A stretch of DNA of 64,000 bases from a virus. Positions 1 through 64,000 of the stretch are shown here, piece after piece (positions within the stretch are counted from its first letter, which is position 1; each line of letters begins with the position of its first letter). The notes beneath the pieces were generated by a model. It was not told the DNA's origin and ran no database searches. It worked only from the letters and a program-made list of their open reading frames with translations. Location of the stretch: IMG/VR virus record IMGVR_UViG_3300017973_000001, positions 32,001 through 96,000 of that record. One strand, 5' to 3'. A program made the translations under genes and the position numbers.

Positions 1-167
1 AGTGATTTAGCTGAAATGTTCGACATAACCAGGGCTCGAACCTCCCAAATAATGCGTGAAGTAAAAGAGAAGTTAGGAGACGTTTAATTAACGTCTCTTT
101 TTTTCGTATAAGGACAATGAGGGGTATAAATCCCATCACAATCCAACGAAAAAAGGAGACAAAAAAC

Positions 168-740
168 ATGGCAATTATGAAGGGCTTTACTGCAATTAAA
201 GAAGAACAAAAAAAGGGTATTCCTACACTAAAATTAAAAGATGGTGAAGGAGCAGTTATTCGCTTCATTCAAGACCCATCTGAAATTATTTCAGTTTACG
301 AATACACTGAGCAAATCGGTGGACGTTGGGTAACGTTTACGGCTCCGGAATATAATGAGGACCCTATGCGAGCTATGGGTAAGAAACCTTCATTTAAAAC
401 TTACTTCCTGGTAGCTGACCGTTCTGACGAAGATCGTGTTAAAATCTTCAAAGCTTCTAAAACAGTTGGTGGAGCTATCACTGGATTACTAGAAGAATAC
501 GGGGATTTACGTGACCGTGACTTTAAAATTGTACGTCAAGGTGAGAAGTTAAAAACTACTTATCAATTCTTCCCTAAAGATAAGTCTAAATTTGAGTTAT
601 CTGAAGATGTTGAACTACCTAACTTAGAGGAAATGCTTACACCAAAAACAAGAGAAGAAATTCTTGCTATCATGAATAGTGATTACTCTGAAGCAAACGA
701 GGGTGGCTCTGAATCAAAAGATAGCGATTTCCCATTCTAA
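168..740 (+). CDS. phage single-stranded DNA-binding protein (gp32-like OB fold)
   Basis: AAGGAG RBS before ATG 168; acidic tail ending DSDFPF; RxGxxxxTxY segment; next to DNA polymerase. Confidence 0.75.
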   Translation: MAIMKGFTAIKEEQKKGIPTLKLKDGEGAVIRFIQDPSEIISVYEYTEQIGGRWVTFTAPEYNEDPMRAMGKKPSFKTYFLVADRSDEDRVKIFKASKTVGGAITGLLEEYGDLRDRDFKIVRQGEKLKTTYQFFPKDKSKFELSEDVELPNLEEMLTPKTREEILAIMNSDYSEANEGGSESKDSDFPF

Positions 741-886
741 TGTATACCTGTGTACAGTGTCAGAAACCGTTAGGGTGGAGTGGGGACCATGAAACTTTCG
801 AAGGAGTATTCTATGCTGAGTATTCGTGTAGAGATTGCCAATTATTTGTGACAATCACTCCTTATGACGAAGATGAAGAAGAATGA
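740..886 (+). CDS. 48-aa zinc-ribbon protein (not in ORF track)
   Basis: TAATG overlap with SSB stop; MYTCVQC...CRDC, two CxxC pairs. Confidence 0.65.
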   Translation: MYTCVQCQKPLGWSGDHETFEGVFYAEYSCRDCQLFVTITPYDEDEEE

Positions 887-961
887 TATAATGTATTTGT
901 ATGGACTATAGTTTAAATCTCCCAGGTCTTAAAGTGTATCCATAAATAAAGGGCGTACTCA

Positions 962-1162
962 TTAGAGTACGTCTTTTTTATGTACTTTTTTATTGTAATA
1001 CGTAATAAAGAATACTTGTGATGACATGAAAATTATAATCATTAAATCTATGTATATTTTATCCGGAATATGTGGAAAAAAATAAAGAATCATAAAACTT
1101 ATCACAAGTGCAACTAAAGGGGGAAGTATCGCCCTAAATAATAATTCTTTTAATTTATTCAA
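962..1162 (-). CDS. small two-TM membrane protein, paralog of 12502..12699
   Basis: two hydrophobic segments; AAGGAG RBS; shared LLFRAILPPLVA. Confidence 0.7.
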   Translation of the reverse strand: MNKLKELLFRAILPPLVALVISFMILYFFPHIPDKIYIDLMIIIFMSSQVFFITYYNKKVHKKDVL

Positions 1163-1288
1163 ATTCTTACTCCTTTACTCTACTTATGTAATACTCCTCA
1201 AAATTCTAACACAAATCAATAGGTTTCTCCTACATTACTTAACTATTATTCTTCCACTTTCTTATAAATTAAGTGGGAGGTTGAACGG

Positions 1289-3532
1289 ATGGATATAGAT
1301 GAAATTTTAGCAGTAAGAGACGAAGCGATTGAAACTACTAAAAAAGAAAAGAAATTACCTTCTAGAAAAAAAGCCAAAGTTAAAAAGCTAACTAAAAAAG
1401 AATTGGCTATTAGAGAGCTAGCTAGTAATACAGTTACACCGGATCACTATGAAACGGTATGGACTGAAGAACAGTTGCACAAAATGATAGAGTTCTTAAA
1501 TGGTCATGAATATATAGCTTTAGATACAGAAACAATGGGCCTTACCTGGATGACGGATGAGATTGTTGGTCTGTCAGTGTATGCTCCACACAAAGGTTAC
1601 TACATTCCACTTAAGCACTACCAGGATATAAACATCAATGAAGAAGAACGAGAGAAACTAAAGCAAATAGAAAGTCCAATTTTAGGTACTGATTACGTAG
1701 AGTGTTTACCTAAAGACGTTGTAATAAAAGCTCTGAAGCCGTTAATTGAGGACGGGGGTAAGAAGTGGATATTTCACAACTACAAGTTCGACTTTCACAT
1801 AATGAATAAATGGATGGGAATTAAATTAGATTGCCATTTTGATACTATGATTGCCCAAGCATTACTAGATGAAAACCACTCAAAAGCACTTAAGGATATG
1901 GCCGTAACATATCTGAAGGTACCGGCTGACCGTTACGGAACAATTTTCGGTAAAACTACATTTGATAGAGTTCCAATACTAGAGAGTCAAATTACTAGAG
2001 CCGGAAATCTAGCAACTTATTACGCAACAAAAGACGTTGAGCTTACATTTAATATGTTCCGTTTCCAGGAGAAGCACCTTAACCATCCTAGTCTAGAAAA
2101 GATTAATAAATTATTTTACGAAATAGAGATACCTTTCTTAAAAATAGTGCGTGACGCTGAGACCTATGGTGTAAAGCTAGATTCTGACTATTTAATTAAC
2201 GTGGTGGGGAAAGAGCTTAACGCTGAACTTGAAGAACTACGTCAAAAGATATGGGCGATTACTGGACAGATTAACCTTAATTCACCAGTTCAGCTATCGA
2301 AGGTTTTATATGGAGACTTGAAACTACCTAGAGTAAACAATAAGAAAGGTGACTCTACTGATAAGAAAACTCTTAACAAGCTAAAGGGCCATCATCCAGT
2401 AGTTAAAATGATCTTGGACTACCGAGAGAAAACAAAACTAAGTACTGCGTTCGTAGAAAAGCTACCTAAAAAGGCAGTAAATGGGCGAATACATACTAGT
2501 TTTAATCCAGTTGGAGCAAAGACTGGAAGAATGTCGTCCCGTGATCCGAACTGTCAGCAAATCCCGGCCCGTCTAGGAAACTTAATTCGAAATGCTTTCA
2601 TATCTGATGAAGGTAGATTGCTAGCTTCAATCGATTTTAGTCAGCAAGAACTACGTGTGCTAGCTCATATTTCAAAAGACCCCGTGCTCCTGGACGTATA
2701 TAAAAACGGCAAAGACGTACATAGTCAGACGGCAGTATCTATGTACAACATTCAAAATCCACGTAACCAAGTAACGTATGAGAATTTTGAGTACTGCCGA
2801 AATATGATGGGGAACTTCCAGGATGAGGATGGGAAACTAGATAAGTCGCTATTAAATGACAGCAAGTATAAAGATAAATTATTTGCTGAAGGAACAATTA
2901 ATACTACTGATACGGATATTCTGATTGGTGATTGTGAGAAAGGTATTAAATTTGAGAAAATTCGCAAAAATGCAAAAACTGTCAATTTTGGGATTGTGTA
3001 TGGTATGGCAGAATTTACACTGGCCGAAAATTTAGAAATATCCGTTGAAGAAGCAGTTCAGTATATTAAGGCTTATTTTGCTCAATACCCTAACGTTAAA
3101 AAAGAAATGAAAGTCCAACATAAAAAGATCGCACAAGTCAAATACGTTGAGACATTACTAGGTAGAAAAAGACGTTTCCATAAGGTAATGAAGGAAGGCG
3201 AGTTTTGGCAAATCGCTTCAGCAGAGCGTCAATGCTTCAACGCAATTATACAAGGCTCAAGCGCAGATATGGTAAAGCTTGCAAGTATCAAACTCCAAAA
3301 ATTACTGAAGGAATTAGATGTACGAATTGTTCTATGGGTGCATGATGAAATTATTTTTGATGTACCGGAAAATATTGGAATGGACAACCTTAGACGAATT
3401 GCTGAGATTATGTGTACGGCCTTACCTCTTGATTGTGGCTTAAAAAGTGATATTGAGGTTGGGAAGAAGTGGGGTCAAAAACTTAAAGAAGATGAGCTAA
3501 ATGAATTAGCTGACTTATTCGAGGATGAGTGA
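1289..3532 (+). CDS. polA: family A DNA polymerase with 3'-5' exonuclease, no 5'-3' exonuclease
   Basis: ExoI ALDTET, ExoII HNYKFD, ExoIII YATKD; TGRMSS..PN.QQIP; motif A DFSQQELRVLAH; motif B RKNAKTVNFGIVYG; motif C VHDE. Confidence 0.97.
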   Translation: MDIDEILAVRDEAIETTKKEKKLPSRKKAKVKKLTKKELAIRELASNTVTPDHYETVWTEEQLHKMIEFLNGHEYIALDTETMGLTWMTDEIVGLSVYAPHKGYYIPLKHYQDININEEEREKLKQIESPILGTDYVECLPKDVVIKALKPLIEDGGKKWIFHNYKFDFHIMNKWMGIKLDCHFDTMIAQALLDENHSKALKDMAVTYLKVPADRYGTIFGKTTFDRVPILESQITRAGNLATYYATKDVELTFNMFRFQEKHLNHPSLEKINKLFYEIEIPFLKIVRDAETYGVKLDSDYLINVVGKELNAELEELRQKIWAITGQINLNSPVQLSKVLYGDLKLPRVNNKKGDSTDKKTLNKLKGHHPVVKMILDYREKTKLSTAFVEKLPKKAVNGRIHTSFNPVGAKTGRMSSRDPNCQQIPARLGNLIRNAFISDEGRLLASIDFSQQELRVLAHISKDPVLLDVYKNGKDVHSQTAVSMYNIQNPRNQVTYENFEYCRNMMGNFQDEDGKLDKSLLNDSKYKDKLFAEGTINTTDTDILIGDCEKGIKFEKIRKNAKTVNFGIVYGMAEFTLAENLEISVEEAVQYIKAYFAQYPNVKKEMKVQHKKIAQVKYVETLLGRKRRFHKVMKEGEFWQIASAERQCFNAIIQGSSADMVKLASIKLQKLLKELDVRIVLWVHDEIIFDVPENIGMDNLRRIAEIMCTALPLDCGLKSDIEVGKKWGQKLKEDELNELADLFEDE

Positions 3533-3801
3533 TTATGTCATATTACTATATTGGTTCTAGGTACAAACAATATAATACGGCTTTTGATTTAAGAGAGTTT
3601 AATAGATATAAATTTTGCCCTCATTGTGGTCAAGGTGGATTCCTAAAAGTAATGGATGATCCGAAAACACCTTCAGTATTCTGTTTCAACTGTAGTTGGG
3701 AGCACAAAATGATTAATCTTGATTACCTGGAAGGGTGCAAGAAGTGGAAAGAGGGGGAACCAGGTGGGCCTAAAAGGTTTAGTAAAAAAGATAAAGAATG
3801 A
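3529..3801 (+). CDS. small zinc-finger protein
   Basis: CPHC...CFNC; overlaps polA stop. Confidence 0.6.
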   Translation: MIMSYYYIGSRYKQYNTAFDLREFNRYKFCPHCGQGGFLKVMDDPKTPSVFCFNCSWEHKMINLDYLEGCKKWKEGEPGGPKRFSKKDKE

Positions 3802-4570
3802 GTCAAAAGAAAAAAGCTTTGAAATGCGCTACCTAGAAGCAATAGACAAATACCTGGTAGAGCCTAAAGGTGAGCAAAAGAAAGTACGCTTAGCATTTAG
3901 ACCATCATCTTATTACAAGTGTCAGCGTATGGTTTATTACTTCTTAAATGGAGTTCCAGAAAAGAATAAAAAACCGGCTAGGATACAACGTATTCTTGAT
4001 ATTGGAACTATTACACATGAATGGATACAAGAAGATGTGCTAATGAACATGTGTACAGTTAAACCACTGTCAGTAGAAGAAATTCCTACTTATGGGGAGA
4101 TAGGTATTGAGTTCATACGTGAACACGGTTCAGCTCCTATTGAAATTAAATTCGTTGATAAAAGATGGACTGCTAGATACCCAGTTTCGGCTATGGTGGA
4201 TGGGTTTTTAGAGTTCGAAAACATGAACTTCCTATTTGAATTTAAAACTATTAACCCTAAAGACTTTGAAACTCTTATCGAGCCTCTAATGGAGCACATT
4301 AAACAAGGGGCCATTTACGCTTTATGTACTGGTGTAAGACAAGTAATGTTCCACTATATTAATAAAGGCAACCAGGAGTGGAAAGCTTTCTTAGTTAAAT
4401 ATACTGATGAACAACTTGAGTGGGTAATTGAACGCATACAGACCATTGAAGGTTATGTAATGAAGAACGAACTTCCGGAAAAGGAAGTTAGTACTAAAGA
4501 TTGTCGCTACTGCTCATTTAAAAATATGTGTGGTAAAGAAATTAATCCGGAGGTAAAACATGAAAATTAG
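3764..4570 (+). CDS. Cas4-like PD-(D/E)xK exonuclease with Fe-S cysteines
   Basis: RPSS...C, G...HE, D-G..EFKT, Q..IY, C-terminal CRYCSFKNMC; GAGGGG RBS before GTG 3764. Confidence 0.85.
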   Translation: MGLKGLVKKIKNESKEKSFEMRYLEAIDKYLVEPKGEQKKVRLAFRPSSYYKCQRMVYYFLNGVPEKNKKPARIQRILDIGTITHEWIQEDVLMNMCTVKPLSVEEIPTYGEIGIEFIREHGSAPIEIKFVDKRWTARYPVSAMVDGFLEFENMNFLFEFKTINPKDFETLIEPLMEHIKQGAIYALCTGVRQVMFHYINKGNQEWKAFLVKYTDEQLEWVIERIQTIEGYVMKNELPEKEVSTKDCRYCSFKNMCGKEINPEVKHEN

Positions 4571-4781
4571 TCTTTCTAATGCAGAAATTAATGATTCAAT
4601 TCGTCTTTACTTAGCTACTGTATACGGGATCACACTAGAGAAATCTTCATATATCTCTTTTCGAAATGATATGGATGAGACAGTTCCTTTATTATCGGCT
4701 ACTTGTTGGGTAGATGAGCGTACTGTTGAATTGAGGGAAAACCGTGAAATATCCACTTCTATTAAACTACCTGGTAATTAA
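4560..4781 (+). CDS. hypothetical protein
   Basis: GGAGGT RBS; coupled to upstream gene. Confidence 0.6.
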   Translation: MKISLSNAEINDSIRLYLATVYGITLEKSSYISFRNDMDETVPLLSATCWVDERTVELRENREISTSIKLPGN

Positions 4782-4919
4782 TCTAGTTGGTTGCTACTTA
4801 GCAGTTCAGATTATGCTTCAATTACTGAAGTATAAAACAAATAAACGCACTAGTCGTATTTATATATTGATGTACTATTACTTACTTTGTACATTGTTTC
4901 AAGTGAGGGGGGACAAGAC

Positions 4920-5264
4920 GTGGCTGATAAATTGTGGAAAGCTTTTGAGCGAAAAGTTGGTAAAGATATATTTGATGGTTCAAAACGTAATATCGGCAGT
5001 GGGGCCATCAATAGTACTGATGAAGGTACTCCTCGTAGTGGTGATGTGATCCATCCTACTTACGAGATCGAGTGTAAAGTCTATTCAAAGATAGCGATTT
5101 TTCGTTGGTGGGACAAGCTGAAGGTGGAGGCTCAAAACACTAAGAAAATTCCGGTCCTGGTAATGCGTGAGAAAGGTAATGCCAAAGATGTTTTAGTTGC
5201 AGTGCACTACCAGGATTTTGTAAAAATGAAAGAAAGTTGGGAACGTGAGAATGGATTACGATAA
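4920..5264 (+). CDS. PD-(D/E)xK Holliday junction resolvase-like nuclease
   Basis: FER.V, GD, IECK motif, PVLV; RBS before GTG 4920. Confidence 0.7.
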   Translation: MADKLWKAFERKVGKDIFDGSKRNIGSGAINSTDEGTPRSGDVIHPTYEIECKVYSKIAIFRWWDKLKVEAQNTKKIPVLVMREKGNAKDVLVAVHYQDFVKMKESWERENGLR

Positions 5265-5454
5265 ATGGAAAACAACTCAATACACCGACAAGCTATTTAC
5301 TTACTGTACTTATTGTGGTGAGGCTATCTATCATGGTGAAGAATGTTTAAAAGGCGACTTTGACGGTATTGATGAGTACTTACATGAAGATTGTCTAACT
5401 GACTTTACTAACGAACGTTTTAGAATACATAGTGTAATTGGAGGGGAAGAATAA
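5245..5454 (+). CDS. small metal-binding protein
   Basis: CTYC...HEDC. Confidence 0.55.
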   Translation: MRMDYDKWKTTQYTDKLFTYCTYCGEAIYHGEECLKGDFDGIDEYLHEDCLTDFTNERFRIHSVIGGEE

Positions 5455-5987
5455 TGGAACATTGGCAAGTAGTCGATAGCGTAAATCAATATGAATCAAG
5501 AGCATTAGTTGACGCTAATCTGAAGAAAGCCGGTTTACCGTTACCTCCAAAGCCACAAAATGCTGAGAACTTATACCAGGAGTGGGAAATGATTAAAGGT
5601 AAACATGGTGGGGTGGCCAACATTCCTTTTAGGGAATTAGGTGACTTTTTGGACAAGTGGACGGGGCTAGTTTCCTATGCTCGTTGGGTTGAAGCAATAG
5701 CTGACATAGATATGCAGACTGCTAGAGAAATAAGGGACACAATTAAAAAACAATTGTTCACACTACAACCTGGGGGACGGGAGCAAAAAGACGCTCTTGT
5801 TCAAACTGACCCTTTATATATTAAGTATGAAGTTACGTTTACTAAGAATTTAGCTATGTATACTGCGACAAAAGCTCTTAGGGAAGGGTATGAATATCGT
5901 ACTAATTCTATCTCAAGGGAAATAACTCGTAGAGGTAATGATATTTCAGATACTAGACGTAGTAATAATAGAGGTTCTACCGTGTAA
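5454..5987 (+). CDS. helical protein, possibly UvsY-like recombination mediator
   Basis: long amphipathic helices ending SISREITRR; recombination-gene context; GGAGG RBS. Confidence 0.45.
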   Translation: MEHWQVVDSVNQYESRALVDANLKKAGLPLPPKPQNAENLYQEWEMIKGKHGGVANIPFRELGDFLDKWTGLVSYARWVEAIADIDMQTAREIRDTIKKQLFTLQPGGREQKDALVQTDPLYIKYEVTFTKNLAMYTATKALREGYEYRTNSISREITRRGNDISDTRRSNNRGSTV

Positions 5988-6025
5988 ATATTGACTATAA
6001 GCACATAATAGGCTATAATGAAGGC

Positions 6026-6122
6026 CGACATACATAGAATAAAGTTCTCTTATTTTCATTGTCTTTGAAACATGCTTCTATGAAAAAATCCTTCTACTTA
6101 TGGTGGGTAGAGGGATTTTTTT
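6026..6122 (+). ncRNA. candidate sRNA
   Basis: TTGACT-17-TATAAT at 5991-6019, no ORF or RBS, terminator 6088-6122. Confidence 0.7.
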
Positions 6123-6126
6123 ATGG

Positions 6127-6215
6127 AAATAAAAATGACTCAAACCGGAGGGAATGAGCCATCTTTTGTAAGTAGTTATCGGTTAAAGCGATAACGCTAA
6201 TGAAAACTTCTACTA
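6127..6215 (-). ncRNA. candidate sRNA with CCCUCC loop
   Basis: minus-strand TTGACC-17-TAAACT (6249-6221); terminator AUGGCUCA/UGAGUCAU plus U-tract. Confidence 0.6.
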
Positions 6216-6264
6216 ACTGTAGTTTAACCTAAAATATATAAGAGGTCAACTGGGGGAAAATAAC

Positions 6265-6714
6265 ATGGCAAAGAAAAATGTTGTATCAAAAGAATTACTG
6301 GAAAAGTTCAACGTATGGAGAAAAGAATCACGAAAATTAGAACGTGAGATAGAAATATTTGTTGAGAATAAAAAACAACAAATAAAAATAGAATTGATGG
6401 AACTATTTGATGACAGAAAAGAAGAAATAATGGATAGAAAAGCTGACATTTGGGATGAGGTTTATGCTGAGCTAGGACTTAATCCGGACCAACCACATAC
6501 AATCGACGCTAGAACTGGTGAAGTAAAACTTGATACGGATGAAGAAGTAGAAATTAATGGTAAAGACTTAGCTCAATTTTTAGGTAAACTTATTGGTGCT
6601 AAGCCAGGTAATATTAAAAAAGCTACTGCTAAAGTTAGAAAGACACCGGAGACTGCCAAAGGACAAGTAGTTGATTTATTCAATGGTGATAAAGGTAACG
6701 ATAACGTACATTAA
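6265..6714 (+). CDS. hypothetical coiled-coil protein
   Basis: GGGGG RBS; phage-like codon usage. Confidence 0.7.
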   Translation: MAKKNVVSKELLEKFNVWRKESRKLEREIEIFVENKKQQIKIELMELFDDRKEEIMDRKADIWDEVYAELGLNPDQPHTIDARTGEVKLDTDEEVEINGKDLAQFLGKLIGAKPGNIKKATAKVRKTPETAKGQVVDLFNGDKGNDNVH

Positions 6715-6726
6715 TAGGAGGGCGCA

Positions 6727-7053
6727 TTGTTGAAAGAGTTTAATTGGTTTAAAAATAAAAGGTTTAATATTCTTCAGTGCGTCAACGGTAGAGTCTACGT
6801 TTACATTAGTCCGTTAATATATGGGTGGCAAGCTCAAATGTACCAACGTGGGAATGTTAGTATGTGTGAGCTTGAAGTAAGGACTTCCAATACTGGCGCT
6901 CCTGGTCTTGAAAAGATGAAAGAGATTGCTGAGCAGTGGTTAACTCAATATGCTGACGGTGATGTAGATAGATATTCAAAAGATAAATACAATATAGCTA
7001 ATCCGAACGGTGTATGGGGGAAAGATCGTGGAAGAAAAGAATATTGGATATAG
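6727..7053 (+). CDS. hypothetical protein
   Basis: AGGAGG RBS before TTG. Confidence 0.65.
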   Translation: MLKEFNWFKNKRFNILQCVNGRVYVYISPLIYGWQAQMYQRGNVSMCELEVRTSNTGAPGLEKMKEIAEQWLTQYADGDVDRYSKDKYNIANPNGVWGKDRGRKEYWI

Positions 7054-7495
7054 TAATCAACATACTAATAAACATATACGTATGCTTAAGATGTTTACAA
7101 TCATCTTAGCAGTATACTTAGCAGTGACAATTATAACTGGCATTATTGCAGTAGGGTTCAGTGTTAAATGGGCTGATTCACTATCAAAGTATGTTTCATT
7201 AGTCGGTAGTGCATTAGTTATAGGATTCATTATTGCTTCAGTCAGAAATTATTTAGCTAGCTCTAAAGAGTCTGAGCGTAGGCAAGAAGAATTACGTAGG
7301 GACTTAGAAAAGTTTGAAGAAGAAAATAAACAAAGGTTCCTTGACTTAGGTTTACCATTTAAAGACCCGGAGGATTTAGATGAATGGTTTGACCATAAAA
7401 AGTCACGTAGGATTGTTGTTTCAGTAAATTCAATTGCAATCCTTGTAAACGTTATAATTTTAATTAAAGATATTTATGAGATATGGTTTAAATAA
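7010..7495 (+). CDS. three-TM membrane protein (start uncertain)
   Basis: three hydrophobic segments around a charged coiled coil. Confidence 0.6.
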   Translation: MYGGKIVEEKNIGYSNQHTNKHIRMLKMFTIILAVYLAVTIITGIIAVGFSVKWADSLSKYVSLVGSALVIGFIIASVRNYLASSKESERRQEELRRDLEKFEEENKQRFLDLGLPFKDPEDLDEWFDHKKSRRIVVSVNSIAILVNVIILIKDIYEIWFK

Positions 7496-7563
7496 GTTGT
7501 TTTTGAACTTTTTAATGTAGGTTTAACCTTGATTTAATGATACTTTTGGTCCATACTGAAATA

Positions 7564-7626
7564 GGTAATTTTTTTCCAATTTTATTATATAGGGAGATAG
7601 GGTTAAATTATCCTATCTCTTTTTAA
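7564..7626 (+). ncRNA. candidate short sRNA
   Basis: TTGATT-17-CATACT at 7529-7557; terminator GGAGATAGG/CCTATCTCT plus T-tract. Confidence 0.5.
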
Positions 7627-7695
7627 TGTAAAAATTTTATTGAAGTCCCCACTGTTTAATTGTATTAATGCAACTAGATTATAGGAGTTAATAAA

Positions 7696-7992
7696 ATGAC
7701 TGAAGAAGAATACTTACAGTACTGGAAAAACCTATGGGCTGAAACGAACAAAGAAAATATAATATTGGAGAAGAAATTACAACTAGCTGAAAGAAAAATT
7801 AAGTATTTAACATATGATAGAGTTAAATATGATCCATATGAAGAACTTAGAAAACTTCAAGGAGAAATGGCTAAACTATTCGCAACACTCGAAGATATAT
7901 TTTTAATAGATTTAATGCAGTATTCACGAAAAGAAATAAAACAAAAAGCTAGGGAAGCTCTTGGGAGGGGTAAATTTTATGGAGAGAATTGA
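7696..7992 (+). CDS. hypothetical protein
   Basis: AGGAG RBS. Confidence 0.65.
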   Translation: MTEEEYLQYWKNLWAETNKENIILEKKLQLAERKIKYLTYDRVKYDPYEELRKLQGEMAKLFATLEDIFLIDLMQYSRKEIKQKAREALGRGKFYGEN

Positions 7993-8218
7993 CATTATAC
8001 GTGAACATATGACGCTAAATTGGACTGAAGAACAACAAGACAAACTTAGTAAAATTTATAGCTTAGTTTATGAGCTAATGTTTGAATTAGATAGTGATAA
8101 AGATAAGATAGATGAATTAAAAGCTATGTCTATGGTTTATGTACAAATTGAACCTATTATCTCAGGGGTTTGTATAAAACAATTTATTGGAGGAATGAAG
8201 GAGAAAGGTAACTATTAA
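7979..8218 (+). CDS. hypothetical protein
   Basis: GGAGG RBS before ATG 7979; terminator follows. Confidence 0.6.
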   Translation: MERIDIIREHMTLNWTEEQQDKLSKIYSLVYELMFELDSDKDKIDELKAMSMVYVQIEPIISGVCIKQFIGGMKEKGNY

Positions 8219-8466
8219 GTTACCTTTTTCTGATTCTAGTAGACATAATGTTTATTATAGGAAGTTCTAAAAATAGCAAAAAGAGGGGACTTTTAGGTAA
8301 AATCCGAACAATTTTTGTTCCAGGTTTAACGGCCAAGTGATTTTTCCGAACGATTTTGAAGATCCCTGGATTCCGGAATTACCTAAAACCCGAACTATGA
8401 AAATATCGGTTTAACCTATTATTCTATGCTATAATTTACATATTACATAGTAAGGATGGTAGCAAC

Positions 8467-8991
8467 ATGCGAGGTATAAATGAAATATTAGACGTACTAG
8501 AGCAAGCAAAAGATGTTTTGGGAGGTTTGGCCGGAGTTGATTTTAACTACTCACCACGATCACTAGAAAAGCTTGAAGTAGCTCTTAACGATATGTTCCC
8601 TTTTGGTAGAAAGACAGATGTTGCAGTATCAATACTGATAGGAGTTTACTTAGGTGAAGTAATCGTTAGGAACATAAAAGAAGCAAGTTGGGGTGAGTTC
8701 AACACAAAAGACCCTTTTGAGACAGAAGTTATAGTAAAAAAAGGTGAGATGACTGGTCATGTAAAACCTTTATTGAGGGCGTATAAGTTCCTTAATAGAG
8801 ATAGAACTGACGCTTTATCAGTATTTTATTATATGAATAAAGCTATGCTAGAAGATAAATTAAAGCACAATACGGGGGCTGAGTGGCAAGAAGATGGTCC
8901 CTATATGTATCGCTCATTAAAAGTCACTAAAGAAGAACATGAAGCTGGCTTAAGCTACGAGCAAATACTTGAAAATAGAAAGAAAAACTAA
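8467..8991 (+). CDS. hypothetical protein (DUF3806/immunity-like pattern)
   Basis: DFNYSPRSLEKLE...IGVYLGEVIVRN...W; own extended -10 promoter at 8427-8435. Confidence 0.5.
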   Translation: MRGINEILDVLEQAKDVLGGLAGVDFNYSPRSLEKLEVALNDMFPFGRKTDVAVSILIGVYLGEVIVRNIKEASWGEFNTKDPFETEVIVKKGEMTGHVKPLLRAYKFLNRDRTDALSVFYYMNKAMLEDKLKHNTGAEWQEDGPYMYRSLKVTKEEHEAGLSYEQILENRKKN

Positions 8992-8999
8992 AGGACGGA

Positions 9000-9233
9000 T
9001 TAATTTCCGTCCTTTTCTATTGATGACATATGTAGATGGCCTAACACTTGTATTAATTGGCCCTCATCTGCAATTACTTCTTCAGCTTCACCATTTGTTG
9101 ACTCATTAATCTTGTCCTGGATCAACTGGGTGGCCGGGCTATCTTCACCAAAGAAAATTGTACATAACTGCAACCAGTTACCTAATGTACTATCCAGTCC
9201 CGTAGAAAGCTTTCTCATATTATTACTCCTCAT
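9000..9233 (-). CDS. hypothetical protein
   Basis: last gene of a coupled three-gene leftward unit. Confidence 0.6.
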   Translation of the reverse strand: MRSNNMRKLSTGLDSTLGNWLQLCTIFFGEDSPATQLIQDKINESTNGEAEEVIADEGQLIQVLGHLHMSSIEKDGN

Positions 9234-9466
9234 CCAAACGATTTTCTAGCGTCTGCTTCATTATCGAATAATCTACAGCCCCAATAAGTTAATTGGTCTG
9301 CGTTGTAATATGTAGCAAACTCCGGATTTTTAAGTGCGTATAGATCACAAGCCTCCTGGAAAGAAGTTGCTTTCTCAGAACCGAAATAATTTGCAAATCC
9401 ATATTCACCAGTTGCTCTAAATCCTTCAGACCATATATGGTAAATTTTTTCATTTACTTTAGTCAT
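9230..9466 (-). CDS. hypothetical protein
   Basis: coupled ORF with RBS. Confidence 0.65.
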   Translation of the reverse strand: MTKVNEKIYHIWSEGFRATGEYGFANYFGSEKATSFQEACDLYALKNPEFATYYNADQLTYWGCRLFDNEADARKSFG

Positions 9467-9470
9467 TGTC

Positions 9471-9980
9471 TTACCCTTCCTCCTTATATTTAACGTCCCC
9501 TAATCCTATTACCCAATCAAACTTCCATCTGAACCAATGAGTTGATTCACAGTCCCACCCGTACATGCTATATTCAGACCAACGAGTAGCCCACTGCCCT
9601 TCTCTAGTTAAACTAACTGCGTCATAATCTTCAGCTACTTTATTAAAGTCAATGGTACCGAATGTTCTAAAATCGTTAAAAAAAGCAAGTGGCCCTTCAG
9701 TTACCGGATACTTTTCCATTAAATGTTTTGCCGACATCTCATCATTTACTGTATAAATACGTGCGTCCTTAGAAGGTACTAGAATACTAGAAGCCCATTT
9801 CCCATCTTTAGGTACCCTAAATTCTTCAGCCAAGCACCACTGTACCCAGTCGCTCCCGTATTCACTTTCATATGTAGAAGTCCATAATCCTCCACCGGCT
9901 TTAATTGCTAAGTGTGGTACCAACGGTCTCAGTTGGCCTTTAACTAAATTACTATTACCTACGTGTAATTGTTTCTCCAT
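9471..9980 (-). CDS. hypothetical Trp-rich phage protein
   Basis: AAGGGG RBS; GGLWTS and YGWDCES motifs. Confidence 0.7.
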   Translation of the reverse strand: MEKQLHVGNSNLVKGQLRPLVPHLAIKAGGGLWTSTYESEYGSDWVQWCLAEEFRVPKDGKWASSILVPSKDARIYTVNDEMSAKHLMEKYPVTEGPLAFFNDFRTFGTIDFNKVAEDYDAVSLTREGQWATRWSEYSMYGWDCESTHWFRWKFDWVIGLGDVKYKEEG

Positions 9981-10222
9981 GTTGTTTATATCCCCTTACA
10001 TACAAAAACCCACCCTACATGAGAGTGGTAAAAATAATAACATTATGTGCATTATACCATACTTATTAACCTATAAATATCTTACATTTGGACCAAAAAT
10101 CGTCACCTATTTTTTAAAAATTTCACGTACCATAAGTTTAAGAAAACTTATATTTAAAAAATAAATTCTTTAAGGTTTGCTTTAATCGACTCTCCCCTAC
10201 TTCGTATAAATTAACCGAGGGA

Positions 10223-11290
10223 GTGATTAAAATGGATCAAAATGAATTACTTCAAAAAATACGTTCAGAATTTGGTGAGCAATCAATGTTCATCTTAGGT
10301 AAAGAAGAAAAATTAATGGATATTAAGGTGCGCCCTTCGGGTTCCCTTCTATTAGATATAGCTTTGGGTGGTGGCTACCCTCAAGGTAGAGTACTTGAAC
10401 TTAATGGTAGAGAAAAGTCCGGTAAGACAACATTACTTAATCTATTAATTGCTGAGTCTCAACTACTTGAACCGGAAAAGACTTGTGCGATTATCGACCT
10501 GGAACACTCTTTTAATCCGGAGTGGGCTAAGAAATTGGGTGTTGATGTAGATAAATTATTCATTACTCAACCGGATACCTACGCTGAGAAAATATTTGAA
10601 ATGATAGAGTTTATGCTGAAAAGTAAAAAGTTCTCTATTATTGGATTAGATTCTATAGCCGGTTTAATCTCAAAAGCTGAGATCGAGGAAGAAAACTATG
10701 AGAATAACTCCCAGGTTGGTGGAACGTCTAAGTTAAATGCTAGAGCAATGAGGAAAATTGTTAATAGTGGTCTTTTAACAGACAGTGGGACAAGCCTGGT
10801 ATTCATCAATCAATTACGTGATAAAATCGGTGGATTTTCTATGTATGGGCCACAGACTACTACGGGTGGTGGCCGAGCTCTGAAACATGCTTATAGCCAG
10901 GTTTTAGAAGTTTCTATTGGAGATTACTTCTCTAAAGGGCAAGGAGATAAAAAGAAAGTATTAGGTCAGCAGATTAAAGTAAAAGTTGCTAAGAATAAGA
11001 TAGCTCCCCCTTTCCGTACTGCTACGATTGATGTTTATTATGAAAATGGTATAGATCGTGTGAGAGAACTTGTACTGGTAGCTAAAGAGATCGGGGTTCT
11101 TCAAGGAACTAGTTGGCTGAAGTTTGTAAATCCTTCTACTGGTGAGATTTACTCAGATGAGGATGGTAAAGAAATTAAATGGAATGGTACAGATAAAACT
11201 TGTGAAGCCCTGGTACAAGATATACAAGAAAATAATGGTATCCTTTACTCACTTCTAGAAGCAACCGTACATGAGACACTTAGGGGGTAA
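10223..11290 (+). CDS. recA: RecA/UvsX recombinase
   Basis: SGSLLLDIALGGGYPQGR, Walker A GREKSGKT, IDLEH, FINQLRDKIG, GGRALK, KNKIAPPFR. Confidence 0.97.
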   Translation: MIKMDQNELLQKIRSEFGEQSMFILGKEEKLMDIKVRPSGSLLLDIALGGGYPQGRVLELNGREKSGKTTLLNLLIAESQLLEPEKTCAIIDLEHSFNPEWAKKLGVDVDKLFITQPDTYAEKIFEMIEFMLKSKKFSIIGLDSIAGLISKAEIEEENYENNSQVGGTSKLNARAMRKIVNSGLLTDSGTSLVFINQLRDKIGGFSMYGPQTTTGGGRALKHAYSQVLEVSIGDYFSKGQGDKKKVLGQQIKVKVAKNKIAPPFRTATIDVYYENGIDRVRELVLVAKEIGVLQGTSWLKFVNPSTGEIYSDEDGKEIKWNGTDKTCEALVQDIQENNGILYSLLEATVHETLRG

Positions 11291-11295
11291 TCAAA

Positions 11296-11538
11296 ATGAC
11301 TATTGGAGTTAGCTTAATGGCAGTCGCTATTTCAATCGTTATATCATCTTTGATTAAATATAGTTTTTTAGCTTACAAGTCACGTATGAGTGACAAAATC
11401 TACAAAGAAGCATTAAATCATGTAATAGTTCATGATAAAGAGCAGATTATTCATTCAATTAGTGTAGGTGTTTTACGCAAATATGACGGGATGGTGCGAA
11501 ATGAAGCTGACCGAGTATACACGAAAGCTATCTCATAA
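11296..11538 (+). CDS. small membrane-anchored protein
   Basis: N-terminal hydrophobic helix; AGGGGG RBS. Confidence 0.55.
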   Translation: MTIGVSLMAVAISIVISSLIKYSFLAYKSRMSDKIYKEALNHVIVHDKEQIIHSISVGVLRKYDGMVRNEADRVYTKAIS

Positions 11539-11848
11539 TGAAGTCTTAATTAATCTTTATGCAAGGCAATCATTAGTTTTAAAAGCTTTAGCTGATGTTC
11601 CGGACGGGGCAAGTGCAAGTGAACTAGCCTTACTAATCTATCAAAAAGGTTTAGTACCTACACCGGATCGTAACCGTACCCACCCTCGATTGAATGAGCT
11701 TGAAAAATTAGGTGTTGTTACTGCTCAAAGTAAACGTAGATGTAGGGTAACTGGTAAAACTGTATCAATCTATCGATTGGAGGACGGGGTTTATGAGCAA
11801 ATCATTAGGTCAGATGAGGAGCAATCGCCAGGAGAGACGGATAACTAA
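11501..11848 (+). CDS. winged-HTH DNA-binding protein
   Basis: ASELA...HPRLNELEKLGVV...CRVTGK. Confidence 0.65.
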   Translation: MKLTEYTRKLSHNEVLINLYARQSLVLKALADVPDGASASELALLIYQKGLVPTPDRNRTHPRLNELEKLGVVTAQSKRRCRVTGKTVSIYRLEDGVYEQIIRSDEEQSPGETDN

Positions 11849-12149
11849 GTCTCTAAAAGAAATTGGTCTGCAAGCACGTCAGCAAATCAGCTCCGGTTCC
11901 TTATGGTTTGCTAAATCAGATGTAGTTTCTGAACTGCTTCAGATAGAAGCAAAAACAAAAGCTACTGAATCTAAGACTATTACTATTAAGAAAGAATGGC
12001 ATGACAAGATTGAGTTTGAAGCTTTTCAAAATAGCAAAGTTCCGGCCATTGTCTATTCTTTCGGTACCAACACAGACTACTTCGCTTTACGTGATAAAGA
12101 TTTTTTAGCGTTAATAGAAGAATTAGTTGAACTGAGGAAAGGTAAATGA
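11793..12149 (+). CDS. Holliday junction resolvase-like PD-(D/E)xK nuclease
   Basis: QE.RI, SGS...SDV, IEAKT. Confidence 0.75.
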   Translation: MSKSLGQMRSNRQERRITKSLKEIGLQARQQISSGSLWFAKSDVVSELLQIEAKTKATESKTITIKKEWHDKIEFEAFQNSKVPAIVYSFGTNTDYFALRDKDFLALIEELVELRKGK

Positions 12150-12496
12150 AGCAAATGAAAGTAATGACAGTAGGGTTTAACCCAACACAATTTAAAGAAG
12201 ATCACCGATTCCTATACGCTCACCATATTCCAGGTGTTCCGGAAGGGTTTACGGAAAAAGAGTATTATAGATTATGCGAGCGCCACTTATATTCTTCATA
12301 CGTAGTTATCGTTAATTTAGATAAAGTTCACTATGATATAGATGAAATCGTAGTTTTACATAAAGCATTTTTGGATAATAAACCAATCTTTGCTATTGGT
12401 GAGAACATTAATAAAACGTTTTTTGACCACTTCGTTACTCAGCACTTTTTAACCCTAGCTGAGCTCCACGATCACCTAACTGCTCACTATTTTTAA
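12146..12496 (+). CDS. hypothetical protein, distantly nucleoside deoxyribosyltransferase-like
   Basis: Rossmann-like pattern (VVIVNL...E...A...KPIFAI). Confidence 0.35.
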   Translation: MKQMKVMTVGFNPTQFKEDHRFLYAHHIPGVPEGFTEKEYYRLCERHLYSSYVVIVNLDKVHYDIDEIVVLHKAFLDNKPIFAIGENINKTFFDHFVTQHFLTLAELHDHLTAHYF

Positions 12497-12501
12497 GAGA
12501 C

Positions 12502-12699
12502 CTAATTGGTCTCTTTTTTTATTTGCTTACTGTAGTACGTAGTGAAAAATACTTGTAATGAAAGAAAGATTATAAGCGTTAATACCAGGTATGTTCTATA
12601 TGAAATGCCTGGAAAAATTTCACCAATCGTAACACTTATTATGAAAGCAACTAAAGGTGGCAATATTGCCCTAAACAATAATCCTTTTAACGTATTCAA
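12502..12699 (-). CDS. small two-TM membrane protein, paralog of 962..1162
   Basis: shared N-terminus and FF.TYY.K tail; AAGGAGTG RBS. Confidence 0.7.
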   Translation of the reverse strand: MNTLKGLLFRAILPPLVAFIISVTIGEIFPGISYRTYLVLTLIIFLSLQVFFTTYYSKQIKKETN

Positions 12700-12737
12700 G
12701 CCCTCACTCCTTTACTATACTAATGACCGAAACGTAA

Positions 12738-12959
12738 TTAAAAATCTATTTCAGAATCACTTATAAAATCTTTTTTAAGACACTTAGGACAAACAAATAA
12801 ATGATATTCTTCATTATCCCACGGTTCCCAAAACCACTCTGGATTACCTCTATTAATATCTTCTTCATGTTGTCTTAAAGTTTTTGCAGTTACATTACAA
12901 TCTGTACAAACAACAGAAAAATTCTTTTTTTGCAAGAACATAAAATCACTCCTCAGCAT
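12738..12959 (-). CDS. small zinc-binding protein
   Basis: CTDC...CPKC. Confidence 0.55.
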   Translation of the reverse strand: MLRSDFMFLQKKNFSVVCTDCNVTAKTLRQHEEDINRGNPEWFWEPWDNEEYHLFVCPKCLKKDFISDSEIDF

Positions 12960-13149
12960 TATTTACCCTAAGTTCATCTTTAGGTATTCGTATAAGCTCC
13001 CCTTCTTCTTCAAACCAGGGTTCAGTTACTAAATATTCCGTTTTACCTTCACCTACTACAGAATAAGTTTTCCCTTTATATTCAATGACTTTAATATCCA
13101 TCTTCTACTCCTTGTACTCTACTTCTGTTTCCACTTCACGGACCATACG

Positions 13150-13524
13150 TTAATCAATTCCGAAAGGTAACTTCTTTTCATGTAACACCCATAAATGGTA
13201 CATATCTGCCTGGTCAATTAGTTCGCTTTCTTTAGGAAATACCTCGATAGATACACTTTCTTTACCAAACAAATCATTTTTTATACTTTGCTTTTCTGAC
13301 CAATCCGGTTGTTCATGCGCAGTTATGGTAACGTGAGTAACCTTCCCCCATTCGGTTTGTAAATCCCTCATCATACAGACAACTTGATTATCATTTCTCC
13401 TATAAACTCTATCTAGTTCACCAAACCATCCTTCCCCTCTTTTGAGTTCTTTTGGAGAAGGGTGTTTTGTCCATCCTACAATTTGGTGGCCTCTTTCTTG
13501 TTGTCTACGTTCTGCTCTATTCAT
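13150..13524 (-). CDS. conserved hypothetical phage protein
   Basis: MNRAERR start; P.W.EKQ.IKN.LFG...IEVFP...MYHLW; AGGAG RBS. Confidence 0.75.
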   Translation of the reverse strand: MNRAERRQQERGHQIVGWTKHPSPKELKRGEGWFGELDRVYRRNDNQVVCMMRDLQTEWGKVTHVTITAHEQPDWSEKQSIKNDLFGKESVSIEVFPKESELIDQADMYHLWVLHEKKLPFGID

Positions 13525-13627
13525 ATGTATATCAATTCTCCTTTTCTTACTTCAATTACTTAATTATATCTCCCCCACTTCTTATAAATAAAGAGGTAGC
13601 ACCTAACAATTAAGGGGGATTTTTTCC

Positions 13628-14038
13628 ATGATGACTATTAAAACTGAAGAACAACAAGTTACTGAATTAATGCTTGAATCATTAATCGAGAAGTTTATCC
13701 ATGTTCCAAAAAATATGCATGACAACCTTCAAGAAAACGGTCAATCAGAAAAAGTAAATGTATGGTTTGCCGGCAAGGTGGCCGGTTTCGAAAAAGCAGT
13801 TATCCGTTATGACTATGAAACTGCTACTTATGTAGACGAGGCAAAAATCTATTACAACGTACTTCTAAGTGATGGTATGGCTTACGTACTAGGTGAAGAA
13901 GTTGTAATTAACTTAATCAGTGAAGATGAGTTTGCTGACTTACTTGCTAGATTCCAAGCTGAAAATTCAATGACTGAGGCTGGCCAAGAGATCATTGAAG
14001 GTCAAAACAAGATTTTAATTCCCGGTGAGGATTTCTAA
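13628..14038 (+). CDS. hypothetical protein
   Basis: AAGGGG RBS; phage promoter motif upstream. Confidence 0.7.
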   Translation: MMTIKTEEQQVTELMLESLIEKFIHVPKNMHDNLQENGQSEKVNVWFAGKVAGFEKAVIRYDYETATYVDEAKIYYNVLLSDGMAYVLGEEVVINLISEDEFADLLARFQAENSMTEAGQEIIEGQNKILIPGEDF

Positions 14039-14739
14039 TGAAAGACTTTCACACGGAACTAGAAAAACACTTGTCAGCTAAGAGTGAAATGTTCCCGGAG
14101 GTTGGGGCTAAATCAAGTCCCCTCCCTCCTATTATCGCTTTTGAAGGTATAGACGCATGTGGTAAAGAGACTCAAACAAAAATGTTATCTGAAGCGTTAC
14201 ATAACTCCGGATACATGGTTTGGTCTGAGACATTCCCTCGTTATCATACCCCAATCGGTAAATTAATCCGTTCCTGGTTAACTGGGAAGGTTGCAATAAA
14301 TGATGAAGCTTTACACATGCTCTATGAAGCTGACCGTTACGACTTTAAATTCGAGCTTGAGTTCTTTGAAGATAACCATGACGTATGTGACTTAATCATC
14401 TTAGATCGTTTCACTTTATCGAATTTAGCTTTTGCTAAGGCTAAAGGAATTGACGAGTCCTGGTTACTCAAATTGCAGTCTGCAATTCCGAAACCGGACT
14501 TAACCATCATTTTAGATATACCAGTAGAGGAGTCATTCAGCCGTAGAACTACTAGAGATAAGCATGAGAAAGACACTGAACTACTAGGTAAAGTGAGAAA
14601 TGAATACAAAGAGCTAGCTAAAAACTCTAGCAAACTAGGTCAACAAATTATCATCCTAGACGGTACTAAAAGTCCTCAAGCAATACACGAAAATATCATG
14701 ACGTTCATACATAAAAACTCAATAATACCAACGCTTTGA
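14038..14739 (+). CDS. tmk: thymidylate kinase
   Basis: FEGIDACGKETQ P-loop, ILDRF, PDLTIILD. Confidence 0.93.
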   Translation: MKDFHTELEKHLSAKSEMFPEVGAKSSPLPPIIAFEGIDACGKETQTKMLSEALHNSGYMVWSETFPRYHTPIGKLIRSWLTGKVAINDEALHMLYEADRYDFKFELEFFEDNHDVCDLIILDRFTLSNLAFAKAKGIDESWLLKLQSAIPKPDLTIILDIPVEESFSRRTTRDKHEKDTELLGKVRNEYKELAKNSSKLGQQIIILDGTKSPQAIHENIMTFIHKNSIIPTL

Positions 14740-14781
14740 CCCCATCTGTCTATCCTAAATGTGAAAAGGAGGTTGAAAATT

Positions 14782-15090
14782 ATGAAAGTTTTTAAAGATG
14801 ACATAATCCGTGAGTATTCACAACGTCAAGGCATTAATGGTTCTGAAGCTAAAAGACGTTTCGACGACATAATCGACATTATTACTGAAAATCTTATTGC
14901 CGGTAATGACATAAAAATACCTAACTTCTTTAACTTCTTTGTAAAAGAATTGAAAGCTAAGCCAGGTATTAATCCGATCACAAAGGACCCAATCATTATC
15001 CAGGCAACTAAGACGATCCAGGTCAAAATGACAAAGCCATTAAAGGATCAGTTAAAGGCTAACAATCTACCAAAATACTTATACGAATAA
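14782..15090 (+). CDS. HU/IHF-like DNA-binding protein
   Basis: F.NF.V....K.GINPIT..PI.I.A; AGGAGG RBS. Confidence 0.88.
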   Translation: MKVFKDDIIREYSQRQGINGSEAKRRFDDIIDIITENLIAGNDIKIPNFFNFFVKELKAKPGINPITKDPIIIQATKTIQVKMTKPLKDQLKANNLPKYLYE

Positions 15091-15114
15091 ACTATCAAAG
15101 GAGGGCTCAACATC

Positions 15115-15906
15115 TTGTTACCACATCACATTCAACAAAATCTACAACAAAATAAACTATACTACTCAATGGATGAAGTTGAGAACATAATCAGAGCTAA
15201 AACTGACGCTGATTATTTGGGTGATGTAGTCATTGCAAACGAAAGTTTAATATGGCATGCAGTATACAAGTATGTTGGTAGCCCTAAATACATAACCCGA
15301 AATGGTGGCCTTGAAAAAGACGACATTCTTCAGTTAGGTCGCTTAGGTTTTATAAAAGCCGTTTATGCATTTGATATTAACCGTGGTGTCAAATTTAGTA
15401 GTTTCTCAGTGACGGCCATATTTAGAGAAGTACGTTGTTTTTTACGTGATAGCTCTAGTATTATTCGTCCTACACGTACTGCTAATAGCTTAATAAATAG
15501 ATTGCGTTCACTAGAATTGAAGTTAGGCTACCTACCCCATACATCTGAATTATCAGTGTTATTGGATGAGGATGAATCTAAGATTATTAAAGCATTATTA
15601 GTAGGTCAAAATATCAAATATTTGGACGAGCCAGTAAAAAGTAAGATTGAATTTTTGGAGATACCAATATCAATGACTGATAACTTATTGTCAGACATTG
15701 ATGAAGATACCATTCTTGATGAAGTGTATCTAAACAACATCACCGAAAAATTGGCTCAGAAATTGACTGACGTTGAAATGGAAGTCTTTAAAAATAGACT
15801 ATCCGGGTTGAATCAGACTCAAACTGCTAAAAAGCAAAACATATCTCAAATGCGAGTTTCTAGGATCACTAGAAAAATAGCTAAGTTAATTCGAGAAGAA
15901 ATGTAA
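15115..15906 (+). CDS. RNA polymerase sigma factor, SigF/SigG/SigB-like
   Basis: DDILQLGRLGFIKAVYAFD..RGVKFSSF, LRDSSSIIRPTR, region 4 TQTAK..NISQMRVSR. Confidence 0.92.
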   Translation: MLPHHIQQNLQQNKLYYSMDEVENIIRAKTDADYLGDVVIANESLIWHAVYKYVGSPKYITRNGGLEKDDILQLGRLGFIKAVYAFDINRGVKFSSFSVTAIFREVRCFLRDSSSIIRPTRTANSLINRLRSLELKLGYLPHTSELSVLLDEDESKIIKALLVGQNIKYLDEPVKSKIEFLEIPISMTDNLLSDIDEDTILDEVYLNNITEKLAQKLTDVEMEVFKNRLSGLNQTQTAKKQNISQMRVSRITRKIAKLIREEM

Positions 15907-15929
15907 GCTAGGAATATACCTAGCTTTTT

Positions 15930-16040
15930 CTATTCGCAATCCTCACATGTTCTTGGGTGGCCTGGGGCTTTCTCATCAATAAACACCCCACAAAATTGAC
16001 ATAAATATCCTTCAATGACTAATTCAGCTACTTCGCCCAT
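15930..16040 (-). CDS. 36-aa zinc-binding microprotein (not in ORF track)
   Basis: MGEVAELVIEGYLCQFC...CEDCE; GGGAG RBS. Confidence 0.55.
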   Translation of the reverse strand: MGEVAELVIEGYLCQFCGVFIDEKAPGHPRTCEDCE

Positions 16041-16069
16041 TATTACTCCCCTTTTCTTGTTGTATTATT

Positions 16070-17512
16070 CTAGAAGACCTCGGAAGTATCTCCGAATGAC
16101 ATAGCAACCCTTACAAACTCAGTCACATTGTCAAACTTAGTCCTTATAGACCTTAGTGAATTTGCTAGGAAATCTGCTATTATCCCATTCAAATCATGTG
16201 GGTATAGATTTATCCCCTTTTTAACCAATGTTTTCACAGTTGAATAAGCCTCATCTTTTGTAAAGCTTAAGTCTTTCACTAACCGATTGCAAATATCCCC
16301 CGGATATTCCTTAACTACTTCTACTGCTTCAGCATTAGGTTTATTCTCAAGCCAATTATGGAACGGTATCTTGCCAGTGTATGGAGTCTCCACTTTAGGT
16401 TCCAATTCATCTTTTGCTATTTGGTTGGTTTTTTGATTACCAATTTCATTGTCTATGAACCTAGCAAAACAACTTCCAGGAGACGAAACTGCATTTTTAT
16501 ATTTATACTTCTTGTAGTCAATTAAAGTTTGTTGGACTACTAAGTTAGAAATCTCAGTATGCCTGTACACCTTATATAGCTTATTAAGTGCTTGTAGTAT
16601 CTGCCCTTCTGTAAACCCATTGTTAGACATTACTTGATAAATATTTTGATAACTTAAATTAGTTTGTAACACATTTAATATTTCTTCGTCATCATGCTTT
16701 TTCTTTGGTTCTATTTCTTGATTATATTCATATTCTGTTATAGGAGCCTTATCATGATGATTATTATATAGTGTATTACCATTATAAGTATGGAAAGTAA
16801 GTATGCTTATTAATAGGGATTCAATTCGTTGAACCTGGTCGCTTAACTCATTTGAACCCCCTATTTCTACTGAAGTGTTGGTATCACTAGGTTTTTCGGG
16901 AGGAGCTTCAGATTGAACTTCTTTTTGAACCCCTGGAATTTTGAACCCTTCAGCTTCAGCTAGGTCCTCTATAGTTATTCCGTTTTTACGCATAAGCTCA
17001 CGGATTTTATCTATTGGGCTAACTGCGTTTTTTAAGCGAGTAATTAGACTCTTTTTAGCCCCTTCAATACCGGATTTACGGTGTTTAACGTTAAGCTCCT
17101 TATGGTTGCGTACTTTAACAAGAGGTTTATTACGTAACTCATAATCCCCTAATGGATAGTTCTGAATTATAACGACTGTTTTAGGAGTTCCAGTTGTATG
17201 TTCATTGGATTTTACAAAGTCTACTAACCCGTAGTCATACATTATGTTTAAATATTTACGCATTGTGTTAGAGGCTATACCACGGATTCTAGCCAACCCT
17301 TTAATTCCGTATGTAATTCTTCCAACGTTACTCTCTTTAGTACGAGTAGCCATTGTATGTAGTTTACATAGTTCTAAGTAGACCTTGTCCCCTAATACGC
17401 CAATCCATTGGTCAATGCATGTATATGAATTAAACGGTATATATAATTCATTACGTTTACGTTTTTTCTGTACATCAATATCTATAATATTTTCTGCATG
17501 CGAAAAAGACAT
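16070..17512 (-). CDS. putative replication initiator (N-terminal winged HTH)
   Basis: W...LG...Y..L, GIKGLARIRGIASNTMRKYLNIMYDYGLV; C-terminal YTGKIPFHNWLE typical of Firmicute Rep proteins; AGGAGG RBS; antisense RNA in leader. Confidence 0.65.
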   Translation of the reverse strand: MSFSHAENIIDIDVQKKRKRNELYIPFNSYTCIDQWIGVLGDKVYLELCKLHTMATRTKESNVGRITYGIKGLARIRGIASNTMRKYLNIMYDYGLVDFVKSNEHTTGTPKTVVIIQNYPLGDYELRNKPLVKVRNHKELNVKHRKSGIEGAKKSLITRLKNAVSPIDKIRELMRKNGITIEDLAEAEGFKIPGVQKEVQSEAPPEKPSDTNTSVEIGGSNELSDQVQRIESLLISILTFHTYNGNTLYNNHHDKAPITEYEYNQEIEPKKKHDDEEILNVLQTNLSYQNIYQVMSNNGFTEGQILQALNKLYKVYRHTEISNLVVQQTLIDYKKYKYKNAVSSPGSCFARFIDNEIGNQKTNQIAKDELEPKVETPYTGKIPFHNWLENKPNAEAVEVVKEYPGDICNRLVKDLSFTKDEAYSTVKTLVKKGINLYPHDLNGIIADFLANSLRSIRTKFDNVTEFVRVAMSFGDTSEVF

Positions 17513-17717
17513 TATTATGCGATCCTCCTACAGAGTGGTCCCCAAAGAAAACCTCACACACACAACAACGTCTCTCTTTATCTATCTCTATATCTGTCTA
17601 TTTACCCATAGATTTATTAAAATTTATATTATATTCTATTAAAATATGTAATATTTTTTTAATAAAAAATGTACGGTAAAACCTTGCATACCCCTAATTT
17701 TATATGTATAATGGGGT

Positions 17718-17799
17718 TATCAATATTGTTTAAGCGTTTTTATACGCTTTGTTGTTGTGTGAGTGGTGAACTTTGGACGGTTGAACCACTCTTTTTTTT
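17718..17799 (+). ncRNA. antisense (counter-transcribed) RNA over the rep leader
   Basis: TTGCAT-17-TATAAT at 17684-17712; terminator GAGTGGT/ACCACTC plus T8. Confidence 0.7.
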
Positions 17800-17958
17800 A
17801 TTTGATTAAGCACATAATACCATTGTCTAAAACGTTTGCATAGTCCCTATTTTAAATTTCCATAAAATATAAATATTTAGAACATTGTAAAATATACGGT
17901 AACACCATATAAATAAAGAGCTCCTAATGTGGGAGCTCTTTTTGTTTGTCGAAATGTT

Positions 17959-18243
17959 TTAGTATTTTATTCCGGTATACTGTCTAAAATTTTTACCTCC
18001 GTCTTTCATGTAAGTCTTTAATTTATTCATAAATTGTTCGTCCTGTAATGCAAGTTCGACAATAAATGCCTGGGCACTTCCTAAACTTCGATTACGTTTA
18101 CAACGTTCATTAAAACGGGGGTGGCGAAAATCAATGTTTTTACATACTTCCTCTAATGTAAAGAAATTCATACCAGTATAAGTACTAGTGACCCGTTCAT
18201 ATATTTCATGATTACCTTCATAAGTATGTTTCTTTTTAGCCAT
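17959..18243 (-). CDS. hypothetical protein
   Basis: AAGGGGGG RBS; terminator 17915-17944. Confidence 0.6.
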   Translation of the reverse strand: MAKKKHTYEGNHEIYERVTSTYTGMNFFTLEEVCKNIDFRHPRFNERCKRNRSLGSAQAFIVELALQDEQFMNKLKTYMKDGGKNFRQYTGIKY

Positions 18244-18318
18244 AGTAAAAAGCCCCCCTTCTCTTTGTAAGAGTATATGAGGGCTTTTCCAATTTTAGAA
18301 CACAGAGCACACTAAAAG

Positions 18319-19029
18319 TTAGATTTCATCAAAGAATTTTGTAGTCCACGGTGAAGCTTCTTCAACTTCCTTACGGATCAACTCAGCTAACTCCTGGATT
18401 TCATCTTGTGCATGCGTACCTTTACGTCTCTTAGAATAAAAATCTAGTATTCCACGTAAGTTACCAGTCATTACAAAATTACATGAAGCTGACAACGGTA
18501 AAGCCATACGTGCTTTTTCTGCTGATACACCTAACTCGCGTAATTTATCATAAGCAACCTGGGACTGATCCATTGCGTCTAGGAAAGTTTCTAATGCCTC
18601 CCCTTCTAGACCGTCCGGAACAACAAATGACATTCCTTGAGATTTATCTTCGCTACCAAACTTTACATATCGCATACTTTGAACACTAAATGAGTACATA
18701 CGGTGGCGAGTAATCTGTCCAAGAAGAACTCTCGATACCCCTTCGACTGCAAATGTGTAGTTGTCATGTTCTAATGTACTAGTATGGCCACTACGTACAA
18801 TGTGACGAATTAAACGGTCAGATTCAGTTCCACCTTCCCCGTCTTTTGCTATTTCGCCAAAATATTTTCCCCCTTCAACCTCTACGATCTCAGTTGGTTT
18901 CAAGTGAGAATAACATGTACGAATTGCAGTTAGTGATAAGATTTCGCTATCTTTCACATTTCTATACTTAGCTAATTTTTTCCTAAATTTGTCGGATAAT
19001 TGTGTATGTGCTAGTAACGTGATTTCCAT
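18319..19029 (-). CDS. thyX: flavin-dependent thymidylate synthase
   Basis: GHTSTLEH; ThyX motif RHRMYSFSVQSMRY; ARMALP; HAQDEI. Confidence 0.96.
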   Translation of the reverse strand: MEITLLAHTQLSDKFRKKLAKYRNVKDSEILSLTAIRTCYSHLKPTEIVEVEGGKYFGEIAKDGEGGTESDRLIRHIVRSGHTSTLEHDNYTFAVEGVSRVLLGQITRHRMYSFSVQSMRYVKFGSEDKSQGMSFVVPDGLEGEALETFLDAMDQSQVAYDKLRELGVSAEKARMALPLSASCNFVMTGNLRGILDFYSKRRKGTHAQDEIQELAELIRKEVEEASPWTTKFFDEI

Positions 19030-19108
19030 AATTCAGCAATTTCCCCTTTTCGTTCGACTATGTAGGTTAGACCTCACATAGTTCTTATACGAAAAAGAGA
19101 GACGTTAA

Positions 19109-19300
19109 TTAACGTCCCCTTTTCTTCATTCTCTTGCTGAGAGTTTTCATTACTATCACACACTCATCTGAACAGATGTAAGTAGCAAAATCATTATGAA
19201 TTTGGTAAGTGTGTTTACCACAAACACCACATTCCCCGGCTTGCTCTACATTGTAAGTCAATACTTCTGACTTGTTTTTTAATATAGCTTTATTCTCCAT
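19109..19300 (-). CDS. small zinc-finger protein
   Basis: CGVC...CSDEC; AGGGGG RBS. Confidence 0.55.
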   Translation of the reverse strand: MENKAILKNKSEVLTYNVEQAGECGVCGKHTYQIHNDFATYICSDECVIVMKTLSKRMKKRGR

Positions 19301-19474
19301 AATGTACTGACCCCCTAGAATAAGTTAAGCCCCATTAAGGGGCCCCGGAAGAAAATAAAATCCACACATTAACTTATACTACTTAGTCAGCCTGGAAGTT
19401 AATTTTTATCATAAAATAAATTATTTTACGTTTTCTATGTATAAAATATTATTCGTTTGGCAATACTAATAATA

Positions 19475-19665
19475 CTGAAGAATGGTAACAAGTAAACTTT
19501 CTGAAGTGATCTGAGTTTGCTAATTGTTATTGGGTTATTATTTTGTTACCCTATTCCCTACCTAAAAATTTTTCTATCACTCCGTCCCCTCCTTAGACCT
19601 AAACTGCGTTATTGTGTGCAGAGCACATTAATGCATGGTCGAGAGGAGGAGGCTTTTTTATTTTT
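19475..19665 (+). ncRNA. candidate sigmaF/G-type promoter-driven structured RNA
   Basis: GTATA-15-GGCAATACTA at 19439-19468; two long stems; T-tract from 19654. Confidence 0.6.
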
Positions 19666-19744
19666 ATTCTATTAATATAGTAACCTATAAGTATACAAAA
19701 ACCCCTTAAAGGAACATTCCTCTAAGGGGTTTACTATTTTAATA

Positions 19745-20131
19745 TTAAGATAGACGGCCACTTATCATTTCGTCAGAAAATCTTTTTTCTAGCTCCTCAT
19801 TTTTACCAGTCTCTTTTTTAGGTATTTGAGGCTTAACTGGTTTTTGTGTCGGTGGCTTAATAGGTTTAGTCTTAGGTTGCTCCACTTCCTCCATAATTTC
19901 TATATCAGTATTGTTACTTAATATATTTTGGATAAAGTCATTATGATTATTCTTAATCTCAAAACCACGGTATTTTAACCCGTCATAGAGAAGATCACGG
20001 ACAAACTCACTCAACTCACCTTTAGGTAGGTTATCAAGAATTGACACTAGCTCTTTATCTCGTACACTTCTAAGTGAGAAAGAAAAGATTGGACTTCTTT
20101 TCCCACCGTCAGCAGTTTTTTGGTTAGCCAT
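19745..20131 (-). CDS. ParR-like ribbon-helix-helix adaptor
   Basis: FSFSLR..D.EL..ILD.LP..ELSEFVRDLL; directly downstream of ParM-like gene. Confidence 0.75.
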   Translation of the reverse strand: MANQKTADGGKRSPIFSFSLRSVRDKELVSILDNLPKGELSEFVRDLLYDGLKYRGFEIKNNHNDFIQNILSNNTDIEIMEEVEQPKTKPIKPPTQKPVKPQIPKKETGKNEELEKRFSDEMISGRLS

Positions 20132-20145
20132 GATAACCCTCCTAT

Positions 20146-21204
20146 TTATGATTTTTTACGTGATTTTCCGTAAGTTTCTCTTGCAGAACGGTTAGCTAAT
20201 TTATGGTACCCACGAACACATGAGAATCTACCTTCATTAACGATTTCAGCTCTAGGGAAGTTTGCTTTTAATATTGGAGTTATGTACTTACGTAGTACGT
20301 CACAACCTCCCCCAGTAAGAATAATAGTGTCGATTTCACTCTTAATATGGATTAACTTTTTGTCGAGTTCACCTACTAAACTTTGAGCATGAATTTGATA
20401 ATTCTCCTCAACAATTTTTCTAATATCAGTATCATTTGAGATAAATCCGGATTGAACGTATTGTGGGATACGTGCAATATTTATGCTTTTACCATAATTA
20501 ATTTCAATGTCGCTTTGAATACCGAGCCACGCTTCATACATACCTTCGTTAAGCGTTGTATTAATTTCCGGGATTGGTGTAAATCCTCTTGAAGCAGTTA
20601 AATTCCATGTACGAGCGCCTAAATCAAATACTATAGTAATTTTTGATAATTCTACACTGTCGGTAACAGAGCCATCATCTTGCAGTAGATAATTAGCAGT
20701 AGTACCAAAAGCCTGGTCCGTTATGAATGTCTTTTTAATATTTATAGCTTTTTGAATAATTGTCCCGTCAGCTAAAGTTACTTTCATTTCATGTGGTTTC
20801 TCAGTAAGTTTTTTTAATAATGCTATACGTTCCGGTACATATTGTTTAACTGGTAAGCCCATTACTAGTACATCTATGTCATCTTGATCCGGACCATTTT
20901 CTGTTAATAGCGTTAGCATTGTTTTAAACAGTGGGTCAAAATCATTTGCAAAATTATGTTTATTTTCTACGCCTTGCCACTTAGCTTTAGGGTTAAGATT
21001 TTGTGCTCCATACCCTACTAGCTTTCTAATATCATCACCGTATTCTACAGTTATATGGCTATGAGGCTCACTATAATCTCCGTCAATACCATTGTCTGGT
21101 TTTGGTACGAATTTGTGTACAAAATTAGGTAAAAATATCTCTAAATCGCCCTTTTTTCCTTTGAAATCTCCAAAGCCATCATCAATCCCAAGCACATTAT
21201 ACAT
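20146..21204 (-). CDS. parM: ParM/StbA-family actin-like segregation ATPase
   Basis: actin motifs GIDDGFGDFK, MGLP, FDLGARTWN, ILTGGG. Confidence 0.9.
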   Translation of the reverse strand: MYNVLGIDDGFGDFKGKKGDLEIFLPNFVHKFVPKPDNGIDGDYSEPHSHITVEYGDDIRKLVGYGAQNLNPKAKWQGVENKHNFANDFDPLFKTMLTLLTENGPDQDDIDVLVMGLPVKQYVPERIALLKKLTEKPHEMKVTLADGTIIQKAINIKKTFITDQAFGTTANYLLQDDGSVTDSVELSKITIVFDLGARTWNLTASRGFTPIPEINTTLNEGMYEAWLGIQSDIEINYGKSINIARIPQYVQSGFISNDTDIRKIVEENYQIHAQSLVGELDKKLIHIKSEIDTIILTGGGCDVLRKYITPILKANFPRAEIVNEGRFSCVRGYHKLANRSARETYGKSRKKS

Positions 21205-21250
21205 ATTAAATCCCTCCGGTTTTTAAAATACTAAACTACTTACAGTTAAA

Positions 21251-21279
21251 TATTACCATCTGTAAAACTAGTAATCAAG
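21251..21279 (-). promoter_or_regulatory. sigmaA promoter of parMR
   Basis: TTGATT-17-TAATAT with extended TG. Confidence 0.6.
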
Positions 21280-21304
21280 CTTTTTTATTGGTTAAACCTA
21301 TAAA

Positions 21305-21442
21305 ACTTATAAACTTTTTAATAATATGTTTTATTTTTACAATGAAAAAACTAAGAAAGTTTATAACATGTTATGAAAAAGTTTATAACATTTATGAACA
21401 TGTTATGAAAAGTTATAAACTTTTATGAATATATTCATAAAA
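21305..21442. repeat. parC-like centromere (TTATRAM repeats at ~10-bp spacing)
   Basis: copies at 21361, 21371, 21383, 21392, 21403, 21413, 21423 and inverted at 21434; upstream of parMR promoter. Confidence 0.7.
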
Positions 21443-21534
21443 ACTATTAACATTGGAGCTTTAAACCTACAAAATGCCTAACTAATACGTGGGTATATTG
21501 TCTAATCTAAGTTAGAAGTAGGGGAGGGGGTACT

Positions 21535-21909
21535 ATGTTGAAATTCAATCCATTCTCTAGCATTAGTAGTGTAGAAAAAGTAGGGATATGTTCTCTAACA
21601 ATTTGGTGGGGGCTTATATCGATCTTGCCGTTAGGGAAACTATTAAGTGAGCCATACTACACTCTATTAGCTGAGGTCAAAGACACTGGTTTTCTAGTAA
21701 TGATATTAGGTCTATTACTTCTGTATTCATTTTTAAATCATAAAAGAAAACTAGAAAAGTTCTGCTTACTATTTCTCACTTTTTACTGGTTTTATGTCGC
21801 CAAACTAGTAAATATCGAGGAAACATTTTTTATGCCTAGCACCATCTATCTGTTAATTGGTCTAGTAACAAGTTATTTATACGTCAAAGTGGGGGTGTTG
21901 GAGAAATGA
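21535..21909 (+). CDS. four-TM membrane protein of lysis cassette
   Basis: hydrophobic segments; context. Confidence 0.6.
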   Translation: MLKFNPFSSISSVEKVGICSLTIWWGLISILPLGKLLSEPYYTLLAEVKDTGFLVMILGLLLLYSFLNHKRKLEKFCLLFLTFYWFYVAKLVNIEETFFMPSTIYLLIGLVTSYLYVKVGVLEK

Positions 21910-22253
21910 AACTAGATAGCACAGTTGTTAGCGCTCTATTTGGAGCTTCGGGAGTCGTTGTTACTAGCTTAGTAGGATTGATAGTAACAAAGGTCAATAA
22001 CAAGAAAGACGTTAAACTCTCAACAAGCGAGCGACTGTCTAACGATCAAACACAATTCTACGAAATGGTCATGAATGAAATTAAAGAAGTAAAAAAACGA
22101 GCTGACGAGGTTGAGCAAGAACTTGTACAGTGGCGTGAGGAAGCATTACAACTACGGATAGAAAACAAATCTCTTAAAAATAGGGTGGAAGAACTTGAAA
22201 AACTGATTACAAAATATCAAAAGGGAGAGATCAAAAATGAAACATATTCTTAA
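21906..22253 (+). CDS. TM plus coiled-coil lysis accessory protein
   Basis: N-terminal TM, long coiled coil, upstream of holin and endolysin. Confidence 0.6.
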   Translation: MKLDSTVVSALFGASGVVVTSLVGLIVTKVNNKKDVKLSTSERLSNDQTQFYEMVMNEIKEVKKRADEVEQELVQWREEALQLRIENKSLKNRVEELEKLITKYQKGEIKNETYS

Positions 22254-22473
22254 AGAAGGTTTTTCAATCAATGAAGCTAAGTTTTCAGTGATTGTTCTAA
22301 TGACGTTAATTACGTTTGGTATAACGTTATACCAATTATTCAGTATAGGGCATATTACTAAGTCTTTACTGGACTTATTACAGTACCTATTGATGACTTT
22401 ATTTGGAGTGAATGTTGCAAATGGAGTTACTGGCGCTATATCAGATTTTAATAGCAATAAAGACGATAATTAA
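22237..22473 (+). CDS. holin-like two-TM protein
   Basis: 78 aa, two TMs, directly before endolysin. Confidence 0.65.
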   Translation: MKHILKEGFSINEAKFSVIVLMTLITFGITLYQLFSIGHITKSLLDLLQYLLMTLFGVNVANGVTGAISDFNSNKDDN

Positions 22474-22518
22474 CTTTCTACCTATACTAACGTATAAGAT
22501 TAATAGGAGGGGATTAAT

Positions 22519-23262
22519 ATGACGTTTAATATGAAATATAACATCAACAAAGATTACATAGCTAAGGGTACTATGAAACGCCCTGGAAATGGGATTAAAG
22601 TACAATTTATCGTGGCTCATGACACTGGGAACCCTGGTTCAACTGCTCAAAATAACGTAGATTACTATAAACGTGTTGCTAATGAGTCTTATGCTTCAGC
22701 TCATATTTTCGTAGATGATAAGCAAATTCTTGAGTGTATCCCGGCTTTAACTGGTCCTACAGAAAGGGCTTATCACGTAATCTATGATGTTACTAAAGAT
22801 AATGAGTTATTTGGTGTTGACGCAAATGATGGGGCGATTGGAGTAGAGTTTTGCTATGGAAATGGCATTAATTTTACTGAAGCTTACAAGAAGTATGTAT
22901 GGGTTATTGCTTACATCTGCTTTAAGTTTAACATTGACCCACGTAAGAAAATTACTGGCCATTTCATCTTGGACCCGGCTCGTAAAACAGACCCGGTAGG
23001 GGGGCTGAAATTTGGTGGAAAGACTTTCCCACAATTTTTAGCTGATGTAGTTACTGAGTACAATAACTGTATCATTCCGGATCAACAAGTAAAGCCAATA
23101 CCTCAACCAACTGGTGTAACTTATAAAATTCAAAAAGATGATACATTTTGGGGAATAGCTACACGTTTACATATGAATGTAAATGACTTAATGAAGTTAA
23201 ACCCAGGTGTTGATCCTAAAAAGTTATCAGAAGGTATGGAGATTATCATTGGAAAAAAGTAG
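22519..23262 (+). CDS. endolysin: N-acetylmuramoyl-L-alanine amidase (Amidase_2) plus LysM
   Basis: VAHDTGN, SAHIFVDD, AYH, IGVEFC, GH...KTDP; LysM YKIQKDDTFWGIA...LMKLNP. Confidence 0.93.
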   Translation: MTFNMKYNINKDYIAKGTMKRPGNGIKVQFIVAHDTGNPGSTAQNNVDYYKRVANESYASAHIFVDDKQILECIPALTGPTERAYHVIYDVTKDNELFGVDANDGAIGVEFCYGNGINFTEAYKKYVWVIAYICFKFNIDPRKKITGHFILDPARKTDPVGGLKFGGKTFPQFLADVVTEYNNCIIPDQQVKPIPQPTGVTYKIQKDDTFWGIATRLHMNVNDLMKLNPGVDPKKLSEGMEIIIGKK

Positions 23263-23510
23263 AGGAATATATTAGGCCAACTGAAGCAAGTTCGCCTTTT
23301 ATAGTAAAAGAAGTACCGTACCCAGGAGACTTGAGAAAAGGCTCTAGAGGGGAGGGTGTTAAGTTACTTCAGCAGTACTTAGGAGCTGAACCGGATGGTA
23401 TATTTGGACCTAAGACTGAGAAGTTGCTTATTACCTACAAGAAAAGGGAAAGAATGAAGGACGTTAGTGGAGTTCTTAATTTCATGACCTGGTACAAGCT
23501 TGTTAAATAA
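23253..23510 (+). CDS. -1 frame extension of endolysin encoding a PG_binding_1-type domain
   Basis: open -1 frame after A_AAA_AAG reads ...LRKGSRGEGVKLLQQYLGAEPDGIFGPKTEK...TWYKLVK*. Confidence 0.8.
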   Translation, partial: KKVEEYIRPTEASSPFIVKEVPYPGDLRKGSRGEGVKLLQQYLGAEPDGIFGPKTEKLLITYKKRERMKDVSGVLNFMTWYKLVK

Positions 23511-23522
23511 TAAATACCCACC

Positions 23523-23750
23523 TTAATCGGTGGGTATTTTAAAATCTTCTAGAACTGTTCTAACCACAGATATGTCATAACCTAGATGTGGCTCATAAGA
23601 TATTACATACGTATGTTGGTTTTTAAACCTAAGAAAAGTTTTTTTACGTCCTATCCTATGGATAACCTCAGAATTGTTTACTTCATATAGAATACGGTTA
23701 ATACACTGTATCCTATCCTCAATAATATTAACTCTTTGGTTATACCTCAT
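23523..23750 (-). CDS. hypothetical protein
   Basis: last ORF of leftward region. Confidence 0.45.
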   Translation of the reverse strand: MRYNQRVNIIEDRIQCINRILYEVNNSEVIHRIGRKKTFLRFKNQHTYVISYEPHLGYDISVVRTVLEDFKIPTD

Positions 23751-23778
23751 AATCGCATGATCGCCTATCCAAAGTTGT

Positions 23779-24663
23779 TCAAAGACACTCCTTTGATTGT
23801 TTTTCTATTTCTTTAACAAATAGCATGGAAATGTCCGGGTTAAATACTTTTTGAGCTTCTACAATACTACGCATAGTCCTAACAAGGCCATGTTGTTGTA
23901 CACTGCTCGCTAAAAGGTCTATTGCTTCATCACTTCTTAATTCAATATCTGCAAATTCTTTAATAAATCCGATTACATCTAAAAAGTCTTTTGTTTCTTT
24001 TAATTTCCCAGTATCAGAAGGTGCTATATCTAAAGGTGCAAGGTCAATTTTATTTATATTTTTTCTTTTTGAGTTATCGATACCGATTGTGCTAAGTTCC
24101 ATTTCATTTCGATTATTAATCTTATGGAAACTAGCTTTGATTAGATCGCCTTCCTCAAAGTATTCATGAATATCAGCTATATATGCGTCCTTAATACGTG
24201 ATACATGGACTAATCCTTGATATTTACCATCTAACGTTTTACATACTGCTCCAACATTAGTGAGTACTTTTACAACTTTTAAATCCAATAATTGTCCGTA
24301 GTAGAAAGGGGGCTTGTCAAAAGGTTTACTGTTGGTATCTTCTGAAGATTTATCTTTCAATGACTTGTTTTCTGTACTATAAACGACTTCTCTTTCATCA
24401 ACTTGATTATCTAGTTCGTTATCTAGTGGTGTATCAGTAGAATCATCATCTTTATACAAAAGTTCTTTGACGTTTAAGTCTTTATATATTCTGTAATAGT
24501 AGTAATTTACGTTTGCATACTGCATGTCATATTTAGTACATAGCCCACGGATGAAGTCAACACTAGTCATTTTATTTGTACCTTCAACCAGTGATATTAA
24601 ATAATCGTGAATTTCTTTTTTTAATTCTTCTTTTACTTTTTGTGAAAGCCTATTAGTTGCCAT
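23779..24663 (-). CDS. S1 RNA-binding domain protein
   Basis: GQLLDLKVVKV...GA......GLVHVSRI...YI.DI.EYFEEGDLI; AAGGAG RBS. Confidence 0.8.
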   Translation of the reverse strand: MATNRLSQKVKEELKKEIHDYLISLVEGTNKMTSVDFIRGLCTKYDMQYANVNYYYYRIYKDLNVKELLYKDDDSTDTPLDNELDNQVDEREVVYSTENKSLKDKSSEDTNSKPFDKPPFYYGQLLDLKVVKVLTNVGAVCKTLDGKYQGLVHVSRIKDAYIADIHEYFEEGDLIKASFHKINNRNEMELSTIGIDNSKRKNINKIDLAPLDIAPSDTGKLKETKDFLDVIGFIKEFADIELRSDEAIDLLASSVQQHGLVRTMRSIVEAQKVFNPDISMLFVKEIEKQSKECL

Positions 24664-24726
24664 ACTGTGCTCCTTTGTAAACACTTTGAAGTTTTTAAAT
24701 TTTTACATAATAAAAAGGGCTATGTG

Positions 24727-24945
24727 CTATAAGCCCTTTTTCATTGATTTTCGGCCATCATTAAACAACTCAAGTTGTTCATTGATCTGTTTGCCGGCCT
24801 CATCCCATGCTGTTTTATAAACGGCAATATGATTTTCGCTTTCTTCAACTTCCACGCTAATTCCGGCATGGAATTGAATTGACTCATAGTTAGGGAGAGA
24901 TTTCTTATAAGTTACCGATACGTTTATGTTGTTTACTTTAGCCAT
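24727..24945 (-). CDS. hypothetical protein
   Basis: GGAGG RBS before MAKVNN; LPNYES motif. Confidence 0.65.
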   Translation of the reverse strand: MAKVNNINVSVTYKKSLPNYESIQFHAGISVEVEESENHIAVYKTAWDEAGKQINEQLELFNDGRKSMKKGL

Positions 24946-25321
24946 GTTGTTCTTCCTCCAAGCAGTTATCACAAATATCAAATATATTAGTAGATTCTTC
25001 GCCACAATCGGGACAGAAAGTAATTGGGTAACTTTCAAAAATTGAGCATGAGATTCCTTCTTTAGTAAGAAGACCGTTTCCGGAAAAACTAGCTAATACC
25101 TTTTTTGAGTCGTTTGTATAAAAGGGTTTGCCAGTAGTGAACCAGTTTTTAAACTGCTCTACGCTCAAAAACTCGTTCTCGAAAAAGCCATAGAGCAATC
25201 CATTTTCCTCAAACTGAATAAGGTGGGGTAGACCTCTAGAGTAGTCTACCTTTTTTACCTTACCCCATTTCCCACTAAATTTAATAGAACAAGAGGGTAG
25301 AATAAATACCTTATTACTCAT
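24938..25321 (-). CDS. hypothetical protein with C-terminal zinc finger
   Basis: CPDC...CDNC. Confidence 0.6.
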   Translation of the reverse strand: MSNKVFILPSCSIKFSGKWGKVKKVDYSRGLPHLIQFEENGLLYGFFENEFLSVEQFKNWFTTGKPFYTNDSKKVLASFSGNGLLTKEGISCSIFESYPITFCPDCGEESTNIFDICDNCLEEEQHG

Positions 25322-25715
25322 TGGGTAGATCCTTTATAATTAAACGTTCAATACCTGGTGACTGAAGCCAGGCATGTTCTTTTAATTCATCAAGGTTTAT
25401 TACGCCACTGTCAATCGCTCCGACTAATTTTTCCTCATCAACAATTAATTTACCGAACTCTTTTAAAAATCCCTTTGATTCAAGATATTCTGCGACTTTA
25501 TCCATATCGAACTTAGAGTTATCGCTTACAGAAACCTGTACTCTAAAGTTACCAATATCGGTTTTAGGCTTACCCATTCGTTGCAAGATAGAGACTATAT
25601 ACGGTTTATGCTCCTTCAACCAATTTTGGTCCTCTTTCACTCGTTTGTTACGGTAGTTATATTGTTCAAGAATAGTTAAATCTTCGGGTGTATAGTTGGA
25701 AAATATTGAACTCAT
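25314..25715 (-). CDS. hypothetical protein
   Basis: AGGAGG RBS; phage promoter upstream. Confidence 0.65.
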   Translation of the reverse strand: MSSIFSNYTPEDLTILEQYNYRNKRVKEDQNWLKEHKPYIVSILQRMGKPKTDIGNFRVQVSVSDNSKFDMDKVAEYLESKGFLKEFGKLIVDEEKLVGAIDSGVINLDELKEHAWLQSPGIERLIIKDLPNE

Positions 25716-26087
25716 TTTATCCCTCCTAGTTGTACACTTAAAATATACGACTATGGAGTTTAAAATGTTAATTTACTAATGTAAATGCTGAAACAATGGT
25801 AAGGATAACTGATGTAATAGCTGAGTTAGTAGTTAAGTCTCTAAATATATCATTGTCTTTTGTGATCGCTAGTATGTGAAAAATAATACTCAACGAAACT
25901 AGTATAATTGCCAACACTAAGAATACCATAGACTTATACCCCTCCCTATAAGTCATAGTATAACCTAGCTTTTAGGCCAATACAAACAGAAGTTTGGAAA
26001 AATGAGGAATTTATTGAAGATTTTAGAAAAAGGGGTAGGAGAGGTTGTTAAATAATAAAATAGGGGGCAAAATGCCCCCAGTTAATA

Positions 26088-26366
26088 CTATAAAATGCTC
26101 TTTAATTTTTCGATTTCATTTTTAAGTATAAGTAGCCCTTCTGTACTGATTATATTTCCATTTGGTAGCTTTATACAATCTGAAGAAACTTTACCAGTAA
26201 TTACACAAGCAGATTCTTTTTCATATTTTCTAAGTACAATACTATCTTCATCTACAAACATTTCAATTGGATCACGGGGTTTTATTCCCCATGTTCTTCT
26301 CATTTCCATAGGTATTACAATTCTCCCAAGTTCGTCCATCTTACGGACTACTCCTGTTGCTTTCAT
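26088..26366 (-). CDS. abrB: AbrB-family transition-state regulator
   Basis: MKATGVVRKMDELGRIVIPMEMRR...IVLRKY...CVITG. Confidence 0.92.
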   Translation of the reverse strand: MKATGVVRKMDELGRIVIPMEMRRTWGIKPRDPIEMFVDEDSIVLRKYEKESACVITGKVSSDCIKLPNGNIISTEGLLILKNEIEKLKSIL

Positions 26367-26411
26367 TCTACTTCCTCTTTTCTACGTATGCTCCATGTTG
26401 TTATTTTAACA

Positions 26412-29186
26412 CTACTTATCTTTTCGGTGGGAAAGTAGATTTTTTAACTGTTTAGTATTTAATCTGATACCGACTTTATTATTTTCCTCGGTTGAATTAT
26501 ACAAGGTTACTTCATCTGCTTTATTATTATTCAGATACTCTAACATGTAATCTACGTATTTATACAGAAATTGGAAAATATGTACCTTTTTGTTATCTTT
26601 AAAAATATTAATAACAAATTTATCATCATGAAATTCTAGGTCATACTTAAACTCTTTATCTTCAACATCATTAATATATAAAATCATATATTATTCTCCT
26701 AATCTTAAATCCATATTTCAACAATAACTGGATCATCTACCTCAGAGCGATCCAACCTTGAAAATCGTCCATACGGAATAGACTTACGAACTTCTTCTAA
26801 ACTATCAGCTACAACATGGTATTTAGTAGGAAGGGGGGCTTCAAATAATCTAGCAACGTACTTACCAGGAAAATCTTTAGTATTAAAGTACACCGTAATA
26901 ATTGGTAGTTCAATTTTTGATAGGTCTAGTTCTGCGAAATTTGCTATTTGCATTGATGTACTCCTTAAATTTTATTTTCTAAATTAAATCGTAAGACTTA
27001 AATCCCTCTAACACTTTACCTAATCTATCTATTTCTAAGTTAAGTGCATAAATGCATGCTTGATGGCTTACTTGTGTAAGACCAATTTTTAGTTCATCTA
27101 TTGCCGTTTCTACATTTTTAATATCTTCCTTGATTTTTACGAAAAACTCATCTAGTTTTTCAAGTGCTTCAGTCTGATTTTTGACGTAAGCTACATTCTT
27201 ATCTTTAACATATAATATTTTAGAGCCACTACGTCCAACATAACTACGGCTATATTCGATTCTACCTACAATCTTATCACCACTGAGTATACTCCATTCA
27301 TCTTCGTGTTCTTTCCGTACCTTTAAATCCATTATTATTCAGCTCCTTACTTCTTAACTGGTGGGATAATTTTTTCCATACCTTCTAGTTTTGAATCATC
27401 ATACTGATCCATAGCCCTCATAACTTTAAGGTATTGAGTGTCTATTCCTTCACGTTTCATGTATAAAAGGGAACCGGCACATAATTCATTACCTTGTTTT
27501 GGTTTGAATTTCTCCCCATGCTCACCCTTAGTATAATCAATGGTCTTATGACAGAAGAAATGTCCGTTGTTCTCTAAATCATGTACAATATCTTTTAAAC
27601 GGTTTTCATGTAATGTTTCATTAGTGAGGCTATCTTTTACAAAAGGGCAGTCCTTACACGGAGTCTTTAAGTTAAACATTGTAACGTCTCCTTTTTAATC
27701 TAAGTGTTCCTCTAAGTCTGAGTAAAGCTCTTGAATACTTTGTGTAATAGCTTCTAGCTTTTCAACCATTTCAGCATAAGCCTCAGCTTTTTCTTCATTA
27801 CCTTTTTCATCATAGTCATTAGCTTTATCGCTTAATTCACTGATAAACTCCTCAACATCTAGGTCATTAAATTGTGATAATTGTTCTTTCCAAATCTTTA
27901 TTACTTTATTAAGGTCTGACTTATTTAATTGAGCCATTTATTCTTCCACCTTTACCCATAATTTATCACTGGTAATTAGTTGGTATTTCTCAACTAAACC
28001 AATATATACCTTTTCCATTAGTTCTGCAATCTGAGTGTATTTTTTAGGAATATCGTAATCATAAGAATAATCTACACATTTACTAGGGTTTTCGTATTCC
28101 CCTAAAAAGGTAAGTCTAGCACTGTGCATGTACGTTGTCCCTTTTGCTTTTAGTGAGAATTTATCATTAACTCTGTAAGAGAGGTATACATATTCTCTAG
28201 CTAATTGAACCTTTACACCCTCGATTTCTAGCTCTCCCTCAATAGTATTCATGTATTCATAGTAACTCAGTCCACCAAAACGTTCACGATTCCCCATATC
28301 TATAAGCTCCTCCATCATACGTTCAACACTACGAGCTTCTTGTAGTAGGATAGTTCTTTTTTCAGCTAATTCCAGGTACCTTTCTTTTAAGCTACTCAAT
28401 ACTTTCCCTCCTAAAAATTCTCATTAAATGTAATTATAGTATCTAAATCAGATGTACCTTCAACCTTTCTTTGTGTTTCTTTATTTAGGTTGTCGAAACC
28501 AATTTTTACAATTTCAATTTCATCTTTTCTAAGAATTTCACCTACATGGTGGGTAAGATAATCTTCAATTTCTTCATATGCTACTACTCTAACTTTATTT
28601 GTGCCTTCAAGTGTATTAAAATCGTGAATTATTCCTTCTCTTGACGATCTTACATTTACAAGTGCAAGTATGCCTTTTGCAAAGCTATTTATTTCTTCAT
28701 TTCCCTCAACTAAATACTCAAATCCTTTTACTAGTTCCATTTAAAACTCTCCAATCAATATTTTTTCTCTCTTACTCGGACTGTAAGACCTTCCATTTTT
28801 ACATCTTTATCACCATAAATATAATAATCATTACCGTTATGCTCAACCCTTGAAGTACGCCAAATTTTCTTATAATCCTCGATTACCATATACTCAATAC
28901 CTTCACCACTTGTATAGTAGTCGTCCATATCAGTGATCCAATATCGGCCATCTTCTTTTTGAAATAGGGTACCAGTATGAATTACCTTTCTAGTGAAGTA
29001 TTCTAACGTATGGTTTATATCAAAAAGTTTATCTACAATAGTTTCATACTCACTTGCTAGCTGACGCTCATTAGGGCTACTAGTATTATACTGAATGTTG
29101 TCGGTATAACCATCCATTCCTCTATCAATTTGTTTAATAAGTGTAGATATTTTAGCAAGATTTAACTTCAAATCCTCTAGTTTCAT
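26412..29186 (-). other. cluster of eight small hypothetical CDS (26412-26687, 26705-26953, 26979-27332, 27347-27679, 27695-27937, 27938-28399, 28411-28740, 28755-29186)
   Basis: tightly packed, same strand, GGAG-type RBSs; 27347-27679 has a CxxCPF...CHK...CAG pattern. Confidence 0.7.
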
Positions 29187-29285
29187 TTTTGCTCCTCCTT
29201 ATTAAGTTCTAGTTTTAATATTACACATGGTAAACGAAATTCCTTCTCGATACAACCACCACCTTACCATAAATAAAAAAGGCCA

Positions 29286-31139
29286 CTATGCAGTGACCTT
29301 CGTTTCTTTAACTTGTTTACCTATTAATTCCTTAATTAGTTGCTTAGCAGTAACTAGACCGACAACCTCAACACCATTATCTAGTAAGTTCTGAGCCATA
29401 CTCTCCTTACGATCCACGGTAGCTTTTACATGTTCATCTATTGTATCGACACATTGTAGGTAGTGAACTGTTACTGCGTTACGTTGACCGATACGGTGGG
29501 CCCTTGAGAAAGCTTGCTCTACATATGCATAAGACCATTCTAAGTCAGTAAATACAACGTGAGTAGCTTTAGTAAGTGTCAGCCCCTCACGACAAGCAGT
29601 AGAGGTACCTAAGAATATTTTAGATGAGTCATCTTTTTGGAACTTATATACTTGGAGCTGACGTTCAGACGTAGTTCTATCTTCAACTAACTTTTCACGT
29701 TCTTTCTGAGTTAACCGGCTCCACTTAGTTCCGTATTCACGTTTCAACTCACGTACTGCTGAAGTAATTGTTTTACCTTGAGCGTCCACGTCTCCATGAA
29801 TAATTGCCGGATTGTAGTGAGCATATCGTTCTTCAAGAAGGTGGATGAGTGACTTAAATCTACTGAACACGATAACCTTTTCGCCACCCTCGATTAAATC
29901 CTCTAGTAAATCATCTAATGCTTTTAACTTAGCTGAGTCATCTTTTCCACCGATTAAAGCCGGGGTGTTCGTGATCTGCTGAAGCCTCATCAATTTAGCT
30001 AAGCTAGATGGTATTTGCTCAAGGGACGTATCGGTTAAATCCTCAAGTATCTCACGTTTAACTGCATTGTATAGTTTCTTCTGTCCAGGAGTCATTTCTA
30101 TTTTAATTGTTCTAAAAGTAACTTCCGGAAGTTCCTTCAGCTTATCTATCTTTCTTCTACGTAACATGTTTCTTTGAATATTCGTTTTTAACTCAAGTAT
30201 ATTTTGATACCCAATTACTTCCTTACCACCATATCCACCTAAGATAGCATATCTTTGTTGGAACTCAAACCAATGCATATCTACTTGCTTACCTAACTTC
30301 AAGTAGTTATAAGCTTCAAGTGGTGAGTTGGGAAGGGGGGTGGCCGTTAAGATATACTTACATTTAAACGGGATCTTATGGATAGAGTCACCCATCTTAG
30401 ACATAGGGTTTTTAATCTTATGTGCTTCATCCAGGACGATGAAATCTAGTGATTTTTTAGTGTCCAGGTGTTGGAAACACGGGTAAGTATCACGGAAAGT
30501 CTCATAACTAACTATAATAAATGTCCAATCGTCTGAGTAAGTAAGCTCACTAAACATTTTACTTCTCTGTTTTACATTACCAGTTAATACAACTGCTTTC
30601 TCATTAGTGTGCATATGAATTTCATCACGCCAGTTATAAACTAAGCTTGCTTTAGCTACAATAACACCACGTTTTACTTTACCGAGCTTTTTCTTGGCCT
30701 CCATAGCCGTAGCTACTTGCCAACTTTTACCAAGTCCTTGCTCATCTGCCAGGATTAAAAAGTCTTTCTCGACTAATAAGTTATGACCCTTTACTTGATA
30801 CTCACCCCACGGTGTAGTTTTAAATCCAGTACTATTAATAATCTTCCCAGTTAAATCATACTTAATTGAGTAACCAGGAGTAGTAGGGTAGGATGGAATA
30901 GTATCCTCACTAATCCCACCACCGTTAGGTTCCTCGTTATCCCAAACAATAAGGTGCTCAGCCATAAGACTATTAAATTTATCTAACTGAGAGTAGGGGA
31001 CTGCCCAACATTCCCTTACTGGTGAATAACTTGCTCCCGGAATAGTTCCCATCTTTTCTGTATATTCTTTGTTCTTTTTGAATGAGACTTTTAACCAGTC
31101 AGAATCATCAAAACCCTTAATTTTTTCTGCTTTAATCAT
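29286..31139 (-). CDS. SNF2-family helicase with N-terminal HARP-like segment
   Basis: LADEQGLGKS, DEAHKIKN, TATP, LRR, EGLTLTKA, QAFSRAHRIGQ. Confidence 0.93.
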   Translation of the reverse strand: MIKAEKIKGFDDSDWLKVSFKKNKEYTEKMGTIPGASYSPVRECWAVPYSQLDKFNSLMAEHLIVWDNEEPNGGGISEDTIPSYPTTPGYSIKYDLTGKIINSTGFKTTPWGEYQVKGHNLLVEKDFLILADEQGLGKSWQVATAMEAKKKLGKVKRGVIVAKASLVYNWRDEIHMHTNEKAVVLTGNVKQRSKMFSELTYSDDWTFIIVSYETFRDTYPCFQHLDTKKSLDFIVLDEAHKIKNPMSKMGDSIHKIPFKCKYILTATPLPNSPLEAYNYLKLGKQVDMHWFEFQQRYAILGGYGGKEVIGYQNILELKTNIQRNMLRRRKIDKLKELPEVTFRTIKIEMTPGQKKLYNAVKREILEDLTDTSLEQIPSSLAKLMRLQQITNTPALIGGKDDSAKLKALDDLLEDLIEGGEKVIVFSRFKSLIHLLEERYAHYNPAIIHGDVDAQGKTITSAVRELKREYGTKWSRLTQKEREKLVEDRTTSERQLQVYKFQKDDSSKIFLGTSTACREGLTLTKATHVVFTDLEWSYAYVEQAFSRAHRIGQRNAVTVHYLQCVDTIDEHVKATVDRKESMAQNLLDNGVEVVGLVTAKQLIKELIGKQVKETKVTA

Positions 31140-31743
31140 TTTGTTTCACCTCCATATATCTTCTATATACTGTAGTAAGAGAGAGTTTTAGAATCTTAGA
31201 AATCTCTCTAAAAGACTTTTGCTCAATATCTCTGAGTTTTATAATCTCATCTTTGAAATCACTATAAACTATACCGTACTCTCTTAATAGTTCCCAAACT
31301 GATTGACCTTTCATTCTTGCATGGTAATACAAACGGTCATATAGTTTCTTATCGATATAATTACCATTTTCTTTTACCATTTCTATTAACTCATCTAGGC
31401 TAGCAAATTTATCATATTCAATAATAAAACCTTCTTTAAGTAATGAGTCTGAAATTCCTCCGAAAGTGGATATATAATTATATATATTTCTATTTTCTTT
31501 TCTTAATTTTGTAAGATTTACCTTCTCTCCATGATTATAGAGAAGGTACATAATACATTTATCATAACTTTTTAATCCTCTTTGGTCATCTAAGATCATA
31601 ATTCCTTGCTCATCTAATTCTTTAGATAACCTCACACTATTACTTTTATAGTAAGAGAAAAGAGGGTAGTTTGTTCTTCTTAATACTGATAAAGGAAGAA
31701 CATTATTTCTTGCTAAACTACTTAGAATTTTAGGTATACTCAT
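31132..31743 (-). CDS. protein with C-terminal HTH
   Basis: KSFREISKILKLSLTTVYRRY. Confidence 0.7.
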   Translation of the reverse strand: MSIPKILSSLARNNVLPLSVLRRTNYPLFSYYKSNSVRLSKELDEQGIMILDDQRGLKSYDKCIMYLLYNHGEKVNLTKLRKENRNIYNYISTFGGISDSLLKEGFIIEYDKFASLDELIEMVKENGNYIDKKLYDRLYYHARMKGQSVWELLREYGIVYSDFKDEIIKLRDIEQKSFREISKILKLSLTTVYRRYMEVKQND

Positions 31744-31976
31744 AAAAACACCCCCTTAATATTTATACTAAGGAGGTGGGGGAGGAGTTAAATTCCTACA
31801 TATTTAGCAACTTTAATATTTACAAAAGTTAGGATAGATAAAAGTATAGCTACTCTAAATAGCTCTAATATATTAAGGTGTATAATACTTCTAAAAAGGC
31901 TACCTAATAAGAAACAATAACAAATCAAATCTAGACCTAATAAACAGAATAAAGAAAAACAACCGACCATATCTAT

Positions 31977-32210
31977 CTATCTCCTAAATACATTCTCTGC
32001 ATTTTTAAAACTTTTCCCATTTTCTAAATCACTTTGTAACTGGAATACTAAGAAAACAATGTCCATCTTACTTACGTTTAATATACTAGCCATTTCATCA
32101 TAATCATGTTCTTTTTTATTAGTAATATATAAGTATATAACTTCTATTTTAGTTAGTTTCTCACTATTAAATAAATTCCTCAATTTATGCTCTAAAGACA
32201 TTTCCCTCAC
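31977..32210 (-). CDS. small HTH-like protein
   Basis: DYDEMASILNVSK. Confidence 0.5.
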   Translation of the reverse strand: MREMSLEHKLRNLFNSEKLTKIEVIYLYITNKKEHDYDEMASILNVSKMDIVFLVFQLQSDLENGKSFKNAENVFRR

Positions 32211-32369
32211 CTACAATATATCTATTTCTTTACATCTACGGCACTTCATACTTACTGAACCTTTTTTATAATCTTTACTTGCTTTAAACAAGAGGTGGTT
32301 ACAATTCTTACATCTTATATTAGTCCATTCATTATTCTTATTAAAAAATCTCTTTAATAAATTAAACAA
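32211..32369 (-). CDS. Mu Com-like zinc-ribbon protein
   Basis: IRCKNCNHLLFKA...KCRRCK closely follows the Com pattern; GGAGG before TTG. Confidence 0.75.
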   Translation of the reverse strand: MFNLLKRFFNKNNEWTNIRCKNCNHLLFKASKDYKKGSVSMKCRRCKEIDIL

Positions 32370-32636
32370 TTCAACCCTCCAAATAGAAGTATGCATATTT
32401 ATGTTCTGTTAGACCTAAAGGTAAATCTATTACTTTATACTCTATCCCGTTTAAAAACCATACATCACGATCCTCAATATACTGAACTTCCCAGTCCTCA
32501 ACGTTGAATAATCGGGCGAATAATTCTACAATTTCAGCGATATTTAACATACTTCTCCTCCATAGATAACTCCTAAATAATATAGGAGTTACCTATATTT
32601 TATCATTATTGGTTATTATATCCTATCGGTATATTC

Positions 32637-32912
32637 TTACTTTTTAGAATTTCTTTCTAAAATTTCCATAGGAATACTAGATAATAGATTTTTATATTCA
32701 GCTACTACATTTGAATATTTATCCACATGGCCACATTCATTAATCCATCCGTCACAATCTAATCTTCTAGAACCATCAAAAGATTGAGTCTTGTATACTG
32801 GACCTCTTGGTTTATGGCAAACTGGACATTCCCATTTCACGGTAACGTGAATACCGTCAGTGCCCCCATGTTCTTCTTTAGATGGAATAAATACTGTTTT
32901 AAAGTTATCCAT
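32637..32912 (-). CDS. hypothetical zinc-binding protein
   Basis: CPVC...CGH; GAGGAGG RBS. Confidence 0.65.
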   Translation of the reverse strand: MDNFKTVFIPSKEEHGGTDGIHVTVKWECPVCHKPRGPVYKTQSFDGSRRLDCDGWINECGHVDKYSNVVAEYKNLLSSIPMEILERNSKK

Positions 32913-32923
32913 TTTAAACCTCC

Positions 32924-33187
32924 TCAATAATAAATGTATTCAATAGCTGAGTGTCTTATATAAGCTACCTCTTTACCGTTAGGTGTCTTAGATTTAAAGT
33001 ATTCAACGTGCCAATCGTCTTTTAATTTCAACTCATTATTATAATGTAGCTCAACTTCTAACGCTTGATAATTTACATTACCAATTTTCTTTTTAAACGT
33101 AGAATTTTTTATTTCTCTTGCGTTATCTATAATATATTGTAGTTCCTTCGTACTTTTAGGTGATACGCAATTATAACGGTATTCCAA
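32924..33187 (-). CDS. hypothetical protein
   Basis: AGGAGGAG RBS. Confidence 0.65.
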   Translation of the reverse strand: MEYRYNCVSPKSTKELQYIIDNAREIKNSTFKKKIGNVNYQALEVELHYNNELKLKDDWHVEYFKSKTPNGKEVAYIRHSAIEYIYY

Positions 33188-33215
33188 AATACTCCTCCTT
33201 AATAATAATAATTAA

Positions 33216-33536
33216 TCATTTTATTAGCCCTTTATTAAATAACTCTTTTTTATGTCCTCTATGCGATTTCATGTATTCCTTATGTTTTTCTTTATCATAA
33301 TATCGACCGTCTTTTTGCCTTTCAGCAAATTGTTGTTTAGCTTTTTCTTTCCTTTCGGGAAATAAAGTGAATTGAATTAACCGTTTACTGACATTGTATT
33401 TCCTAGCTAACGCATTAATACTAACTGTGCCAGTTTCATATTCTTTCTTAATGTTTTCTTTATCTACATCTGTTAGTTTGACTCGTTTATCTAGTTTTTG
33501 ATTATTGATTGGGATATTTTCAAATTGATAAGGCAT
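33216..33536 (-). CDS. HTH protein
   Basis: KLT...I.......SINALARKYNVSKRLI. Confidence 0.7.
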   Translation of the reverse strand: MPYQFENIPINNQKLDKRVKLTDVDKENIKKEYETGTVSINALARKYNVSKRLIQFTLFPERKEKAKQQFAERQKDGRYYDKEKHKEYMKSHRGHKKELFNKGLIK

Positions 33537-33586
33537 AATTCCTCCTAGAATATTTTAACCATCCCGGAAGGGGGAGGTTAGATTAA

Positions 33587-34192
33587 TCAACCATAAACCC
33601 ATTCACCAAATATAGCGTATTGAATAATACCATCACAATCACCTGCGTCAATTTGACCAGTCTCTAACTGATTACGATTATTAATATAATTTGAAAGAGT
33701 ACCTTGTTTAGCACGGTGGGTTAAGAACATATTAATCCCAACTACCATACGTTCTACATTAAGTGGGAACTCCGGTAGATCATCATTGTCACCAGGGGTA
33801 ATATCTACATGACCATCTTCTTTAATACATTTATAAGCCCAGTTAATGTAACCTATATCTGAAGGCTTTTCTTCAGAAGGGTGGGTACCTTTGATATTGG
33901 CTATCCAGTAGTCGCTACCACCTTCGAATGAGCCTACAACTATATCTTCAATATCTTGTTTAGTAATCTTAATATTAAGGCTGACTGGCACAAGAATTTC
34001 TTCAATAACTTCAAAATCATCCATTTCAATACTAGTCATAGGTTGCCCTTTTAAATAAATGGACTTACGCCCGTTATGCTCATAAATATCTGAAATATAA
34101 TAACTATCTGAACATCTGATATGTGGGTATTTCTCAGTAACATTAACCCCATCCTTAAATTTAATACGTGTTCCTTTTTTAATTGTTTCCAT
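33587..34192 (-). CDS. hypothetical phage protein
   Basis: EGGSDYW...D.IIQYAIFGEWVYG. Confidence 0.7.
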   Translation of the reverse strand: METIKKGTRIKFKDGVNVTEKYPHIRCSDSYYISDIYEHNGRKSIYLKGQPMTSIEMDDFEVIEEILVPVSLNIKITKQDIEDIVVGSFEGGSDYWIANIKGTHPSEEKPSDIGYINWAYKCIKEDGHVDITPGDNDDLPEFPLNVERMVVGINMFLTHRAKQGTLSNYINNRNQLETGQIDAGDCDGIIQYAIFGEWVYG

Positions 34193-34373
34193 TATTATCA
34201 TCCTCCGGTTTAGTAGTTTCTAACTCTTTAATAATTTCATTATAGTCTTCGAACGTATCTTTACAGTCACAACTAACGTGTCCAGGACCATTTGCACGTT
34301 CACAACAATCATCTAGCCATTTTATATCATCTTTTATTAAACCAATAACATAAGATATTTGATGTGTTTTCAT
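34179..34373 (-). CDS. hypothetical protein
   Basis: AGGAGG RBS. Confidence 0.55.
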   Translation of the reverse strand: MKTHQISYVIGLIKDDIKWLDDCCERANGPGHVSCDCKDTFEDYNEIIKELETTKPEDDNNGNN

Positions 34374-34391
34374 AAAATCCTCCTTTGAGGA

Positions 34392-35150
34392 TTACACGGC
34401 TTTAATACCAGTATAATCCTCTAGATATATTGGTTGTTTTCCTTTCATGAACATGGTGTGACCAATTTTCTTTTCTAGTTCAACGTACTCTCTATATAAA
34501 TCCGGATTTTGCTCAGCTCCGTGCCTCAGATCATTAAGGCAACCCATAATGCAAAATACACAACTTAATCTCTCATTCTTCTCATAAGCCCAAAATGGTT
34601 TCTCACCGGCAGAATAGATAGTTTCAAAAACTTCTTCTGTAGTTAAGTAGAATATAGGGAGCCAGTCATAAATATGCCTTACTACACGTCCATTACAACT
34701 TTCACGTTTATTATATTCAAATGGATTTTTCTTAGCTCTAGCAGAAGATTCTTGAGCTCTTAATCCCATACAGTTAATTCCAATCGTAGCCCCACGTTCT
34801 TTTAAGTCATTACGAATGAACTTAAATATAGGGCCACGTTTTAAGTCACTCGTACATTGACGGTAAGCAGAGCTTGGCCAGTAGCGTCTTTGTTCAACCA
34901 TTTCAAAAAAAGTCTTTTTAGCTCTTACTACATTTACGTCCGTGTAAGTGTATTCAAAAATATGCTCTCTAACACCGGGCCACTCAACCTTACCTAGATC
35001 AGCATGGACCACTACCAGTTGTTGAGGAGGGACTATATCTCTAAGAAGTATATACATAGATTGGGAGTCTTTCCCTCCGGAATGGGAGCAGTAAAATACT
35101 GCTCCTTCTTCAGCTAGGTTAGAAATCTCTAAAGGCATATAGATTTTCAT
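34392..35150 (-). CDS. PAPS reductase-family (PP-loop) protein
   Basis: SHSGGKDS, HADLG.VEW, CTSDLKRGP, GLRAQES..R, RLSCVFC. Confidence 0.88.
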   Translation of the reverse strand: MKIYMPLEISNLAEEGAVFYCSHSGGKDSQSMYILLRDIVPPQQLVVVHADLGKVEWPGVREHIFEYTYTDVNVVRAKKTFFEMVEQRRYWPSSAYRQCTSDLKRGPIFKFIRNDLKERGATIGINCMGLRAQESSARAKKNPFEYNKRESCNGRVVRHIYDWLPIFYLTTEEVFETIYSAGEKPFWAYEKNERLSCVFCIMGCLNDLRHGAEQNPDLYREYVELEKKIGHTMFMKGKQPIYLEDYTGIKAV

Positions 35151-35346
35151 TTTACTTATCCTCGTTATCTAGGAAACTCCCAAACTGAGCATATAATCTA
35201 ACTGCCAGTTCTTTTAAACTAGCAGTGTCCATTTTATCCAAAAAAGAAGGGGAGTATCCTTTTCTTTTAAGATATTCCACTGCTTGTTCTTCAGTAAGTC
35301 TCAAACTAACCACCCCCTTTAACAAGCAGTGGGGGAGGTGGGTGTA

Positions 35347-36318
35347 TTAAGCCGTCTTAGTTCTTCTACCGGGCTTAGCTACTAAGTGCCCTAGATTGTT
35401 CTCTTTAATAAACTGTTTACAAACTTCAGTCCATGTATATTTAAGAGTGCCACCATCTACTTTTATATCAATATCAACACCTTTGACTCTACATTGATAG
35501 AAACCGTGAATGAAAGTTAAACTACCACCGGCAAAAGATTTACCATAATTCATCTTGAAATAATTTACCAGTTCTTGTAGTTTGAAAGTTTTACTTTGGC
35601 TCTTTAAGCTATCTAAACCATTAGGGTTTAACTTAGTTCTTACAAAATACTCAAGTACTAAGTCTTTATCGTAATAGCCATTAGCAAATGGGTCAGTATC
35701 TTCAAAAACAGTATTTTTCACTTCAACCACCGGATCAGCTTTCTCCTCGATAGGTTCATTTTCTTCCTCGATAGGGTCATCACCGAACTCATCTTCTTCA
35801 GCAATTTCAATAACTTCAGTATCAACCTTTGATTCAACATTTTCAGTTGCAGTTGATGTAGCTTCTTCAAGCTTAAATACTTTCATAAGTAGACTTTCAA
35901 AAGCGTCTAGTTCCTCAAAGTCCATAGATAGTAAATCAATGGTTCCACCACGGCCTACTTTATCTACTGCTAGTAGAGGGAACACTTGGAACTTACCATG
36001 TTCAACATAAATTCTCACTTCATTCTTATCAGACTTGAATACCGTAGGTTTTTCAAAATCCCAATAAGTTGGATTAGCTTTTTGCTCTCCACCCTCACGG
36101 ATCAAGTTGTTCACCATTTGTAGTTCATTGAATAAATCTTGTAATACTTCAGCACTGAAGCTAGTAACATCAAGTGTAGCTCCACGGCCAACTTTACCAC
36201 TGAATTTAGGGAATACTTGAACCTTACCATGCCCATTGAAGAAACGGATTTCATTACGAACATTTGAAATTACTTCCGGTGTTTCTACTTCCCAATACTT
36301 TACATAACCTCTAGCCAT
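35347..36318 (-). CDS. protein with tandem duplicated ~75-aa N-terminal domain
   Basis: YW..E.P.....NE.R....HGK.QVFP.....VGRG.T.D occurs twice. Confidence 0.75.
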   Translation of the reverse strand: MARGYVKYWEVETPEVISNVRNEIRFFNGHGKVQVFPKFSGKVGRGATLDVTSFSAEVLQDLFNELQMVNNLIREGGEQKANPTYWDFEKPTVFKSDKNEVRIYVEHGKFQVFPLLAVDKVGRGGTIDLLSMDFEELDAFESLLMKVFKLEEATSTATENVESKVDTEVIEIAEEDEFGDDPIEEENEPIEEKADPVVEVKNTVFEDTDPFANGYYDKDLVLEYFVRTKLNPNGLDSLKSQSKTFKLQELVNYFKMNYGKSFAGGSLTFIHGFYQCRVKGVDIDIKVDGGTLKYTWTEVCKQFIKENNLGHLVAKPGRRTKTA

Positions 36319-36420
36319 TTTAAATACTCTCCTTTTGTGCTCTTGGCACTATTTATGTAGGTATTAAAATACCCCATTGAAAAACCCCTCCGAATAGGGG
36401 AGGGGTTAATCTAGCGATAT

Positions 36421-36636
36421 TTAATTCTTCATAATAGCCAGTATTTCTTTTGCCGTTTTTATATCTTCTTTAGGATTTTCACAATCAATTAGATTGTTCT
36501 CAATATTATGTAGCTCATTTTCAACAATACCTCCAACTATGGAAACTAGTGGAGAGTTATCTTCACGTTCTACGAAAAATAATTCCTTTGCGATACATTC
36601 AGCAATAAATTTTATGTGTTGCTCTTTGAACTCCAC
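36421..36636 (-). CDS. hypothetical protein
   Basis: AAGGAGGT RBS. Confidence 0.6.
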   Translation of the reverse strand: MEFKEQHIKFIAECIAKELFFVEREDNSPLVSIVGGIVENELHNIENNLIDCENPKEDIKTAKEILAIMKN

Positions 36637-36649
36637 AATTAAGACCTCC

Positions 36650-37264
36650 TTAATATTTATAAGTTACATTCTGTACACCATAGTAAGCATTGTTACCGTC
36701 AGCGTCAGTATCGCTACCGTCTCTTGTTAAATCCTTCAATTCAAAGAATAAACAGTATTTACCAGTCTGAGGAGCAACGAACGTTTGTGTAATTGTTTTT
36801 GCAGTTTTAAAGTCCATCACTCCGAATTTTTGTGGTGTACCTATGTCTGTTTTCTGAGTTAGTAAGTAATTATATGCAGTGAATAGAGCCCCACCATTAC
36901 CTTTATCCACACTATCCCATTGTGCAAATCTCACGGTTGCATAAGCAGTATTCAAAGTACCATTAAATGCGTTCTTAAAAACTAGGTGAGATAACATTTT
37001 AAAAGATACCGTGATCTTAGCTCCTTTTTTAACCACGTCAGTTGGTTCAGTTACAAGACCACCCGGTTCTGCAAAGTTAGCTGACCATGTTCTTTGATAG
37101 AATGAACCATTGTTAGCGTAGAAATTTTGATTCGCATAGCCAGGAGAAGATAAATACACTTTCTTAACAACTTTTACTTTTTGTGTTGTTGCTTCAGAAT
37201 GGGGAGGGGCTATTAAACAAGCTCCTACCAATAAAGACATTAATAATTTACCAGTACGTTTCAT
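36650..37264 (-). CDS. secreted protein (signal peptide)
   Basis: GAGGAGG RBS then MKRTGKLLMSLLVGACLIAPPHSEA. Confidence 0.7.
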   Translation of the reverse strand: MKRTGKLLMSLLVGACLIAPPHSEATTQKVKVVKKVYLSSPGYANQNFYANNGSFYQRTWSANFAEPGGLVTEPTDVVKKGAKITVSFKMLSHLVFKNAFNGTLNTAYATVRFAQWDSVDKGNGGALFTAYNYLLTQKTDIGTPQKFGVMDFKTAKTITQTFVAPQTGKYCLFFELKDLTRDGSDTDADGNNAYYGVQNVTYKY

Positions 37265-37265
37265 T

Positions 37266-37511
37266 TTACTTTTCCTCCTCTTTTTTAGGTATGAATGTAG
37301 GACTAAGACATACGCAATAACGGTGTCTATCTTCTTTAAGCTCACAATCTATGTAATACTCAATGTCATTGTCATACTCATCCTCTAATAGTTTCTTACC
37401 TTCCTCATCTAGTATTTTCTCAATGAAGTAGTTTACTAATCCTTGTGGTTCTTCAAATATTATTGTTTCTGTATGACAACCAGTATCACTAAATAATACT
37501 AGTACAACCAT
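37266..37511 (-). CDS. hypothetical protein
   Basis: GAGGAGGT RBS before ATG 37511. Confidence 0.6.
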   Translation of the reverse strand: MVVLVLFSDTGCHTETIIFEEPQGLVNYFIEKILDEEGKKLLEDEYDNDIEYYIDCELKEDRHRYCVCLSPTFIPKKEEEK

Positions 37512-37614
37512 ATGGACCTCCTCATTATACTTTTCGTCATAATTGTTGTAATTTTTTACCAATTGAAAAAACCCCAACCGGAAAGGGGTGGAGGAATTAA
37601 AAAAGGATTAACCA

Positions 37615-38007
37615 TCACACTTGTTTTTGAGCGTGTTGTTTAATCCATTCTATTACATATTCTATTGGTGGTCTTGTTTTGTCATTTGCTACCAGTGAAA
37701 CAAAGTCATAAACTTCTTCATCTGAAGCGATTAAATCGTAACCATTCAAATCAAGAAATGCTGACGTTGACATATACGCAGTACGTTTATTACCATCTTT
37801 AAAACAATGACCTGAAGCTAGAAAGAAAAGGTAAGCTCCGGCTTTATCAAATATTGTAGGGTATTTCTCAAAATCACCAAATCCGGAACATGGAATCATT
37901 AACTTTGCTTCAAGATTACCCGGTTCCCTACCTGGAAAGCCACCGTATAAGTCTAGTGCAACTTGGTGGATATATTCTACTTCATCAACTTCCAAGTAGA
38001 TAACCAT
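37615..38007 (-). CDS. doc: Doc/Fic-family toxin
   Basis: HCFKDGNKRTA Doc-type motif; YPTIFDKAGAY; FLDLNG. Confidence 0.9.
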   Translation of the reverse strand: MVIYLEVDEVEYIHQVALDLYGGFPGREPGNLEAKLMIPCSGFGDFEKYPTIFDKAGAYLFFLASGHCFKDGNKRTAYMSTSAFLDLNGYDLIASDEEVYDFVSLVANDKTRPPIEYVIEWIKQHAQKQV

Positions 38008-38147
38008 TAGTTTTTACTCAATCTTTCTAAAGCTTTACCGTTACGTGCAATAACTTTAGCAACGCTTTTTTCAATCATTTTTTGACGTTCTGTTTTTTCT
38101 TGTTTTTCTTTTAGTAACATTTCATCATCCCTCTTTTTCTCATCCAT
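38007..38147 (-). CDS. short Phd-like antitoxin
   Basis: 46 aa, overlaps doc start, ends VIARNGKALERLSKN; GGGGGTG RBS. Confidence 0.6.
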   Translation of the reverse strand: MDEKKRDDEMLLKEKQEKTERQKMIEKSVAKVIARNGKALERLSKN

Positions 38148-38280
38148 ACCGGACACCCCCAATCTATACTGAATAGTATATGATATGATAGGTTGTCCAG
38201 TTATAGGATAGTTTATTCTAAATATTATATAATTTAAGAATATTCGTCCACAAAAACTATTCGACAAATATTCATAAACA

Positions 38281-38811
38281 CTAGAGTAATATAACTTCTT
38301 CGATATAAGAATTTACTAACTCAGCTCCGTGAGTATCACGTTTCTCATTACCTATAATTAAATTATGCTTGTAAATTTTAGCAAGCAAGTCGTTAGGTAC
38401 ATTCATAGGAACTATTGTTTGAGGTACTGATCCACCCATAGCTACATGTTCACGTAATTCAATATCCGTAAATCGTTGTGAAGGGGCAAAAGAATAATCA
38501 CTTACACAAGTTAATGCCCAATTACATGAGGTAAGGTCTAGGTAATATAAAAGGTAAGGTGCCTTTTCAAATAACGTTTTCATGTATTCACGCATTTCCG
38601 GAATCTCAAATAATTCATCTGTTGTATCGTCATAAGCTGAAGTGAATAGGTTCAGACCTTGAAAGTGCTCTTTATTTAATTGTTTTAAGAAATTAACTAA
38701 CGGCTTTACATAGTTGTTAGTTATGTCTTCACCTTTAATTTGATAAATTATAACTGTTGTTTCTTTAGCTGATTTTCTACGTAAGCTCTCAGCTACCATT
38801 GGGTGTATCAT
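38281..38811 (-). CDS. DUF1817/CRR6-like protein
   Basis: YDD..DELFEIPEMREYM..L....P.LLYYL. Confidence 0.55.
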   Translation of the reverse strand: MIHPMVAESLRRKSAKETTVIIYQIKGEDITNNYVKPLVNFLKQLNKEHFQGLNLFTSAYDDTTDELFEIPEMREYMKTLFEKAPYLLYYLDLTSCNWALTCVSDYSFAPSQRFTDIELREHVAMGGSVPQTIVPMNVPNDLLAKIYKHNLIIGNEKRDTHGAELVNSYIEEVILL

Positions 38812-38821
38812 ATAATTCCTC

Positions 38822-41800
38822 CTAGTTTTTAACCATTGTTGCTAATACTTCAGCTACTTCTTTAGTTATCTCGGCTACTTTTTCTACATCACCGTCAAAC
38901 TTTTCAATTAGTTTATCTACTATCTCATGAGCTTGAGGTGTATCAACCTCTTTCTCATCAACCCATTCCTTACTTACGTCATTATAAGTGCTATCCAACT
39001 TTGTTTGAATGAAGTCATATATGTCTGAGTAGTGTTTATCTTGGAGTTCCCCTAAAAGTTCGTCTACTTTATCTAGGTCATGTAAGTTTTCTTTTTTAAC
39101 TTCATCATCAACTTGAGTTCTATCTTCAATAATCGTCGCCATAGCAACTTCATGAATAGCGTGTGATAAGATAGTGCCATTTGGGTTCTTAGCATAAACT
39201 TTAAAGTATACTCCATGATCGTGGTCCTTAACAACTTCGATAGAGTCTATTTTAAAAAATCCTAATCTACCAATTAGGAAATTTTTAAGTTGAGAACTAC
39301 TCGCTAGACTGAACACTTCTGTTACAGTTTGCCATTCTAAACCCAGTTCTTTAATAACATCATCAACACTTACTAGAGTTTCAACGTAAAAATTAGTTGT
39401 CGTTTTCATAATATCTCCCCTTAAATGTATTGGTCAAACGATACTTTTCTGATTGTGCCTCTTTCTAGGTTGCAAAGAAACAATTTACCTCGGCCACTAT
39501 CAATGTAATGGCCCCGTGCTTTTTGGATAATTTTTATATACTGCTTACCACCGTCAGTATCAATACTGTCCATGAGGTGGGTACCACACGTATGGACAAA
39601 CCAAAGGAATTGCTTTTCGTTATTCTCAACCACTTGCTCAATCCTTGCCATATCATGAATGTAGAAATCATCTTGATAGTGCTCCATGATAGATTTAACT
39701 TTTTTCTCCATGCCTTCTTTTAATTTTTCTAGTTTCATAGTCTCCTCCATATGAAAATCCCTCCCGGAAGGGGGAGGGGGGTAGCTTTTACCTCTTTTAT
39801 ATTACATTCTCGATTCTACCCTCTAAATAATTTTTGTATTCGTCTACTTTGTTAAGATCGTTAGTTAATATGATAGTATAATTGCTTTCCCATACATTTT
39901 TTGTAGTTACTATTGCAATAATATATTTAGCTACATTTTTATTAATATTAATTCTTTCAGCGTCATAAAAAATATAACTATCTAAAAGTGTACCTTCAAA
40001 ACATTGACATTCAATGTCTAACTTTACTGATAAAGATAACACTTCTTCTAATTTATCAGAACTAACATTATTTATCTTAATCATACAGTATCCTTACCTC
40101 CAACTTTCACATGCTTTTTCCAATATTTCTGTGGTAAAGTAATAACTTTATATGTGTAACCTTGTTGCCTAAATGCAAGTTTGTATTCACGCATTAAGTG
40201 GTCTCTATCTGCTTTATCTTCTGCATAATCAAGATGTTCATATGCTCTATCATAAGGTGTTTTAACTAACAACTGAAACATATATCCTTGTTGTGGGTCA
40301 TAAGCTTTTGGGTGTGCCATAATATCCATCCTTTCTAGTTTATATTTAAGGCTTTTCTATATTCCGGTTTGTCTAATATATACCATCCCATTAAATCACC
40401 TTGATTTACCGTAAAGAGTTTGTAACCATCTTTCAATGCTTGTTCTCCGGCTTCAGTATCACTTTTAAATTTTGCGATACCGTACTCATCTAAACAATCA
40501 AGTTTTTGTATGAGTTCTACACCATGTTGGCTATCATAAAAAACGGTGTAACCTCTCTTTAGTTCTTCGGTAGTCCACCCTTGTTCTTTAGAAATTTGTT
40601 CATAATCAACATTACCCATAATAAATACCTCCTAAAGTATTTTTGGAATTAGTAACTCCATGAGTACCCCTATGATCCAGGGAGGGGTACCTAGCAATCA
40701 CTAATTATTTTCGTACCATTCTTTCTGAGATTTAATTGCTTTATTTAAACCATGCTTAAGTTTTTCACTTGCATTAACCTCATCAATCGTAAGACATAAA
40801 GCGTCAAGTGTATCTTCTACATCATAGGTAATTACAAACTCATGATTTCCTAACTCATAGTTGAACATATCAAAGATATATCCGTCTCCCGTTTCATCAC
40901 CTTCAATAGCTTCTTGCCTTTCTTTTTCGTGTCTATTCATCATTTCTTTAAGTTTTTCTGAGTCTGTACGTTTGTAAAATCCACCAGTACCACTAAGGCT
41001 ATATATCTTATCTGTATCCTCCGGTTTTAGTCCAAATTTAGCCATACCTTCATTAAATTGTTCATTACTAAATGCGAAAAACATAGGAAACTCATTAACC
41101 TCTTTTTGTTGTTTATCTTTCAATACTGTATATGCGTTCATTTTAAAATTCCTCCTCATAGTTAAACCCTCCCGGAAGGGGGAGGGCATATTTATTTTAT
41201 TTAACTTCACTAAAAGCTACTAAGTCCTCTAATGCTTCATTCCCGTAAGATACTTGTGTTTCATGGAAACCCCTTTTAACAGACTTGATAAATTTATCTA
41301 CATTTTCATCACTAGTAGGTAAGCCTTTTTTCTCAAGTGCTGACTCAACATCTTCTCTACTCCAACGGATAGTATCAAATACAGTAGATACATCACGAAT
41401 TTCTTCAATGATACCCATACAACCTAATAAACTTCGGATTTCACTCTCACTAAAATTAGTGTCTATTGTAATACTATATTTCATTTCCCAATTCCTCCTA
41501 GTCTAATGTAGTAACTGCATATAACTTTTCACTGGTATATTTTTCTGCAATTAATATAATTCTATCTACCATCTTTCTCTGAATATTGGTAGACTGTGTG
41601 AAAATAGGTAGGTCGATCTTCAACCATTTTGGGCGTTTAAATTCTGTATGTTCTAATAAGGTAACTCCGTTATTAAACTCCTCATTAGTGGTATAGATTT
41701 TAACCCACCCACTATCTAAACCGTACTGGTTTTCATCAAGACCTTTAACAGTATCAGCTATTTCACCTTTATACGGTTCAATACATTCTTTGATACGATT

Positions 41801-44800
41801 TTCAAAGTTTGTGATTGAGTCATTCAGCTCCGATAACTCAAGTTCACCCATTTGCTTAGTCTTGAATGAAGCTTGAATGGTTTTAGCTATTCTACTATCC
41901 ATGCGACCTTCACATAGTTTAGTGAACTCATCACGGGTAACACTTTCATCTGTGTACACTTCAGACCAACCGGACTCAACTAATAAAATTTGGTTTGCAT
42001 ATAAGCCGTAACTCATAAGATATTTATTCCCGGTTTTATTAATCTCATATCGGTAGATAAAAGGACAGTCACGATTCCACCAATCATATACAAACTTAGG
42101 TGTTAAACTAGGGGAGTAATTAATTTCATCATTTAGCTCAAACCCATAGAATGTATCAATACTGTTTTCATCAATCTCAACTTCATTTAGGTAAGGTCTA
42201 ATCTCATTTACACGAAGGAAATATTCTAGGAATTTGAGATTAATAGATAGATTGTATTCACCAACTGTATTGTGTCTAACAATACATCTACTAGGTACTT
42301 TAAATTGGGTTGTACCATCTAAAAACTTCATTCTTACTCTAATCACTGTACTGCTAGCTTTCTCAATCAAAAGCTTTATCTTTTTCACATTAGGTCCTCC
42401 TTGTGCTCAGTGGCACTAATTTAGGTAATAGTTACCCCATAGTACTCACAACTATTTTCCGTTCGTTGTGAGCACTAGCAATAACTATTAAGTCACTGCA
42501 ACCTATAATCCAAAAACAATTAGGAGTTGGAGTGTTTGACACTCCTTGATACACCCCACCCGTGGATCATAAGGGGGGAGGTGCATTAGGAATTTCAAAC
42601 TCACTTAATGTAAGCGTATTGTGGTGTACGTTCACCTAACTTGTACCCAATTAGGTCAGTATATTCTTGTTCGATAATATGAGGATTCTCTTTTAGTAAG
42701 TTAGCCTTAGCTTCTTCAATATCAGCTCCAGTAGAAAACCCTAATACTTGATAGTTTTCACATTCATCACCATCTTTAGGGGGAAGGGTAACTCCTTGTT
42801 CATTAATGAATATCCAGTGTTGAACGCCCTCATGCTTTTGTTTCATTTTCTATTTCCTCCTTATTTTCCTCACCTAAATTGTGTACATCAAACACATCTC
42901 TTACTTTTTCCATTATTTCTTGCTTATCTGTTAATCGGTTATTTCCTTCTTCGCCAAAATCTTCACCCTCGAACAATTCCATAAAACTAACTGCGTCATC
43001 TAATGCCCAGTACAACATAACAATTAGTCTATCCTTATCCGAGGCTTTCTCAATACATCGTTCAGAACAGAAGTTAGAACTTCCAATACACCAACCTTCT
43101 GTAAACCCATTATGGCAAACTGTACACTCTCTCACTTTCACTGGTTTTCCTCCTTATTTCCCACCCCGGAGGGTGGGGGCTCCTATTAAAGTATTCCTCG
43201 TTCTACTAGCATATCGTCAATTTCACAAGTGTAAGCGTCCCATACCCACTCTTTAAGTCTACCGTTATCATCAAGGATACTTCTATCATTAGGTAAGTCC
43301 TCACCTTGTATTGTGAACAAGTGCTCCTCACCTTCATCTACTACAATAATTTCGTCACGTCTAGGTGAGTATTGCACTTCAAAGTACGTCCAAGTAGAAG
43401 GCCACCCTAGAATTACCTCTACACTCTCTAAGTCCATGTGCTTTAAACCAATAAACGAATACATATGGTCTACGATAGATATTCCATTCGTCGCAACCCA
43501 CCACTCATTACCAACACATGAGTAATAATGTAACTCTCTACCTTGAGGGTCTACATACTCATGCACATCACTACGTAAATCGAACGTTAATACTTCACCT
43601 TTCTCATCACGGACAACTTCAATTTTTCCGTAAAATTCTTCATCACTCATTCTTACAAGCTCTGTAACTGCTGACATATTAATTTCCTCCTTGTGCTCAA
43701 TGGCACTCTAGTTTTTGAAGTATAGGTAACTCCATGAGTACCCCCCGGATCGAGGGAGGGGGTACCTAGCAACTACCTATTGACGATTACCTTAATTAAT
43801 CCCCGTTTAAATCGTTATAATTAATCATGCTACGGCAAGCTCTTAATTGGTGTTCTAGTTCTTCTTTATCAACTTCAATCCCTGTATCCTGAATCCCTTT
43901 GAATACGAATAGTGAAACAACAGTTAGAAAGGTGTCGTACTGTTCAATTTCACTAAGAACTTGATTGATTTGTTCAGTTGTTAAGTTTAGATTAAGTATT
44001 TCTTTTGCAATCACTTCTACTTCATTACGAATTGAAAAATCTGTTTTGTTCATGCGTTCACCTCATTCATAAGTTTTTGTTCTTTACAACGCTTACGCCA
44101 GTTGAGAGCGTGTTTATTTTCTGTAGGGGAGAGCTTCAGTAATATATGGTCAGTCGCTCCAAAGTAGAAAGGCATAACACTCTCGTCCATTATTTTATAC
44201 GAAACTTCATTACCTTTTTGTTCAGTTAAAACAATAACTCCCACAACTTTTCCAGTGTGGGAGCTCTCTACTGCTAAATATACGGTTGTACCTACTTGCT
44301 CTGAAGCTTTTACCTTGACTTCATTTTCTTCTATCATATCAACTACAAATTTCTCAACACTAACTCCACTTGAAATACTTTCTGTCCACCAACCCATTAT
44401 TAATTCCTCCTTTATTCAACCCAAAAGTAAGCATAAATTTCTTCGTTATCGTTATCCTCTTGGCAATAAGCCAGTACTTGCTCATCACCTCTAAGTAAAA
44501 ACGCTTGTATCTTATAGGTTTTTTCAGTTTGACTATCGAACACTGGTATTGAACCACCGACTACCCAAAGAGCGTCATGCTCACCGTGATGGCTACCACT
44601 AATAGGAGCTACCTCGTAATCAAAAGAATATTCAAGTTCAGTTAATATACACTCTACTATTCTTTGAATACCCATAAACTCTACGAAGTTCAGTTTTTCT
44701 TTAAGGTTACTTAAATCAACGTCTTGACCAACTTTTTCTAATTCCCACATAATGAGACCTCCTAAATATATTGGAGTATAGGTAACTCCATTGAAAGCCC

Positions 44801-47355
44801 ACCGGTGGGGGTGGACTCTCTAGCAACTACCTATTAAGCATTAACTGGTGAGCCTACTGGTTTATATACATTCAACCCAATTTTGATACCGTCTTTACCG
44901 GGCACTGATTTATTTCCTTGTGTGCTTGCAATAATTTGTGACTTACCACTTGATGATAAACCGTAGTCTTTATCAAGCTCAACCACGATAGTTAATTTGT
45001 TACCTTTGATTGTCATTTGTACGTTTTGCATTATAATTTCCTCCTATGTGCTCAACGGCACTCTGTTTTAGAGTTGATAACTCCACAAGTACCCCCATGA
45101 TCCAGGGGAGGGGTACCTAGCAACCATCAACGATACATTACTTCAATCCTAGATAGGTCAACGTGATTTTTACCTACTAAGAATCCAACCCTATCAGAAA
45201 TTCTCCAACCATTATCGACGGTAAAGTGTACATTACCACGTACAGTATATACATATGACTCACCGTGTTTTTCTTTCACTTGCTCCAACAATGCTTCAGC
45301 TTCTTTACTGGTAGCTATCTCGTAGTTACCATGTTCATCTACTACTAAATCTGCTTTTTCCTTAAATTCCTCAAACGTCATAGTATTCCCTCCTTAATTA
45401 ACACGTCCCACAATAAGAGATTGCAAGTTCTATAGGGTTTTGTCCAGGGTCATCATGCTCAGTTCCGATAAAGTCACGTCTGCATATATCACAAGTATCC
45501 CAAACAATGCCAACCTCGTTGTTAACGTGGTTAAGCAGTATGTTATAAGGTTTCTCATATCCATGTACGAACTGAGAAGGGATGAGTTTAACTGTTTCTC
45601 CAAATTGTTGCGTAGTTCCTAAAGCCATTTTGTTGAACCTCCTTGTCGTCTGATGAAGTTCTGTAATTCCTTAATACGTTCGTTATTCTTCTTCAGCTTC
45701 TTGAAATCATAGTCAATACCCATGTTTTCAAATTCAAGGTTACGTATCTCTCTTTCAGCTTGTTCGATTGTCATATGAGAACCCTCCGATTTTAGTTTTT
45801 GGGTAGGCCCCCGTGGATCATAGGGGGTGGGGGGGGGCTACCAATTAGTTAGTTACTTTTGCCAACCATAACCAACTTCCTCTAAGTATTCTAAAAACTC
45901 ATCTAATACGTTGTTCATCTTAAAGCCTCCTAAAGTTTTTGGATTGATAACTCCATGCTATCTCCACCCATTGATGAGGAGGGTGGAAATACGTAGCAAT
46001 TATCAATCAGCTACTATTGTGTAAAGGTTACAGTTCTCGATAGTCTTACTAGTTCCATTAGCAAACCCAATAGCTCTTACATTTTCAGTGCCAGTATATT
46101 TCACATCTACACAAGTCTGCTCATCACCAGGAGCCATTACACATAATGTTACATACTTACCGTGAGGTAATTTCACTGATAAGGTGTGCATAGAGTTGCC
46201 AGTTCTTGGGGCTAACCCCGATAAGTCTATAAGTGAGTGGTCACAGTTATTGAAGGTAGGATATGTCTTAATATCTAACTCCTCCATTAGCTCCGGTGTA
46301 ACCGTACCGATATAAACTTTCTTCTTTAAATCGATTGCCATTGTAAATTCCTCCTATATGGTTGTTTTGGATTAAGGGTAGGTACCCTTATTGGAGCTCC
46401 CACTGGTGGGGGCAACCTAAAGATTACCTACATGAATAATGGCATGATGATGAAGAATATAATAGATAACCCACATATACCTCCAACTGCTAACCCTATA
46501 AGGAGTGTGTTCAGTATGTCTTGACCTCTAAGTACATAAGCTTTCTTAAGTAGGGTAGTATCACCATCAAATACACGCTCTGTTAATTCGTTCAAACTAC
46601 CTTTGCCATACTGTATAGGTCTTGAATTAGGTTGAGCACCTTCACCCATACGGATTTTTGCTAACTTTTCACTAACTGTCATCATTAAAATTACCTCGTT
46701 TCAATTTTCTGATTTTTTACACTCATAATTTTACGGTTACATAAAAAAGAGAGCCGATAATGATACGGTTACACCGTACATATTTACCGACTCTAAAAGG
46801 GGACCTAATAGATACTTATATGGGGTATCTGTTCAAGGCACTAAAACAGTACCTTTACGCAAGAATGGGGGACGGGGAATGTACCTTTTGGGGTGTGAAT
46901 ATAATAGCTTCTTGCTCCCAATTTAGTACACTCATATAACTTACCTTCCTCAATACGGTATCTAGTACCTTCCCATTTAACTACGCAACTTTTAATAGCT
47001 CTAATCATGTTCAACACTCCTTTTAGTATTTTGAACACATACTCCATAAAAAGTTCAGTCTACAACTCTACCCCTATTCACAAGGGAGGGGGGGGGCTTA
47101 AAGCTGACGTACTCTACTAACAAAACTCATAGTATAGTTCATATATAGAGTACATATAGATACAAGTCCATCACGTAACCTATTACTCTCTTTCTCTGCT
47201 AACTTCTCAATACGTTTGTTCACGCTATGTACAAACTCTGCTGAATACATTACTCTAACTCTCTCAATACAAGTCAGTCCTTCAATTACTTGCTGAGCCA
47301 CTGACTCCACATTTTCCATATATTCCTCTATATCTAACGTAAATAGTCTCATCAT
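38822..47355 (-). other. early (host-takeover-like) cluster of ~22 small CDS (38822-39409, 39421-39738, 39797-40084, 40081-40329, 40335-40619, 40701-41141, 41197-41484, 41498-42388, 42601-42846, 42830-43141, 43186-43677, 43796-44053, 44050-44397, 44412-44750, 44834-45031, 45127-45381, 45398-45628, 46003-46341, 46428-46685, 46841-47008, 47098-47355)
   Basis: same strand, mostly strong AGGAGG RBSs, separated by GC-rich stem-loops. Confidence 0.75.
46743..46794 (-). terminator. intrinsic terminator inside the early region
   Basis: AGAGUCGGUAA...UUAUCGGCUCU stem followed by U-tract. Confidence 0.7.
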
Positions 47356-47833
47356 AATACCTCCGGTTATAGTTTAGTTCCTTATGAATACGGGTTGAGT
47401 TGTAGACTGATATAATAGCCAACCCAAAGAACCCCCAGGAGGTGGGGGCGGGCTGACCTTGAAGCACAATCAAGACATATAATCATATACATATAGACAC
47501 TATACACACTCACTCTCTCTATAGAGTCCTCACTAGCACCATACGTACAACATCACCGGTTTCTTTGAAACCTACTCCGTACCAATAGATAGGGTTGTAC
47601 CATGAGAATGTGTAGGACTCGACGTTGAGAATGATAGTGTAAGAGCCTCCGGATATGGAGAGTTTATGGTATGGGTACATAGAATCTGAGAGTGATACTC
47701 TAGCTAAATGCGTTCCAAACTACGAAACTCGTAACCATGCCCAAAAGCTCGACTTTATGCTTAATCTCATAATATCCATTATGTGCTTAGCCTTGCTACT
47801 AACAAGAGACACCTAACGGTGTCCCTACTTTGC

Positions 47834-48325
47834 TTACAGATACGGTAGGATTCTCTCTTGTTGCTCCACTGTTAAGTCGTGGAACTTGCTTATGTCTTTG
47901 TTCACTAAGTCGATTAGTATTTGAGTACCTTTATCGACAAGGGGTTTGCTAGCCTTAGCTTCTTGTCTTTCAAGTGTAATCTGTTTAATTTCTTCCTTTT
48001 GCTTACGTGCTGATACTTCTTTCTTAATATCCTCGTCGCCTACTATTGCGAATACTTGAAGTTTGATATGTTCATACCCAGGAGCCTTCAGCTTTATCCA
48101 TGCACCACTATTACCTACTGCATATGATTTACCACTACCACTTCTAGGCATTTTCTCTAGGTTCTGAAGCATTGTGTCCATATCCCATCCAGTTAAGTCC
48201 ATAGACATTTTAAGCTTCTTAGATGTAGAATCCACACCTATCTTTAAGTTATGTACTGGCTTAGGTGCTTTTTCGCCTTTTACCTTAGTGTCTACTACCT
48301 TGTTTTGTTGATTAACTACTGTCAT
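47834..48325 (-). CDS. first gene of the early region; related to 44834..45031
   Basis: AGGAGGT RBS; SGSGKS...PG...IKLQV pattern. Confidence 0.8.
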   Translation of the reverse strand: MTVVNQQNKVVDTKVKGEKAPKPVHNLKIGVDSTSKKLKMSMDLTGWDMDTMLQNLEKMPRSGSGKSYAVGNSGAWIKLKAPGYEHIKLQVFAIVGDEDIKKEVSARKQKEEIKQITLERQEAKASKPLVDKGTQILIDLVNKDISKFHDLTVEQQERILPYL

Positions 48326-48929
48326 GTTAATGACCTCCTATTGTTTTGTTATTGGATTATAAGGGTTAGATAGCCCTTGTTAGTAGCAAGGCAATATAAA
48401 GCCTTTTCCCCTATTTCGTCACCATGCCTCATAGACTTATTCGCTCTAACCCTTTCGGGGTTGTTATGGCGTACATACTCACGTATGTATTTTCCTATGG
48501 ACGGGGGAGCCGTTCGCAAGCCGGTAACTTCTTACTTGCTATCTCTAGTGGTTAGACTACTCACGTCTATATGTGGCGTAAGCCATAGACTGTTAATCTA
48601 GGTCACTATGAGGAGACCCAGTTCCTAGCCAATTAAGACCCGTTATTACAAGCTATCATATACACCAGTTTAATACGTGGGGTGTCAACCCTAGCATAGT
48701 GAGACTATGCCCGTACATTGAAGTAGTGTATAACCCTAACCCGTTTTTCACGTTTGGGAACTACAAGACCCGTTTCAGTGGGGTCAAACTACTATACATA
48801 GAGGGGGCAAGAAAACACGTTTTCCACGTCTTACCCCTTGCCAATGATGGAAGTGACACTTCAATCAAAGGAAAAGAAAGGGGGCTCGATACAGTACAAA
48901 CCTATTAAAAAGGCAACCCACTATGTAAT

Positions 48930-48942
48930 TTGTCAAAGAACA
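48930..48942 (-). promoter_or_regulatory. boxA-like antitermination element
   Basis: TGTTCTTTGACAA preceded by hairpins, ~100 nt from presumed start. Confidence 0.65.
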
Positions 48943-49035
48943 ATGAAACCGGGAATCTCAAGAACTTTGAAACCCGTAAAGCTATGAACGGGGCTAGGAG
49001 CTCCCCGTGTCGCAACCAACAACTCGTTTCGACAA

Positions 49036-49095
49036 CCGTTATGTATCACGCATTTCAAATCTTGTGTGCAATTTTTTTATTTATTTTATTTTTAT
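49036..49095 (-). promoter_or_regulatory. probable early promoter with A-rich UP element
   Basis: A-tracts then TTGCAC...TGATACAT; -10 spacing not canonical. Confidence 0.4.
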
Positions 49096-49587
49096 TTGCT
49101 CTGTTTTTGGTCATGCCGTGGGCATGAAGTGGAAAAGAGCCAAAACCCTTGATATATAAGGACCTACCCCAGTGCCTAGAGACAAATTTTTAACGAAAAT
49201 GGGCCGTGGTGGCATAACAACACCTACACAGTATTTTTGCTGAAGGGCAATTCGGTACAACCGTGCTTTTTCGGATCAATGACATACCATTGGTGTGTTT
49301 GGGGGAATTGGGGCGCTAAGGCTCCTGCGTAATTGGGAATTGGGGGTGGGGGAAAGTGGGAGATGTGGGAATGGTGAGACCCCGTTGGAGCGTTTCCGTG
49401 GGGCGTGAGGTGGGCCTGGTAGATCGTAAAAGTTTGGCATTTAGAATAGGGAACTTTTTGAAATCTGTAAAAGTTGTGGGTTTAGAATGGGTAACTTTTA
49501 CAATTCCGTGGTCCGGGCACCAGGTAGTGGGAGCATGTTGGAGTATCTTTCCTGGGGGCGTGAGCTGAGATCATTGGGAGTTCGGAA

Positions 49588-49675
49588 AAGTAGACATTAC
49601 CCTATAGGAAGTAGACATTACCCTATAGGAAGTAGACATTCTCTTATAAATATATTTATAGGAATATGTCTACTT
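49588..49675. repeat. 21-bp tandem repeats plus 46-bp imperfect palindrome
   Basis: AAGTAGACATTACCCTATAGG x2.5; central TATAAATATATTTATA. Confidence 0.85.
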
Positions 49676-49917
49676 TATGGGAAAAGTGCGAGACTCCTGT
49701 GGGTATAGTGGGGTGGGTGGGAACCAATGAGTGCGAGCAACCCGGAGTGATTGGGGGCCTGGTGCATGATCTATAATATAAAAACGGGGGAGTTGGGAAA
49801 TACGTGGGAAATATTTATACGGGAAAATTTTTACTAAAGGGTAAATATGGTAAAACCTATACTTTTCAAGGTTTTGGTGTGGTAAAATAAGGCTATAATG
49901 TAAACACGGGGGACAAC

Positions 49918-50370
49918 ATGGACTTATACAAAATGCTTTTTGGACAGAATGTACAGACAGATAAGATTTTAGATTTAATTAATTTAAAGAAGGAAGATAT
50001 TAGTAGGTTCCGTGATTGTGGAGTTGATAAGAAAAACCTCCTTATATGGATTCTTACTAGAACTGGTATTAAGAATGTGATGGGAGCAAGCAACGGGCAC
50101 CTGGAACTTAAAAGCCATTTTCTACATAGAGTGAATGAGCCACATGATCCTACATATGAGCTTATTTATTTTACGATTCCAACTCTAGCTGACACTAGTG
50201 AGATAGAACATACACGGATTCCTAAGCTGAAGGAAATGTTTGAGCAAGCTAGTTGGGACGTTGAGAACGGTAAACTAAATGAAATGACACGAAAATTCAT
50301 GGCCGACTTAGAGTTACAATTAAAAAATGCTAAACCTGGCCAAGTATTTTCTTTAATAGAGGAAGATTGA
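49918..50370 (+). CDS. hypothetical protein
   Basis: GGGGG RBS; RFRDC...TRTG...D.TY..IYF. Confidence 0.7.
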   Translation: MDLYKMLFGQNVQTDKILDLINLKKEDISRFRDCGVDKKNLLIWILTRTGIKNVMGASNGHLELKSHFLHRVNEPHDPTYELIYFTIPTLADTSEIEHTRIPKLKEMFEQASWDVENGKLNEMTRKFMADLELQLKNAKPGQVFSLIEED

Positions 50371-50371
50371 T

Positions 50372-50941
50372 ATGTCTAAAGCTGAGTACGATTTCGAGAG
50401 ATTTAAAGTATTGTACAAACATAGAGGCGAGGCAGAATTTAAAGCGATCCAAGAGGACCAACGCTTGCAGACTGCTCTTAAACAATACATTGGGACAGAA
50501 GTATTAACGCAAATTAACGAGGACCCGGAAATTGAGACTAAGATAATGCCATTTCTTATTTTCATTCAAAGACAGACGTTAATGAACTACTACCTAATGG
50601 CTATAAATAGAGATGACGGTGGTTTTAGTCTTTTACGCAGTGACTTTACTTTCATGGCTAGTATATCTACGTGCCTGGCTAATAAGCTGACGGCTCCTCA
50701 TGTATCAAGTAAACGTATCATAGAACTAAAGAGTATTATGTCGCTCCGTTATAGAAACGCTTATAAGTTCATGAGTAGGTTAATTAAACTAGCCGAGGAA
50801 ATAGACTGCCCTATTACCTTATGGACAGAAACAGACCGTCCAACCGAGTATTTTACAAGGTATGGGTTCAAGGATTGTGGGAAGATTGGGTACAACGGTG
50901 AACGTTTAATGGTATTAAATCCGGGAGAAGGTTCAATATGA
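50372..50941 (+). CDS. possible GNAT-fold acetyltransferase
   Basis: C-terminal LIKLAEE...ITLWTE....EYFTRYGF. Confidence 0.45.
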   Translation: MSKAEYDFERFKVLYKHRGEAEFKAIQEDQRLQTALKQYIGTEVLTQINEDPEIETKIMPFLIFIQRQTLMNYYLMAINRDDGGFSLLRSDFTFMASISTCLANKLTAPHVSSKRIIELKSIMSLRYRNAYKFMSRLIKLAEEIDCPITLWTETDRPTEYFTRYGFKDCGKIGYNGERLMVLNPGEGSI

Positions 50942-52752
50942 GGAGAGAGCTGACGATTGACGATACAATCTATGAAATGAAATTAAGGGTTAATAAGCTT
51001 ATTGAGGAAATGGAAAAGTTATCATTTAAAGAACAACCAGTCGAATACATGAGCTATCAAATGAGAATAACTGAATTAATATCTATGATTGATTGGATCG
51101 AGACAAGAGCGAAAATCGGTCTGTAAGGGGAAATGAAGGATGACAAAAGAGGAGCTACTAGAAAAACTAGCTGATTATCCAAAGGATTTTAAAATAATCG
51201 TGCCGAAGAATATACAACAAGAAGGTAGAGACTTGTTTGAATGTACGAAAGTATCAACCGTTGGGAATTTTATTGTATTAGAATCTGATTAATAGGGGTG
51301 GTAAGCTTGGCGAGTGAGGTATTTACGAGTGAATTGTATACCAGTGAAAATGAAAATAGGTTCTTTACGAAAAGTAAGTATGAGTTTATAGGTCATGATT
51401 TTAAATTAGAGGCTTTAGAAGAACTGACGAACGATCCGAAGTTCATAAAAGAACTTGATTATTCTATAGGTAGTATGTATATTAGGAAGTTTCGTTATAA
51501 AGAAGGAGAAAAACATTTTTTCTTTGATTTTTATTTAACTGATTACGACAAGGAAAGATTTACTCTTATACATGCCTACCACAACAAAGAGGATTACTTT
51601 AGTATAGATACAATTAACCACAATTTTTTCTATGACTTAGAGCTGAACGTCAAGATCACGAACAAACGAGTTAAAAAGGGGAGCTAGTGCCGAGGCTCCT
51701 CAGCGTTTGCCCTATACAGGAGGAATGTTTGTGAAAAAGATTACTGTAACGGTTACTGTTTCAAAAGAATTAGAAGGAACTGAAATCGCCAATTACTTAT
51801 TGCTAATAGGTCCATGCAAGAAAGATAAGTAACACCAGGAGGAAACTATGCAACTAGAAAAGATAGGTAAAACCTTTTTATTTAATTCCTATTATGCTTT
51901 ATCTTATAAGGACGCTCACTTTCAAACAAAGCAAGCCTACGTTGTTATCTTAGAGGAAATAATTAGAGAAGAATATTTAACATATGATGAACTAATTGCA
52001 TTTTATTTAGGTATTGAGGATAGTGACATAGATAAGATTAATGGTATTATCGAATGGATCAAAGCTTGGTCAAAGCTTGTAGTAGTTTAATAGATTAAGG
52101 GGAGAATATTATGATACGTATACAGTATATTTGTAGTAATTGTGGCGCTTTTGAACCTTACCTACCATCTAAGAGCTCATCTATAACTTGTATGAAATGT
52201 CACCACAATGAACGTATTCCGGACCCTACTAAATTAGTAAATGAAGGAGAGATAAGTATGAAAAGGTTAGCTTTTGTAATGAGAGGACATTCTGATTATG
52301 ATGACCGTTTATGGTCCTTATTAAAAATTTATAACGACCAGCTAAGGGTATCGTATTCAGAGTTCTATCAAGGTTATGACCACGTAAAATTTATGCCCTT
52401 AATGGTTATGGCCGGAGCAACTATTGTACCGTTATCTGAGGATGATAGTGAAATTGACGCTTATTCTGTAGAAGTTGAAGAAGCTAAGGTGGAAACATTT
52501 CTCAAGCAGTTGGAAAAAGAAATATCGGATTATATAAAGTATAGCTAGGGGATGAGCTTAATGGAGAATAAAGAACTAAAGAAGTACGTAGCTAAGCAGA
52601 AAATACAGATGAGAGGTACTATTGAGTCAGACGTACCCGTATCCCAGGCAGACATAGAGCAAGCCATGAAAGGGATCGTAGAAGAAAAGTTAAAAGCTCA
52701 GTATGATGGCAATTTTAAAGTAGACTCTATAAAGGTCACTCTTGATAAATAA
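50938..52752 (+). other. small hypothetical CDS cluster (50938-51126, 51140-51292, 51298-51687, 51848-52090, 52111-52548, 52552-52752)
   Basis: same strand, RBSs; 52111 has CSNC...CMKC. Confidence 0.65.
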
Positions 52753-52844
52753 TTAACGGTCACACCTCTCTTTTCGTATATGTGAAATAGGGAGGTGTTG
52801 TTGTATGAAATGACATAGAATGTCTCACATGCTATAATTTAAGT

Positions 52845-53021
52845 ACGGTTTAACTGTACGTTGCAAACGAAAATTTCATCATGTATCAATTGAATTTTAC
52901 AACTCAATAGAATGTTGTTTAGTTGGAATGGTTTGAACTTCGACAATTCTGAGCCATTGCACAATACCAACTAAATAACATTCAAAACAAAAAGAGTAGG
53001 CTTGAGACACCTACTCTTTTT
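52845..53021 (+). ncRNA. candidate ~180-nt RNA with long hairpin
   Basis: ATGACA-17-TATAAT at 52810-52838; bidirectional terminator 52989-53021. Confidence 0.6.
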
Positions 53022-53228
53022 GCTATTACGTCATTGTCAGTTTGCACCTGTCGTTCTACCAGTTTACATCTAGAGATTGGAATTTGAAGGTGATTAAAAA
53101 TTCCAAATGTTGCAGAAAAGCCATGTTTGTAATTAGATCGGATTTAAGATTTAAGTTAAAAGCCTTACGAAAAAACGAATAATAGTGTGTGTTGTATTTT
53201 CCACTATACGAATAATTAAATGAGTTCT
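52989..53228 (-). ncRNA. candidate ~240-nt RNA
   Basis: TTGAAT-17-TATAAT (53262-53234); same bidirectional terminator; no RBS-led ORF. Confidence 0.55.
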
Positions 53229-53416
53229 GTAATATTATACTATTCACACAACAATTATTCAAGGTTAGACCTATGTTTCACGTATAATTACCCAAAACAA
53301 CATAGCCGGAACCAGGCACAATACCCCATAAATATACCTACCATTACATAAAGATACGACTGAGCATGTTATACCCGAAAATACCATGAACCATAAGAGA
53401 AACAATATAGTAAACT

Positions 53417-53623
53417 TCATATCTTCTCTACCACGTAGTAGTAAGCAAAATCTAACCCCGTGTTTTTGTCATTATAGACGTGATCCACATAAGCATATGT
53501 ATATTTCTCACCATATAACGTGATTTCTTGCCCTTCAATTAGTTTAGGGAGCTCATGGTATAACGGTTGCACATCTATTATCTTTTCTTCTCCAATTTCA
53601 AAGAAACAAAGTCCTTTTCGCAT
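53417..53623 (-). CDS. hypothetical protein
   Basis: AAGGTGG RBS. Confidence 0.6.
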   Translation of the reverse strand: MRKGLCFFEIGEEKIIDVQPLYHELPKLIEGQEITLYGEKYTYAYVDHVYNDKNTGLDFAYYYVVEKI

Positions 53624-53654
53624 GAAAATACCACCTTTTTAGTAAAATTAAGCG

Positions 53655-53991
53655 TTTTTAGGTGTTTTTGAGCATTTTTTAACGTTTTTTATGATATTTT
53701 CGGTGTTTTTTATCACTTTTGAGTAGTTTTTAAGTGTTTTTATGCTATTTTAAGCGTATTTTAGTACTTTTTGGGCCGTTTTAGGGTGTTTTTAGACGTT
53801 TTTGACACATTTTTAGGTCACTTTAAGCCATTTTGGACCTATTTTGACTCATTTTAATGCTAATTTCAGCTCTTTTCAGCCCATTTCAGCTCTTTTTTAG
53901 CAGTTTTTATTAAAAAATTGGCTATTTTTTGAATTAAATGAACGTTTTTAAGCCTTTTTAAGCAAAAAATACGGGTTTTTAGACCTTTTTT
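53655..53991. other. helically phased T-tract array (intrinsically curved DNA)
   Basis: 25 consecutive T3-T6 tracts, mean period about 10.4 bp. Confidence 0.9.
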
Positions 53992-54020
53992 CAGCTCGTA
54001 TTTGGCCTTATTATTCGTGT

Positions 54021-54296
54021 TTATAACATGCTAACTGTAGCTATAACCTGGGATGGCAAGTTATTTAGACTAGTTAACCCCATAATAAATGTAATACCTA
54101 GCTTGCTATTATGTACTAGTCTCATATTGTCATCATATGTTTTCAAATAGTAGTCTAGCTTTTCCTGGAAGTTTTCACGGGGATTGATAATTAGTTCCTC
54201 GTATTTTGCTACTCCTTCGACTGCGATCATTACATAACTGAAAGATTCATCCTCTATGATGACATTGAATGTTTGTTCAAACTCAGTTTTCTTCAT
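54021..54296 (-). CDS. hypothetical phage protein
   Basis: ELIINPRENFQEKLDYYLKTYDDNM; AAGGGGG RBS. Confidence 0.7.
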   Translation of the reverse strand: MKKTEFEQTFNVIIEDESFSYVMIAVEGVAKYEELIINPRENFQEKLDYYLKTYDDNMRLVHNSKLGITFIMGLTSLNNLPSQVIATVSML

Positions 54297-54317
54297 GTTG
54301 TTCCCCCTTTGTATATG

Positions 54318-54422
54318 AAAAAAGGTCCCTCAGCTTGGAAAGGGACCCCTTGACAGTGAAAATAAATGTAAAAACCAATGTATACTTCTAACGGAGAGCA
54401 AGAAATATATATTCTTTAGTCC
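54318..54422 (-). ncRNA. candidate sRNA or attenuated leader
   Basis: TTGATT-17-TATATT (54456-54428); terminator GGUCCCU/AGGGACC plus U6. Confidence 0.55.
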
Positions 54423-54550
54423 ATCTAAATATATCAATATAGTTTATCTAAATCAATAATCCAATAGTAACATTAAAATTTTATGAGCCTCAGTAGATTA
54501 ATAGAGTTTACACCTATACTAACTGTGATTAAACAATAGGAGGGATAGGT

Positions 54551-55288
54551 ATGAATTACAAAATTGTAAAAGACTCTCTTGATCTACGGGACAAAATCTA
54601 CACAAGTAGCAAATACAAAACAGTAAATGACGTACCGGCTCAGACAAATAACTCAGCTTTAATTGATTGGGTTTTTGACCAGGGGCATGAGGGATCGTGC
54701 ACTGCTAATACTTTTGCTAGTATGCGTATGTATTTGCTTAAAAAGAATGGTCAAACGGCACCAGTATTAAGCCGTGCTTATATCTACTGGCATGAACGTA
54801 AATATGAAGGAACTACTAACCAGGATTCCGGAGCTCTTTCAAGGGATGGAGTAAGAACGTTACTAGAATTTGGAGTATGTACAGATAATGCTATGCCGTA
54901 CAGTGACCGTTCATATGGGGTTGCTCCATCAACACAAGCTGAAGCTGAAGCTTTCAGATATAAAATCAACGCTTACTACCGTGTTCCGGACGTTACTACT
55001 TTGAAAATGGCTCTTGCTGATGGACTAGTAGTATCACTGGGAATGACAGTTTATAAATCGTTTGAGTACGGAACAGTAGGTGAGACCGGTATTTTTGAGA
55101 CACCTGGTTTATTTGAACAGAAATTAGGTGGCCATGAAGTACTGATTGTAGATTATAAAAAAGTTGGAAATTCATACGAGTACAAAGTGTTAAATAGTTG
55201 GGGAGAAAACTGGGGCCAAAGAGGTTATTTTTGGATTACTGAGACTCAGCTAAAGAAAGTAGCTATGGATTTTTGGACTGCTAACTAA
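54551..55288 (+). CDS. papain-like cysteine peptidase (C1 family)
   Basis: DQGHEGSCTAN, GGHEV, NSWGENWGQRGYFW. Confidence 0.92.
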   Translation: MNYKIVKDSLDLRDKIYTSSKYKTVNDVPAQTNNSALIDWVFDQGHEGSCTANTFASMRMYLLKKNGQTAPVLSRAYIYWHERKYEGTTNQDSGALSRDGVRTLLEFGVCTDNAMPYSDRSYGVAPSTQAEAEAFRYKINAYYRVPDVTTLKMALADGLVVSLGMTVYKSFEYGTVGETGIFETPGLFEQKLGGHEVLIVDYKKVGNSYEYKVLNSWGENWGQRGYFWITETQLKKVAMDFWTAN

Positions 55289-55291
55289 ACG

Positions 55292-55720
55292 AAAAAGAGC
55301 CCTCCGGGATTCGGTAGGGTTCTTTCTCTGTTAAATAAACTAATAGGAGTGCTACCCGTCAGTAGCACATCATCAAATATACCAGGTTTTACCAATATCA
55401 TCAATAACAAAACAAAAAGTACCCCATCCGACAAGGGTACTCATTGTTGACAAAAATTAAAATAAAAGGAACTTTTATAATTTACCAGTTATTGGGGATA
55501 AGAGCAAGAGAAAAAGGTACCAATTAAGGTACCAGTTCTCAAAGGAAATTTTAATTTACTAATCATGAAATAATATTAGAAAAAGGTAATATTAGTATAA
55601 TTTACACCGTTTAAAAAATCAAGAGAGGTACTGGACCTCTCCACCTTCTTGTATAGCACACTACTAGATTTTGTTTGGAGAAGGTATTTTTATCATTACC
55701 CTTATTAGCAATGCTTATAC
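55292..55720 (-). ncRNA. tandem array of four candidate sRNA genes
   Basis: four promoter/short RNA/terminator units head to tail; see findings. Confidence 0.7.
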
Positions 55721-55816
55721 TTGTCTACTCTATATGTGTACCGGGAGGTAACTCCCACCACCAGGAGGGAAGGTTATACCTTTCCTCTTTTAATTTTATA
55801 AAGAGGAGGACAAGAT

Positions 55817-56599
55817 ATGTCATTATTTAAAACGATTCAAGTATTTGATACGTCTGTATTAAGCCCTGGAACTGCAATTGATTATGAAACAAAAACAGTT
55901 AAGTTTAATGGCCTTATCACTCGTTCAGATAATTTTATCTTAGAGATTGATTACTATGATCCATCTGCCCTTAATACGGGTAGTCTAATGATTGCACTGG
56001 ATGATGTAGTTAAACAAAAAGTAGCAATTAATATTCTAGAAAATACTACACATACTGTTCCGGATACTACTCCACCGGATAATGTAACTGGTGTAACTGT
56101 ATCTCCTAACTACACTGCCGTTGTTTTAAGATGGACTAATCCAACTGGATTCAGTGACTTTAACGGTGTAAACATCTATCGAGACGGAACATTAGTTGTT
56201 AAAAACTTAGTTAACACAACGTTTACAGATACTTCTCTAAATGAAGGACAAACTTACACGTACATTATTAAATCAACTGACCTAGCTGATAATGAGTCAG
56301 ATGGTATTACGAAAGTTACTACTACACTTGATTCTGTACCTCCTAGTGATGTAGCTAACTTACGTGGTGGTTTAATTACAACCACAAGTATTGAATTATT
56401 ATATGACCTACCGACTGACGCTGATTTTGACCATTTAGTTATCCTACGTAACAATGTTCAGATCGCAAACAGTGTAAGAACTCCGGCTTTCACAGATAAT
56501 GGATTATCTACTGGCCAAGTTTATAACTACACTGTAATTGCCGTTGACCTAAGTGGAAATCAGACTGCCGGGGTTGATATTAGTTTATCTGCTTTATAA
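55817..56599 (+). CDS. protein with two fibronectin type III domains
   Basis: DTTPPDNVT...LRW.NP...YRDG...FTDTSL..G.TYTY.I...D.A.NES, repeated. Confidence 0.85.
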   Translation: MSLFKTIQVFDTSVLSPGTAIDYETKTVKFNGLITRSDNFILEIDYYDPSALNTGSLMIALDDVVKQKVAINILENTTHTVPDTTPPDNVTGVTVSPNYTAVVLRWTNPTGFSDFNGVNIYRDGTLVVKNLVNTTFTDTSLNEGQTYTYIIKSTDLADNESDGITKVTTTLDSVPPSDVANLRGGLITTTSIELLYDLPTDADFDHLVILRNNVQIANSVRTPAFTDNGLSTGQVYNYTVIAVDLSGNQTAGVDISLSAL

Positions 56600-56602
56600 T
56601 GC

Positions 56603-56738
56603 AAAAAAGGCGCACCCTCTATTAAAAGGGAACGCCTTTTTTGTGACTGTCTGCTTTAGATGTAAGGTGTGAACAAGGTGAAACCAACAAGAAGGTATGC
56701 CTTAGAATGGCATTTAAGGGCGCTTCGAACACCCTCAC
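56603..56738 (-). ncRNA. candidate sRNA with three ACCUU motifs
   Basis: phage-type promoter 56771-56745; two 5' hairpins; bidirectional terminator 56603-56642. Confidence 0.55.
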
Positions 56739-56926
56739 TATATTTATACGAATGGCTATAAGTAATGTTAACCTAATTATTTTTTAATTCGTATAAGAAC
56801 TATGTAGAGAATAATCCACTTTTAATGGTTTAACCTACGAAACTGGGAAGGAAATAATTTTTCGAGCTTCGCTAAGGTCAAAATATTTTAAAAAAGTTGG
56901 AAGTATTTAGAGAGGGTTTGGTGTGT

Positions 56927-57508
56927 ATGGCAGATTTTGGCTCAGCAAAAAAAGGGCGTATTGAGAGATTTAAACTAGAAGTTGACGCTATCAATCTACG
57001 AAAAGCCGGCTTGTCATTTCAAGCAATCGCTAACGAACTGAACAAGAACCCGGCAGTACCGGAGGATGAGCAGATTGATAAGCATGTGGTAATGAGATTC
57101 TTTGAAAAGATACCGGAAGTTCAACGTCAGCTTGTAAGAGAAGATAAAAAACGGTTAGTCCAGGTAGTAAATCAGAACATGGACATTATCAGTGAAATGA
57201 ATGAGTTGTTTGGTAAGTCTAAAATGCTACTGAACTACATGGAGGATAAGGCTTATAACGAGGGCAAGATGATAGACCCTTACCGTTTTAAAGCAGTCAG
57301 CTCCGAAATGAGGGAAATGCTGAAGCAGATGACTGACGTTCAGAAAGAGATTAGTGACTATGATAATATCCGTAAATTTATGGAAATCGTTATGGAAACA
57401 TTGAAGTCTGAAGCTCCGGAGTCTATTCCAACAATCGTACAGAAGCTACGTATGGCTCAAGGAACAAACTGGTTCGCTAACATGATCGGAGGTAAGGACA
57501 ATGAATGA
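56927..57508 (+). CDS. putative terminase small subunit
   Basis: N-terminal HTH (LRKAGLSFQAIANELN) and helical body upstream of TerL. Confidence 0.6.
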   Translation: MADFGSAKKGRIERFKLEVDAINLRKAGLSFQAIANELNKNPAVPEDEQIDKHVVMRFFEKIPEVQRQLVREDKKRLVQVVNQNMDIISEMNELFGKSKMLLNYMEDKAYNEGKMIDPYRFKAVSSEMREMLKQMTDVQKEISDYDNIRKFMEIVMETLKSEAPESIPTIVQKLRMAQGTNWFANMIGGKDNE

Positions 57509-58058
57509 AGTAGGAACAGTTAGATTATATATGGGCTCAATGTTCAGTGGTAAAACTACTACACTTATTGAAATCTTACGTTTCCGTAGAAACCAGGCTA
57601 TTTGTTTTAAACCTAGTATAGATAATAGAAGTGGTTCAGCTACAACATCTTCACATAACGGCTTTGAATATCCTTCTATGATTATTAATCAAGCTAGTGA
57701 GATATTCCTTCATGACTTGAATAATATTACGCTTATTGGAATTGATGAAGCTAGCTTATTCCTAAACGATCCTACGCTAATTCCAACTGTCCGAGTACTA
57801 AGGGATATGGGTTTTGATGTAGTAATTAGTGGATTGGAGCTTACTTCTGAAGATGAGCCATTTGGACAGATGGGCGACTTAGCTTGTATATCTGATGAAG
57901 TCTATAAATTACGTACTTATTGCTCTATGTGTAAAGATAGACCGGCCTCTATTTCAATGTTTACTGGTTCTGAGAAAGGGTTAGTAAAGATTGGTGGGGA
58001 GAGTTTATATAAACCAGTTTGTCGTACTTGTTATAACGGGGTAAAAGATAATGAGTGA
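57501..58058 (+). CDS. tdk: thymidine kinase
   Basis: GSMFSGKTT, FKPSIDNR, IDEA, CSMC, IGG...Y.PVCRTC. Confidence 0.93.
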   Translation: MNEVGTVRLYMGSMFSGKTTTLIEILRFRRNQAICFKPSIDNRSGSATTSSHNGFEYPSMIINQASEIFLHDLNNITLIGIDEASLFLNDPTLIPTVRVLRDMGFDVVISGLELTSEDEPFGQMGDLACISDEVYKLRTYCSMCKDRPASISMFTGSEKGLVKIGGESLYKPVCRTCYNGVKDNE

Positions 58059-59745
58059 TTTTCTAGATGGTTTATTAGGTGAATTTATTGATATTGCTGA
58101 AAGTACTTCAGAAGTAGAAGGGTTATGGAGAGAAACGCCCGTAGATATTATTACGTTTTTTAAAGACTATATGGGTGAGTCTCCGTATCCAGGCAAGCAA
58201 ACAGAACTTCTACAAAATGTAAATGACATTATGTGGTACAAGCTAACTGGTGACGAGAAGTTTTGCCAGGAGGACTTACAACAAATAACTGAAATGGTTA
58301 TCTTATTTGGTAAAGGTTCCGGTAAAGACTTCTTAGCTAGTGGAATACTAACCTATGTTATCTATCTAGTACTTTGCTTAAATGATCCACACACCTACTT
58401 TGGGTTTGGTAAGGATGAAAATATTGACTTTATCAATGTGGCCATCAACGCCTATCAAGCTAATAACGTATATTTTAAAAAGCTTAAGGCACGTTTAAAT
58501 AACTGTAAGTGGTTCGTGAAAGTTACGAAAGAGCCGAGAGCATGGAACGAATACCAGGTATTAAAAAACCAGGTTCGATTCTTCAAAGGGGTTACGGCCC
58601 ATTCTGCCCATTCCGAGGCTGATAGTTTTGAAGGATTTAACCCGTTAGTTCTGATATACGACGAAATAGGAGGCTTCGAGTTCGAGAAAGCAGAGTTTTG
58701 TTATGCTACTCTACGTTCTTCAGCTTCATCCCGTTTCAATGAAAAGCAGTTACATATTTTCATAAGTTTCCCTAGAAGTGAGTCTGATTTCATGTACTCA
58801 AAGTACAAGGAGGCTATTCACTCAAAGGACCCGGAGGTTTATGCCATTACGGGGTATTCATGGGAAGTTAACCCTAAGATTAGCCGTAAGTCATTGGAAA
58901 AAGATTTCATTCGTGATCCGGAAGGAAGTCGCATGCGTTACCAATGTATTCCTCCTAAGTATTCTGAAGGTTTATTCCAGTTTCCGGAGAAGATTGATAC
59001 CGTTGTTCAGCGTGGAAAACATGCCCAATGCCAAACGTTAACAGTTCAGAATACCATTACAACCCGTGTGCTTAAAAACGGTGAGGAGCGTCATTTTACG
59101 GGCCTAGAGATACACGGATTACAACTAGACCCTAACTATACTTACTATCTAGGAGGAGACGGTGGGGTTGAGACTGATAGTTACGTATTAGCGCTATTCC
59201 ACGGGGAGCCAACTAAGATAGAAGTACTAGAAGAAGGGGAAGTTATAGAAAAGTATGCTAATAAACCAGTAGAGGACCTTATTTTAGAGTGGAAACCTAA
59301 TAAGGCTGACCGTATCCCGGTAGACCTCATGAATGTAGCTGAAGTTATCGAAATGATCTGCAAGCAAGTATACGTGAAAAAGGCTCTTTTCGATAAATTT
59401 AACTCGGCTGAAGTTGTTCAAAGGTTGATGGGTATGGGGGTTGAGGCTGAGGACAAGAACTGGTCGAACCCATTCCAGTTACAAATCTATCAAAATATTA
59501 AAGGTCATATCTACACTGGTAATATCGAACTCTTAGACCATATCAATCTAGAAGGTATGAACGCTAATGAGGAGCTTAAAAACATAAAGTTATTGAATGG
59601 TAACAAAATAGATCACGATAAAGATAAATCAAAAGACTATAGTGACGCAAGAGCCGGAGCAGTTTGGTTATGTGCAACTGACGAACCGGACGATTCAGAA
59701 CACTTTGCTATGCCAACTTTACTAGGAGCTAGGAGGAGAGCTTAA
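58051..59745 (+). CDS. terL: terminase large subunit
   Basis: Walker A GKGSGKD, Walker B LIYDE, ISFPR, nuclease GGDG..DSY, FDKFNS, KIDH...SKDYSDA. Confidence 0.9.
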   Translation: MSDFLDGLLGEFIDIAESTSEVEGLWRETPVDIITFFKDYMGESPYPGKQTELLQNVNDIMWYKLTGDEKFCQEDLQQITEMVILFGKGSGKDFLASGILTYVIYLVLCLNDPHTYFGFGKDENIDFINVAINAYQANNVYFKKLKARLNNCKWFVKVTKEPRAWNEYQVLKNQVRFFKGVTAHSAHSEADSFEGFNPLVLIYDEIGGFEFEKAEFCYATLRSSASSRFNEKQLHIFISFPRSESDFMYSKYKEAIHSKDPEVYAITGYSWEVNPKISRKSLEKDFIRDPEGSRMRYQCIPPKYSEGLFQFPEKIDTVVQRGKHAQCQTLTVQNTITTRVLKNGEERHFTGLEIHGLQLDPNYTYYLGGDGGVETDSYVLALFHGEPTKIEVLEEGEVIEKYANKPVEDLILEWKPNKADRIPVDLMNVAEVIEMICKQVYVKKALFDKFNSAEVVQRLMGMGVEAEDKNWSNPFQLQIYQNIKGHIYTGNIELLDHINLEGMNANEELKNIKLLNGNKIDHDKDKSKDYSDARAGAVWLCATDEPDDSEHFAMPTLLGARRRA

Positions 59746-59951
59746 TGAAAAGCTTATTTTGTAATCACGATTATCATTTAGTAGAAGAAAGAGACGAGGT
59801 AATTCACGGCTCACAAGAAAGTAAATCTATGGTTAGTGAAACAATGAGTTACATTTTTTGCCCTAGATGTGGGAAAAGACGTAAGGTATCTCAATTTCAA
59901 TGGTCAATGATTAAAAAAGAACAAACTATTAGAATGGCTTATAAAAAATAA
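59745..59951 (+). CDS. small zinc-binding protein
   Basis: LFCNHDY...CPRCGK. Confidence 0.6.
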   Translation: MKSLFCNHDYHLVEERDEVIHGSQESKSMVSETMSYIFCPRCGKRRKVSQFQWSMIKKEQTIRMAYKK

Positions 59952-59998
59952 TTGGATATTTATTCAATTTATAGCTGAAAAAAAGAATATTTATGCAA

Positions 59999-60191
59999 GG
60001 TGTAAAGATTTTTTACTAGGGGTGTAAAAATATTTTACCCCCTTGATTTTACTAGGTTTCTAGTATGGAGGTGTAAAAATTTTTAGGGGGGTAGGTGTAA
60101 AAAATTTTTACTATAAGAAATATATAATAAAGAAATATAAAAGAATGGAAGATATATAAATATATCTTCCAGGATAACAGAGTTATCCAGT
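59999..60191. repeat. iteron-like repeats with AT-rich tract (origin candidate)
   Basis: GGTGTAAA..TTTTA at 59999, 60021, 60070, 60094; palindrome 60146-60171. Confidence 0.65.
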
Positions 60192-60260
60192 GGATGAAGG
60201 AAAGGAATATTTTATTAATTTGTATTCCTAGAAATTTTAAACATAAGGGGATTTTTTAAC

Positions 60261-60746
60261 ATGGAAAAATATACTTTATATACTTTTTATCAAAAACAAC
60301 ATCAACTAGATTTATTTATTTTTGAACAACGCCAACTGGCGCACCCACACCTCCCGGATCGTGTCCGTGCCCTTAGATGTGAATTAGCTGAGCTTCAAAA
60401 TGAGTGGAAGGGTTTCAAGTTTTGGAAACAAGACCAAACTATTAACCGTGAACGCTTATTAGATGAGTACGCTGACGTTTTCCATTTTGCACTTAGTTTA
60501 GGTGTTTGGAATAGCCGTATTGATCTAATGACTGAGTATACTGCCAAAGTTATGCCTACTATCGGAGAAACATTTGACCAATTATTTATATCTTCTGTAA
60601 CTATACTAAACCCGGATTCTCATAAAATATTTATTGAGTTATTTATCGGATTAGGTAAACAACTTGGAATTAGTTTAGCTGATTGGAAAGAATCTTATGA
60701 GAGTAAATACCAGGAAAATATTGACCGTCAAAATCGAGGCTACTAA
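60261..60746 (+). CDS. dut: dimeric all-alpha dUTPase
   Basis: Q..LD, ALRCELAEL.NEW..FKFWK, LLDEYADVFHFALSLG, Y..K..ENI.RQ..GY. Confidence 0.88.
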   Translation: MEKYTLYTFYQKQHQLDLFIFEQRQLAHPHLPDRVRALRCELAELQNEWKGFKFWKQDQTINRERLLDEYADVFHFALSLGVWNSRIDLMTEYTAKVMPTIGETFDQLFISSVTILNPDSHKIFIELFIGLGKQLGISLADWKESYESKYQENIDRQNRGY

Positions 60747-60807
60747 ACCGTTTTAGTAGGTTCAGTCTACTCTATTTTTAGAATGATTAGAGTAGGAGTG
60801 AAGTTGA

Positions 60808-62352
60808 ATGGCGATATATGACCGTTTTCTAAAACTATTACCAAAACGTAATAATACTTTTAAACCTAATAGTCCGGAGATACCTAGACACTTAAACGTT
60901 TTTGCTAAAAGTTCCGGTGGTGGAGGACTAGGTGGTAATCCTTTGAGTGACTTACCACCTACACCGGAATTTGGTGGATCACGTACATCTATTCCTAAAT
61001 TCTCGCAAGGGGGAGGAAACTTTGGTAACTTACCTCGTCGTGTAAAGTCGGACTTAGGGTTAGATGAACGTACATTAAATGGTCTTAACATAGAAGATTT
61101 AATGGACAAGTTAATGGACGCTCACCCGGACATTAGCTTTGCAATTTGGAATTTTCTTCGTATAGCAAATTCCGGATATGACATAAATGTTACTAAACTT
61201 GGGACTGGTAAAGCATTTGCTCCTGGTAAGAAAGATATAGATTTAATTGTTCAAAGATTAGAGTTGCCTAACGTAGCTAACTTTGAGAGTAGTAGAAGTA
61301 TAGATAAAGTAGTTAACCAGGTAATTCAAGCAGTTGTAACAAGGGGTGCCGGGGCAGTCGAGTTAGTTTTAACTCCCACACATGATGACATAGCATTTAT
61401 CGCCCCAGTTGACCCGGCTACTATTACATTTAAGTTTGAAAATTTCAGATACGTCCCTTATCAGCTTAACGGTAAATTATCACTTGATATACCTACATTC
61501 TTCTATGAGGGATTAGATGAACGTATCGATAATCCATATGGTCGTTCTCCACTTTTTGGGGCTATCAATATGGTAATGTTCCAGTTACAACTCTTAAACG
61601 ATATAAAACAAGTAATTCATAATCAAGGTTATCCACGTCTTGATATTACAATACTTGAAGAAGTATTACTTAAGCGCATGCCTTTAACTGTGCGTAACAA
61701 TGAAGCGAAAAAAGCCCAGTGGTTAAATGATAAGCTGAAGGAAATTATTGACGCTTATAACAACCTGGAACCGGATGACACATTTGTACATTTTGATTCT
61801 ATTGCAATGAGTATGGTAGGTGGGAAATCCGGTGGTGGTGGGGCTTTAATGGACCCGGAGAAATTATTTAGTGTAATTGATAATTTAATTATGGCCGGGT
61901 TAAAGACTGTAAGCACCATCTTAGGTAGACGTTCTAGTGGTAACACTGAGAGCTTCGCTAAGTTAGAAACAAAGTTATACATAATGGGTGTAAAGGCCAT
62001 TCAGCAAGTAGTTGAAACTGTAATGTCAAGAGCGTTAACAATGGCACTTAATATACGTGGTAAACAAGGTGTAGTTGAGTTTAAATTTAAACCGATTGAA
62101 ATTAGGACCGAATTGGAGCAAGCCCAATTTGCCCAAATCCATCTACAGAATATTGCTTACATGAGGGATCAAGGATGGATTGACCAAATCGAAGCTTCAA
62201 ACTTAGCAGTTAGTCATGATCCAGTAAGCGATCCAAATTTAGCTATGTTAGGTAAGGGTGGAAGTACAATAACAAATAAAGATGGAGCACCAACTACTGG
62301 TCCAACGGATACAGTTGGCCCTAATGGAACTCCCCAACAAACAGGCAACTAA
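60808..62352 (+). CDS. portal protein
   Basis: 514 aa between TerL and head protease; VDPATI, NPYGRSP, GYPR. Confidence 0.8.
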   Translation: MAIYDRFLKLLPKRNNTFKPNSPEIPRHLNVFAKSSGGGGLGGNPLSDLPPTPEFGGSRTSIPKFSQGGGNFGNLPRRVKSDLGLDERTLNGLNIEDLMDKLMDAHPDISFAIWNFLRIANSGYDINVTKLGTGKAFAPGKKDIDLIVQRLELPNVANFESSRSIDKVVNQVIQAVVTRGAGAVELVLTPTHDDIAFIAPVDPATITFKFENFRYVPYQLNGKLSLDIPTFFYEGLDERIDNPYGRSPLFGAINMVMFQLQLLNDIKQVIHNQGYPRLDITILEEVLLKRMPLTVRNNEAKKAQWLNDKLKEIIDAYNNLEPDDTFVHFDSIAMSMVGGKSGGGGALMDPEKLFSVIDNLIMAGLKTVSTILGRRSSGNTESFAKLETKLYIMGVKAIQQVVETVMSRALTMALNIRGKQGVVEFKFKPIEIRTELEQAQFAQIHLQNIAYMRDQGWIDQIEASNLAVSHDPVSDPNLAMLGKGGSTITNKDGAPTTGPTDTVGPNGTPQQTGN

Positions 62353-62434
62353 GTCACTAGGTATAACCTAGTGGCTTTTTTTATTTCTGTCTAACCTAAT
62401 TTTAGAAACTGATTAAAAAAGTGGAGGTGGAACA

Positions 62435-63874
62435 ATGCCACAGGCGACTGCTGAACAACTTGATAAGATTAATCGTTTTGCCCTTAAACAACTAACTGAA
62501 GAAGATGTTTATGTTTTTAAGGACTTAATGATAGATAACTGTCCTACTGCCTATTCTTCAATCATTCATGACAACTTACTTAGTAAGTTTGTAGCTGACA
62601 CTAATAAAGGTGTCGCTCTATTAATGGGCCACGATAACAGTAAATTACCGGTGGGGCGTTCGTTCAATGCTTATACGGTTGAAGAACAAGCCAATGACGG
62701 CCAAATGGTTAAGAGTGTTTACGGTGATTTCTATATCGATTTAAACCGTGGAACTGAAAGTGGTATGACCACTAATGATATTGCTAAAGGCATTGATAGT
62801 GGAACATTATTTGATACTTCAATCGGCTTTAGTGCTCAATCATGGGATTGCTCAATTTGTGGGTATGACATTAGGGATTGGAATAACTGTTCTCACATTC
62901 CTGGTAAGGATTATCAAGTAGAAGGTGATAACGGGGTTTACCAAACTGAAACATGCTACGTAATAGCCGGGAAAGATGGAGTTGGTGATCTATTAGAAAA
63001 CTCATTGGTATATGCCGGAGCATGTGATAGAGCGTCTATCGTAAAAACATTCTCTCATAATTCAAATGTTAGAGAAAAAGAAGGTTCGTCTAAGCTAAAC
63101 GTGATAACAAGCTTCAAAAATGTTCCCGTTGAGGCAAACATTTTTCAGTACTACACAAAAGACGGCTATGTGATCCTATCAGATATGCCAGAAATTAAGA
63201 GAGAACTAGACCGAGAGGGTGAAGAACTAATGAATTTAGCTGACGTAAAGCAAACTCTTTCCAAGTTGGGAATCGAGTTTCAAAACGCTGATGAGTTAGG
63301 AGCTAAGGTTGAAGGTCTAACTGCTGAACTTCAGACAAAATTAACTGATGTTGAGGGCCAGTTAGGTGCTAAAACTGAAGAATTAACTCAAGTTAATGCA
63401 AAAGTTGAGGAGCTAAACACTGAGTTAGCTGACACAACTGCAAAAGTTGAAGAATTATCAGTTAAAAATGCTGACTTAGAGAAAACAAACCAAGAACTTA
63501 GCGCAAGTAATGAGGTTGCTAAACAGTACCGTGCTGACCTTGAACAAAAAGCTCAAGAGTTAGGTATCCGTGCTCAAGGCAACGCATTTAACACTGAGTT
63601 ATATAACAAATTCTTATCTACTTTATCTGTAGATGAAGTGAAAGAAGTAATTAAAGGCTTTGAAGCTGAGATTAGTACTCGTTTTGAAGGTACTCGTACA
63701 ACTGAAGTTAAGGTTGTAGATAAAAATACTGAAGAAACATTCACGGCTGAAAATGAGCAAGAGTTACGTAACAAAATTGCTGAAGAATCTATGAAACTTG
63801 CAAAAGCAGAAGGTATTTCAGTAAAAGAAGCTACTAAAAAACTTTACGCAAAATATACAAGCGAGGGGGAATAA
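62435..63874 (+). CDS. prohead protease-scaffold fusion
   Basis: GH....PVGR, DTSIGF, CSICG...C.HIPG, ENSLVYAGA; coiled-coil C-terminal half. Confidence 0.82.
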   Translation: MPQATAEQLDKINRFALKQLTEEDVYVFKDLMIDNCPTAYSSIIHDNLLSKFVADTNKGVALLMGHDNSKLPVGRSFNAYTVEEQANDGQMVKSVYGDFYIDLNRGTESGMTTNDIAKGIDSGTLFDTSIGFSAQSWDCSICGYDIRDWNNCSHIPGKDYQVEGDNGVYQTETCYVIAGKDGVGDLLENSLVYAGACDRASIVKTFSHNSNVREKEGSSKLNVITSFKNVPVEANIFQYYTKDGYVILSDMPEIKRELDREGEELMNLADVKQTLSKLGIEFQNADELGAKVEGLTAELQTKLTDVEGQLGAKTEELTQVNAKVEELNTELADTTAKVEELSVKNADLEKTNQELSASNEVAKQYRADLEQKAQELGIRAQGNAFNTELYNKFLSTLSVDEVKEVIKGFEAEISTRFEGTRTTEVKVVDKNTEETFTAENEQELRNKIAEESMKLAKAEGISVKEATKKLYAKYTSEGE

Positions 63875-63877
63875 AAA

Positions 63878-64000
63878 ATGGCAGGTCAATTTACTGATAC
63901 TCAAAAGACTTATAAGATCAAGGACGCTAGTGGTGTCGCTATGTACCACGGTGTATCTCGTTCAGCAGAGAACGAAGTTCGAGTACCTACAGACGTTAAC
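63878..64000 (+). CDS. partial head gene (decoration or capsid), truncated by window end
   Basis: GAGGGGG RBS; MAGQFTDTQKTYKIKDASGV...; position after scaffold. Confidence 0.55.
   Translation, partial: MAGQFTDTQKTYKIKDASGVAMYHGVSRSAENEVRVPTDVN

Follow-up and report, generated by a model that had tools for sequence, protein, structure and literature searches.

The window, a stretch of 64,000 nucleotides, comes from a complete 109-kb plasmid-like phage contig that carries a partition gene and was recovered from a peat metagenome; a member of the Bacillota is the probable host. Megablast and blastn searches of phage records gave no match, and a search of genome contigs picked up one Bacillota MAG at 64%. 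Relatives found among viral contigs through TerL have only packaging and structural genes in common with the phage. In the protein collection the closest relatives of its C1 peptidase show no more than 70% amino acid identity, and among the viral and metagenome loci fetched no more than 41%; for the 480-aa gene at 16070-17512 no relatives were found. No alignment with the relatives was found for the non-coding regions of the window. Two sigma factor genes are present, one ECF-like and one SigB/SigF/SigG-like, and thirteen units without an ORF lie in the window. The principal features are as follows.

5991..6126, plus strand: unit 6026+; TTGACT-17-TATAAT at 5991-6019, ~100 nt without an ORF, terminator 6086-6118; folding z -5.4
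6125..6249, minus strand: unit 6215-; weak TTGACC-17-TAAACT at 6249-6221, orphan terminator 6133-6164 (dG -14.0); z -5.7
7520..7628, plus strand: unit 7564+; composite GGTTTAACC+TTGATT-17-CATACT at 7520-7557, terminator 7592-7621
15115..15906, plus strand: gene for the SigB/SigF/SigG-like sigma factor, 263 aa (TIGR02980, E 4.5e-31; spore_sigF, E 8.5e-28)
17675..17800, plus strand: unit 17718+; composite GGTAAAACC+TTGCAT-17-TATAAT at 17675-17712, two hairpins, run of 8 U after the strand-orphan terminator 17761-17791; z -3.7
19439..19670, plus strand: unit 19475+; exact sigmaF consensus at 19439-19468, ~185 nt without an ORF; z -3.9
52753..53026, plus strand: unit 52845+; two-block promoter match 52753-52781 (13/14) and ATGACA-17-TG-TATAAT at 52810-52838; z -6.5
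52982..53272, minus strand: unit 53228-; composite GGTCTAACC+TTGAAT-17-TATAAT at 53271-53234, ~240 nt without an ORF, terminator 52988-53022 (dG -18.6); z -2.05
54315..54456, minus strand: unit 54422-; TTGATT-17-TG-TATATT at 54456-54428, terminator 54321-54350; z -3.0
55288..55735, minus strand: tandem array of four cassettes; terminators 55622-55642, 55508-55540, 55411-55448 and 55291-55328
56598..56771, minus strand: unit 56738-; two-block promoter match 56771-56745 (14/14), bidirectional terminator 56606-56639; z -5.2

The sequence-only reading had proposed about 13 sRNA genes under three promoter classes. This was confirmed in part: the elements are present, and generic promoter matches lend them no support. 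A terminator-like hairpin with a U-run lies at 13 of 13 places. Scans for hairpins with U-runs flagged 12 of the units, the compact-hairpin scans missing 19475+, which ends in a long interrupted stem. The units are indeed ORF-less, none of the 13 containing a Shine-Dalgarno-led ORF of eight or more codons, and their folding z-scores range from -2.05 to -6.5. In all 15.9 kb of intergenic sequence of the contig, which the intergenic statistics cover, there are 55 terminator-like hairpins against 10.5 +/- 3.0 in shuffles, and 33 strong ones (dG <= -12) against 1.7.

An ordinary explanation is that these elements are punctuation: terminators of neighbouring genes, often bidirectional, accompanied by 'promoters' that arose by chance or serve nearby genes, with few or no sRNAs. 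Thirty-three of the 55 intergenic terminators do stand after a co-oriented gene, and those of 6026+, 7564+, 52845+ and 56738- could serve adjacent co-oriented genes; the first lies 99 nt beyond the stop codon of gene 5454-5987, the second 97 nt beyond that of gene 7010-7495. Sigma-70-like matches, scored out of 12 with one added for an extended TG, are at chance level: they are fewer in the intergenic sequence than in its shuffles (58 against 65 at 9/12 or better, 9 against 13.9 at a score of at least 10), and over the whole contig nine matches score 11 or more against 8.6. Terminators paired with such a match 10-250 nt upstream are more frequent than in shuffled sequence (17 against 2.05), a comparison that the sequence-only reading had suggested, but the excess stems from the terminators alone: 17 of 55 (31%) have an upstream match, and the density of matches predicts ~33%. 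Against punctuation stand seven strong strand-orphan terminators, each opposite in strand to the gene nearest upstream and with mirrors of gene terminators left out, where ~0.9 would be expected. Four of the seven fall at 55340-55540, among them 55340-55376, a hairpin inside the last unit of the array and not a terminator; the weaker orphan terminator 55622-55642 lies beside these four. Ahead of 52845+, gene 52552-52752 already has a terminator of its own (52762-52798), which likewise does not fit punctuation, and neither does a tandem of four minus-strand terminators amid plus-strand genes. Together with the composite promoters described below, these features make a purely punctuational origin somewhat unlikely.

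More than one promoter class can be recognized in the phage: a composite promoter, a two-block promoter and one sigmaF-consensus site. Of the three classes originally named, the 'phage-type' survives as the composite promoter of three units, 'sigmaA' is a good match at only two sites, 5991-6019 (11/12) and 52810-52838 (11/12 plus TG), and 'sigmaF-type' is reduced to one site. The composite pattern, GGTNNNACC + TTGNNT-17-NANNNT, defined post hoc on data already seen, occurs three times against 0.04 expected, upstream of 7564+, 17718+ and 53228-, and in all three cases it is followed by an ORF-less stretch and then a terminator. It would be a sigmaA-like promoter in which an operator-like palindrome, GGTNNNACC, abuts the -35 hexamer. 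The proposed overlap of five units with the motif GGTWWRACCT was borne out by exact matches at 7520, 17675, 53263, 55384 and 55771, and the motif has 13 matches in total against 1.56 expected. As a stand-alone promoter it was rejected: its distance to -10 hexamers varies and it is not enriched in relatives. At 55771 and 62360 it forms only the top of a hairpin.

The two-block promoter, TTAAY-N16/17-CGTATA, is new. The pattern, also drawn up after the data had been seen, matches eight times in the window against 0.33 expected; nine of its ten matches in the genome are intergenic and seven of the ten have a co-oriented start codon 15-58 nt downstream. It stands mostly before genes, and also upstream of 56738- and 52845+. 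It is kept in three relatives (G001, G002, G004), with 17 and 19 matches in relatives against none in controls, and about two thirds of the relatives' sites examined lie 13-60 nt before a Shine-Dalgarno sequence and start codon. At some of the copies in relatives a terminator comes ahead of any gene (L158, L167, L168, L184), which counts in favour of ORF-less cassettes. The sigmaW (ECF) promoter of Bacillus subtilis is TGAAAC-N16-CGTATA. The two-block promoter resembles the ECF type in a -35 block ending in AAC or AAT, a spacer of 16-17 nt and a CGTATA -10 block, and an ECF-like sigma is encoded by the phage; it differs from sigmaW in having TTAAY in place of TGAAAC, and any pairing with a particular sigma is putative.

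For sigmaF we take the consensus to be GYATA-N15-GGNNANAHTR, which has one exact match, at 19439-19468 (1 against 0.19 expected per window). A sigmaF/G class of promoters was rejected, as this is the single strict match and relaxed sigmaF and sigmaG patterns occur at chance level. The SigB/F/G-like sigma is a candidate reader of the site and could act there without any link to sporulation. Phages of spore-formers encode SigF/SigG-like sigma factors (PMC9429907). The 263-aa protein is like these in fitting SigB/F/G and spore_sigF models best, alongside one exact sigmaF promoter; unlike them, it scores below the curated cut-offs of both TIGR02980 and spore_sigF and has a single such promoter.

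About eight units have a promoter with class-specific support or a near-consensus match, and the promoters of five (6215-, 54422- and three array units) are weak. A second alternative is that units upstream of a co-oriented gene are leaders or attenuators whose terminators are read through under control, either by antitermination or by an RNA switch, which would make the short RNAs by-products. It would cover 6026+, 7564+, 54422- and the hairpins at 19327-19345 and 55763-55789, and we consider it improbable. The order promoter-terminator-gene is recurrent, and it is seen under the conserved phage promoter in G001 (L184). At 54296, 19300 and 55817 the start codon follows a terminator after 25-28 nt, too short a distance to fit a promoter. 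The terminator of 54422- ends 25 nt before the start of gene 54296-54021, which makes a 5' leader or attenuator the likelier reading of this unit. Downstream of 7564+ lies gene 7696, for which a possible promoter of its own was noted by eye. The leader explanation is opposed by the absence of a co-oriented downstream gene at 17718+, 19475+, 52845+, 53228-, 56738- and the array, and by polA, which has its own two-block promoter beyond the 949-976 terminator; neither an antiterminator protein nor such a fold was identified.

The region at 48.7-56.6 kb is absent from the relatives, even from phages with 61-71% TerL identity, and ~52% of 52753-56926 is non-coding compared with 14.5% genome-wide. 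Both observations would suit a region of fast turnover in which the units are decayed accessory cassettes, left with the promoters and terminators of moron genes that have been lost, and in G001 a promoter that lies upstream of the terminase genes and diverges from them stands before a 79-aa gene. The promoter of 56738- mirrors that of the packaging operon (56768-56796), a palindromic GTTAAC -35 being common to both, and its RNA would be ~140 nt long with two 5' hairpins. However, 56738- has no remnant similarity to the 79-aa gene, and its reading as a decayed homologue of that small gene was rejected. Strong structure is also present besides the terminators, as in the ~73-nt hairpin at 52910-52982 of 52845+, and the layout of the array is regular and head-to-tail. 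Decay is considered very improbable.

The array is flanked by two plus-strand genes. In cassettes 2-4 the -35 hexamer begins within or right after the preceding U-tract, and the spacer of the last promoter (55404-55376) contains GGTAAAACC. The four units have no common sequence: column identity averages 56%, and no block is conserved. LhrC1-4 of Listeria is a tandem sRNA gene array of Firmicutes whose copies are sequence paralogues. The present array is similar in that small units of ~60-110 nt, each with a candidate promoter and a terminator of its own, follow head-to-tail within a single intergenic gap, whereas its units are alike in architecture only.

Units 52845+ and 53228- face each other across a single bidirectional terminator (52991-53019), a layout like that of the convergent RNAs with a common terminator in the type I toxin-antitoxin systems of Bacillus prophages (bsrG/SR4, txpA/RatA). 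A type I system was rejected here, since neither RNA has a Shine-Dalgarno-led ORF for a hydrophobic peptide; the overlap, unlike that in the known pairs, is confined to the terminator. The RNA of 19475+ would contain C/U-rich stretches, a long interrupted terminal hairpin and a U-run. A 60-nt similarity of 19399-19458 to two relatives (G003, G005) is weak and AT-rich and precedes a protein gene there, and so is no evidence for an sRNA at 19475+.

Comparisons with known RNAs were negative. The whole window gave no match to the 4227 families of Rfam 15 at the gathering score and none at E <= 1, and no tRNA was found with ARAGORN. The idea that hairpins mimic CRISPR repeats, as anti-CRISPR RNAs, found no Rfam CRISPR-DR match. 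Pairing of each unit with all phage translation-initiation regions (RNAduplex) was no better than that of shuffled sRNAs. A single peat DNA metagenome and no RNA run is listed among sequencing runs with this DNA, which was counted against the sRNA reading.

From these elements we infer transcription, sigma-promoter pairing and a possible regulatory role. Several ORF-less transcription units in the window are plausible. The favoured reading is that they are real promoter-to-terminator cassettes, placed in strand-switch and accessory regions, and that ~8 of the 13 would most likely each give a separate, short non-coding RNA (60-240 nt); for this reading as a whole, our confidence is evenly divided. 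The credible units are 6026+, 7564+, 17718+, 19475+, 52845+, 53228-, 56738- and, in the array at 55.3-55.7 kb, the last one at least; the remaining ones are better explained as terminators of genes or as 5' leaders. Their promoters would be sigmaA-like with GGTNNNACC, the phage's own ECF-type two-block promoter, and the one sigmaF-consensus site. Since the phage has ECF-like and SigB/F/G-like sigmas, a plausible mechanism for class-specific expression, different RNAs would arise at different points of its programme. Base-pairing or attenuation would be their likeliest roles. That each class would belong to one stage (carrier state, sporulation or lytic growth), as first suggested, is conjecture.

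A stronger version is a dedicated phage non-coding RNA programme, timed by the phage sigmas and a palindrome-binding regulator across plasmid-state and lytic phases. In it, a module of the GGTNNNACC palindrome abutting a sigmaA-like -35 would be reserved for units that lack ORFs, the array would consist of four sRNA genes in tandem, the mirror face of the packaging-operon promoter would yield an sRNA, and the phage's sporulation-like sigma would read the sigmaF-type promoter of another. We regard this version as unlikely.

Small RNAs of phages and prophages include lambda OOP, P22 sar, the c4 RNA of P1/P7, the P4 CI RNA and the sRNAs of EHEC prophages, and in plasmid prophages such as P1 and P4 such RNAs serve immunity. 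Phage- and prophage-encoded small regulatory RNAs have been reviewed (PMC12197685), and a transcript map is available for the KZ phage (PMC8244752). The present units are similar in being short, phage-borne and ORF-less, with a candidate promoter and an intrinsic terminator each, here recognized from sequence alone; they differ in having no Rfam homology and no target identified here, and in that their candidate number and the four-unit tandem array exceed the usual.

If transcribed, the units would be among the denser phage-encoded sRNA sets, and would tie sRNA expression to phage-encoded sigmas in a layer missed by ORF-based annotation. Independently of the sRNA question, the lineage-conserved TTAAY-N16/17-CGTATA promoter and the composite operator-promoter are a gain: the two promoters give a first transcription map, with candidate start sites, for a group of uncultured phages with genomes of roughly 100 kb.

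The ORF-less cassettes in this stretch are real sequence features. The sequence-only reading had proposed 13 ORF-less promoter-terminator units, named here by approximate predicted start and strand, as a stage-specific layer of small RNAs (sRNAs); positions are those of the window unless marked contig. A hairpin followed by a U-run is present at all 13 sites, that of 19475+ being long and interrupted, and none of the units has an ORF of at least 8 codons with a Shine-Dalgarno match. The palindromic motif GGTWWRACCT, said to overlap five units, does have exact matches that overlap five. Every unit folds more stably than its dinucleotide shuffles (z -2.05 to -6.5), in large part because of the terminator stem. 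Units 55369- and 17718+ have clear structure beyond the terminator, as do 52845+, with a ~73-nt hairpin, and 56738-, with two 5' hairpins. Rfam gave no family match to the units, even at E <= 1, and their pairing with the translation-initiation regions of the phage was no better than that of shuffled RNAs.

The scan covered the whole 15.9 kb of intergenic DNA in the contig, with 86 dinucleotide shuffles of it for comparison.

Features in intergenic DNA and in shuffles
Terminator-like hairpins: observed 55; shuffles 10.5 +/- 3.0
Terminator-like hairpins, dG <= -12: observed 33; shuffles 1.7
Sigma-70-like matches, at least 9/12: observed 58; shuffles 65
Sigma-70-like matches, score at least 10 (12 matches + TG bonus): observed 9; shuffles 13.9
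Terminators with a sigma-70-like match 10-250 nt upstream: observed 17; shuffles 2.05

Promoter-terminator pairs are therefore in excess (17 against 2.05), but generic promoters do not contribute: the excess comes wholly from the terminators, because 17 of 55 (31%) are paired where match density predicts ~33%. Sigma-70-like matches of score at least 11 number 9 against 8.6 in the whole contig, and separate promoter scans again found no enrichment of promoters. That a terminator is preceded by a generic hexamer pair counts as no evidence for a unit.

The firmest sign of ORF-less transcription is a set of terminators whose position suggests transcription of the 'wrong' strand. When intergenic terminators were sorted by the nearest upstream gene, 33 were preceded by a co-oriented gene and 14 were orphans that do not mirror a bidirectional gene terminator. 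Of these, seven have dG <= -12 against ~0.9 expected, which is half of the 1.7 strong hairpins in shuffles.

Orphan terminators
6133-6164, minus: strong
32562-32596, plus: strong, not among the proposed units
54321-54350, minus: strong
55340-55376, minus: strong hairpin inside unit 55369-
55411-55448, minus: strong
55508-55540, minus: strong
60146-60171, minus: strong, not among the proposed units
17761-17791, plus: dG -11.6, followed by 8 U

The phage is a single contig of 109,430 bp (the window is bases 32001-96000), classed by IMG/VR as complete with direct terminal repeats; recurrence of its final 40 bases at position 83 shows that this repeat is short. A peat DNA metagenome is the sole sequencing run listed with it. 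The large terminase subunit (TerL, 58051-59745) shares 51% identity with its counterparts in Brevibacillus phages Jenst and SecTim467 and Bacillus phage EZ-2018a; identity rises to 61-71% with TerL from uncultured phages of ~103-113 kb and from one Bacillota MAG. The genes include those for a partition protein (20146-21204, minus), thymidylate synthase, DNA polymerase, thymidine kinase, dTMP kinase, an HU/IHF-like protein and two sigma factors.

Sigma-factor genes
Contig 31390-31941 (L142:1390-1941), just left of the window: ECF-like sigma factor, 183 aa
15115-15906, plus: SigB/F/G-like sigma factor, 263 aa

The best models of the latter are SigB/F/G (E 4.5e-31) and spore_sigF (E 8.5e-28), both under curated cut-offs. 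The HU/IHF-like gene (14761-15090) adjoins it.

The proposal of three promoter classes is right in part; what was proposed as the phage promoter differs from the actual one. K-mer enrichment yielded TTAAY-N16/17-CGTATA, a two-block promoter that can be given more fully as TTAAY-N16/17-(TT)CGTATA(A) and is often extended to TTCGTATAA. It has 8 matches in the window against 0.33 expected and 10 in the contig against 0.6, a nominal significance that is inflated, as is that of the composite pattern described below, because both were defined after seeing the data. Nine of the ten are intergenic, and for seven the distance to a co-oriented start codon downstream is 15-58 nt. By a 14-position match count, 11 sites reach at least 13 (0.67 expected).

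Two-block promoters
84-110
1236-1267: the proximal one of polA
10182-10208
13556-13587
19112-19086, minus
22470-22496
25771-25744, minus
31763, minus
52753-52781, plus: 52845+, 13/14
56771-56745, minus: 56738-, 14/14
56768-56796, plus: packaging operon

Conservation in other genomes is independent support for this promoter. The related uncultured ~100-kb phages G001, G002 and G004 have 17, 19 and 4 matches against 0, 0 and 1 in the control, and about two-thirds of 30 sites examined in relatives stand 13-60 nt before a Shine-Dalgarno sequence and start codon. The CGTATA -10 and the -35 ending in AAC/AAT resemble ECF-type promoters, and the obvious candidate to read them is the ECF-like sigma factor of the phage. 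Two of the listed units, 56738- and 52845+, have a two-block promoter. At 56745-56796 two copies diverge from a shared palindromic GTTAAC -35, one facing the packaging operon and the other 56738-; in 52845+ the 13/14 site lies upstream of a near-consensus sigmaA-like promoter.

In some relatives' copies, a terminator follows 40-130 nt downstream, ahead of any gene (L168 = G001:33390-33416, minus; L184 = G001:93322-93348; L167; L158), which suggests that short ORF-less units or leaders recur in the phage lineage. A module of ~40 nt, in which the terminator overlaps the next promoter, is repeated at 75-111(+) and 19119-19085(-); it comprises a palindrome hairpin, GACGTT(T)AATTAACGTC, a T-run and TTCGTATAA. 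Positions 19093(-) and 56788(+) carry the same 18-mer, TTCGTATAAGAACTATGT.

The 'phage-type' promoter suggested for 7564+, 17718+ and 53228- agrees with a composite promoter, GGTNNNACC abutting TTGNNT-17-NANNNT, found three times (7520, 17675 and 53271(-); 0.04 expected) and each time followed by an ORF-less stretch and a terminator. The sigmaF consensus is GYATA-N15-GGNNANAHTR. It has one match, at 19439-19468 (0.19 expected), and relaxed sigmaF and sigmaG patterns occur at chance level, so that the sigmaF 'class' reduces to this site. Sigma factors like SigF and SigG are common in phages of spore-formers (PMC9429907). That of this phage could read 19439-19468 without a link to sporulation.

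In this phage nearly every GGTWWRACC site lies in intergenic DNA; relatives show no enrichment of the motif. Its placement relative to -10 hexamers is inconstant, and in three cases it abuts the -35.

Other placements of the motif
55384: in a promoter spacer
19065 and 56827: downstream of two-block promoters
55771 and 62360: at hairpin tops

Similar palindromes lie within the spacer of some two-block promoters in relatives. The palindrome AGGTTTAACCT is a putative operator for a phage regulator.

The best-supported units are 52845+, 56738-, 17718+, 53228- and 19475+. The first has two promoters and strong structure, and the gene upstream has its own terminator (52762-52798). Support is intermediate for 6026+ (promoter 11/12; terminator at 6086-6118 also suited to the upstream gene), 7564+ (composite promoter; terminator at 7592-7621 likewise suited to the upstream gene), 6215- (orphan terminator, weak promoter) and 55369-, the last of an array of four minus-strand units at 55288-55735. 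The other three have orphan terminators and promoters of 8-9/12 or none. In array units 2-4 the -35 begins in or directly after the preceding U-tract; no sequence is common to all four. Unit 54422- is more likely a leader, because the gap between the end of its terminator and the start codon of 54296 is 25 nt.

Beside the orphan terminators at 32562-32596 and 60146-60171, further ORF-less candidates are 864-984+ (folding z -6.2), whose promoter (864-892, 10/12 + TG) precedes a terminator at 949-976, and 19374-19327-, where a relaxed two-block promoter at 19374(-) is followed by a hairpin (19345-19327) just before gene 19300. CA/UG-rich stretches occur at 17548-17568, 17750-17765 and ~53190-53200. 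In the 17718+ RNA, GTTGTTGTGTGAG repeats in inverted orientation a stretch from the 5' UTR region of gene 16070-17512, and the complementary ACAACACACAC is present in the 53228- RNA; this complementarity may be due to chance because of its low complexity.

The island at 52753-56926 is ~52% non-coding, against 14.5% genome-wide, and is not common to the TerL relatives; its genes include a papain-like C1 peptidase (54551-55288) and an FN3-like protein (55817-56599). The 48.7-56.6 kb region is missing from the TerL relatives examined, and the C1 peptidase and a 480-aa gene, used as queries, found no close relative. A series of about 35 T-tracts, with a phasing of 10-11 bp, spans ~360 bp (53640-54000), from which intrinsically bent DNA is predicted. 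The tracts are flanked by two minus-strand genes and precede the terminase genes by ~3 kb; they may mark an origin, a site for packaging or one for a nucleoid protein.

The stage-specific RNA regulatory layer stands as a hypothesis, not directly supported by these results. About eight of the units are, from their sequence, credible as short non-coding transcripts. Phage-encoded sRNAs are already known as a kind (PMC12197685), so the units would be new, unverified members of that kind rather than a new one.

Follow-up and report, generated by a model that had tools for sequence, protein, structure and literature searches.

The endolysin gene of a complete 109-kb phage from a peat-soil metagenome is broken at an A_AAA_AAG heptamer, with an amidase and a LysM domain in one reading frame and a second wall-binding domain, of the PG_binding_1 type, continuing in the −1 frame. 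We propose that a functional −1 ribosomal frameshift takes place at this heptamer, a reading to which we assign a probability of about 0.5. On the same even footing, such a shift, programmed by signals of the dnaX type, would set the ratio between an amidase-LysM enzyme and an amidase-LysM-PG_binding_1 enzyme and would in this way dose the second wall-binding domain translationally. The initial annotation of the window (the whole 64,000-nucleotide stretch of DNA analysed here, to which all coordinates refer) had presented the shift as programmed; the anatomy of the site and the kind and spacing of its signals have stood, while the word "programmed" is a plausible term, with roughly even odds, and has no conservation behind it.

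Organization of the endolysin gene

Three small ORFs of membrane or coiled-coil type precede the gene, and its 247-amino-acid zero-frame product matched PHROG endolysin families, the best being phrog_833 (3.4e-38). The coordinates of its features are collected in Table 1. Residues H34, H148, K156 and D158 of the Amidase_2 domain are among the 59 invariant columns of a 22-sequence alignment that includes the window's protein, and the LysM domain is complete, covering profile positions 1-42 of 43. Over the amidase-LysM part upstream of the break, 93 columns show a conservation of 90% or more in 21 homologues, and 84 of these are retained in the window. The 3′ end of this ORF reads GGA AAA AAG TAG, and all the elements that had been described for it were found at their places in the sequence.

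Table 1. Features of the endolysin locus, in coordinates of the window
Feature	Position	Strand	Basis
Ribosome-binding site AGGAGGGG of the endolysin gene	22505..22512	+	6 nt before ATG 22519; read from sequence
Zero-frame endolysin ORF, 247 aa + TAG, short isoform (amidase-LysM)	22519..23262	+	ORF list, Pfam, PHROG
Amidase_2 (PF01510; N-acetylmuramoyl-L-alanine amidase) catalytic domain, residues 27-159	22597..22995	+	E 1.5e-18, 67.8 bits vs cut-off 26
LysM (PF01476) wall-binding domain, residues 202-244	23122..23250	+	E 4e-10, 39.9 bits vs cut-off 20.9
Internal Shine-Dalgarno-like GGAG, end 11 nt upstream of heptamer	23238..23241	+	sequence
Slippery heptamer A_AAA_AAG, codons GG-A AAA AAG	23253..23259	+	sequence
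Predicted −1 frame extension, 83 codons + TAA	23259..23510	+	translation; aligns to C-termini of in-frame homologues
Zero-frame stop TAG, "shifty stop" position, adjoins heptamer	23260..23262	+	sequence
Hairpin: outer UAUA/UAUA stem, 2x2 internal loop, core AGGC.AACU / AGUU.GCCU, 6-nt loop	23268..23303	+	MFE
TTG, only conventional start candidate in −1 frame (59-aa ORF)	23331..23333	+	ORF list, sequence
PG_binding_1 (PF01471), extension residues 31-81	23349..23501	+	E 9e-7, 29.4 bits vs curated cut-off 23
Terminator-like palindrome with T-run, common to convergent gene	23512..23546	.	terminator scan, sequence

The −1 frame is open from nucleotide 23226, would be entered at the slip point 23259, and ends at a TAA (23508-23510) followed by a second TAA; the terminator-like palindrome lies directly 3′ of this double stop, and the terminator scan found no such site between 23262 and 23510. 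From the slip point, the open stretch of the −1 frame agrees exactly in length with the C-termini of the homologues, the extension is free of stops and indels, and to judge by this homology it is certainly coding. Residues 1-247 together with the extension give a 330-aa long isoform, in whose predicted junction IIIGKK is followed by VEEYIR (junction peptide ...IIIGKKVEEYIR...). The isoform lengths of 247 and 330 aa given earlier are correct as computed from the predicted translation.

The 83 codons had been said to encode a PG_binding_1-like domain, an assignment now borne out by a profile score above the curated cut-off and by a confidently predicted fold. The AlphaFold2 model has pLDDT values of 94-96 and helices at residues 32-41, 51-63 and 75-82; its top Foldseek match is the corresponding domain of phiKZ gp144 (3bkh, rmsd 0.8 Å), others being 9h68, 6tci and 1lbu. 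The first copy of the D-G-x-x-G-x-x-T repeat, DGIFGPKT, is intact, and the second, SGVLNFMT, is degenerate, having S for D and N for G at columns that 20 or more of the 21 homologues conserve. All four replacements among the 14 conserved columns of the domain fall in this second repeat; 10 of 14 columns are kept in the domain and 84 of 93 in the part before the break (Fisher p 0.066). Identity to the homologues is at most 43% for PG_binding_1 as against 66% for the amidase, and no homologue in the set has a PG_binding_1 domain as divergent as this one.

Signals at the frame switch

LysM homology in the zero frame continues as far as residue 244 of 247, the −1 frame cannot be read upstream of 23226, and the zero frame is closed by the stop at 23260. 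This leaves the last dozen codons of the ORF, the heptamer among them, as the only place for the switch. Homology seems probable from the valine codon at 23259 onward, and this would narrow the switch to the heptamer itself. The heptamer is present as had been reported, in the shift-prone X_XXY_YYZ phase relative to the zero frame and with the TAG adjacent. The ORFs of the genome contain 12 in-phase copies of A_AAA_AAG; only two, that of the endolysin and one at the position of the tail chaperones, are located where an ORF ends and a long −1 ORF follows, and the remaining ten are inside genes, where they are harmless.

Both flanking elements proposed as stimulators are present in the sequence. 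The internal GGAG comprises only 4 nt and lies within the required spacing of 10-14 nt; its duplex with the anti-Shine-Dalgarno (SD) sequence has a predicted energy of -6.4 kcal/mol (8th percentile). An SD-like 4-mer occurs 10-14 nt upstream of 3.6% of sense-strand positions (3.1% for both strands), and an equally good motif precedes 3 of the 11 other in-phase heptamers. The core of the hairpin spans nucleotides 23274-23297, exactly as it had been drawn, and four A-U pairs extend the stem to 23268-23303, so that its base lies 8 nt after the heptamer, whereas a stimulatory structure is expected at about 5-9 nt, but the G-C core, which is its strong part, lies 14 nt after. Its minimum free energy is -12.8 kcal/mol (about -12 to -13), which falls in the 1.2-3.5th percentile of genome windows and is reached by 1.2% of sense-strand windows (p 0.012). 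When the −1 peptide is recoded synonymously, no more than 3.1% of the variants reach this stability (p 0.03) and 97% are less stable; two rare codons, AGG and TCG, occur in the stem, and none of the other 11 in-phase heptamers has a hairpin that comes close. On the other hand, 20 of 200 dinucleotide shuffles of the region fold as well (z -1.36, p 0.10, not significant). Inspection of the sequence by eye showed no pseudoknot partner for the loop, and an Rfam scan of nucleotides 23100-23600 yielded no frameshift element, only chance-level matches to unrelated families. As stimulators the two elements are weak, given a GGAG of 4 nt, a stem core 14 nt away and a shuffle test short of significance. 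An SD-like motif and a hairpin of such quality are found jointly at about 0.05% of sense-strand positions, or perhaps about 0.5% once the post-hoc choice is allowed for.

In the proposed mechanism, normal decoding would produce the 247-aa zinc-amidase-LysM enzyme and stop at TAG 23260. A minority of ribosomes would slip back by one base, either with two Lys-tRNAs on A_AAA_AAG or while waiting at the adjacent TAG, and would then read GTA GAG GAA and so on, adding a 20-residue linker and the three-helix PG_binding_1 domain. The resulting 330-aa product would have the amidase-LysM-PG_binding_1 architecture that all the relatives encode in one frame. Likely stimulators would be the GGAG, by pairing with the tail of 16S rRNA, and the hairpin, as in E. 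coli dnaX and IS911. The site most probably originated by the loss of one base from an in-frame ancestor reading ...GGA AAA AA(A/G) GTA GAG...; the lesion would have hit a Lys-Lys site that was already slippery, so that the loss would have been partly rescued from day one, and the SD-like motif and the hairpin would have tuned it later. We infer that shifting occurs at a useful level and has been kept by selection. For comparison, shifting in E. coli at a heptamer that lacks stimulators is about 0.5% or lower (PMC4066793). Shiftiness depends on the presence of a single tRNA-Lys (PMC5009743); the window contains no tRNA genes, hence no phage tRNA-Lys.

Relatives and competing explanations of the split

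Profile-guided scans of metagenomes, IMG/VR and GTDB genomes provided 240 loci, and 120 proteins among the matches listed were considered too. The three-domain relatives found, 21 proteins and 20 loci with 50-62% identity, are in-frame fusions without exception, and the split form was found in the window only, be it among the 240 loci, the 120 listed proteins or the short PG_binding_1 ORFs. The heptamer and stop were thus not seen to be conserved in related phages. The initial annotation had named homologues that are all in-frame fusions, together with the lack of a shifted product, as a refutation, and the first half of this condition holds: every three-domain homologue found is in frame and no second split turned up. 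Such conservation could have appeared only in relatives closer than 62% identity, of which the set has none. Searches aimed at close relatives gave a single match of 44% in an exact-peptide scan of IMG/VR, only short Staphylococcus amidase matches with blastn against isolated phages, and, as the nearest with tblastn, the Brevibacillus phages Sundance and Jenst (57%, amidase only). The extension as query retrieved generic PG_binding_1 matches only. The xlyA of phage vB_BpsM-61, considered as a natural two-domain comparator, was dropped on account of its 342 aa.

This pattern is what would be expected of a plain lesion, an explanation that we consider quite possible even if it falls short of even odds. 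According to it, the linker between LysM and PG_binding_1 recently lost one base (A7 to A6, or GG to G), which truncated a three-domain endolysin; the 247-aa enzyme alone would matter, the PG_binding_1 region would be an untranslated decaying remnant, and slippage would be incidental, below about 1%. Two of the relatives, L146 and L086, read GCA AAA AAG GTA GAT or ATG AAA AAG GTA GAC at what is probably the spot homologous to the heptamer, where the window reads GGA AAA AAG TAG AG, so that the window resembles their sequence with one base missing. That single missing base would account for the heptamer, the phase and the stop, the TAG arising automatically when one base is lost from ...AAG GTA GAG...; as far as the letters go, the heptamer and its adjacent stop could be explained just as well by a loss from ...AAA AAG GTA GAG... 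as by programming. Besides the split being unique to this record, a homopolymer is the place where an indel is expected, the ten in-phase heptamers within genes do no harm there, the truncated protein retains its catalytic and LysM domains in full, and the PG_binding_1 domain, with its 4 of 14 replaced columns, has diverged more than any homologue. Against the lesion, the SD-like motif and the hairpin would both have to stand at the right distances by coincidence, at the joint frequency given above (0.05%, perhaps 0.5%). Moreover, 83 codons are still open in a genome of 35% GC and their domain is modelled as well folded, so the lesion would have to be young, yet the divergence of PG_binding_1 would have to predate it. 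The clustering of the four replaced residues in one repeat is also at odds with neutral decay, which predicts that they be spread.

It is far less probable that PG_binding_1 is a separate small gene translated from TTG 23331 as a free wall-binding subunit of 59 aa. Free binding-domain subunits made from internal starts are known for Lys170, CTP1L and CD27L and provide a precedent; the 59-aa ORF was called by the gene caller (P0121) and would cover the whole Pfam domain. TTG is, however, a weak start, the first ATG, GTG or TTG of the −1 frame, and the GGAG in front of it is merely 2 nt away, in agreement with the earlier opinion that the −1 ORF has no convincing start of its own. In addition, homology to the relatives starts well upstream of the TTG, probably at the junction (KKVE..EYIR, with PYPG before the TTG). 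An independent start at this codon was rejected on the 2-nt spacing and on this upstream homology. The relatives have no stand-alone copy either: a short-ORF search with the 83-aa extension returned, besides the 59-aa ORF of the phage itself, three complete proteins of 107-109 aa that are unrelated.

Two further explanations appear more improbable still. RNA polymerase could add an A within the A6 run, so that a fraction of the mRNAs would encode the fusion in frame. Homopolymeric A runs are a known substrate of such transcriptional slippage; productive sites have longer runs, of about 8-9 or more, against which A6 is short, and for this reason transcriptional slippage was rejected as the main route. 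The dnaX gene of Thermus does make use of it (PMC5009743). Finally, the true DNA could be A7 (or GG) and encode an ordinary in-frame fusion of 331 aa, the break being a sequencing or consensus error, as its location in a homopolymer might suggest. The Logan assembly of the probable source run is identical over nucleotides 22000-25000, with a k-mer depth of 10.8 and no indel or bubble, which makes an assembler artefact unlikely, and this origin of the break was rejected on the identity of Logan's separate assembly over 3 kb. Of the sequencing runs listed, one DNA run and no RNA run contains the sequence. This run is probably the assembly source itself, so the re-assembly is not independent at the read level, a point in favor of an error; but a homopolymer-prone platform would break many genes, and an ORF-end scan of the 109-kb genome identified only two or three frame-split candidates. 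The A7 error that had been named as a possible refutation of the frameshift is therefore largely excluded.

Known recoding systems and significance

We found no published endolysin frameshift; the papers retrieved on endolysins together with frameshifting place the frameshift in tail or capsid genes. The signal set of the window corresponds to that of dnaX and IS911 in kind and spacing, as had been claimed (PMC5389563). The E. coli dnaX gene shares with it an A_AAA_AAG heptamer, an SD-like motif about 10-11 nt upstream, a hairpin a few nt downstream, and products with a common N-terminus (PMC5389563). The dnaX SD (AGGGAG) and hairpin are much stronger than those of the window, with an efficiency of 50-80%, and the dnaX shift leads to an early stop and a shorter protein, whereas that of the endolysin would lead to a longer one. 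Frameshifting in dnaX is also conserved and proven; the endolysin site has no Rfam frameshift-element match. A resemblance in outcome is found in OrfA-OrfAB of IS911 and the IS3 family, in which A_AAA_AAG and a nearby zero-frame stop lead to fusion of an upstream and a downstream domain. In IS911 the short and long forms coexist, and moderate stimulators give a few percent shifting (PMC4066793); it differs in being a transposase, in having a three-way junction or pseudoknot, and in its conservation across a large family.

Other systems resemble the proposed frameshift in part. The tail chaperones G/GT (G_GGA_AAG in lambda) append a C-terminal domain when ribosomes, at low frequency, slip by −1 close to where the first ORF ends, but their position is conserved, unlike the endolysin split, which is seen in this record only. 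Lys170, CTP1L and CD27L are cases of one lysis gene giving two proteins that differ in wall-binding content; these are produced by a second in-frame initiation and the extra product is a free binding domain, whereas in the present gene two frames are involved and the additional product would be a longer enzyme. With the "savior" indels, such as that in the G-run of herpesvirus thymidine kinase (PMC5009743), the site would have in common a one-base indel in a homopolymer partly rescued by low-level ribosomal slippage on the same run. The difference is that in those genes the unshifted product is useless, while the 247-aa form of the endolysin is complete in its catalytic and LysM domains.

If the proposed frameshift is real, lysis enzymes would join the few phage functions known to be adjusted through ribosomal frameshifting, a list that so far consists mostly of tail chaperones and capsid and tail decoration proteins. 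It would also constitute a second route, besides internal starts, to endolysin forms with different wall-binding content, one that is relevant to modular lysin engineering and dosing, and a clean natural example of the birth of a programmed site from a single-base lesion. If there is only a lesion, this would be an ordinary truncated gene and a caution that an indel in an A-run will by its very nature resemble a slippery site.

The second heptamer at an ORF end lies outside the endolysin. The same A_AAA_AAG is found three codons from the end of a 152-aa ORF, followed by a −1 ORF of 111 codons. The genes G and GT are reportedly conserved by position in most long-tailed phages (Xu et al., 2004), and the 152-aa ORF, between a major-tail-like gene and a tape measure gene of 2471 aa, occupies the conserved position of this frameshift. 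IMG/VR contained no relatives of the 152-aa tail-chaperone-like protein. The presence of the heptamer at the G/GT position suggests that the ribosomes of the host slip on A_AAA_AAG.

The endolysin gene and its -1 frame

The virus record (109,430 bp, 35.4% G+C), of which the window covers bases 32001-96000, has direct terminal repeats and is rated complete, and the sole public run that contains the stretch, which is probably its source, is a peat metagenome. No tRNA genes were found in the window. The endolysin gene closes a lysis block and is preceded by three small ORFs, two of them seemingly membrane-spanning as judged by eye, and one coiled-coil with a weak 'hol-like' PHROG match. These ORFs, which have no clear family assignment, probably represent a holin or lysis-regulator set. 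The top PHROG matches of the zero-frame protein are endolysin families, and its ORF ends GGA AAA AAG TAG. The initial annotation had claimed a programmed -1 frameshift that gives the endolysin a second wall-binding domain, and all the elements it named, i.e., the slippery heptamer, the stop codon, the Shine-Dalgarno (SD)-like GGAG, the hairpin, and the 83-codon frame coding for a PG_binding_1 domain, were located at the coordinates it had given. This domain scores over Pfam's cut-off. An alignment-based AlphaFold2 model of the -1 extension includes three helices with pLDDT values of 94-96 across residues 21-83; the closest structure is the peptidoglycan-binding domain of phiKZ gp144 (3bkh, rmsd 0.8 Å), followed by SleC, SleB-N, and 1lbu.

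Features of the endolysin region and other heptamer sites (window positions unless otherwise indicated)
Feature	Position	Remarks
Three small ORFs 5' of endolysin	21535-22473	124, 115, 78 aa; by sequence membrane-type or coiled-coil
Endolysin ribosome-binding site	22505-22512	strong
Endolysin zero-frame ORF	22519..23262 (+)	247 aa
Amidase_2	residues 27-159 of 247-aa protein	
LysM	residues 202-244 of 247-aa protein	complete
-1 frame	open from 23226	83 codons from slip point to TAA TAA (23508-13)
GGAG	23238-41	ends 11 nt 5' of heptamer
A_AAA_AAG heptamer	23253-23259	shift-prone phase; stop TAG immediately 3'
Downstream hairpin	23268-23303, core 23274-97	MFE -12.8 kcal/mol
Terminator-like palindrome	23512-39	3' of double stop of -1 frame
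Heptamers with equal SD-like motifs	genome 53157 (-) = ~21157; 35783 (+) = ~3783; 44930 (-) = ~12930	inside ORFs
Tail-chaperone-position pair	L243:4794-5578 = genome 100794-101578	outside window; L243, this phage's genome beyond the window
Heptamer of 152-aa ORF	L243:5237-5243	in phase, three codons from stop

From this anatomy we infer that most ribosomes would end at the TAG, releasing the amidase-LysM protein, and that a minority would slip back one base and go on through the linker to the end of the PG_binding_1 domain. Such a slip could occur with both Lys-tRNAs on A_AAA_AAG as an SD:anti-SD tether and the hairpin slow translocation, or in the P site as the TAG awaits the release factor. 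The product would be a three-domain enzyme, which relatives encode directly. The signal set is like those of dnaX and IS911 (PMC5389563, PMC4066793), with weaker elements in the endolysin, and the shift would yield the longer product, which is also the case in IS911 and G/GT.

Several measures, all chosen after the fact, favour use of the site. Among the sense-strand positions of this genome's ORFs, 3.6% have a GGAG/GAGG/AGGA core 10-14 nt upstream, 8.1% an anti-SD duplex as good as that of the endolysin site, 1.2% an equally stable hairpin in the 45 nt starting 3 nt past the site, and 0.05% both SD-like duplex and hairpin. Synonymous recodings of the -1 peptide using phage codon usage fold as well in only 3.1% of cases, the stem depends on two rare codons, AGG (12% of Arg codons) and TCG (4% of Ser codons), and none of the other 11 in-phase A_AAA_AAG copies within ORFs has a hairpin nearly as good. 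Against use of the site, a dinucleotide shuffle of the hairpin was not significant (z -1.36); its outer stem consists of four A-U pairs, the G-C core not beginning until 14 nt past the heptamer. The GGAG is four bases long, and equally good SD-like motifs are present at three other in-phase heptamers. These three lead into short -1 frames of 3-9 codons and could render incidental truncated products; at one of them the SD-like motif is that gene's own ribosome-binding site.

In E. coli, heptamers without stimulators reach at most about 10 times a 0.055% background and IS911-type stimulators lift shifting to a few percent (PMC4066793), while AAG shiftiness depends on a host with a single tRNA-Lys (PMC5009743). 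We give a functional -1 frameshift at the endolysin heptamer about even odds (probability roughly 0.5). A frameshift in use would explain the open frame, the signals, and a constraint on the PG_binding_1 domain that is relaxed yet still present. Our literature search found no published precedent for an endolysin frameshift. Among endolysins, the closest functional analogy is that of two-product genes with internal starts. The closest evolutionary analogy to the split is a compensated indel (PMC5009743).

Relatives and the origin of the break

When clustered at 90%, the 247-aa protein stands alone. Its nearest neighbours are 53-62% identical to it and, in protein alignments, all those with LysM also have PG_binding_1 in the same frame (328-403 aa). 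Scans guided by a profile covered metagenome contigs, IMG/VR, and a single genome for each GTDB species and rendered 240 loci, which were then scanned with HMMs made from the homologue alignment. PG_binding_1 is fused in frame in 20 of these loci and absent in the other 220, with no other frame-split endolysin among them. A search with the 83-aa extension for proteins of similar length recovered the 59-aa ORF of the phage itself and, beyond that, just three proteins, all complete and unrelated. Hence no record but this one shows the split. The conservation of heptamer and stop that a programmed site should show, and to which the initial annotation had looked, was not seen among these relatives, of which even the nearest is only 62% identical. 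For this reason, and since the site has no Rfam match, we consider it a candidate, not an established, member of the -1 frameshift kind.

The only other 'split', a different matter, is an amidase-PG_binding_1 gene (locus L122, IMGVR_UViG_3300023301_000006) with an in-frame TGA at the conserved Trp of the domain (L122:3286-3288, GPQT*ATIQ). Decoding TGA as Trp joins neighbouring ORFs into a single 893-aa ORF, which points either to a host that reads TGA=Trp or to a nonsense mutation.

Two in-frame relatives, the loci L146 and L086, belong to IMG/VR records of 124 kb, SPbeta-like in size, and encode 400-aa homologues with two LysM domains. Their LysM-PG_binding_1 linkers read GCA AAA AAG GTA GAT and ATG AAA AAG GTA GAC, respectively (peptide KKVD..LAEYLKH..RPYPG), and the window reads GGA AAA AAG TAG AGG AAT ATA, with KKVEEYIR...PYPG in the -1 frame. 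A heptamer in the same phase is found at KKVD in both, A_AAA_AAG in L146 (3457-3470) and G_AAA_AAG in L086, indicating that slippery Lys-Lys codons are ordinary coding sequence in the relatives. Homology of the linkers is probable, not proven, because the match is short and MAFFT fails to place it. If it holds, the window would represent the in-frame text less one base; the slippery Lys-Lys codons, in phase already in L146, would be older than the break, and the TAG would be a product of the deletion. In that case heptamer, phase, and stop could not tell a programmed site from a lesion.

Within the homologue set, the PG_binding_1 domain of this phage has diverged furthest, with at most 43% identity as compared to 66% for the amidase, which speaks against use of the site. 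Of 14 columns with a conservation of 90% or more among 21 homologues it keeps 10, as compared to 84 of 93 in the upstream part (Fisher p 0.066), and each of the four replacements (V to L, Q to K, D to S, G to N) lies within the second DGxxGxxT repeat. A plain one-base deletion that truncates the endolysin is a serious possibility, although we place it below even odds. Such a lesion, if young, would account for the ORF being intact and the split unique, but SD-like motif and hairpin would have to be coincidence; if old, it would account for the degenerate second repeat, but not for an 83-codon frame still open despite the AT-rich genome.

Error, initiation, and other split frames

Positions 22000-25000 lie within a single 35.7-kb contig (k-mer depth 10.8) of the Logan assembly of the run, with 0 base differences and 0 indels. 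As concerns a homopolymer error, this identity rules out a slip of the assembler, but a systematic error in the reads would escape it, since the Logan assembly was built on the same ones. A whole-genome scan of ORF ends found a long open frame across a stop, with no start nearby, at three places only (endolysin, tail-chaperone position, and convergent neighbour gene), which is not the trace of an error-prone platform. Given both results, a break absent from the true DNA is very improbable. Independent initiation is hardly more credible, as the first conventional start in the -1 frame is TTG 23331 with its GGAG just 2 nt 5', and transcriptional slippage receives equally little weight.

The convergent neighbour (23523-24684, -), the sole start-less continuation flagged besides the other two, consists of an ORF of 301 aa, after which the +1 frame stays open for 85 codons; the first start in that frame is 31 nt beyond the stop. 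Neither the ORF nor the +1 frame has a PHROG match.

The same heptamer at the tail-chaperone position

Of the remaining in-phase A_AAA_AAG copies, just one lies at the end of an ORF and leads into a long -1 ORF. The 152-aa ORF in question ends ...CT-A AAA AAG TCA ATG TAA, and the -1 frame after the heptamer has 111 open codons. It is located between a gene for a virion or major-tail-like protein and that of a 2471-aa tape measure, which is the classic place of the G/GT tail-chaperone frameshift. The chance of a heptamer in the last five codons of this ORF is about 0.2% (12 in-phase copies, ~32,000 codons), and this location thus suggests that host ribosomes probably slip on the A_AAA_AAG motif. 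The 111-codon -1 ORF, oddly, has its own ATG (5309) behind GGGAGGAG.

Follow-up and report, generated by a model that had tools for sequence, protein, structure and literature searches.

An uncultured phage with a 109-kb genome (109,430 bp) carries nine RNA hairpins, seven canonical and two degenerate, within the window, i.e. the whole 64,000-nucleotide stretch of DNA analysed here (positions 32,001 to 96,000 of IMG/VR record IMGVR_UViG_3300017973_000001). All copies lie on the minus strand, which is that of the mRNA, from 36.3 to 46.4 kb; none is present elsewhere in the 109-kb genome. The nearest cultured relatives of the phage have Brevibacillus and Bacillus as hosts, and its portal shares 45% identity with the portal of the Jenst-like phages. 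The hairpins are intercistronic and in sense orientation within an early polycistronic unit of small ORFan genes; this ORFan block is hypervariable, and they are placed at its gene boundaries. In seven of the eight copies that have a gene directly upstream, the stop codon of that gene starts at most 3 nt from the 5' end of the stem, in line with the overlap with upstream stop codons described in the initial annotation of this DNA. The elements are followed by a strong AGGAGG ribosome site, the Shine-Dalgarno (SD) sequence being located 12-40 nt downstream. The same early operon also contains plain GC hairpins of a similar style. One other hairpin, at ~37560-37610, was considered as a possible member and rejected; it obtained no score with the covariance model and resembles a plain terminator.

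The strict pattern TYGCTA-N15-50-RTGGRGT, searched across the whole 109,430-bp genome, gave seven matches, all on the minus strand, and these are the canonical copies; in first-order random genomes the same pattern occurred 0.6 times on average and three times at most. The two degenerate copies were added by covariance model, which brings the set to the seven clear copies plus two variants counted originally. Two models are referred to below: R1, built only from the local copies of this phage, and R3, trained only on SPO1, SP82G, SP8 and Goe16.

The first copy in the operon is degenerate (46378..46431, model match 46371-46437; this and all following coordinates are on the minus strand). It has an R1 E-value of 0.005-0.007, a predicted fold of -22 kcal/mol, the outer stem GUAGGUA/UACCUAC and a decayed core (5' AUCUUUAG, 3' AAUAAGGGU), and it retains a second hairpin, AAGGGU/ACCCUU, of the kind discussed below. 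It is followed by the canonical copies at 45942..46008 (core 45950-45999) and 45073..45131 (core 45080-45123), both of which have the upstream UGA stop within the 5' arm, the latter showing the 3' core variant GUGGAGU. The next two canonical copies, at 44778..44834 (core 44785-44826) and 43722..43780 (core 43729-43772), have the same outer stem and different inner hairpins; the second of them is detected by R3, the SPO1-only model, with an E-value of 1e-5. The other degenerate copy (42534..42600, model match 42527-42606; R1 E-value 6e-6, R3 E-value 0.002) also has the fold, with 5' UUCCUAAU and 3' CAAGGAGU, and is arranged in tandem just upstream of the canonical copy at 42426..42490 (core 42434-42481), an AUGGGGU variant whose inner hairpin is not C/G-rich. 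The top scorer, at 40647..40706 (core 40655-40697), has its upstream UAG stop within the 5' arm. The last of the series, at 36367..36422 (core 36371-36417), is canonical with the core UCGCUAG/AUGGGGU, and has a run of five uridines after the inner hairpin.

In the predicted hairpin, a core separates an AU-rich outer stem of 11 bp from a GC-rich inner hairpin; the outer stem is followed by an unpaired G, a C-G pair, the internal loop and finally the GC-rich hairpin. The 5' strand of the core reads UUGCUAG and its 3' strand AUGGAGU; the bulged G that it contains is a fold prediction and not a measurement. All seven canonical copies share this one fold, with energies of -24 to -32 kcal/mol. The outer stem is strongly covarying, as the initial annotation had described: 94% of its cells are paired among the local copies and nine of the 12 pairs have changed on both sides, a level of pairing that was reached by none of 500 shuffles and that compares with 25-50% in slid controls. 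A family alignment of 26 distinct sequences gave a similar picture, with 90% of cells paired (30-52% in slid controls) and compensatory changes in 19 of 21 pairs, and the core sequence is seen across this alignment. The specificity of the core amounts to ~13 fixed nucleotides plus an invariant U-G pair and the unpaired G. G-U pairs give the mRNA-strand fold an advantage of 6.4 kcal/mol. The copies are mosaic, in that one outer stem can be combined with different inner hairpins and the reverse. Two other readings of the core were rejected. By eye, no tandem G-A pairs in the correct register for a K-turn are present; for a promoter, TTGCTA lacks a -10 partner, and internal promoter-like sites are not in excess.

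Besides the main fold, the 3' half of the element can refold into a small hairpin that starts from nucleotide 2 of AUGGAG, and this holds for 24 of the 26 family members. An example is the hairpin at 44772..44790, in which UGGAGU pairs with ACUCCA and the 3' arm forms the loop; equivalent hairpins are found at ~45940-45955, 45069-45085, 43716-43734, 42423-42437, 40644-40660 and 36355-36377. The native fragments have an energy of -6.0 kcal/mol, versus -2.9 kcal/mol when cores and tails are exchanged between two subfamilies. The two folds are mutually exclusive, both are conserved, and neither of them sequesters the SD sequence. The conservation of the second fold across the family fits a role in which the message is cut and its new end capped. 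In addition, a small hairpin made up of GUGCC, a loop and GAGCAC adjoins the SD sequence downstream of the 45.1-kb copy (45048..45061), and GUGCC-GAGCAC hairpins are likewise located downstream of the 43.7-kb (43693..43706), 42.4-kb (42403..42416) and 36.4-kb (36337..36349) copies.

It has been known since 1983 that sites in the early messages of the Bacillus phages SP82 and SPO1 are cut by the host RNase III. To our knowledge, only three sites have been mapped experimentally in SP82. The Bs-RNase III processing sites of these phages are reportedly the subject of work by Panganiban and Whiteley in 1983, Mitra and Bechhofer in 1994 and Stewart and colleagues in 1998, with citations in the reference lists of PMC4838370 and PMC1935012. 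When the 132-kb SPO1 genome was searched with R1, five matches were obtained (E-values from 1.4e-5 to 0.56), all of them in the host-takeover module, and four of the five correspond to the "RNAse III site" features RS-A, RS-B, RS-C and RS-D of GenBank AF031901. In the opposite direction, the top eight matches of R3 in the window are the seven canonical copies and one degenerate copy, with E-values from 4e-7 to 0.014, noise starting at 1.5. That R1 finds RS-A to RS-D, and that R3 ranks eight of the nine local copies at the top, supports the view, as judged by sequence comparison, that the nine elements are new members of the SP82/SPO1 family of Bs-RNase III processing sites. Thus, core and fold are shared with RS-A to RS-D in both search directions, which strengthens one of the proposals made originally, that of processing sites like those of SP82 and SPO1; the accompanying statement that the motif was not recognised overstated its novelty, as the motif is that of the SPO1 RNase III sites. 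The model does not accommodate RS-E and RS-F of SPO1, and therefore "RNase III site" and the present motif are not identical sets. The RS labels of SPO1 are annotations. No RNase III gene or domain is encoded by the phage; a phage-encoded enzyme was therefore rejected as a candidate, and the host enzyme would be the one involved.

The initial annotation had proposed a comparison with existing Rfam families, and no family matches: the window gave no match to Rfam at the gathering threshold or at E-values up to 1, nor did the SPO1 sites themselves. The family is thus absent from Rfam, although publications and GenBank already describe it. When the region was compared with cultured phages by megablast, no match was obtained. 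No RNA sequencing run containing this DNA was listed, which is neutral as evidence. The nearest relative in IMG/VR (G001; 103 kb, portal 65% identical) contains no copy according to either model or to a relaxed pattern combined with a stem test, and its early block is non-homologous to that of the present phage; no copy was found in Jenst and EZ-2018a either. A protein search of metagenome contigs with the 296-aa early protein, as well as a search of genomes with the endolysin as query, found nothing. A scan of IMG/VR with two core words yielded at least 118 stretches, and the model was passed by one among those listed, so that the core words without the fold are non-specific. Scans to which the tail was added returned SPO1 itself and a single SPO1-like contig, plus L175 as a weak candidate. 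The exact subfamily pattern found nothing in viral or metagenome contigs, and the SPO1-type pattern gave seven matches in 185,579 bacterial and archaeal species genomes, none of which passed the model. SPO1-like myoviruses do have the core, as does an unrelated phage of 49 kb.

Based on these results, we consider it likely that all nine elements serve, like the sites of SP82 and SPO1, as mRNA processing signals between cistrons, at which we infer cleavage to take place. It could be argued that the conserved internal loop instead acts as an operator, bound by a phage or host RNA-binding protein other than RNase III that would regulate how the flanking genes are translated or how stable their messages are, with cleavage not being obligatory. 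The core is indeed more sequence-specific than classical RNase III substrates require, and one of the ORFan early genes could encode such a factor. However, none of the 10 early proteins scanned matches a named PHROG family, the SPO1 sites carry an RNase III annotation, and the core is common to SPO1-like myoviruses and the unrelated 49-kb phage; as a core shared across phages with no visible common phage factor is explained more economically by a common host factor, we regard an operator as unlikely. The proximity of the stop codon to the base of the stem (≤3 nt in seven of eight cases), together with the conservation of both mutually exclusive folds, would also suit a two-state switch actuated by the ribosome, in which a ribosome terminating at the stop codon of the 5' arm opens the outer stem and the 3' half forms the small hairpin, setting the translation of the next gene with no nuclease involved. 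The main fold is far stronger than the alternative (-24 to -32 versus -4 to -10 kcal/mol), though, and switching without a cut would therefore be unfavourable; moreover, the SD sequence is free in both folds, and members of the family in SP82 are cleaved (PMC1935012). Hence, such a switch seems decidedly unlikely to us.

Two further explanations appear very improbable. One is that the elements act at the DNA level, as attC-like or PeSL-like sites for recombination, by which gene cassettes would be shuffled, a possibility raised in the initial annotation and suggested by their location at gene boundaries of the hypervariable ORFan block, by the mosaic copies and by the tyrosine recombinase encoded in the genome. 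Against it stand the G-U pairs, which tie the fold to the transcript strand, and the fact that the only tyrosine recombinase of the genome is Xer-like, scoring 107 bits with the integron-integrase model, below its cut-off of 265. Inspection also showed that RYYYAAC/GTTRRRY boxes are absent, with no GTTRRRY core, the homologous elements of SPO1-like phages are annotated as RNA sites, and no close relative was found that could display breakpoints. The other is that the hairpins act on the early transcript as intrinsic terminators or attenuators, a reading to which the GC-rich inner hairpins and the plain GC hairpins of like style in the same operon might point. The original observation that the stem-loops have no U-tract holds for eight of the nine copies and fails for the 36.4-kb copy, with its U5; the sequence after the outer stem is A-rich, and neither a conserved internal loop nor a covarying outer stem is a terminator feature.

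If the elements are processing signals, the long leftward early transcript would fold into a hairpin of ~55-67 nt at each gene boundary, with UUGCUAG/AUGGAGU as an asymmetric internal loop containing the unpaired G and the fixed U-G pair, and with the stable GC-rich hairpin on top. Host RNase III would make a single cut on the 3' side, probably near the internal loop. The upstream message would then end in the GC hairpin, which should slow down 3' exonucleases. In the downstream fragment, GGAGU and its co-adapted tail would refold into the small hairpin at the very 5' end, the new 5' end probably lying at the base of this second hairpin. Next would come the AGGAGG site, preceded in four copies by the second small hairpin, and the 5'-end hairpin or hairpins together with AGGAGG should block 5' decay of the RNase J1 type. 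The outcome would be separately stable monocistronic or short messages.

A more tentative extension, which we think possible at best, is that the elements constitute a portable "cut-and-cap" cassette, combining a positive code of ~13 nt for Bacillus-type RNase III (including the unpaired G and the fixed U-G pair) with a refolding that caps the new 5' end. Such a cassette may have moved between unrelated phages, namely SPO1-like myoviruses, the present 109-kb phage, which is only distantly related to Jenst, and the 49-kb phage, or may have arisen by convergence, and the mosaic copies may also be recombination points in the ORFan block. The results extend a little-used, forty-year-old family of model substrates beyond the SPO1 group. 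An unrelated phage keeps the core sequence of the family and not its shape alone, which speaks for recognition of specific bases by Bacillus-type RNase III or by a partner, and the natural variants provide a ready-made mutational series for testing this. The conservation of the second hairpin hints at a way for phages to stabilise both products of message cleavage in hosts where decay proceeds by 5' exonucleases. Rfam has a gap here, as it contains no entry for the SP82/SPO1-type family, so that its members are repeatedly taken for something new.

The closest known counterparts are the SP82/SPO1 sites, which have the same core (UUGCUAG/AUGGAG, with the unpaired G and the U-G pair), the same architecture of outer stem, internal loop and GC hairpin, the same placement, in sense orientation between the small ORFan genes of early operons, and the same second hairpin conserved from nucleotide 2 of AUGGAG with a strong SD sequence downstream. 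In SP82 substrates, Bs-RNase III makes a single cut, which falls on the downstream side of the stem (PMC1935012). The present elements differ in their AU-rich outer stem, which closes with AUU/AGU instead of GGUU/AGCC, in the tail of the second fold, which is A(C/U)UCCA instead of GGCUAC, and in the extra GUGCC-GAGCAC hairpin before the SD sequence in four copies. Unlike the SPO1-type carriers, the phage described here is unrelated to the Herelleviridae, and cleavage in it is presumed. The T7 early signals (R0.3, R0.5, R1, R1.1 and R1.3) are also intercistronic hairpins with an asymmetric internal loop, and a single 3'-side cut leaves their upstream message with a 3' hairpin (PMC1935012); however, they have no sequence relationship to the present elements, are served by another host enzyme and have no comparable fixed core. 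With respect to the downstream fragment, a strong SD sequence and/or a 5'-proximal hairpin close to the 5' end guards against 5' decay in B. subtilis (PMC7509114, PMC11805744), and passages of the same two papers that cite Hue et al. 1995 describe an RBS-dependent 5' stabiliser on SP82 early RNA. The B. subtilis 5' stabilisers, i.e. the SP82 polypurine/RBS element and the aprE and gsiB leaders, resemble the present elements in having a strong SD sequence and/or a 5'-proximal hairpin near the 5' end, whereas the 5' hairpin of the present elements would form only after cleavage, by the refolding of half of the processing site.

The initial annotation described a repeated, covarying hairpin family with seven copies plus two variants, and this proved correct in all essentials on pattern counts, predicted folds, model searches and strand energetics. 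A strict pattern holding both core words (TYGCTA-N15-50-RTGGRGT) occurs seven times genome-wide, always on the minus strand and between 36.3 and 46.0 kb, against a mean of 0.6 in random genomes. The predicted fold of every canonical copy (-24 to -32 kcal/mol) combines an AU-rich outer stem of 11 bp, a G left unpaired, a C-G pair with a small internal loop, and a GC-rich hairpin. Pairing in the outer stem reaches 94%, with both sides changed in 9 of 12 pairs, and none of the controls, which were shuffles and slid registers, comes near these values. The mRNA-strand fold is favoured by 6.4 kcal/mol owing to G-U pairs: every copy has 1-5 of them, among them a core U-G that is invariant. The covariance model proposed in that annotation was also built; this model, R1, made from this phage's copies only, recovers the family and adds two decayed copies at window 42534-42600 and 46378-46431 (minus strand). 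The former stands in a tandem pair (42426-42600), in which a decayed copy is followed by a canonical copy with no intervening gene.

R1 gave no match in the nearest relative, a 103-kb IMG/VR contig, or in the Jenst-like phages. On the 132-kb SPO1 genome, it gave five matches, each in an intergenic spacer within the host-takeover module and each carrying the core seen in this phage: GGUUGCUAG, followed by a GC hairpin and AUGGAGCC. The original GenBank record of this module, AF031901, labels six features as "RNAse III site", RS-A through RS-F, and RS-A, RS-B, RS-C and RS-D are four of the five matches. The fifth (AF031901 10535-10600, equal to NC_011421 12220-12285; minus strand) sits in the gene 57-58 interval, for which AF031901 lists just terminator TL2.7; it possesses the full core and fold, and its score is on a par with that of RS-C. 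RS-E and RS-F have a different look and do not score with the family model. Conversely, when R3, a model trained on SPO1, SP82G, SP8 and Goe16 sites only, was run without filters on the whole window, its top eight matches were all seven canonical copies plus one variant (E 4e-7 to 0.014), the next match having an E of 1.5. When 26 distinct sequences are aligned jointly, 90% of cells are paired, with compensatory changes in 19 of 21 pairs.

The model is specific: among the matches listed, about 1 Mb of IMG/VR DNA holding both core words yielded one model match, at record positions 41750-41802 (plus strand) of IMGVR_UViG_3300045988_145181 (locus L130 on G003), a complete 49-kb phage with 31% G+C. 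With GGUUGCUAG...AUGGAGUU, a covarying outer stem and a position ~35 nt upstream of an SD and AUG, this is a genuine single family member. Around two dozen unrelated-looking IMG/VR contigs (loci L164-L203) fit a tail-extended pattern with ends exactly 66 nt apart; they fail the RNA model, and probably have some other conserved sequence in common. Rfam, where the initial annotation advised a search, holds no such family for either the window or SPO1.

The carrier phage has a complete genome of 109,430 bp with terminal repeats and a G+C content of 35%; the window covers its bases 32001-96000. Its portal protein shares 45% identity with those of Brevibacillus phage Jenst and Bacillus phage EZ-2018a, and 65% with that of the 103-kb contig; searches of viral and metagenome contigs found no close relative. 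The minus strand carries, from ~49 kb to ~33 kb, a leftward array of small genes whose AGGAGG ribosome sites are strong. One of ten early genes scanned matched a PHROG, a family without known function, and the genome contains no RNase III gene. The sole paralogous pair among 35 early proteins is encoded at window 43186-43677 and 45127-45381 (minus strand; 33% identity across 82 residues, E=1e-7).

The overlap with the upstream stop codon noted for several copies was confirmed: eight copies directly follow a gene, and for seven of these its stop codon begins at most 3 nt from the stem's 5' end. A strong SD lies 12-40 nt downstream of the stem. For 24 of the 26 family members, the stretch from AUGGAG on folds alone into a small hairpin that begins at nucleotide 2 and pairs the GGAGU core with the tail just past the outer stem. 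Tails are co-adapted to cores: GGAGU pairs with ACUCCA here, GGGGU with ACC, AAGGGU with ACCCUU, and GGAGCC with GGCUAC in the SPO1 group. Native fragments reach -6.0 kcal/mol, and those with core and tail swapped between subfamilies -2.9. A predicted GUGCC-(3-4 nt)-GAGCAC hairpin, ending 1-2 nt before the SD, follows four of the large hairpins (window 36337-36349, 42403-42416, 43693-43706 and 45048-45061, minus strand) and occurs nowhere else in the genome; its stem never varies, and its structure is therefore unproven. Plain C-rich/G-rich hairpins, some with short U runs, lie between other operon genes (~37565-37605, 39759-39778, 41167-41186, 43160-43177 and 45795-45842, minus strand). A loop word, GGAUCAU, present in inner hairpins of the large elements recurs in the opposite orientation both in the last of these plain hairpins and in the inner hairpin of the 42534-42600 variant.

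Several other functions could be imagined for these elements. The intrinsic terminator reading fails because U-tracts are missing except at the last copy, at 36.4 kb, the only one for which the initial "no U-tract" does not hold. Cassette-recombination sites, which had also been put forward, might account for the reassortment of outer stems and inner hairpins: copies 43722-43780 and 44778-44834 have the same outer stem but unlike inner hairpins, whereas copies 40647-40706, 43722-43780 and 45073-45131 have the inner hairpin GGUACCCC...GGGGUAC in common and unlike outer stems. However, a DNA site is disfavoured by the strand asymmetry of the fold and because the sole tyrosine recombinase of the genome is Xer-like and not an integron integrase. 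This 282-aa protein (G000:C1:25937-26785, about 5.2-6.1 kb ahead of the window's start) scores 202 bits against XerC, under the equivalog cut-off, and is far under the integron-integrase cut-off. The mosaic copies do suggest exchange between copies, and recombination as a side effect is therefore plausible. A ribosome switch operating without a nuclease is disfavoured because a large energy gap separates the two folds. Recognition by another RNA-binding protein is possible, since the core is unusually sequence-specific; yet the same core is present in phages with unrelated proteomes, which points to a host factor.

RNase III processing with a capped downstream message is, in our view, the most likely function. 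According to PMC1935012, which cites Mitra & Bechhofer 1994, early-RNA substrates of SP82 contain internal loops and are cut by Bs-RNase III at a single site, on the stem's downstream side; PMC7509114 and PMC11805744, citing Hue et al. 1995, describe a 5' stabiliser in SP82 early RNA that depends on a ribosome site. On this reading, RNase III would cut each element once, close to the internal loop. The upstream message would then carry the GC hairpin at its 3' end, and on the downstream message the newly made 5' end would be capped by the second hairpin, adjoining the strong ribosome site; hairpin and ribosome site together may protect the downstream message from 5' decay. The early proposal that these are RNase III-type sites like those of SP82 and SPO1 is upheld for the shared core and fold, in both search directions, and cleavage itself we infer. 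Judged by sequence and predicted fold, the elements are a fresh set within the already known SP82/SPO1 site family, carried by a phage unrelated to the Herelleviridae.

What the first reader, a model, noticed from the sequence alone, without database searches (positions are those of the whole stretch)
47400..49040. Large structured RNA with an embedded protein gene heads the 25-kb early region: candidate new RNA-protein antitermination system
Seen: ~700 nt upstream and ~430 nt downstream of ORF 47834..48325 are non-coding, more GC-rich and full of hairpins (GAAA loop 48448-62, GUGA loop 48472-89, stem 48427-34/48606-13, hairpin 48694-710). A perfect 17-bp stem (47790-47806 with 48376-48392) loops out the ORF. 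Further pairings nest correctly around it (48653-59/47631-37, 48686-93/47590-97, 48726-32/47501-07), although these short ones could individually be chance. Downstream lie a strong terminator (46743-94) and ~20 hairpins. Established analogies: HK022 put, B. subtilis EAR and pLS20 conAn (protein plus RNA at an operon start). Inference: a processive antiterminator RNP or a new large ncRNA class. I found no group I/II intron hallmarks.
Basis: partly seen in the sequence, partly recalled or inferred. Interest (0 to 1): 0.9.

Follow-up and report, generated by a model that had tools for sequence, protein, structure and literature searches.

The report
rRNA-operon-like leader wrapping phage early genes
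The first early genes of this uncultured 109-kb phage are each enclosed in a long RNA helix downstream of a boxA-like signal resembling the one bacteria place before ribosomal RNA genes; the layout recurs in five related phage lineages, so this looks like borrowed rRNA-type transcription and processing rather than one giant new RNA.

Summary
The core observation holds. A perfect 17-bp pairing, 28 bp with wobbles, loops out ORF 47834-48325, and the named hairpins exist. The short "nested" leader/downstream pairings occur at chance frequency and no fold uses them.

The stem is not a one-off. The next two ORFs are enclosed the same way, and the unit ends at a strong terminator (46794-46742). Four other lineages of the same phage group (RecA 61-63% identical) share this layout with unrelated stem sequences. 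In order it runs: 5' hairpin, a boxA-like motif G..C.UUGA.AA, a long stem enclosing RBS plus a homologue of ORF163, a conserved CAUAAU-N4-AUUAUG hairpin, then a structured spacer. The motif matches the Paenibacillaceae rrn boxA GAUCUUUGAAAA at all 8 fixed positions. Stem mismatches are mostly G-U on the mRNA strand (11 against 2-3).

Best reading, at about 45% confidence: an rRNA-operon-style early leader. Host NusB/S10 load at boxA, giving processive transcription and chaperoned long-range helices. RNase III then cuts those helices into end-protected monocistronic mRNAs. No step has been shown experimentally.

ORF163 founds a small orphan family with no known fold or function. No Rfam family matches. 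Notes from this scan, untested here, describe the same design in other phages on other DNA.

The parts
49066..49108 (-). Putative promoter: an A-rich tract followed by TTGCAC (49071-49066). The -10 element is poorly defined.
   Evidence: Reading. The same A-rich + TTGCnn arrangement lies upstream of the leader in G001, G002, G007 and G006. No transcript data.
49008..49034 (-). 5' hairpin of the leader, in a boxB-like position
   Evidence: MFE helix of 9 bp. G001 has a hairpin with a similar loop, G.G.UGUUG. G002 and G007 have a hairpin at the same place, with compensatory changes.
48930..48941 (-). boxA-like motif GUUCUUUGACAA
   Evidence: It is the only <=1-mismatch match to TGTTCTTTGAAAA in the 64 kb. 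The motif G..C.UUGA.AA is present in all six related leaders. The Paenibacillaceae rrn leader boxA GAUCUUUGAAAA fits all 8 fixed positions.
48393..49035 (-). About 640 nt of non-coding leader with local hairpins (GAAA and GUGA tetraloops)
   Evidence: No credible ORF. MFE z of -2.0 to -2.6 on the sense strand. No Rfam match.
48365..48392 (-). 5' arm of the stem that encloses ORF163
   Evidence: 17 perfect pairs, then an extension in which 3 of 4 mismatches are G-U on the mRNA strand.
47834..48325 (-). ORF163 (P0001), the first early gene, with a GGAGG RBS inside the loop. It founds a small orphan protein family.
   Evidence: Homologues P0002-P0009 and the G408 ORF. No Pfam or PHROG match. AF2 pLDDT 74.6 with no fold match.
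47790..47817 (-). 3' arm of the stem that encloses ORF163
47764..47786 (-). Conserved small hairpin GCACAUAAU-GGAU-AUUAUG, directly after the 3' arm
   Evidence: The same sequence and position occur in G001, G002, G007 and G408. The hairpin is weak, so it is probably a recognition site.
47462..47788 (-). Self-contained structured spacer: two long imperfect hairpins closed by about 27 bp
   Evidence: MFE. z -5.35 to -5.6 on the sense strand against -2.3 to -3.0 on the antisense strand. Structured spacers of 0.65-0.85 kb sit at the same place in the relatives; G408's was not scored because the run timed out.
47417..47458 (-). C-rich hairpin (GCCCGCCCCCACC...GGGGG) followed by UUCUUUGGG, before the next stem
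   Evidence: Similar CCCGCCC hairpins occur in G001, G002, G007 and G408.
47055..47410 (-). Second stem-enclosed gene: arms 47410-47380 and 47085-47055 (31 nt, 90% complementary) around ORF85 (47355-47098)
   Evidence: This is the strongest long-range inverted repeat in the whole 109-kb genome.
46819..47048 (-). Third, weaker enclosure: a 14-bp helix 47048-47033/46834-46819 around a 55-aa ORF (probable start 47008 with an AAAGGAG RBS, stop 46841)
   Evidence: MFE and reading
46742..46794 (-). Intrinsic terminator that closes the 2.3-kb unit
   Evidence: Hairpin dG -20.4 kcal/mol followed by UUUUUUAU

Best explanation
This is the cis-acting head of the leftward early operon, built like a bacterial rRNA operon with protein genes in place of the rRNAs.

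Proposed sequence of events:
1. Transcription starts near 49040-49070 (minus strand).
2. The nascent leader presents a 5' hairpin and a boxA-like element. Host NusB/S10 load there, with NusA and NusG, onto RNA polymerase.
3. The modified polymerase is processive. It may read through the terminator at 46794-46742 and the hairpin-rich 25-kb early region.
4. Because the leader stays tethered, the complex helps each upstream stem arm find its partner about 300-600 nt later.
5. The resulting 14-40 bp helices enclose exactly RBS plus ORF, for three genes in a row.
6. Host RNase III cuts these helices into monocistronic mRNAs whose ends stay base-paired, which protects them from RNase J1 and 3' exonucleases. 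The leader and the 330-nt structured spacer are released.

Shown: the sequence elements, their conservation and their strand bias. Inferred: Nus loading, antitermination, RNase III cleavage and mRNA stabilisation.
For: (1) Genome-wide, the best long-range (100-3000 nt) inverted repeats of G000, G001 and G002 all lie at the syntenic head of the early operon. They enclose ORF163 homologues or the next small ORF. G007 and G408 show the same, giving at least 8 ORF-enclosing stems with unrelated sequences.

(2) Each stem ends 6-35 nt before the start codon and restarts 5-28 nt after the stop codon.

(3) Mismatches in the stems are G-U on the mRNA strand 11 times and A-C 2-3 times. G002 against G007 shows C-G to U-G and A.C to A-U changes.

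(4) The motif G..C.UUGA.AA is present in all six leaders (five lineages), roughly 100-200 nt after the promoter-like site. The rrn leader boxA of a Paenibacillaceae genome (GAUCUUUGAAAA, invariant in 6 operons) satisfies all 8 fixed positions. The B. subtilis boxA AUGAUCUUUGAAA binds NusB (PMC13753749).

(5) In rrn operons the boxA complex is proposed to deliver the leader arm to its complement beyond 16S rRNA, forming the RNase III site (PMC8632103).

(6) The unit ends in a strong terminator, and sigma-A-like promoters are not enriched in the early region.

(7) Host range fits: family members are named Paenibacillus and Brevibacillus.
Against: - No transcript, cleavage or binding data exist. 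The only run holding this DNA is a DNA metagenome.
- The boxA-like motif differs from the host consensus at variable positions: C instead of A in UUGACAA.
- The 8-position pattern occurs 5 times in the 109-kb genome.
- An exact copy of the 13-mer sits by chance, antisense, inside a gene of G002.
- rrn antitermination has not been demonstrated in Bacillales (PMC13753749).
- The promoter is not well defined.
- The leaders are not unusually stable (z +1.3 to -2.3).
- The model does not explain the conserved CAUAAU hairpin, the long structured spacer or the role of ORF163.
Confidence: 0.45

Rival explanations
1. Lambda N/nut-like system. The ORF163-family protein, the first gene after the boxA-like site and ahead of the terminator, is a phage antiterminator. 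It would bind a conserved leader hairpin (the 5' hairpin or the CAUAAU hairpin) and, with Nus factors, allow read-through into the delayed-early genes. The stem would regulate its own translation or stability, as the RNase III site does in the lambda N leader.
For: The gene order boxA, then first small gene, then terminator is also seen in G408. The protein family co-occurs with the RNA module in all five lineages. A sequence-conserved weak hairpin suggests a protein site.
Against: No similarity to N, Q, or any known RNA-binding or antiterminator fold. The basic N-terminal tail is not conserved: it is absent in G001 and G408. The support is positional only.
Confidence: 0.15
2. A new class of large structured non-coding RNA (0.3-0.9 kb spacer, possibly together with the leader) that has its own function, such as a scaffold, decoy or ribozyme. 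The ORFs would be cassettes inserted in helix loops.
For: Spacers are structured in the four lineages scored (sense z -2.6 to -5.4). G002 against G007 has 17 of 134 predicted pairs with compensatory changes. The island GAUAGCGAWGCCUAG is shared by G001, G002, G007 and G408. The ORF81 stem-loop of G002 is replaced by an ORF-less segment in G007. No Rfam match.
Against: G000 lacks the shared island, and its spacer shares only short motifs with the others. Antisense z-scores are as low in G001 and G007. Size and content vary widely. The leader and spacer do not pair with each other. Only 2-3 sequences per clade are available, so covariation is not statistically secure.
Confidence: 0.2
3. DNA-level feature: the inverted repeats are recombination sites of invertible or mobile gene cassettes.
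For: Inverted repeats of 17-37 bp flank single genes. One cassette is present in G002 and absent in G007, with boundaries at the repeat ends.
Against: Each pair of repeats has a different sequence. There is no recombinase or transposase next to them, and no extra copies in the genome. Mismatches favour G-U on the transcribed strand. The arms hug RBS and stop codon on the mRNA.
Confidence: 0.05

Closest known systems
Bacterial rrn operon leader (boxB-boxA-boxC, leader-trailer helix cut by RNase III, rrn antitermination complex)
   Same: A promoter-proximal hairpin is followed by a boxA-type motif, then the upstream arm of a long-range helix that closes around the downstream product. The motif matches the host-family rrn boxA at every conserved position.
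   Different: The helices enclose protein-coding ORFs with their RBS, not rRNA. There are three enclosures in tandem, and a terminator ends the unit. No boxC was identified. Nus loading is untested, and rrn antitermination has not yet been shown in Bacillales.
Phage lambda nutL / N leader (boxA-boxB, RNase III-sensitive hairpin before N, terminator tL1)
   Same: An early leader carries boxA and hairpins, the first gene is a small protein, a terminator follows, and double-stranded RNA lies next to the first gene's RBS.
   Different: No N homologue or arginine-rich motif is conserved. The stem spans the whole gene rather than being a local hairpin. The host is a Gram-positive bacterium.
Phage T7 early region (RNase III sites between early genes); Bacillus phage SP82 RNase III processing (from my own knowledge, not checked in papers here)
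   Same: A polycistronic early transcript is cut at double-stranded sites into stable monocistronic mRNAs.
   Different: The T7 and SP82 sites are local hairpins between genes. Here the two strands of each site lie on either side of a gene.
HK022 put, B. subtilis EAR, pLS20 conAn, LoaP leaders
   Same: All are cis-acting RNA at the start of a long operon, thought to confer processivity.
   Different: No sequence or structure match: Rfam gave no hit and no protein homology was found. These analogies rest on position alone.

Membership tests
rrn-type boxA / Nus-factor antitermination leader | A boxA sequence matching the host rrn boxA, on the transcribed strand, in a promoter-proximal leader | tested here: met
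   GUUCUUUGACAA at 48941-48930 (-) against the Paenibacillaceae rrn GAUCUUUGAAAA: 10 of 12 identical. All 8 positions conserved among the six phage leaders agree.
rrn-type boxA / Nus-factor antitermination leader | NusB/S10 binding and termination-resistant elongation | not testable with these tools
   Requires EMSA or NMR with NusB:S10, and read-through reporters.
rrn-type leader-trailer processing helix | A long-range helix of at least about 20 bp formed by sequences flanking the product, conserved in structure but not in sequence | tested here: met
   Stems of 28-37 bp in five lineages with unrelated sequences; top-ranked inverted repeats genome-wide; G-U bias on the sense strand.
rrn-type leader-trailer processing helix | Cleavage by RNase III | not testable with these tools
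   No RNA data. No phage-encoded RNase III, so a host enzyme would be needed.
Lambda N/nut antitermination | An N-like protein with an arginine-rich RNA-binding motif and a boxB hairpin that it binds | tested here: not met
   No homology or fold match. The basic N-terminus is not conserved in the family.
Known large ncRNAs and introns (ROOL, GOLLD, OLE, HEARO, group I/II introns, put, EAR) | A match to the Rfam covariance model | tested here: not met
   No hit at gathering thresholds over the 64 kb. No hit to these families at E<=10 over 46500-50000.
Invertible DNA segment (inverton) | Both orientations present in sequence data, with a site-specific recombinase nearby | tested here: inconclusive
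   Only assembled contigs of one DNA run could be laid. They give a single orientation, and contigs drop rare variants. No recombinase was seen adjacent.

The most novel reading that the evidence does not exclude
The leader, the gene-enclosing stem, the conserved CAUAAU hairpin and the structured spacer, together with the orphan ORF163-family protein, form a previously undescribed RNA-protein machine specific to this group of Paenibacillaceae phages. It could be a protein-RNA antiterminator or RNA-processing particle that merely co-opts a boxA. In that case the spacer would be a new large structured RNA class.
Probability: 0.15. Interest if true: 0.8.

Novelty: new variant of a known kind. Interest (0 to 1): 0.6.

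Why it matters
If the model is right, Gram-positive phages copy the whole logic of an rRNA operon to express their first proteins: boxA loading, chaperoned long-range helices and RNase III release.

This would give three things:
- A natural, genetically simple reporter for whether boxA/Nus complexes antiterminate and chaperone RNA in Bacillales, which is still unproven for rrn operons there (PMC13753749).
- A general design for end-protected mRNAs.
- A small conserved protein family and a conserved hairpin whose roles in early infection can be tested directly.

Tried and rejected
- Rfam gave nothing relevant, at gathering thresholds on the whole window and at E<=10 on 46500-50000.
- blastn of the region against INPHARED phages: no match. 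tblastn of P0005 against the same phages: no match.
- Pfam, PHROGs, PDB sequence search and the ESM Atlas for ORF163: nothing.
- The single-sequence AF2 model was poor, pLDDT 40.
- The 9-sequence model (pLDDT 74.6) found no fold by Foldseek against PDB or BFVD, nor by VIA-align wide (best Z 3.8).
- Protein-pattern scans with P0001 and with alignment A1 of viral contigs, and one with A1 of metagenome contigs, found no loci.
- A 401-genome Paenibacillaceae sample held only the one known prophage remnant.
- A scan for the motif GAGAWAGCGAAGCCTAG returned only the known relatives plus chance hits.
- The exact 13-mer boxA hit at G002:401-413 lies antisense inside a gene and is a chance match.
- Sequencing runs: no RNA holder is listed, and only one peat-metagenome DNA run (possibly the source of this DNA) holds the stretch. 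Its contigs show no joint or inversion.
- No phage-encoded RNase III.
- The island GAUAGCGAWGCCUAG is absent from G000.
- A sigma-A promoter reading of TTGACAA was rejected: no -10 element follows at the right spacing in any lineage (reading).

Full report
**Setting.** The window is bases 32001-96000 of a complete 109,430-bp IMG/VR phage genome with direct terminal repeats. Its DNA polymerase is only about 33% identical to those of Bacillus and Listeria phages. Genes from about 23.7 kb to 48.3 kb lie on the minus strand, and a divergent gene-free region spans 49.0-49.9 kb. The finding therefore has to be read on the minus strand: 49040 to 48326 is a 5' leader, 48325-47834 is the first gene, and 47833-47400 follows it.

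**Checking the observation.** The 17-nt arms 47790-47806 and 48376-48392 are perfectly complementary, and the pairing extends to 28 nt. The tetraloop hairpins and the other named complements exist. The terminator is a -20.4 kcal/mol hairpin followed by U6. On the minus strand the downstream flank folds far better than shuffles (z -5.6), and the leader folds modestly better (z -2.6). Both flanks fold better on the minus strand than on the plus strand.

The three short "nesting" pairings are real strings, but they are no more frequent than chance: 18 complementary 7-mers against 15.0 +/- 4.7 in shuffles. When the ORF is replaced by a tetraloop, the joint fold contains no leader-downstream pair and gains only 1.2 kcal/mol, less than with a shuffled partner. 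The two flanks are therefore separate folding units, joined only by the stem around the gene.

**The stem is one of a series.** The strongest long-range inverted repeat in the whole genome is 47055-47085 with 47380-47410 (31 nt, 90% complementary), and it encloses the next ORF, 47098-47355. The ORF163 stem ranks second. The full-transcript MFE also closes a 14-bp helix around the third small ORF, directly before the terminator. The unit is therefore leader, then three stem-enclosed ORFs, with a 330-nt structured spacer and a C-rich hairpin after the first ORF, then a terminator.

**Relatives.** RecA-based searches found related phages:
- G001, 124.7 kb;
- G002, 112.4 kb, flagged as a provirus.

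Both are 48% GC and are syntenic with this genome. They share no detectable DNA similarity with the finding. Yet their best long-range inverted repeats genome-wide lie at the syntenic head of the early operon:
- G001 87408-41/87933-66 (34 nt);
- G002 22874-910/23394-430 (37 nt);
- G002 22547-73/22814-40 (27 nt).

The first two enclose a 138-139-aa ORF that aligns with ORF163. A profile search then gave a small family (P0001-P0009), with members named Paenibacillus and Brevibacillus laterosporus.

Further loci are G007, a truncated copy in Paenibacillus thiaminolyticus and a fifth lineage, G408. G408 was found through a conserved hairpin, its RecA is 61% identical to that of G000, and it carries two ORF-enclosing stems. 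In every case the upstream arm ends 6-35 nt before the start codon and the downstream arm begins 5-28 nt after the stop codon. So the loop is exactly RBS plus ORF.

Mismatches in the stems are G-U on the mRNA strand 11 times, against 2-3 A-C. This argues for selection at the RNA level on the transcribed strand. In G007 the second cassette of G002 is replaced by an ORF-less segment, with boundaries at the foot of the stem.

**Shared leader elements.** All lineages have the following elements:
- an A-rich tract plus TTGCnn;
- a 5' hairpin;
- the motif G..C.UUGA.AA.

The motif reads GUUCUUUGACAA in G000, GCUCCUUGACAA in G001, GAUCAUUGACAA in G002, GUCCUUUGACAA in G007, GCACCUUGAAAA in G006 and GGUCUUUGAUAA in G408.

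I took six rrn operons from a complete Paenibacillaceae genome. Their leaders carry an invariant UUGAUCUUUGAAAACUGAAC, which fits all eight fixed positions of the phage motif. A recent paper gives the B. subtilis rrn boxA as AUGAUCUUUGAAA and shows that it binds NusB. The same paper notes that rrn antitermination itself has not been demonstrated in B. subtilis (PMC13753749).

Directly after the downstream arm, all lineages keep the hairpin GCWCAUAAU-NNNU-AUUAUG. It is thermodynamically weak, so it is probably a recognition site. A structured spacer follows (sense z -2.6 to -5.4 in the four lineages scored). G002 against G007 has 17 of 134 predicted pairs with compensatory changes. CCCGCCC-type hairpins precede the next ORF.

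**Interpretation.** The anatomy is that of an rRNA operon: a hairpin, boxA, then a leader-trailer helix around the product. In rrn operons the boxA-nucleated complex makes the polymerase termination-resistant. It is also proposed to deliver the leader arm to its complement beyond 16S rRNA, creating the RNase III site (PMC8632103; see also the abstract of PMC10250234 listed).

I therefore propose that the phage recruits NusB/S10 at its boxA-like motif. The modified polymerase would transcribe through the terminator and the hairpin-rich early region. The chaperoned helices would be cut by host RNase III into monocistronic mRNAs with paired, exonuclease-resistant ends. No phage RNase III was found.

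Cautions:
- The motif pattern occurs five times in the genome.
- An exact 13-mer copy occurs by chance inside a G002 gene.
- The promoter is not well defined.
- Nothing is known experimentally. The only run holding this DNA is a DNA metagenome, whose contigs show a single arrangement.

**The protein.** ORF163 has a good RBS and is conserved as a family, so it is a real gene. It has no Pfam, PHROG, PDB or Atlas relative. A pLDDT-74.6 model shows a small beta domain plus a long helix and matches no known fold. Its position, as the first gene after boxA and ahead of a terminator, recalls lambda N, but nothing else supports that role.

**Comparison and novelty.** No Rfam family matches, including introns, ROOL, GOLLD, OLE and put/EAR-type elements. 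The closest known system is the rrn leader and leader-trailer helix; lambda nutL/N and T7-type RNase III processing are functional cousins. Notes from this scan describe the same "boxA plus stems around early genes" design in other, unrelated phages (e1-6017491, e1-397537, e1-242934). I did not test those notes.

I class the finding as a new variant of a known kind. It would be a Gram-positive version with three tandem ORF enclosures, an associated orphan protein family, a conserved hairpin and a long structured spacer that the rrn model does not explain.

Noticed in passing
window 49100-49900 (both strands): The divergent gene-free region holds three direct 21-nt repeats AAGTAGACATTACCCTATAGG plus an inverted copy (49588-49676). 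It also holds two 41-nt repeats (49426-49507) and C-rich runs. The run CCCAAUUCCCAAUUAC recurs upstream of the G001 leader. These may be operator or origin-like sites. The Logan contigs break at the 21-nt repeats.
   Followed up: partly
window ~49810-49835 (-); G001 ~86975-87000; G002 ~23895-23925 and ~24150-24180; rc(L088) ~8845-8865: A motif AAAAAUUUCCCGUAGG(N)GUCAUGA is kept upstream of the early promoter-like site in G001, G002 and G408, and occurs twice in G002. A looser copy (AAAAAUUUUCCCGUAUA) occurs in G000. It is probably a DNA site for a regulator.
   Followed up: no
window 21300-21454: A cluster of AT-rich inverted and tandem repeats lies next to an actin-like (ALP_N / Alp7A-type) gene at 20146-21204. 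It looks like a plasmid-style partition centromere, which suggests a phage-plasmid lifestyle. G002 and G007 are flagged as proviruses.
   Followed up: no
L033:4009-4302 (G002) against L034:3995-4095 (G007): A complete stem-plus-ORF module (a 63-81-aa ORF) is present in G002. In G007 it is replaced by about 100 nt without an ORF, and homology resumes exactly at the foot of the stem. Stem-enclosed ORFs therefore behave as exchangeable cassettes.
   Followed up: partly
The copy at 47449-47431 is followed by GUUCUUUG, the first 8 nt of the leader's boxA-like motif. Similar CCCGCCC hairpins occur in all relatives.
   Followed up: partly
window 47485-47530 (-); G001 L037:4009-4040 and 4660-4720; G002 L033:4470-4500: Recurrent CUCUCUAUA(UA)GAGAG, GUGAGUGUGU and UAUAUAG motifs occur inside the structured spacers of several lineages. 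CUCUAUAUAGAGAG is a perfect palindrome. Their meaning is unknown.
   Followed up: no

Follow-up and report, generated by a model that had tools for sequence, protein, structure and literature searches.

What is written on the minus strand of a 528-bp gene-free spacer (55289-55816) that separates two plus-strand genes of a large phage, and is it a series of small RNA genes? A sequence-only reading of the window, by which we mean the whole stretch of 64,000 nucleotides analyzed here (it covers bases 32001-96000 of an IMG/VR phage record that is 109,430 bp long and carries direct terminal repeats), had described the spacer as a head-to-tail array of four separately promoted, ORF-less and non-repetitive RNA genes, and proposed that they form a modular cassette island for silencing host or phage mRNAs. 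All the hexamers, hairpins and coordinates quoted in that description are present in the sequence as given, and the question is thus what they amount to.

Genomic setting of the spacer

To judge from its sequence, this 109-kb virus is an uncultured phage of Bacillota and a distant relative of Brevibacillus phage Jenst; among the sequencing runs searched, its sequence occurs in one peat metagenome, the probable source, and in no RNA run. The large terminase shows 51% identity to its counterparts in Jenst and Bacillus phage EZ-2018a, 61-71% identity across 17 uncultured or proviral contigs and 64% identity to a copy carried by a Bacillota MAG. The genome has a G+C content of 35% and a coding fraction of 0.89. 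The spacer lies just 5' of the TerS-TK-TerL block, between the gene of a papain-like C1 peptidase and that of an FN3-domain protein, for which a search found no close homolog; the gene order on its 3' side is FN3 gene, TerS-like, thymidine kinase (TK), TerL and portal.

Terminators and predicted promoters on the minus strand

Four terminators are present in the spacer (table 1). T1, T2 and T3 combine the G+C-rich stem-loop and the U-tract of intrinsic terminators on the minus strand only, where the ten nucleotides that follow the stem contain 7-8 T vs 3-4 on the plus strand, and their orientation runs against both flanking genes. T4 has these features on both strands, its fold being of -14.5 kcal/mol on the plus vs -11.2 kcal/mol on the minus strand. 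The row of four terminators described earlier is consequently retained for the three that are minus-specific, whereas the fourth is bidirectional and also ends the C1 peptidase gene. A consensus scan of positions 54000-57500 returned seven terminator-like sites vs 1.8 ± 1.4 in shuffles, three of them being the minus-strand sites of the spacer. Under strict criteria the whole 109-kb genome has 23 terminators per strand, and the spacer contains its only same-strand trio within 250 bp; the chance of such a three-terminator cluster under random placement is borderline (P about 0.05), with a Poisson estimate of about 0.003 when T4 is counted. As minus-strand RNA, T3, T5, the terminator at 56640-56606 (T6) and the hairpin at the 5' end of unit 4 all gain 2-6 kcal/mol in stability over their plus-strand forms, since their G.U pairs correspond to A.C on that strand. 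This asymmetry, together with the orientation and density of the terminators, argues for a row of minus-strand units.

Promoters were evaluated with sigmaA rules (TTGACA-like box, spacer of 17 ± 1 nt, TATAAT-like box, optional TG extension), which were assumed from the Bacillota affinity of the phage and may not represent the consensus of its actual host. By these rules, the motif TTGnnn-N17-TAnnnT precedes units 2, 3 and 4, and the -35 boxes of P2 and P3 do abut the preceding terminator, as had been pointed out. P4, the spacer of which contains GGTAAAACC, is the best predicted promoter of the row and is found, together with P5 of the neighboring unit 5, among only 29 top-scoring sigmaA-like sites in the 219 kb of both genome strands, while the -35 box of P3 is weak (3/6 matches). 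The same motif is present 30-110 nt upstream of T2, T3, T4 and T5, namely four of the five minus-strand terminators considered, against a frequency of 0.032 for finding its -10 end at this distance upstream of a random genome position (binomial P about 5e-6); it does not occur on the plus strand between 54300 and 55900. Promoter placement is a stronger statistic than terminator clustering. P2 and P3 share TCTCTTG at the -35 and GTAAATTATA at the -10 region, and other shared patches of 10-13 nt, mostly between units 2 and 3, include AGAAAAAGGTA, which is present twice. We also considered TGGTAAATT as a phage-specific -10 word and rejected it, its remaining copies lying inside coding sequence.

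Unit 1 departs from this pattern. No sigmaA-like hexamers lie upstream of T1, and the sigmaF-type promoter previously ascribed to this unit corresponds to a pattern with two genome matches vs 0.23 expected that was fitted post hoc to these same sites. The consensus of sigmaF promoters is GYATA, 15 nt, GGnRAYAMTW, from which the box of unit 1 differs by one mismatch; its use would also require a sporulating host. We keep the notion of separately promoted units for units 2-4 and leave unit 1, which is without a credible promoter, with no assigned start.

Table 1. Features of the spacer and its surroundings, in window coordinates
Feature	Position	Strand	Details
91-aa gene with own SD, directly 3' of T5	54296-54021	-	phrog_3915 match, function unknown
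Candidate unit 5: P5 (54456-54428), body of about 70 nt, T5 (54350-54321)	54321-54456	-	P5 = TTGATT-17-TGa-TATATT
C1 peptidase gene, papain-like, 245 aa (left neighbor)	54551-55288	+	Pfam PF00112, E 6e-16
Unit 4, predicted RNA of about 85 nt: 5' hairpin, about 20 nt open (UCCUAUUAGUUUAUUUAAC), terminator	55285-55369	-	-32 kcal/mol, z -4.75
T4, bidirectional, common to C1 peptidase gene (+) and unit 4 (-)	55292-55322	both	T-rich tails on both sides
Unit 4, 5' stem-loop GUGCUACU-GACG-GGUAGCAC	55349-55368	-	-10.9 kcal/mol minus vs -8.9 plus
P4, TTGATG-17-TGg-TATATT	55376-55404	-	9/12 matches + TG; score 11.0
GGTWWDACC copy in P4 spacer	55385-55393	both	Word match
Unit 3, predicted RNA of about 65 nt: U-rich single-stranded 5' part, then T3	55408-55472	-	Fold z -3.6
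T3, 9-bp stem then UUUGUUUUGU	55417-55442	-	-12.7 kcal/mol minus vs -9.1 plus; two G.U pairs
P3, TTGCTC-17-TGg-TAAATT, extended -10, directly 3' of T2 tail	55479-55507	-	7/12 matches + TG
Unit 2, predicted RNA of about 81 nt: A/U-rich body, then T2	55507-55587	-	Fold z -3.2
T2, GGUACC-UUAAUU-GGUACC then UUUUUCUCUU	55516-55533	-	-9.0 kcal/mol; tail 8 T minus vs 3 plus
P2, TTGATT-17-TATACT	55594-55622	-	9/12 matches; -35 box begins at last T1 stem base
Unit 1, predicted RNA body of about 74 nt: 5' stem ACCUUCU/AGAAGGU abuts T1	55612-55685	-	-17.7 kcal/mol, z -1.4, not significant
T1, intrinsic, GGAGAGGU-CCAGU-ACCUCUCU then UGAUUUUUU	55622-55642	-	-10.4 kcal/mol; tail 7 T minus vs 4 plus
Unit 1, proposed sigmaF-type promoter GTATA-N15-GGTAATGATA (speculative)	55691-55720	-	Sequence present
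12-bp hairpin with T-rich tail, 14 nt before FN3 SD	55763-55789	+	Resembles terminator or attenuator
FN3-domain protein gene (right neighbor)	55817-56599	+	Domain match
Candidate unit 6: TTAACA-17-TATAAA, body of about 135 nt, terminator 56640-56606	about 56771-56605	-	Back to back with TerS gene

Candidate RNAs

The RNAs predicted for units 2-4 fold better than their own shuffles, and that of unit 1 does not; the terminators contribute much to these values, and besides them little structure is predicted for units 2 and 3. When the whole array is folded, the z values of the plus and minus strands are similar (-5.3 and -4.7) and do not tell the strands apart. Unit 4 appears to be the best sRNA candidate, combining a 5' protective stem-loop, an open stretch of 20 nt and a strong terminator. 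Protective 5' stem-loops in RNAs of Firmicutes are usually placed at the first transcribed base, and the hairpin of unit 4 begins 7-8 nt past the -10 box, which is the predicted first base of its transcript. The 3' end of this RNA is predicted to overlap that of the convergent C1 peptidase mRNA, and therefore a cis effect on the peptidase mRNA would be as likely as an action in trans.

In agreement with the ORF-less character attributed to the units, no SD-led ORF occurs on either strand of the spacer, and the frames of 25-49 aa that it does contain run past the terminators; the only one in unit 2 has 25 aa, is without SD and crosses the terminator. Small peptides were rejected as products, given that the ORFs of the spacer are without SD and all cross terminators, and so was a type I toxin, since the 26- and 49-aa ORFs have no SD and owe their hydrophobic runs to T-tracts. 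Remnants of tRNA genes were rejected as well, no tRNA gene being present in the window or the whole genome (ARAGORN / Rfam RF00005 cloverleaf criterion), and an Rfam scan of the array at gathering threshold and with E up to 10 returned nothing credible and no match below E=1. Only short two-copy patches, of 10-13 nt, and no tandem repeats are found in the region 55250-55850, which is thus non-repetitive as originally described and does not form a CRISPR-like or ToxI-like array.

Signals of the same kind continue on both sides of the spacer, six orphan terminators being present on the minus strand between 54300 and 56800. Candidate unit 5, to the left of the C1 peptidase gene, ends in a terminator that is of -16.1 kcal/mol on the minus vs -11.3 on the plus strand, while the body of candidate unit 6, beyond the FN3 gene, contains three ACCUU words and precedes a terminator of -20.5 kcal/mol on the minus vs -14.8 on the plus strand. 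Located between units 5 and 6, the plus-strand genes of the C1 peptidase and the FN3 protein look like insertions.

Seeds and targets

The sequence-only reading had assigned to all four RNAs CCU-containing seeds complementary to SD sequences, and to unit 4 a complementarity to the ribosome-binding site of the endolysin (22501); the gene that starts at 22519 does encode an endolysin. The first assignment does not exceed base composition, with 11 CCU on the minus strand of the array vs 9.6 in dinucleotide shuffles (P=0.31); ACCUU is weakly enriched (4 vs 1.2, P=0.024 uncorrected). SD-binding sRNAs of low-GC bacteria are marked by the motif UCCC in loops or single-stranded parts (PMC4132741), whereas the sequences and folds of the units have CCU only, UCCC being absent from their open parts. 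The second assignment is not supported either: TAATAGGAG occurs six times in the window vs 1.1 expected because it is a generic word that joins a stop codon to an SD, and by duplex energy with unit 4 the start of the endolysin gene comes only 39th among 150 phage start regions. Across these 150 start regions, pairing of the units is no better than that of their shuffled versions except for one match of unit 1, in which pairing is patchy and the longest exact run is of 7 nt. Anti-SD silencing is thus the least supported step of the original proposal and a very improbable one.

Comparison with related phages

The comparison of this interval across related phages, which had been recommended for detecting cassette gain and loss, confirms that the region 5' of TerS is variable but yields neither a homologous spacer nor a row of terminators. 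By blastn, the region 54500-56700 has no match among 50,697 phage records, and the spacer shares only chance words with the 17 related loci; compared with the complete genomes of five related phages and with a single Bacillota MAG, it has matches of at most 34 nt with E of at least 0.07. Scanning IMG/VR for the pattern of the unit-4 hairpin gave no match, and no variants of the spacer are found among the contigs of the probable source peat metagenome, which yielded the source contig itself, identical in sequence, and a peptidase contig that is unrelated. TerS-(TK)-TerL-portal alone is kept across the 17 relatives, and therefore the array lies in a variable region.

A homolog of the C1 peptidase with 71% identity is found on another peat or soil contig (locus L020, 2328-3074) among entirely different neighbors, and the spacer 3' of it is unrelated and has no minus-strand terminators. 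The peptidase gene, equipped with a terminator of its own, behaves like a mobile cassette of a single gene.

What the relatives do have 5' of TerS is tRNA genes. These were compared between the present genome and relatives L002, L003, L009, L010, L012, L015 and L016, as well as Jenst: minus-strand tRNA genes are located 5' of TerS in Jenst, L003, L010, L012 and L016, each being followed by a minus-strand terminator in L010, L012 and L016. There are six tRNA genes in Jenst, one or two in this position in several of the uncultured relatives, and none in the present phage, in its leftward zone or elsewhere. The presence of tRNA genes and terminators 5' of TerS in the relatives indicates that a leftward small-RNA zone at this place is a family trait. 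Rows of terminators comparable to that of the spacer are not found 5' of TerS in these relatives.

A recurrent regulatory word and other sequence elements

The palindromic word GGTWWDACC (often TAGGTWWWACCTA), a copy of which lies in the spacer of P4, has 30 matches in the window vs 7.1 ± 3.3 in shuffles, a fourfold excess. Its matches are mostly intergenic and mostly beside promoters, several being 11-13 nt before a TATAAT-like box (examples are at 7520, 8408, 17675, 19065, 21290, 49849, 51866, 53263, 55385, 55772, 56827 and 62360); further copies are found in the hairpin before the FN3 SD and before TerS. The word suggests that a phage regulator controls these sites, of which it is probably an operator or promoter element. 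An identical 17-mer, CATAGTTCTTATACGAA, is present at 19077-19093 (plus) and 56788-56804 (minus), with none expected; both copies are intergenic and downstream of a GGTWWDACC word, and the 17-mer may be a shared phage-type promoter or operator.

Three other elements are worth recording. The leader of the FN3 gene (55700-55830, plus strand) folds with z -3.8 into two hairpins enclosed in a long stem, in which the SD and start codon are paired with 55719-55735. At 53650-54020, flanked by two small minus-strand genes, about 370 bp consist of A-tracts (T-tracts on the plus strand) phased every 10-11 bp with varied spacers, for which Tandem Repeats Finder reports periods of 10, 11, 21 and 51; DNA of this kind would be strongly curved and might serve as an origin or a regulatory scaffold. 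Finally, two adjoining copies of TAATGTCTACTTCCTATAGGG, each of 21 bp and one of them differing at a single position, occupy 49600-49641 on the minus strand, with partial copies extending to about 49700; they lie within a gene-poor, C-rich stretch of 1.6 kb upstream of an early leftward operon and look like iterons.

Interpretation of the row

We put the chances at about even that the spacer consists of short non-coding units, each transcribed independently, which follow one another head to tail on the strand opposed to that of the flanking genes. According to this interpretation, host RNA polymerase of the sigmaA type would start at P2, P3 and P4 and transcribe 65-85 nt before stopping at the next intrinsic terminator, the T-rich tail of which abuts the -35 box of the following promoter; unit 1 would stop at a good terminator, its start being without assignment. 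Units 1-4, with the fifth (54456-54321) and the sixth (about 56771-56605), would form a minus-strand small-RNA zone occupying the position that minus-strand tRNA genes and their terminator have upstream of TerS in related phages. Besides this position, the interpretation is favored by the promoter motif preceding four of five minus-strand terminators and missing from the plus strand, by the ranking of P4 and P5 within the genome, by the hairpin of unit 4 at the predicted first base, by the absence of SD-led ORFs and by the genome-wide regulatory word within P4. It is weakened by the missing homolog of the spacer in the databases and relatives searched, by the promoters of unit 1 (none credible) and unit 3 (poor -35 box), by the scant structure of units 2 and 3, by the borderline clustering of the terminators and by seeds and targets that stay at chance level. 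On these grounds the row probably gives rise to discrete RNAs; a regulatory role for at least some of them is a tentative proposition, with the balance somewhat against it. The more ambitious version, namely an island of at least four unrelated, separately transcribed RNA genes (six with the neighbors) whose products target host messages in trans, either early in infection or in the course of a plasmid-like lysogeny, as a modular and swappable toolkit instead of a set of paralogs, we regard as unlikely.

The alternative that survives best, possible but on the unlikely side, retains the layout and dispenses with a function for the RNAs. In hyperplastic regions of T4-type phages, the PeSL (promoter-early stem-loop) cassettes associate a sigma70-like promoter with a stem-loop that acts as terminator (Arbiol et al. 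2010, PMC2839356), and the junctions T1|P2, T2|P3 and T3|P4 of the spacer resemble them as composites of promoter and terminator repeated in a row, within a variable region, that leave each unit transcriptionally insulated. Such junctions would both insulate and drive genes that can be swapped, and would offer sites for recombination; the bodies of 60 nt between them would be leftovers or not yet filled, and any RNAs functionless by-products. The conservation of nothing but TerS-(TK)-TerL-portal in the 17 relatives, the occurrence of the C1 peptidase gene elsewhere among other neighbors and the words shared by P2 and P3, with the two copies of AGAAAAAGGTA, are in keeping with this explanation. 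However, PeSLs are conserved repeats of roughly 100 bp that end in the SD and start codon of an ORFan and run in the same direction as the genes, whereas the present row has only 10-13-nt patches, no SD or ORF after any junction and a direction that opposes both neighbor genes, in a phage of a Gram-positive host that is not T4-type; moreover, the G.U asymmetry and the hairpin at the 5' end of unit 4 suggest that the RNA itself has been under selection. Of the earlier idea of a modular sRNA cassette island, the layout and variable setting are retained, which empty PeSL-like cassettes fit equally, whereas the silencing function is not supported.

Another explanation would see minus-strand transcription as a head-on barrier that keeps transcription of the peptidase gene from running on into the FN3 and packaging genes, or as antisense to a long plus-strand FN3 leader. 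The position of the spacer, preceded by a plus-strand gene that has its own terminator and followed by the beginning of the packaging block, would suit such a role, as would the structured leader of FN3 with its paired SD and the absence of a sigmaA-like plus-strand promoter for this gene in the spacer; but a single promoter would suffice, T4 already ends plus-strand transcription and a plus-strand transcript across the spacer is purely hypothetical, so that we find this explanation improbable. Lastly, that the row has no function, being chance hexamers beside decayed terminators of lost minus-strand genes, or else encodes small peptides or a single read-through transcript, would accord with promoter-like hexamers that are not enriched overall in this AT-rich DNA (10 vs 12.4 expected) and with the borderline terminator clustering, but is very improbable in view of the promoter-terminator pairing, of ORFs that are without SD and all cross terminators, and of the rarity with which phage genomes, here with 0.89 of their length coding, keep 528 bp of junk.

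Relation to known small RNA loci

Returning to the row of non-coding units, several known systems can be compared with it. In Listeria monocytogenes, lhrC1-4 lie head to tail in one spacer, each gene with its own terminator. The LhrC sRNAs of this low-GC Gram-positive bacterium exist in several copies (LhrC1-5), each with its own promoter, and consist of two hairpins joined by a single-stranded linker, which is the part that pairs with SD regions (PMC4132741). The LhrC RNAs are paralogs of almost identical sequence that have three UCCC motifs and demonstrated targets, whereas units 1-4 are mutually unrelated in sequence, have no UCCC in their open parts and no supported target. The tRNA gene cluster of phage T4 also gives rise to small stable RNAs, species 1 and 2, the role of which is unknown and which are processed from the tRNA precursor transcript. 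The present units resemble them as small non-coding RNAs in the tRNA-gene slot of a phage, but the T4 RNAs are not separately promoted and the present phage is without any tRNA gene. Type I toxin-antitoxin loci of Bacillus prophages (txpA/RatA, bsrG/SR4) produce antisense RNAs overlapping at their 3' ends. Unit 4 and the convergent C1 peptidase mRNA, sharing a bidirectional terminator, would likewise have complementary 3' ends; the partner is here a 245-aa peptidase that is not known to be toxic, not a small hydrophobic toxin.

The stand-alone sRNAs of phages and prophages are similarly orphan promoter-to-terminator units in phage intergenic gaps, although the known cases are single genes, mostly of enterobacterial prophages (PMC12197685). 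Searched by term, that review yields neither 'tandem' nor a cluster of sRNA genes.

If the row of units is what it appears to be, a large phage of Bacillota would carry a dense row of unrelated, separately promoted RNA genes, implying a richer RNA layer in the conflict between phage and host. If the units are instead empty regulatory cassettes, they would mark a recombination hotspot for the entry of new genes, a reading that would be useful for interpreting the variable regions of uncultured phages.
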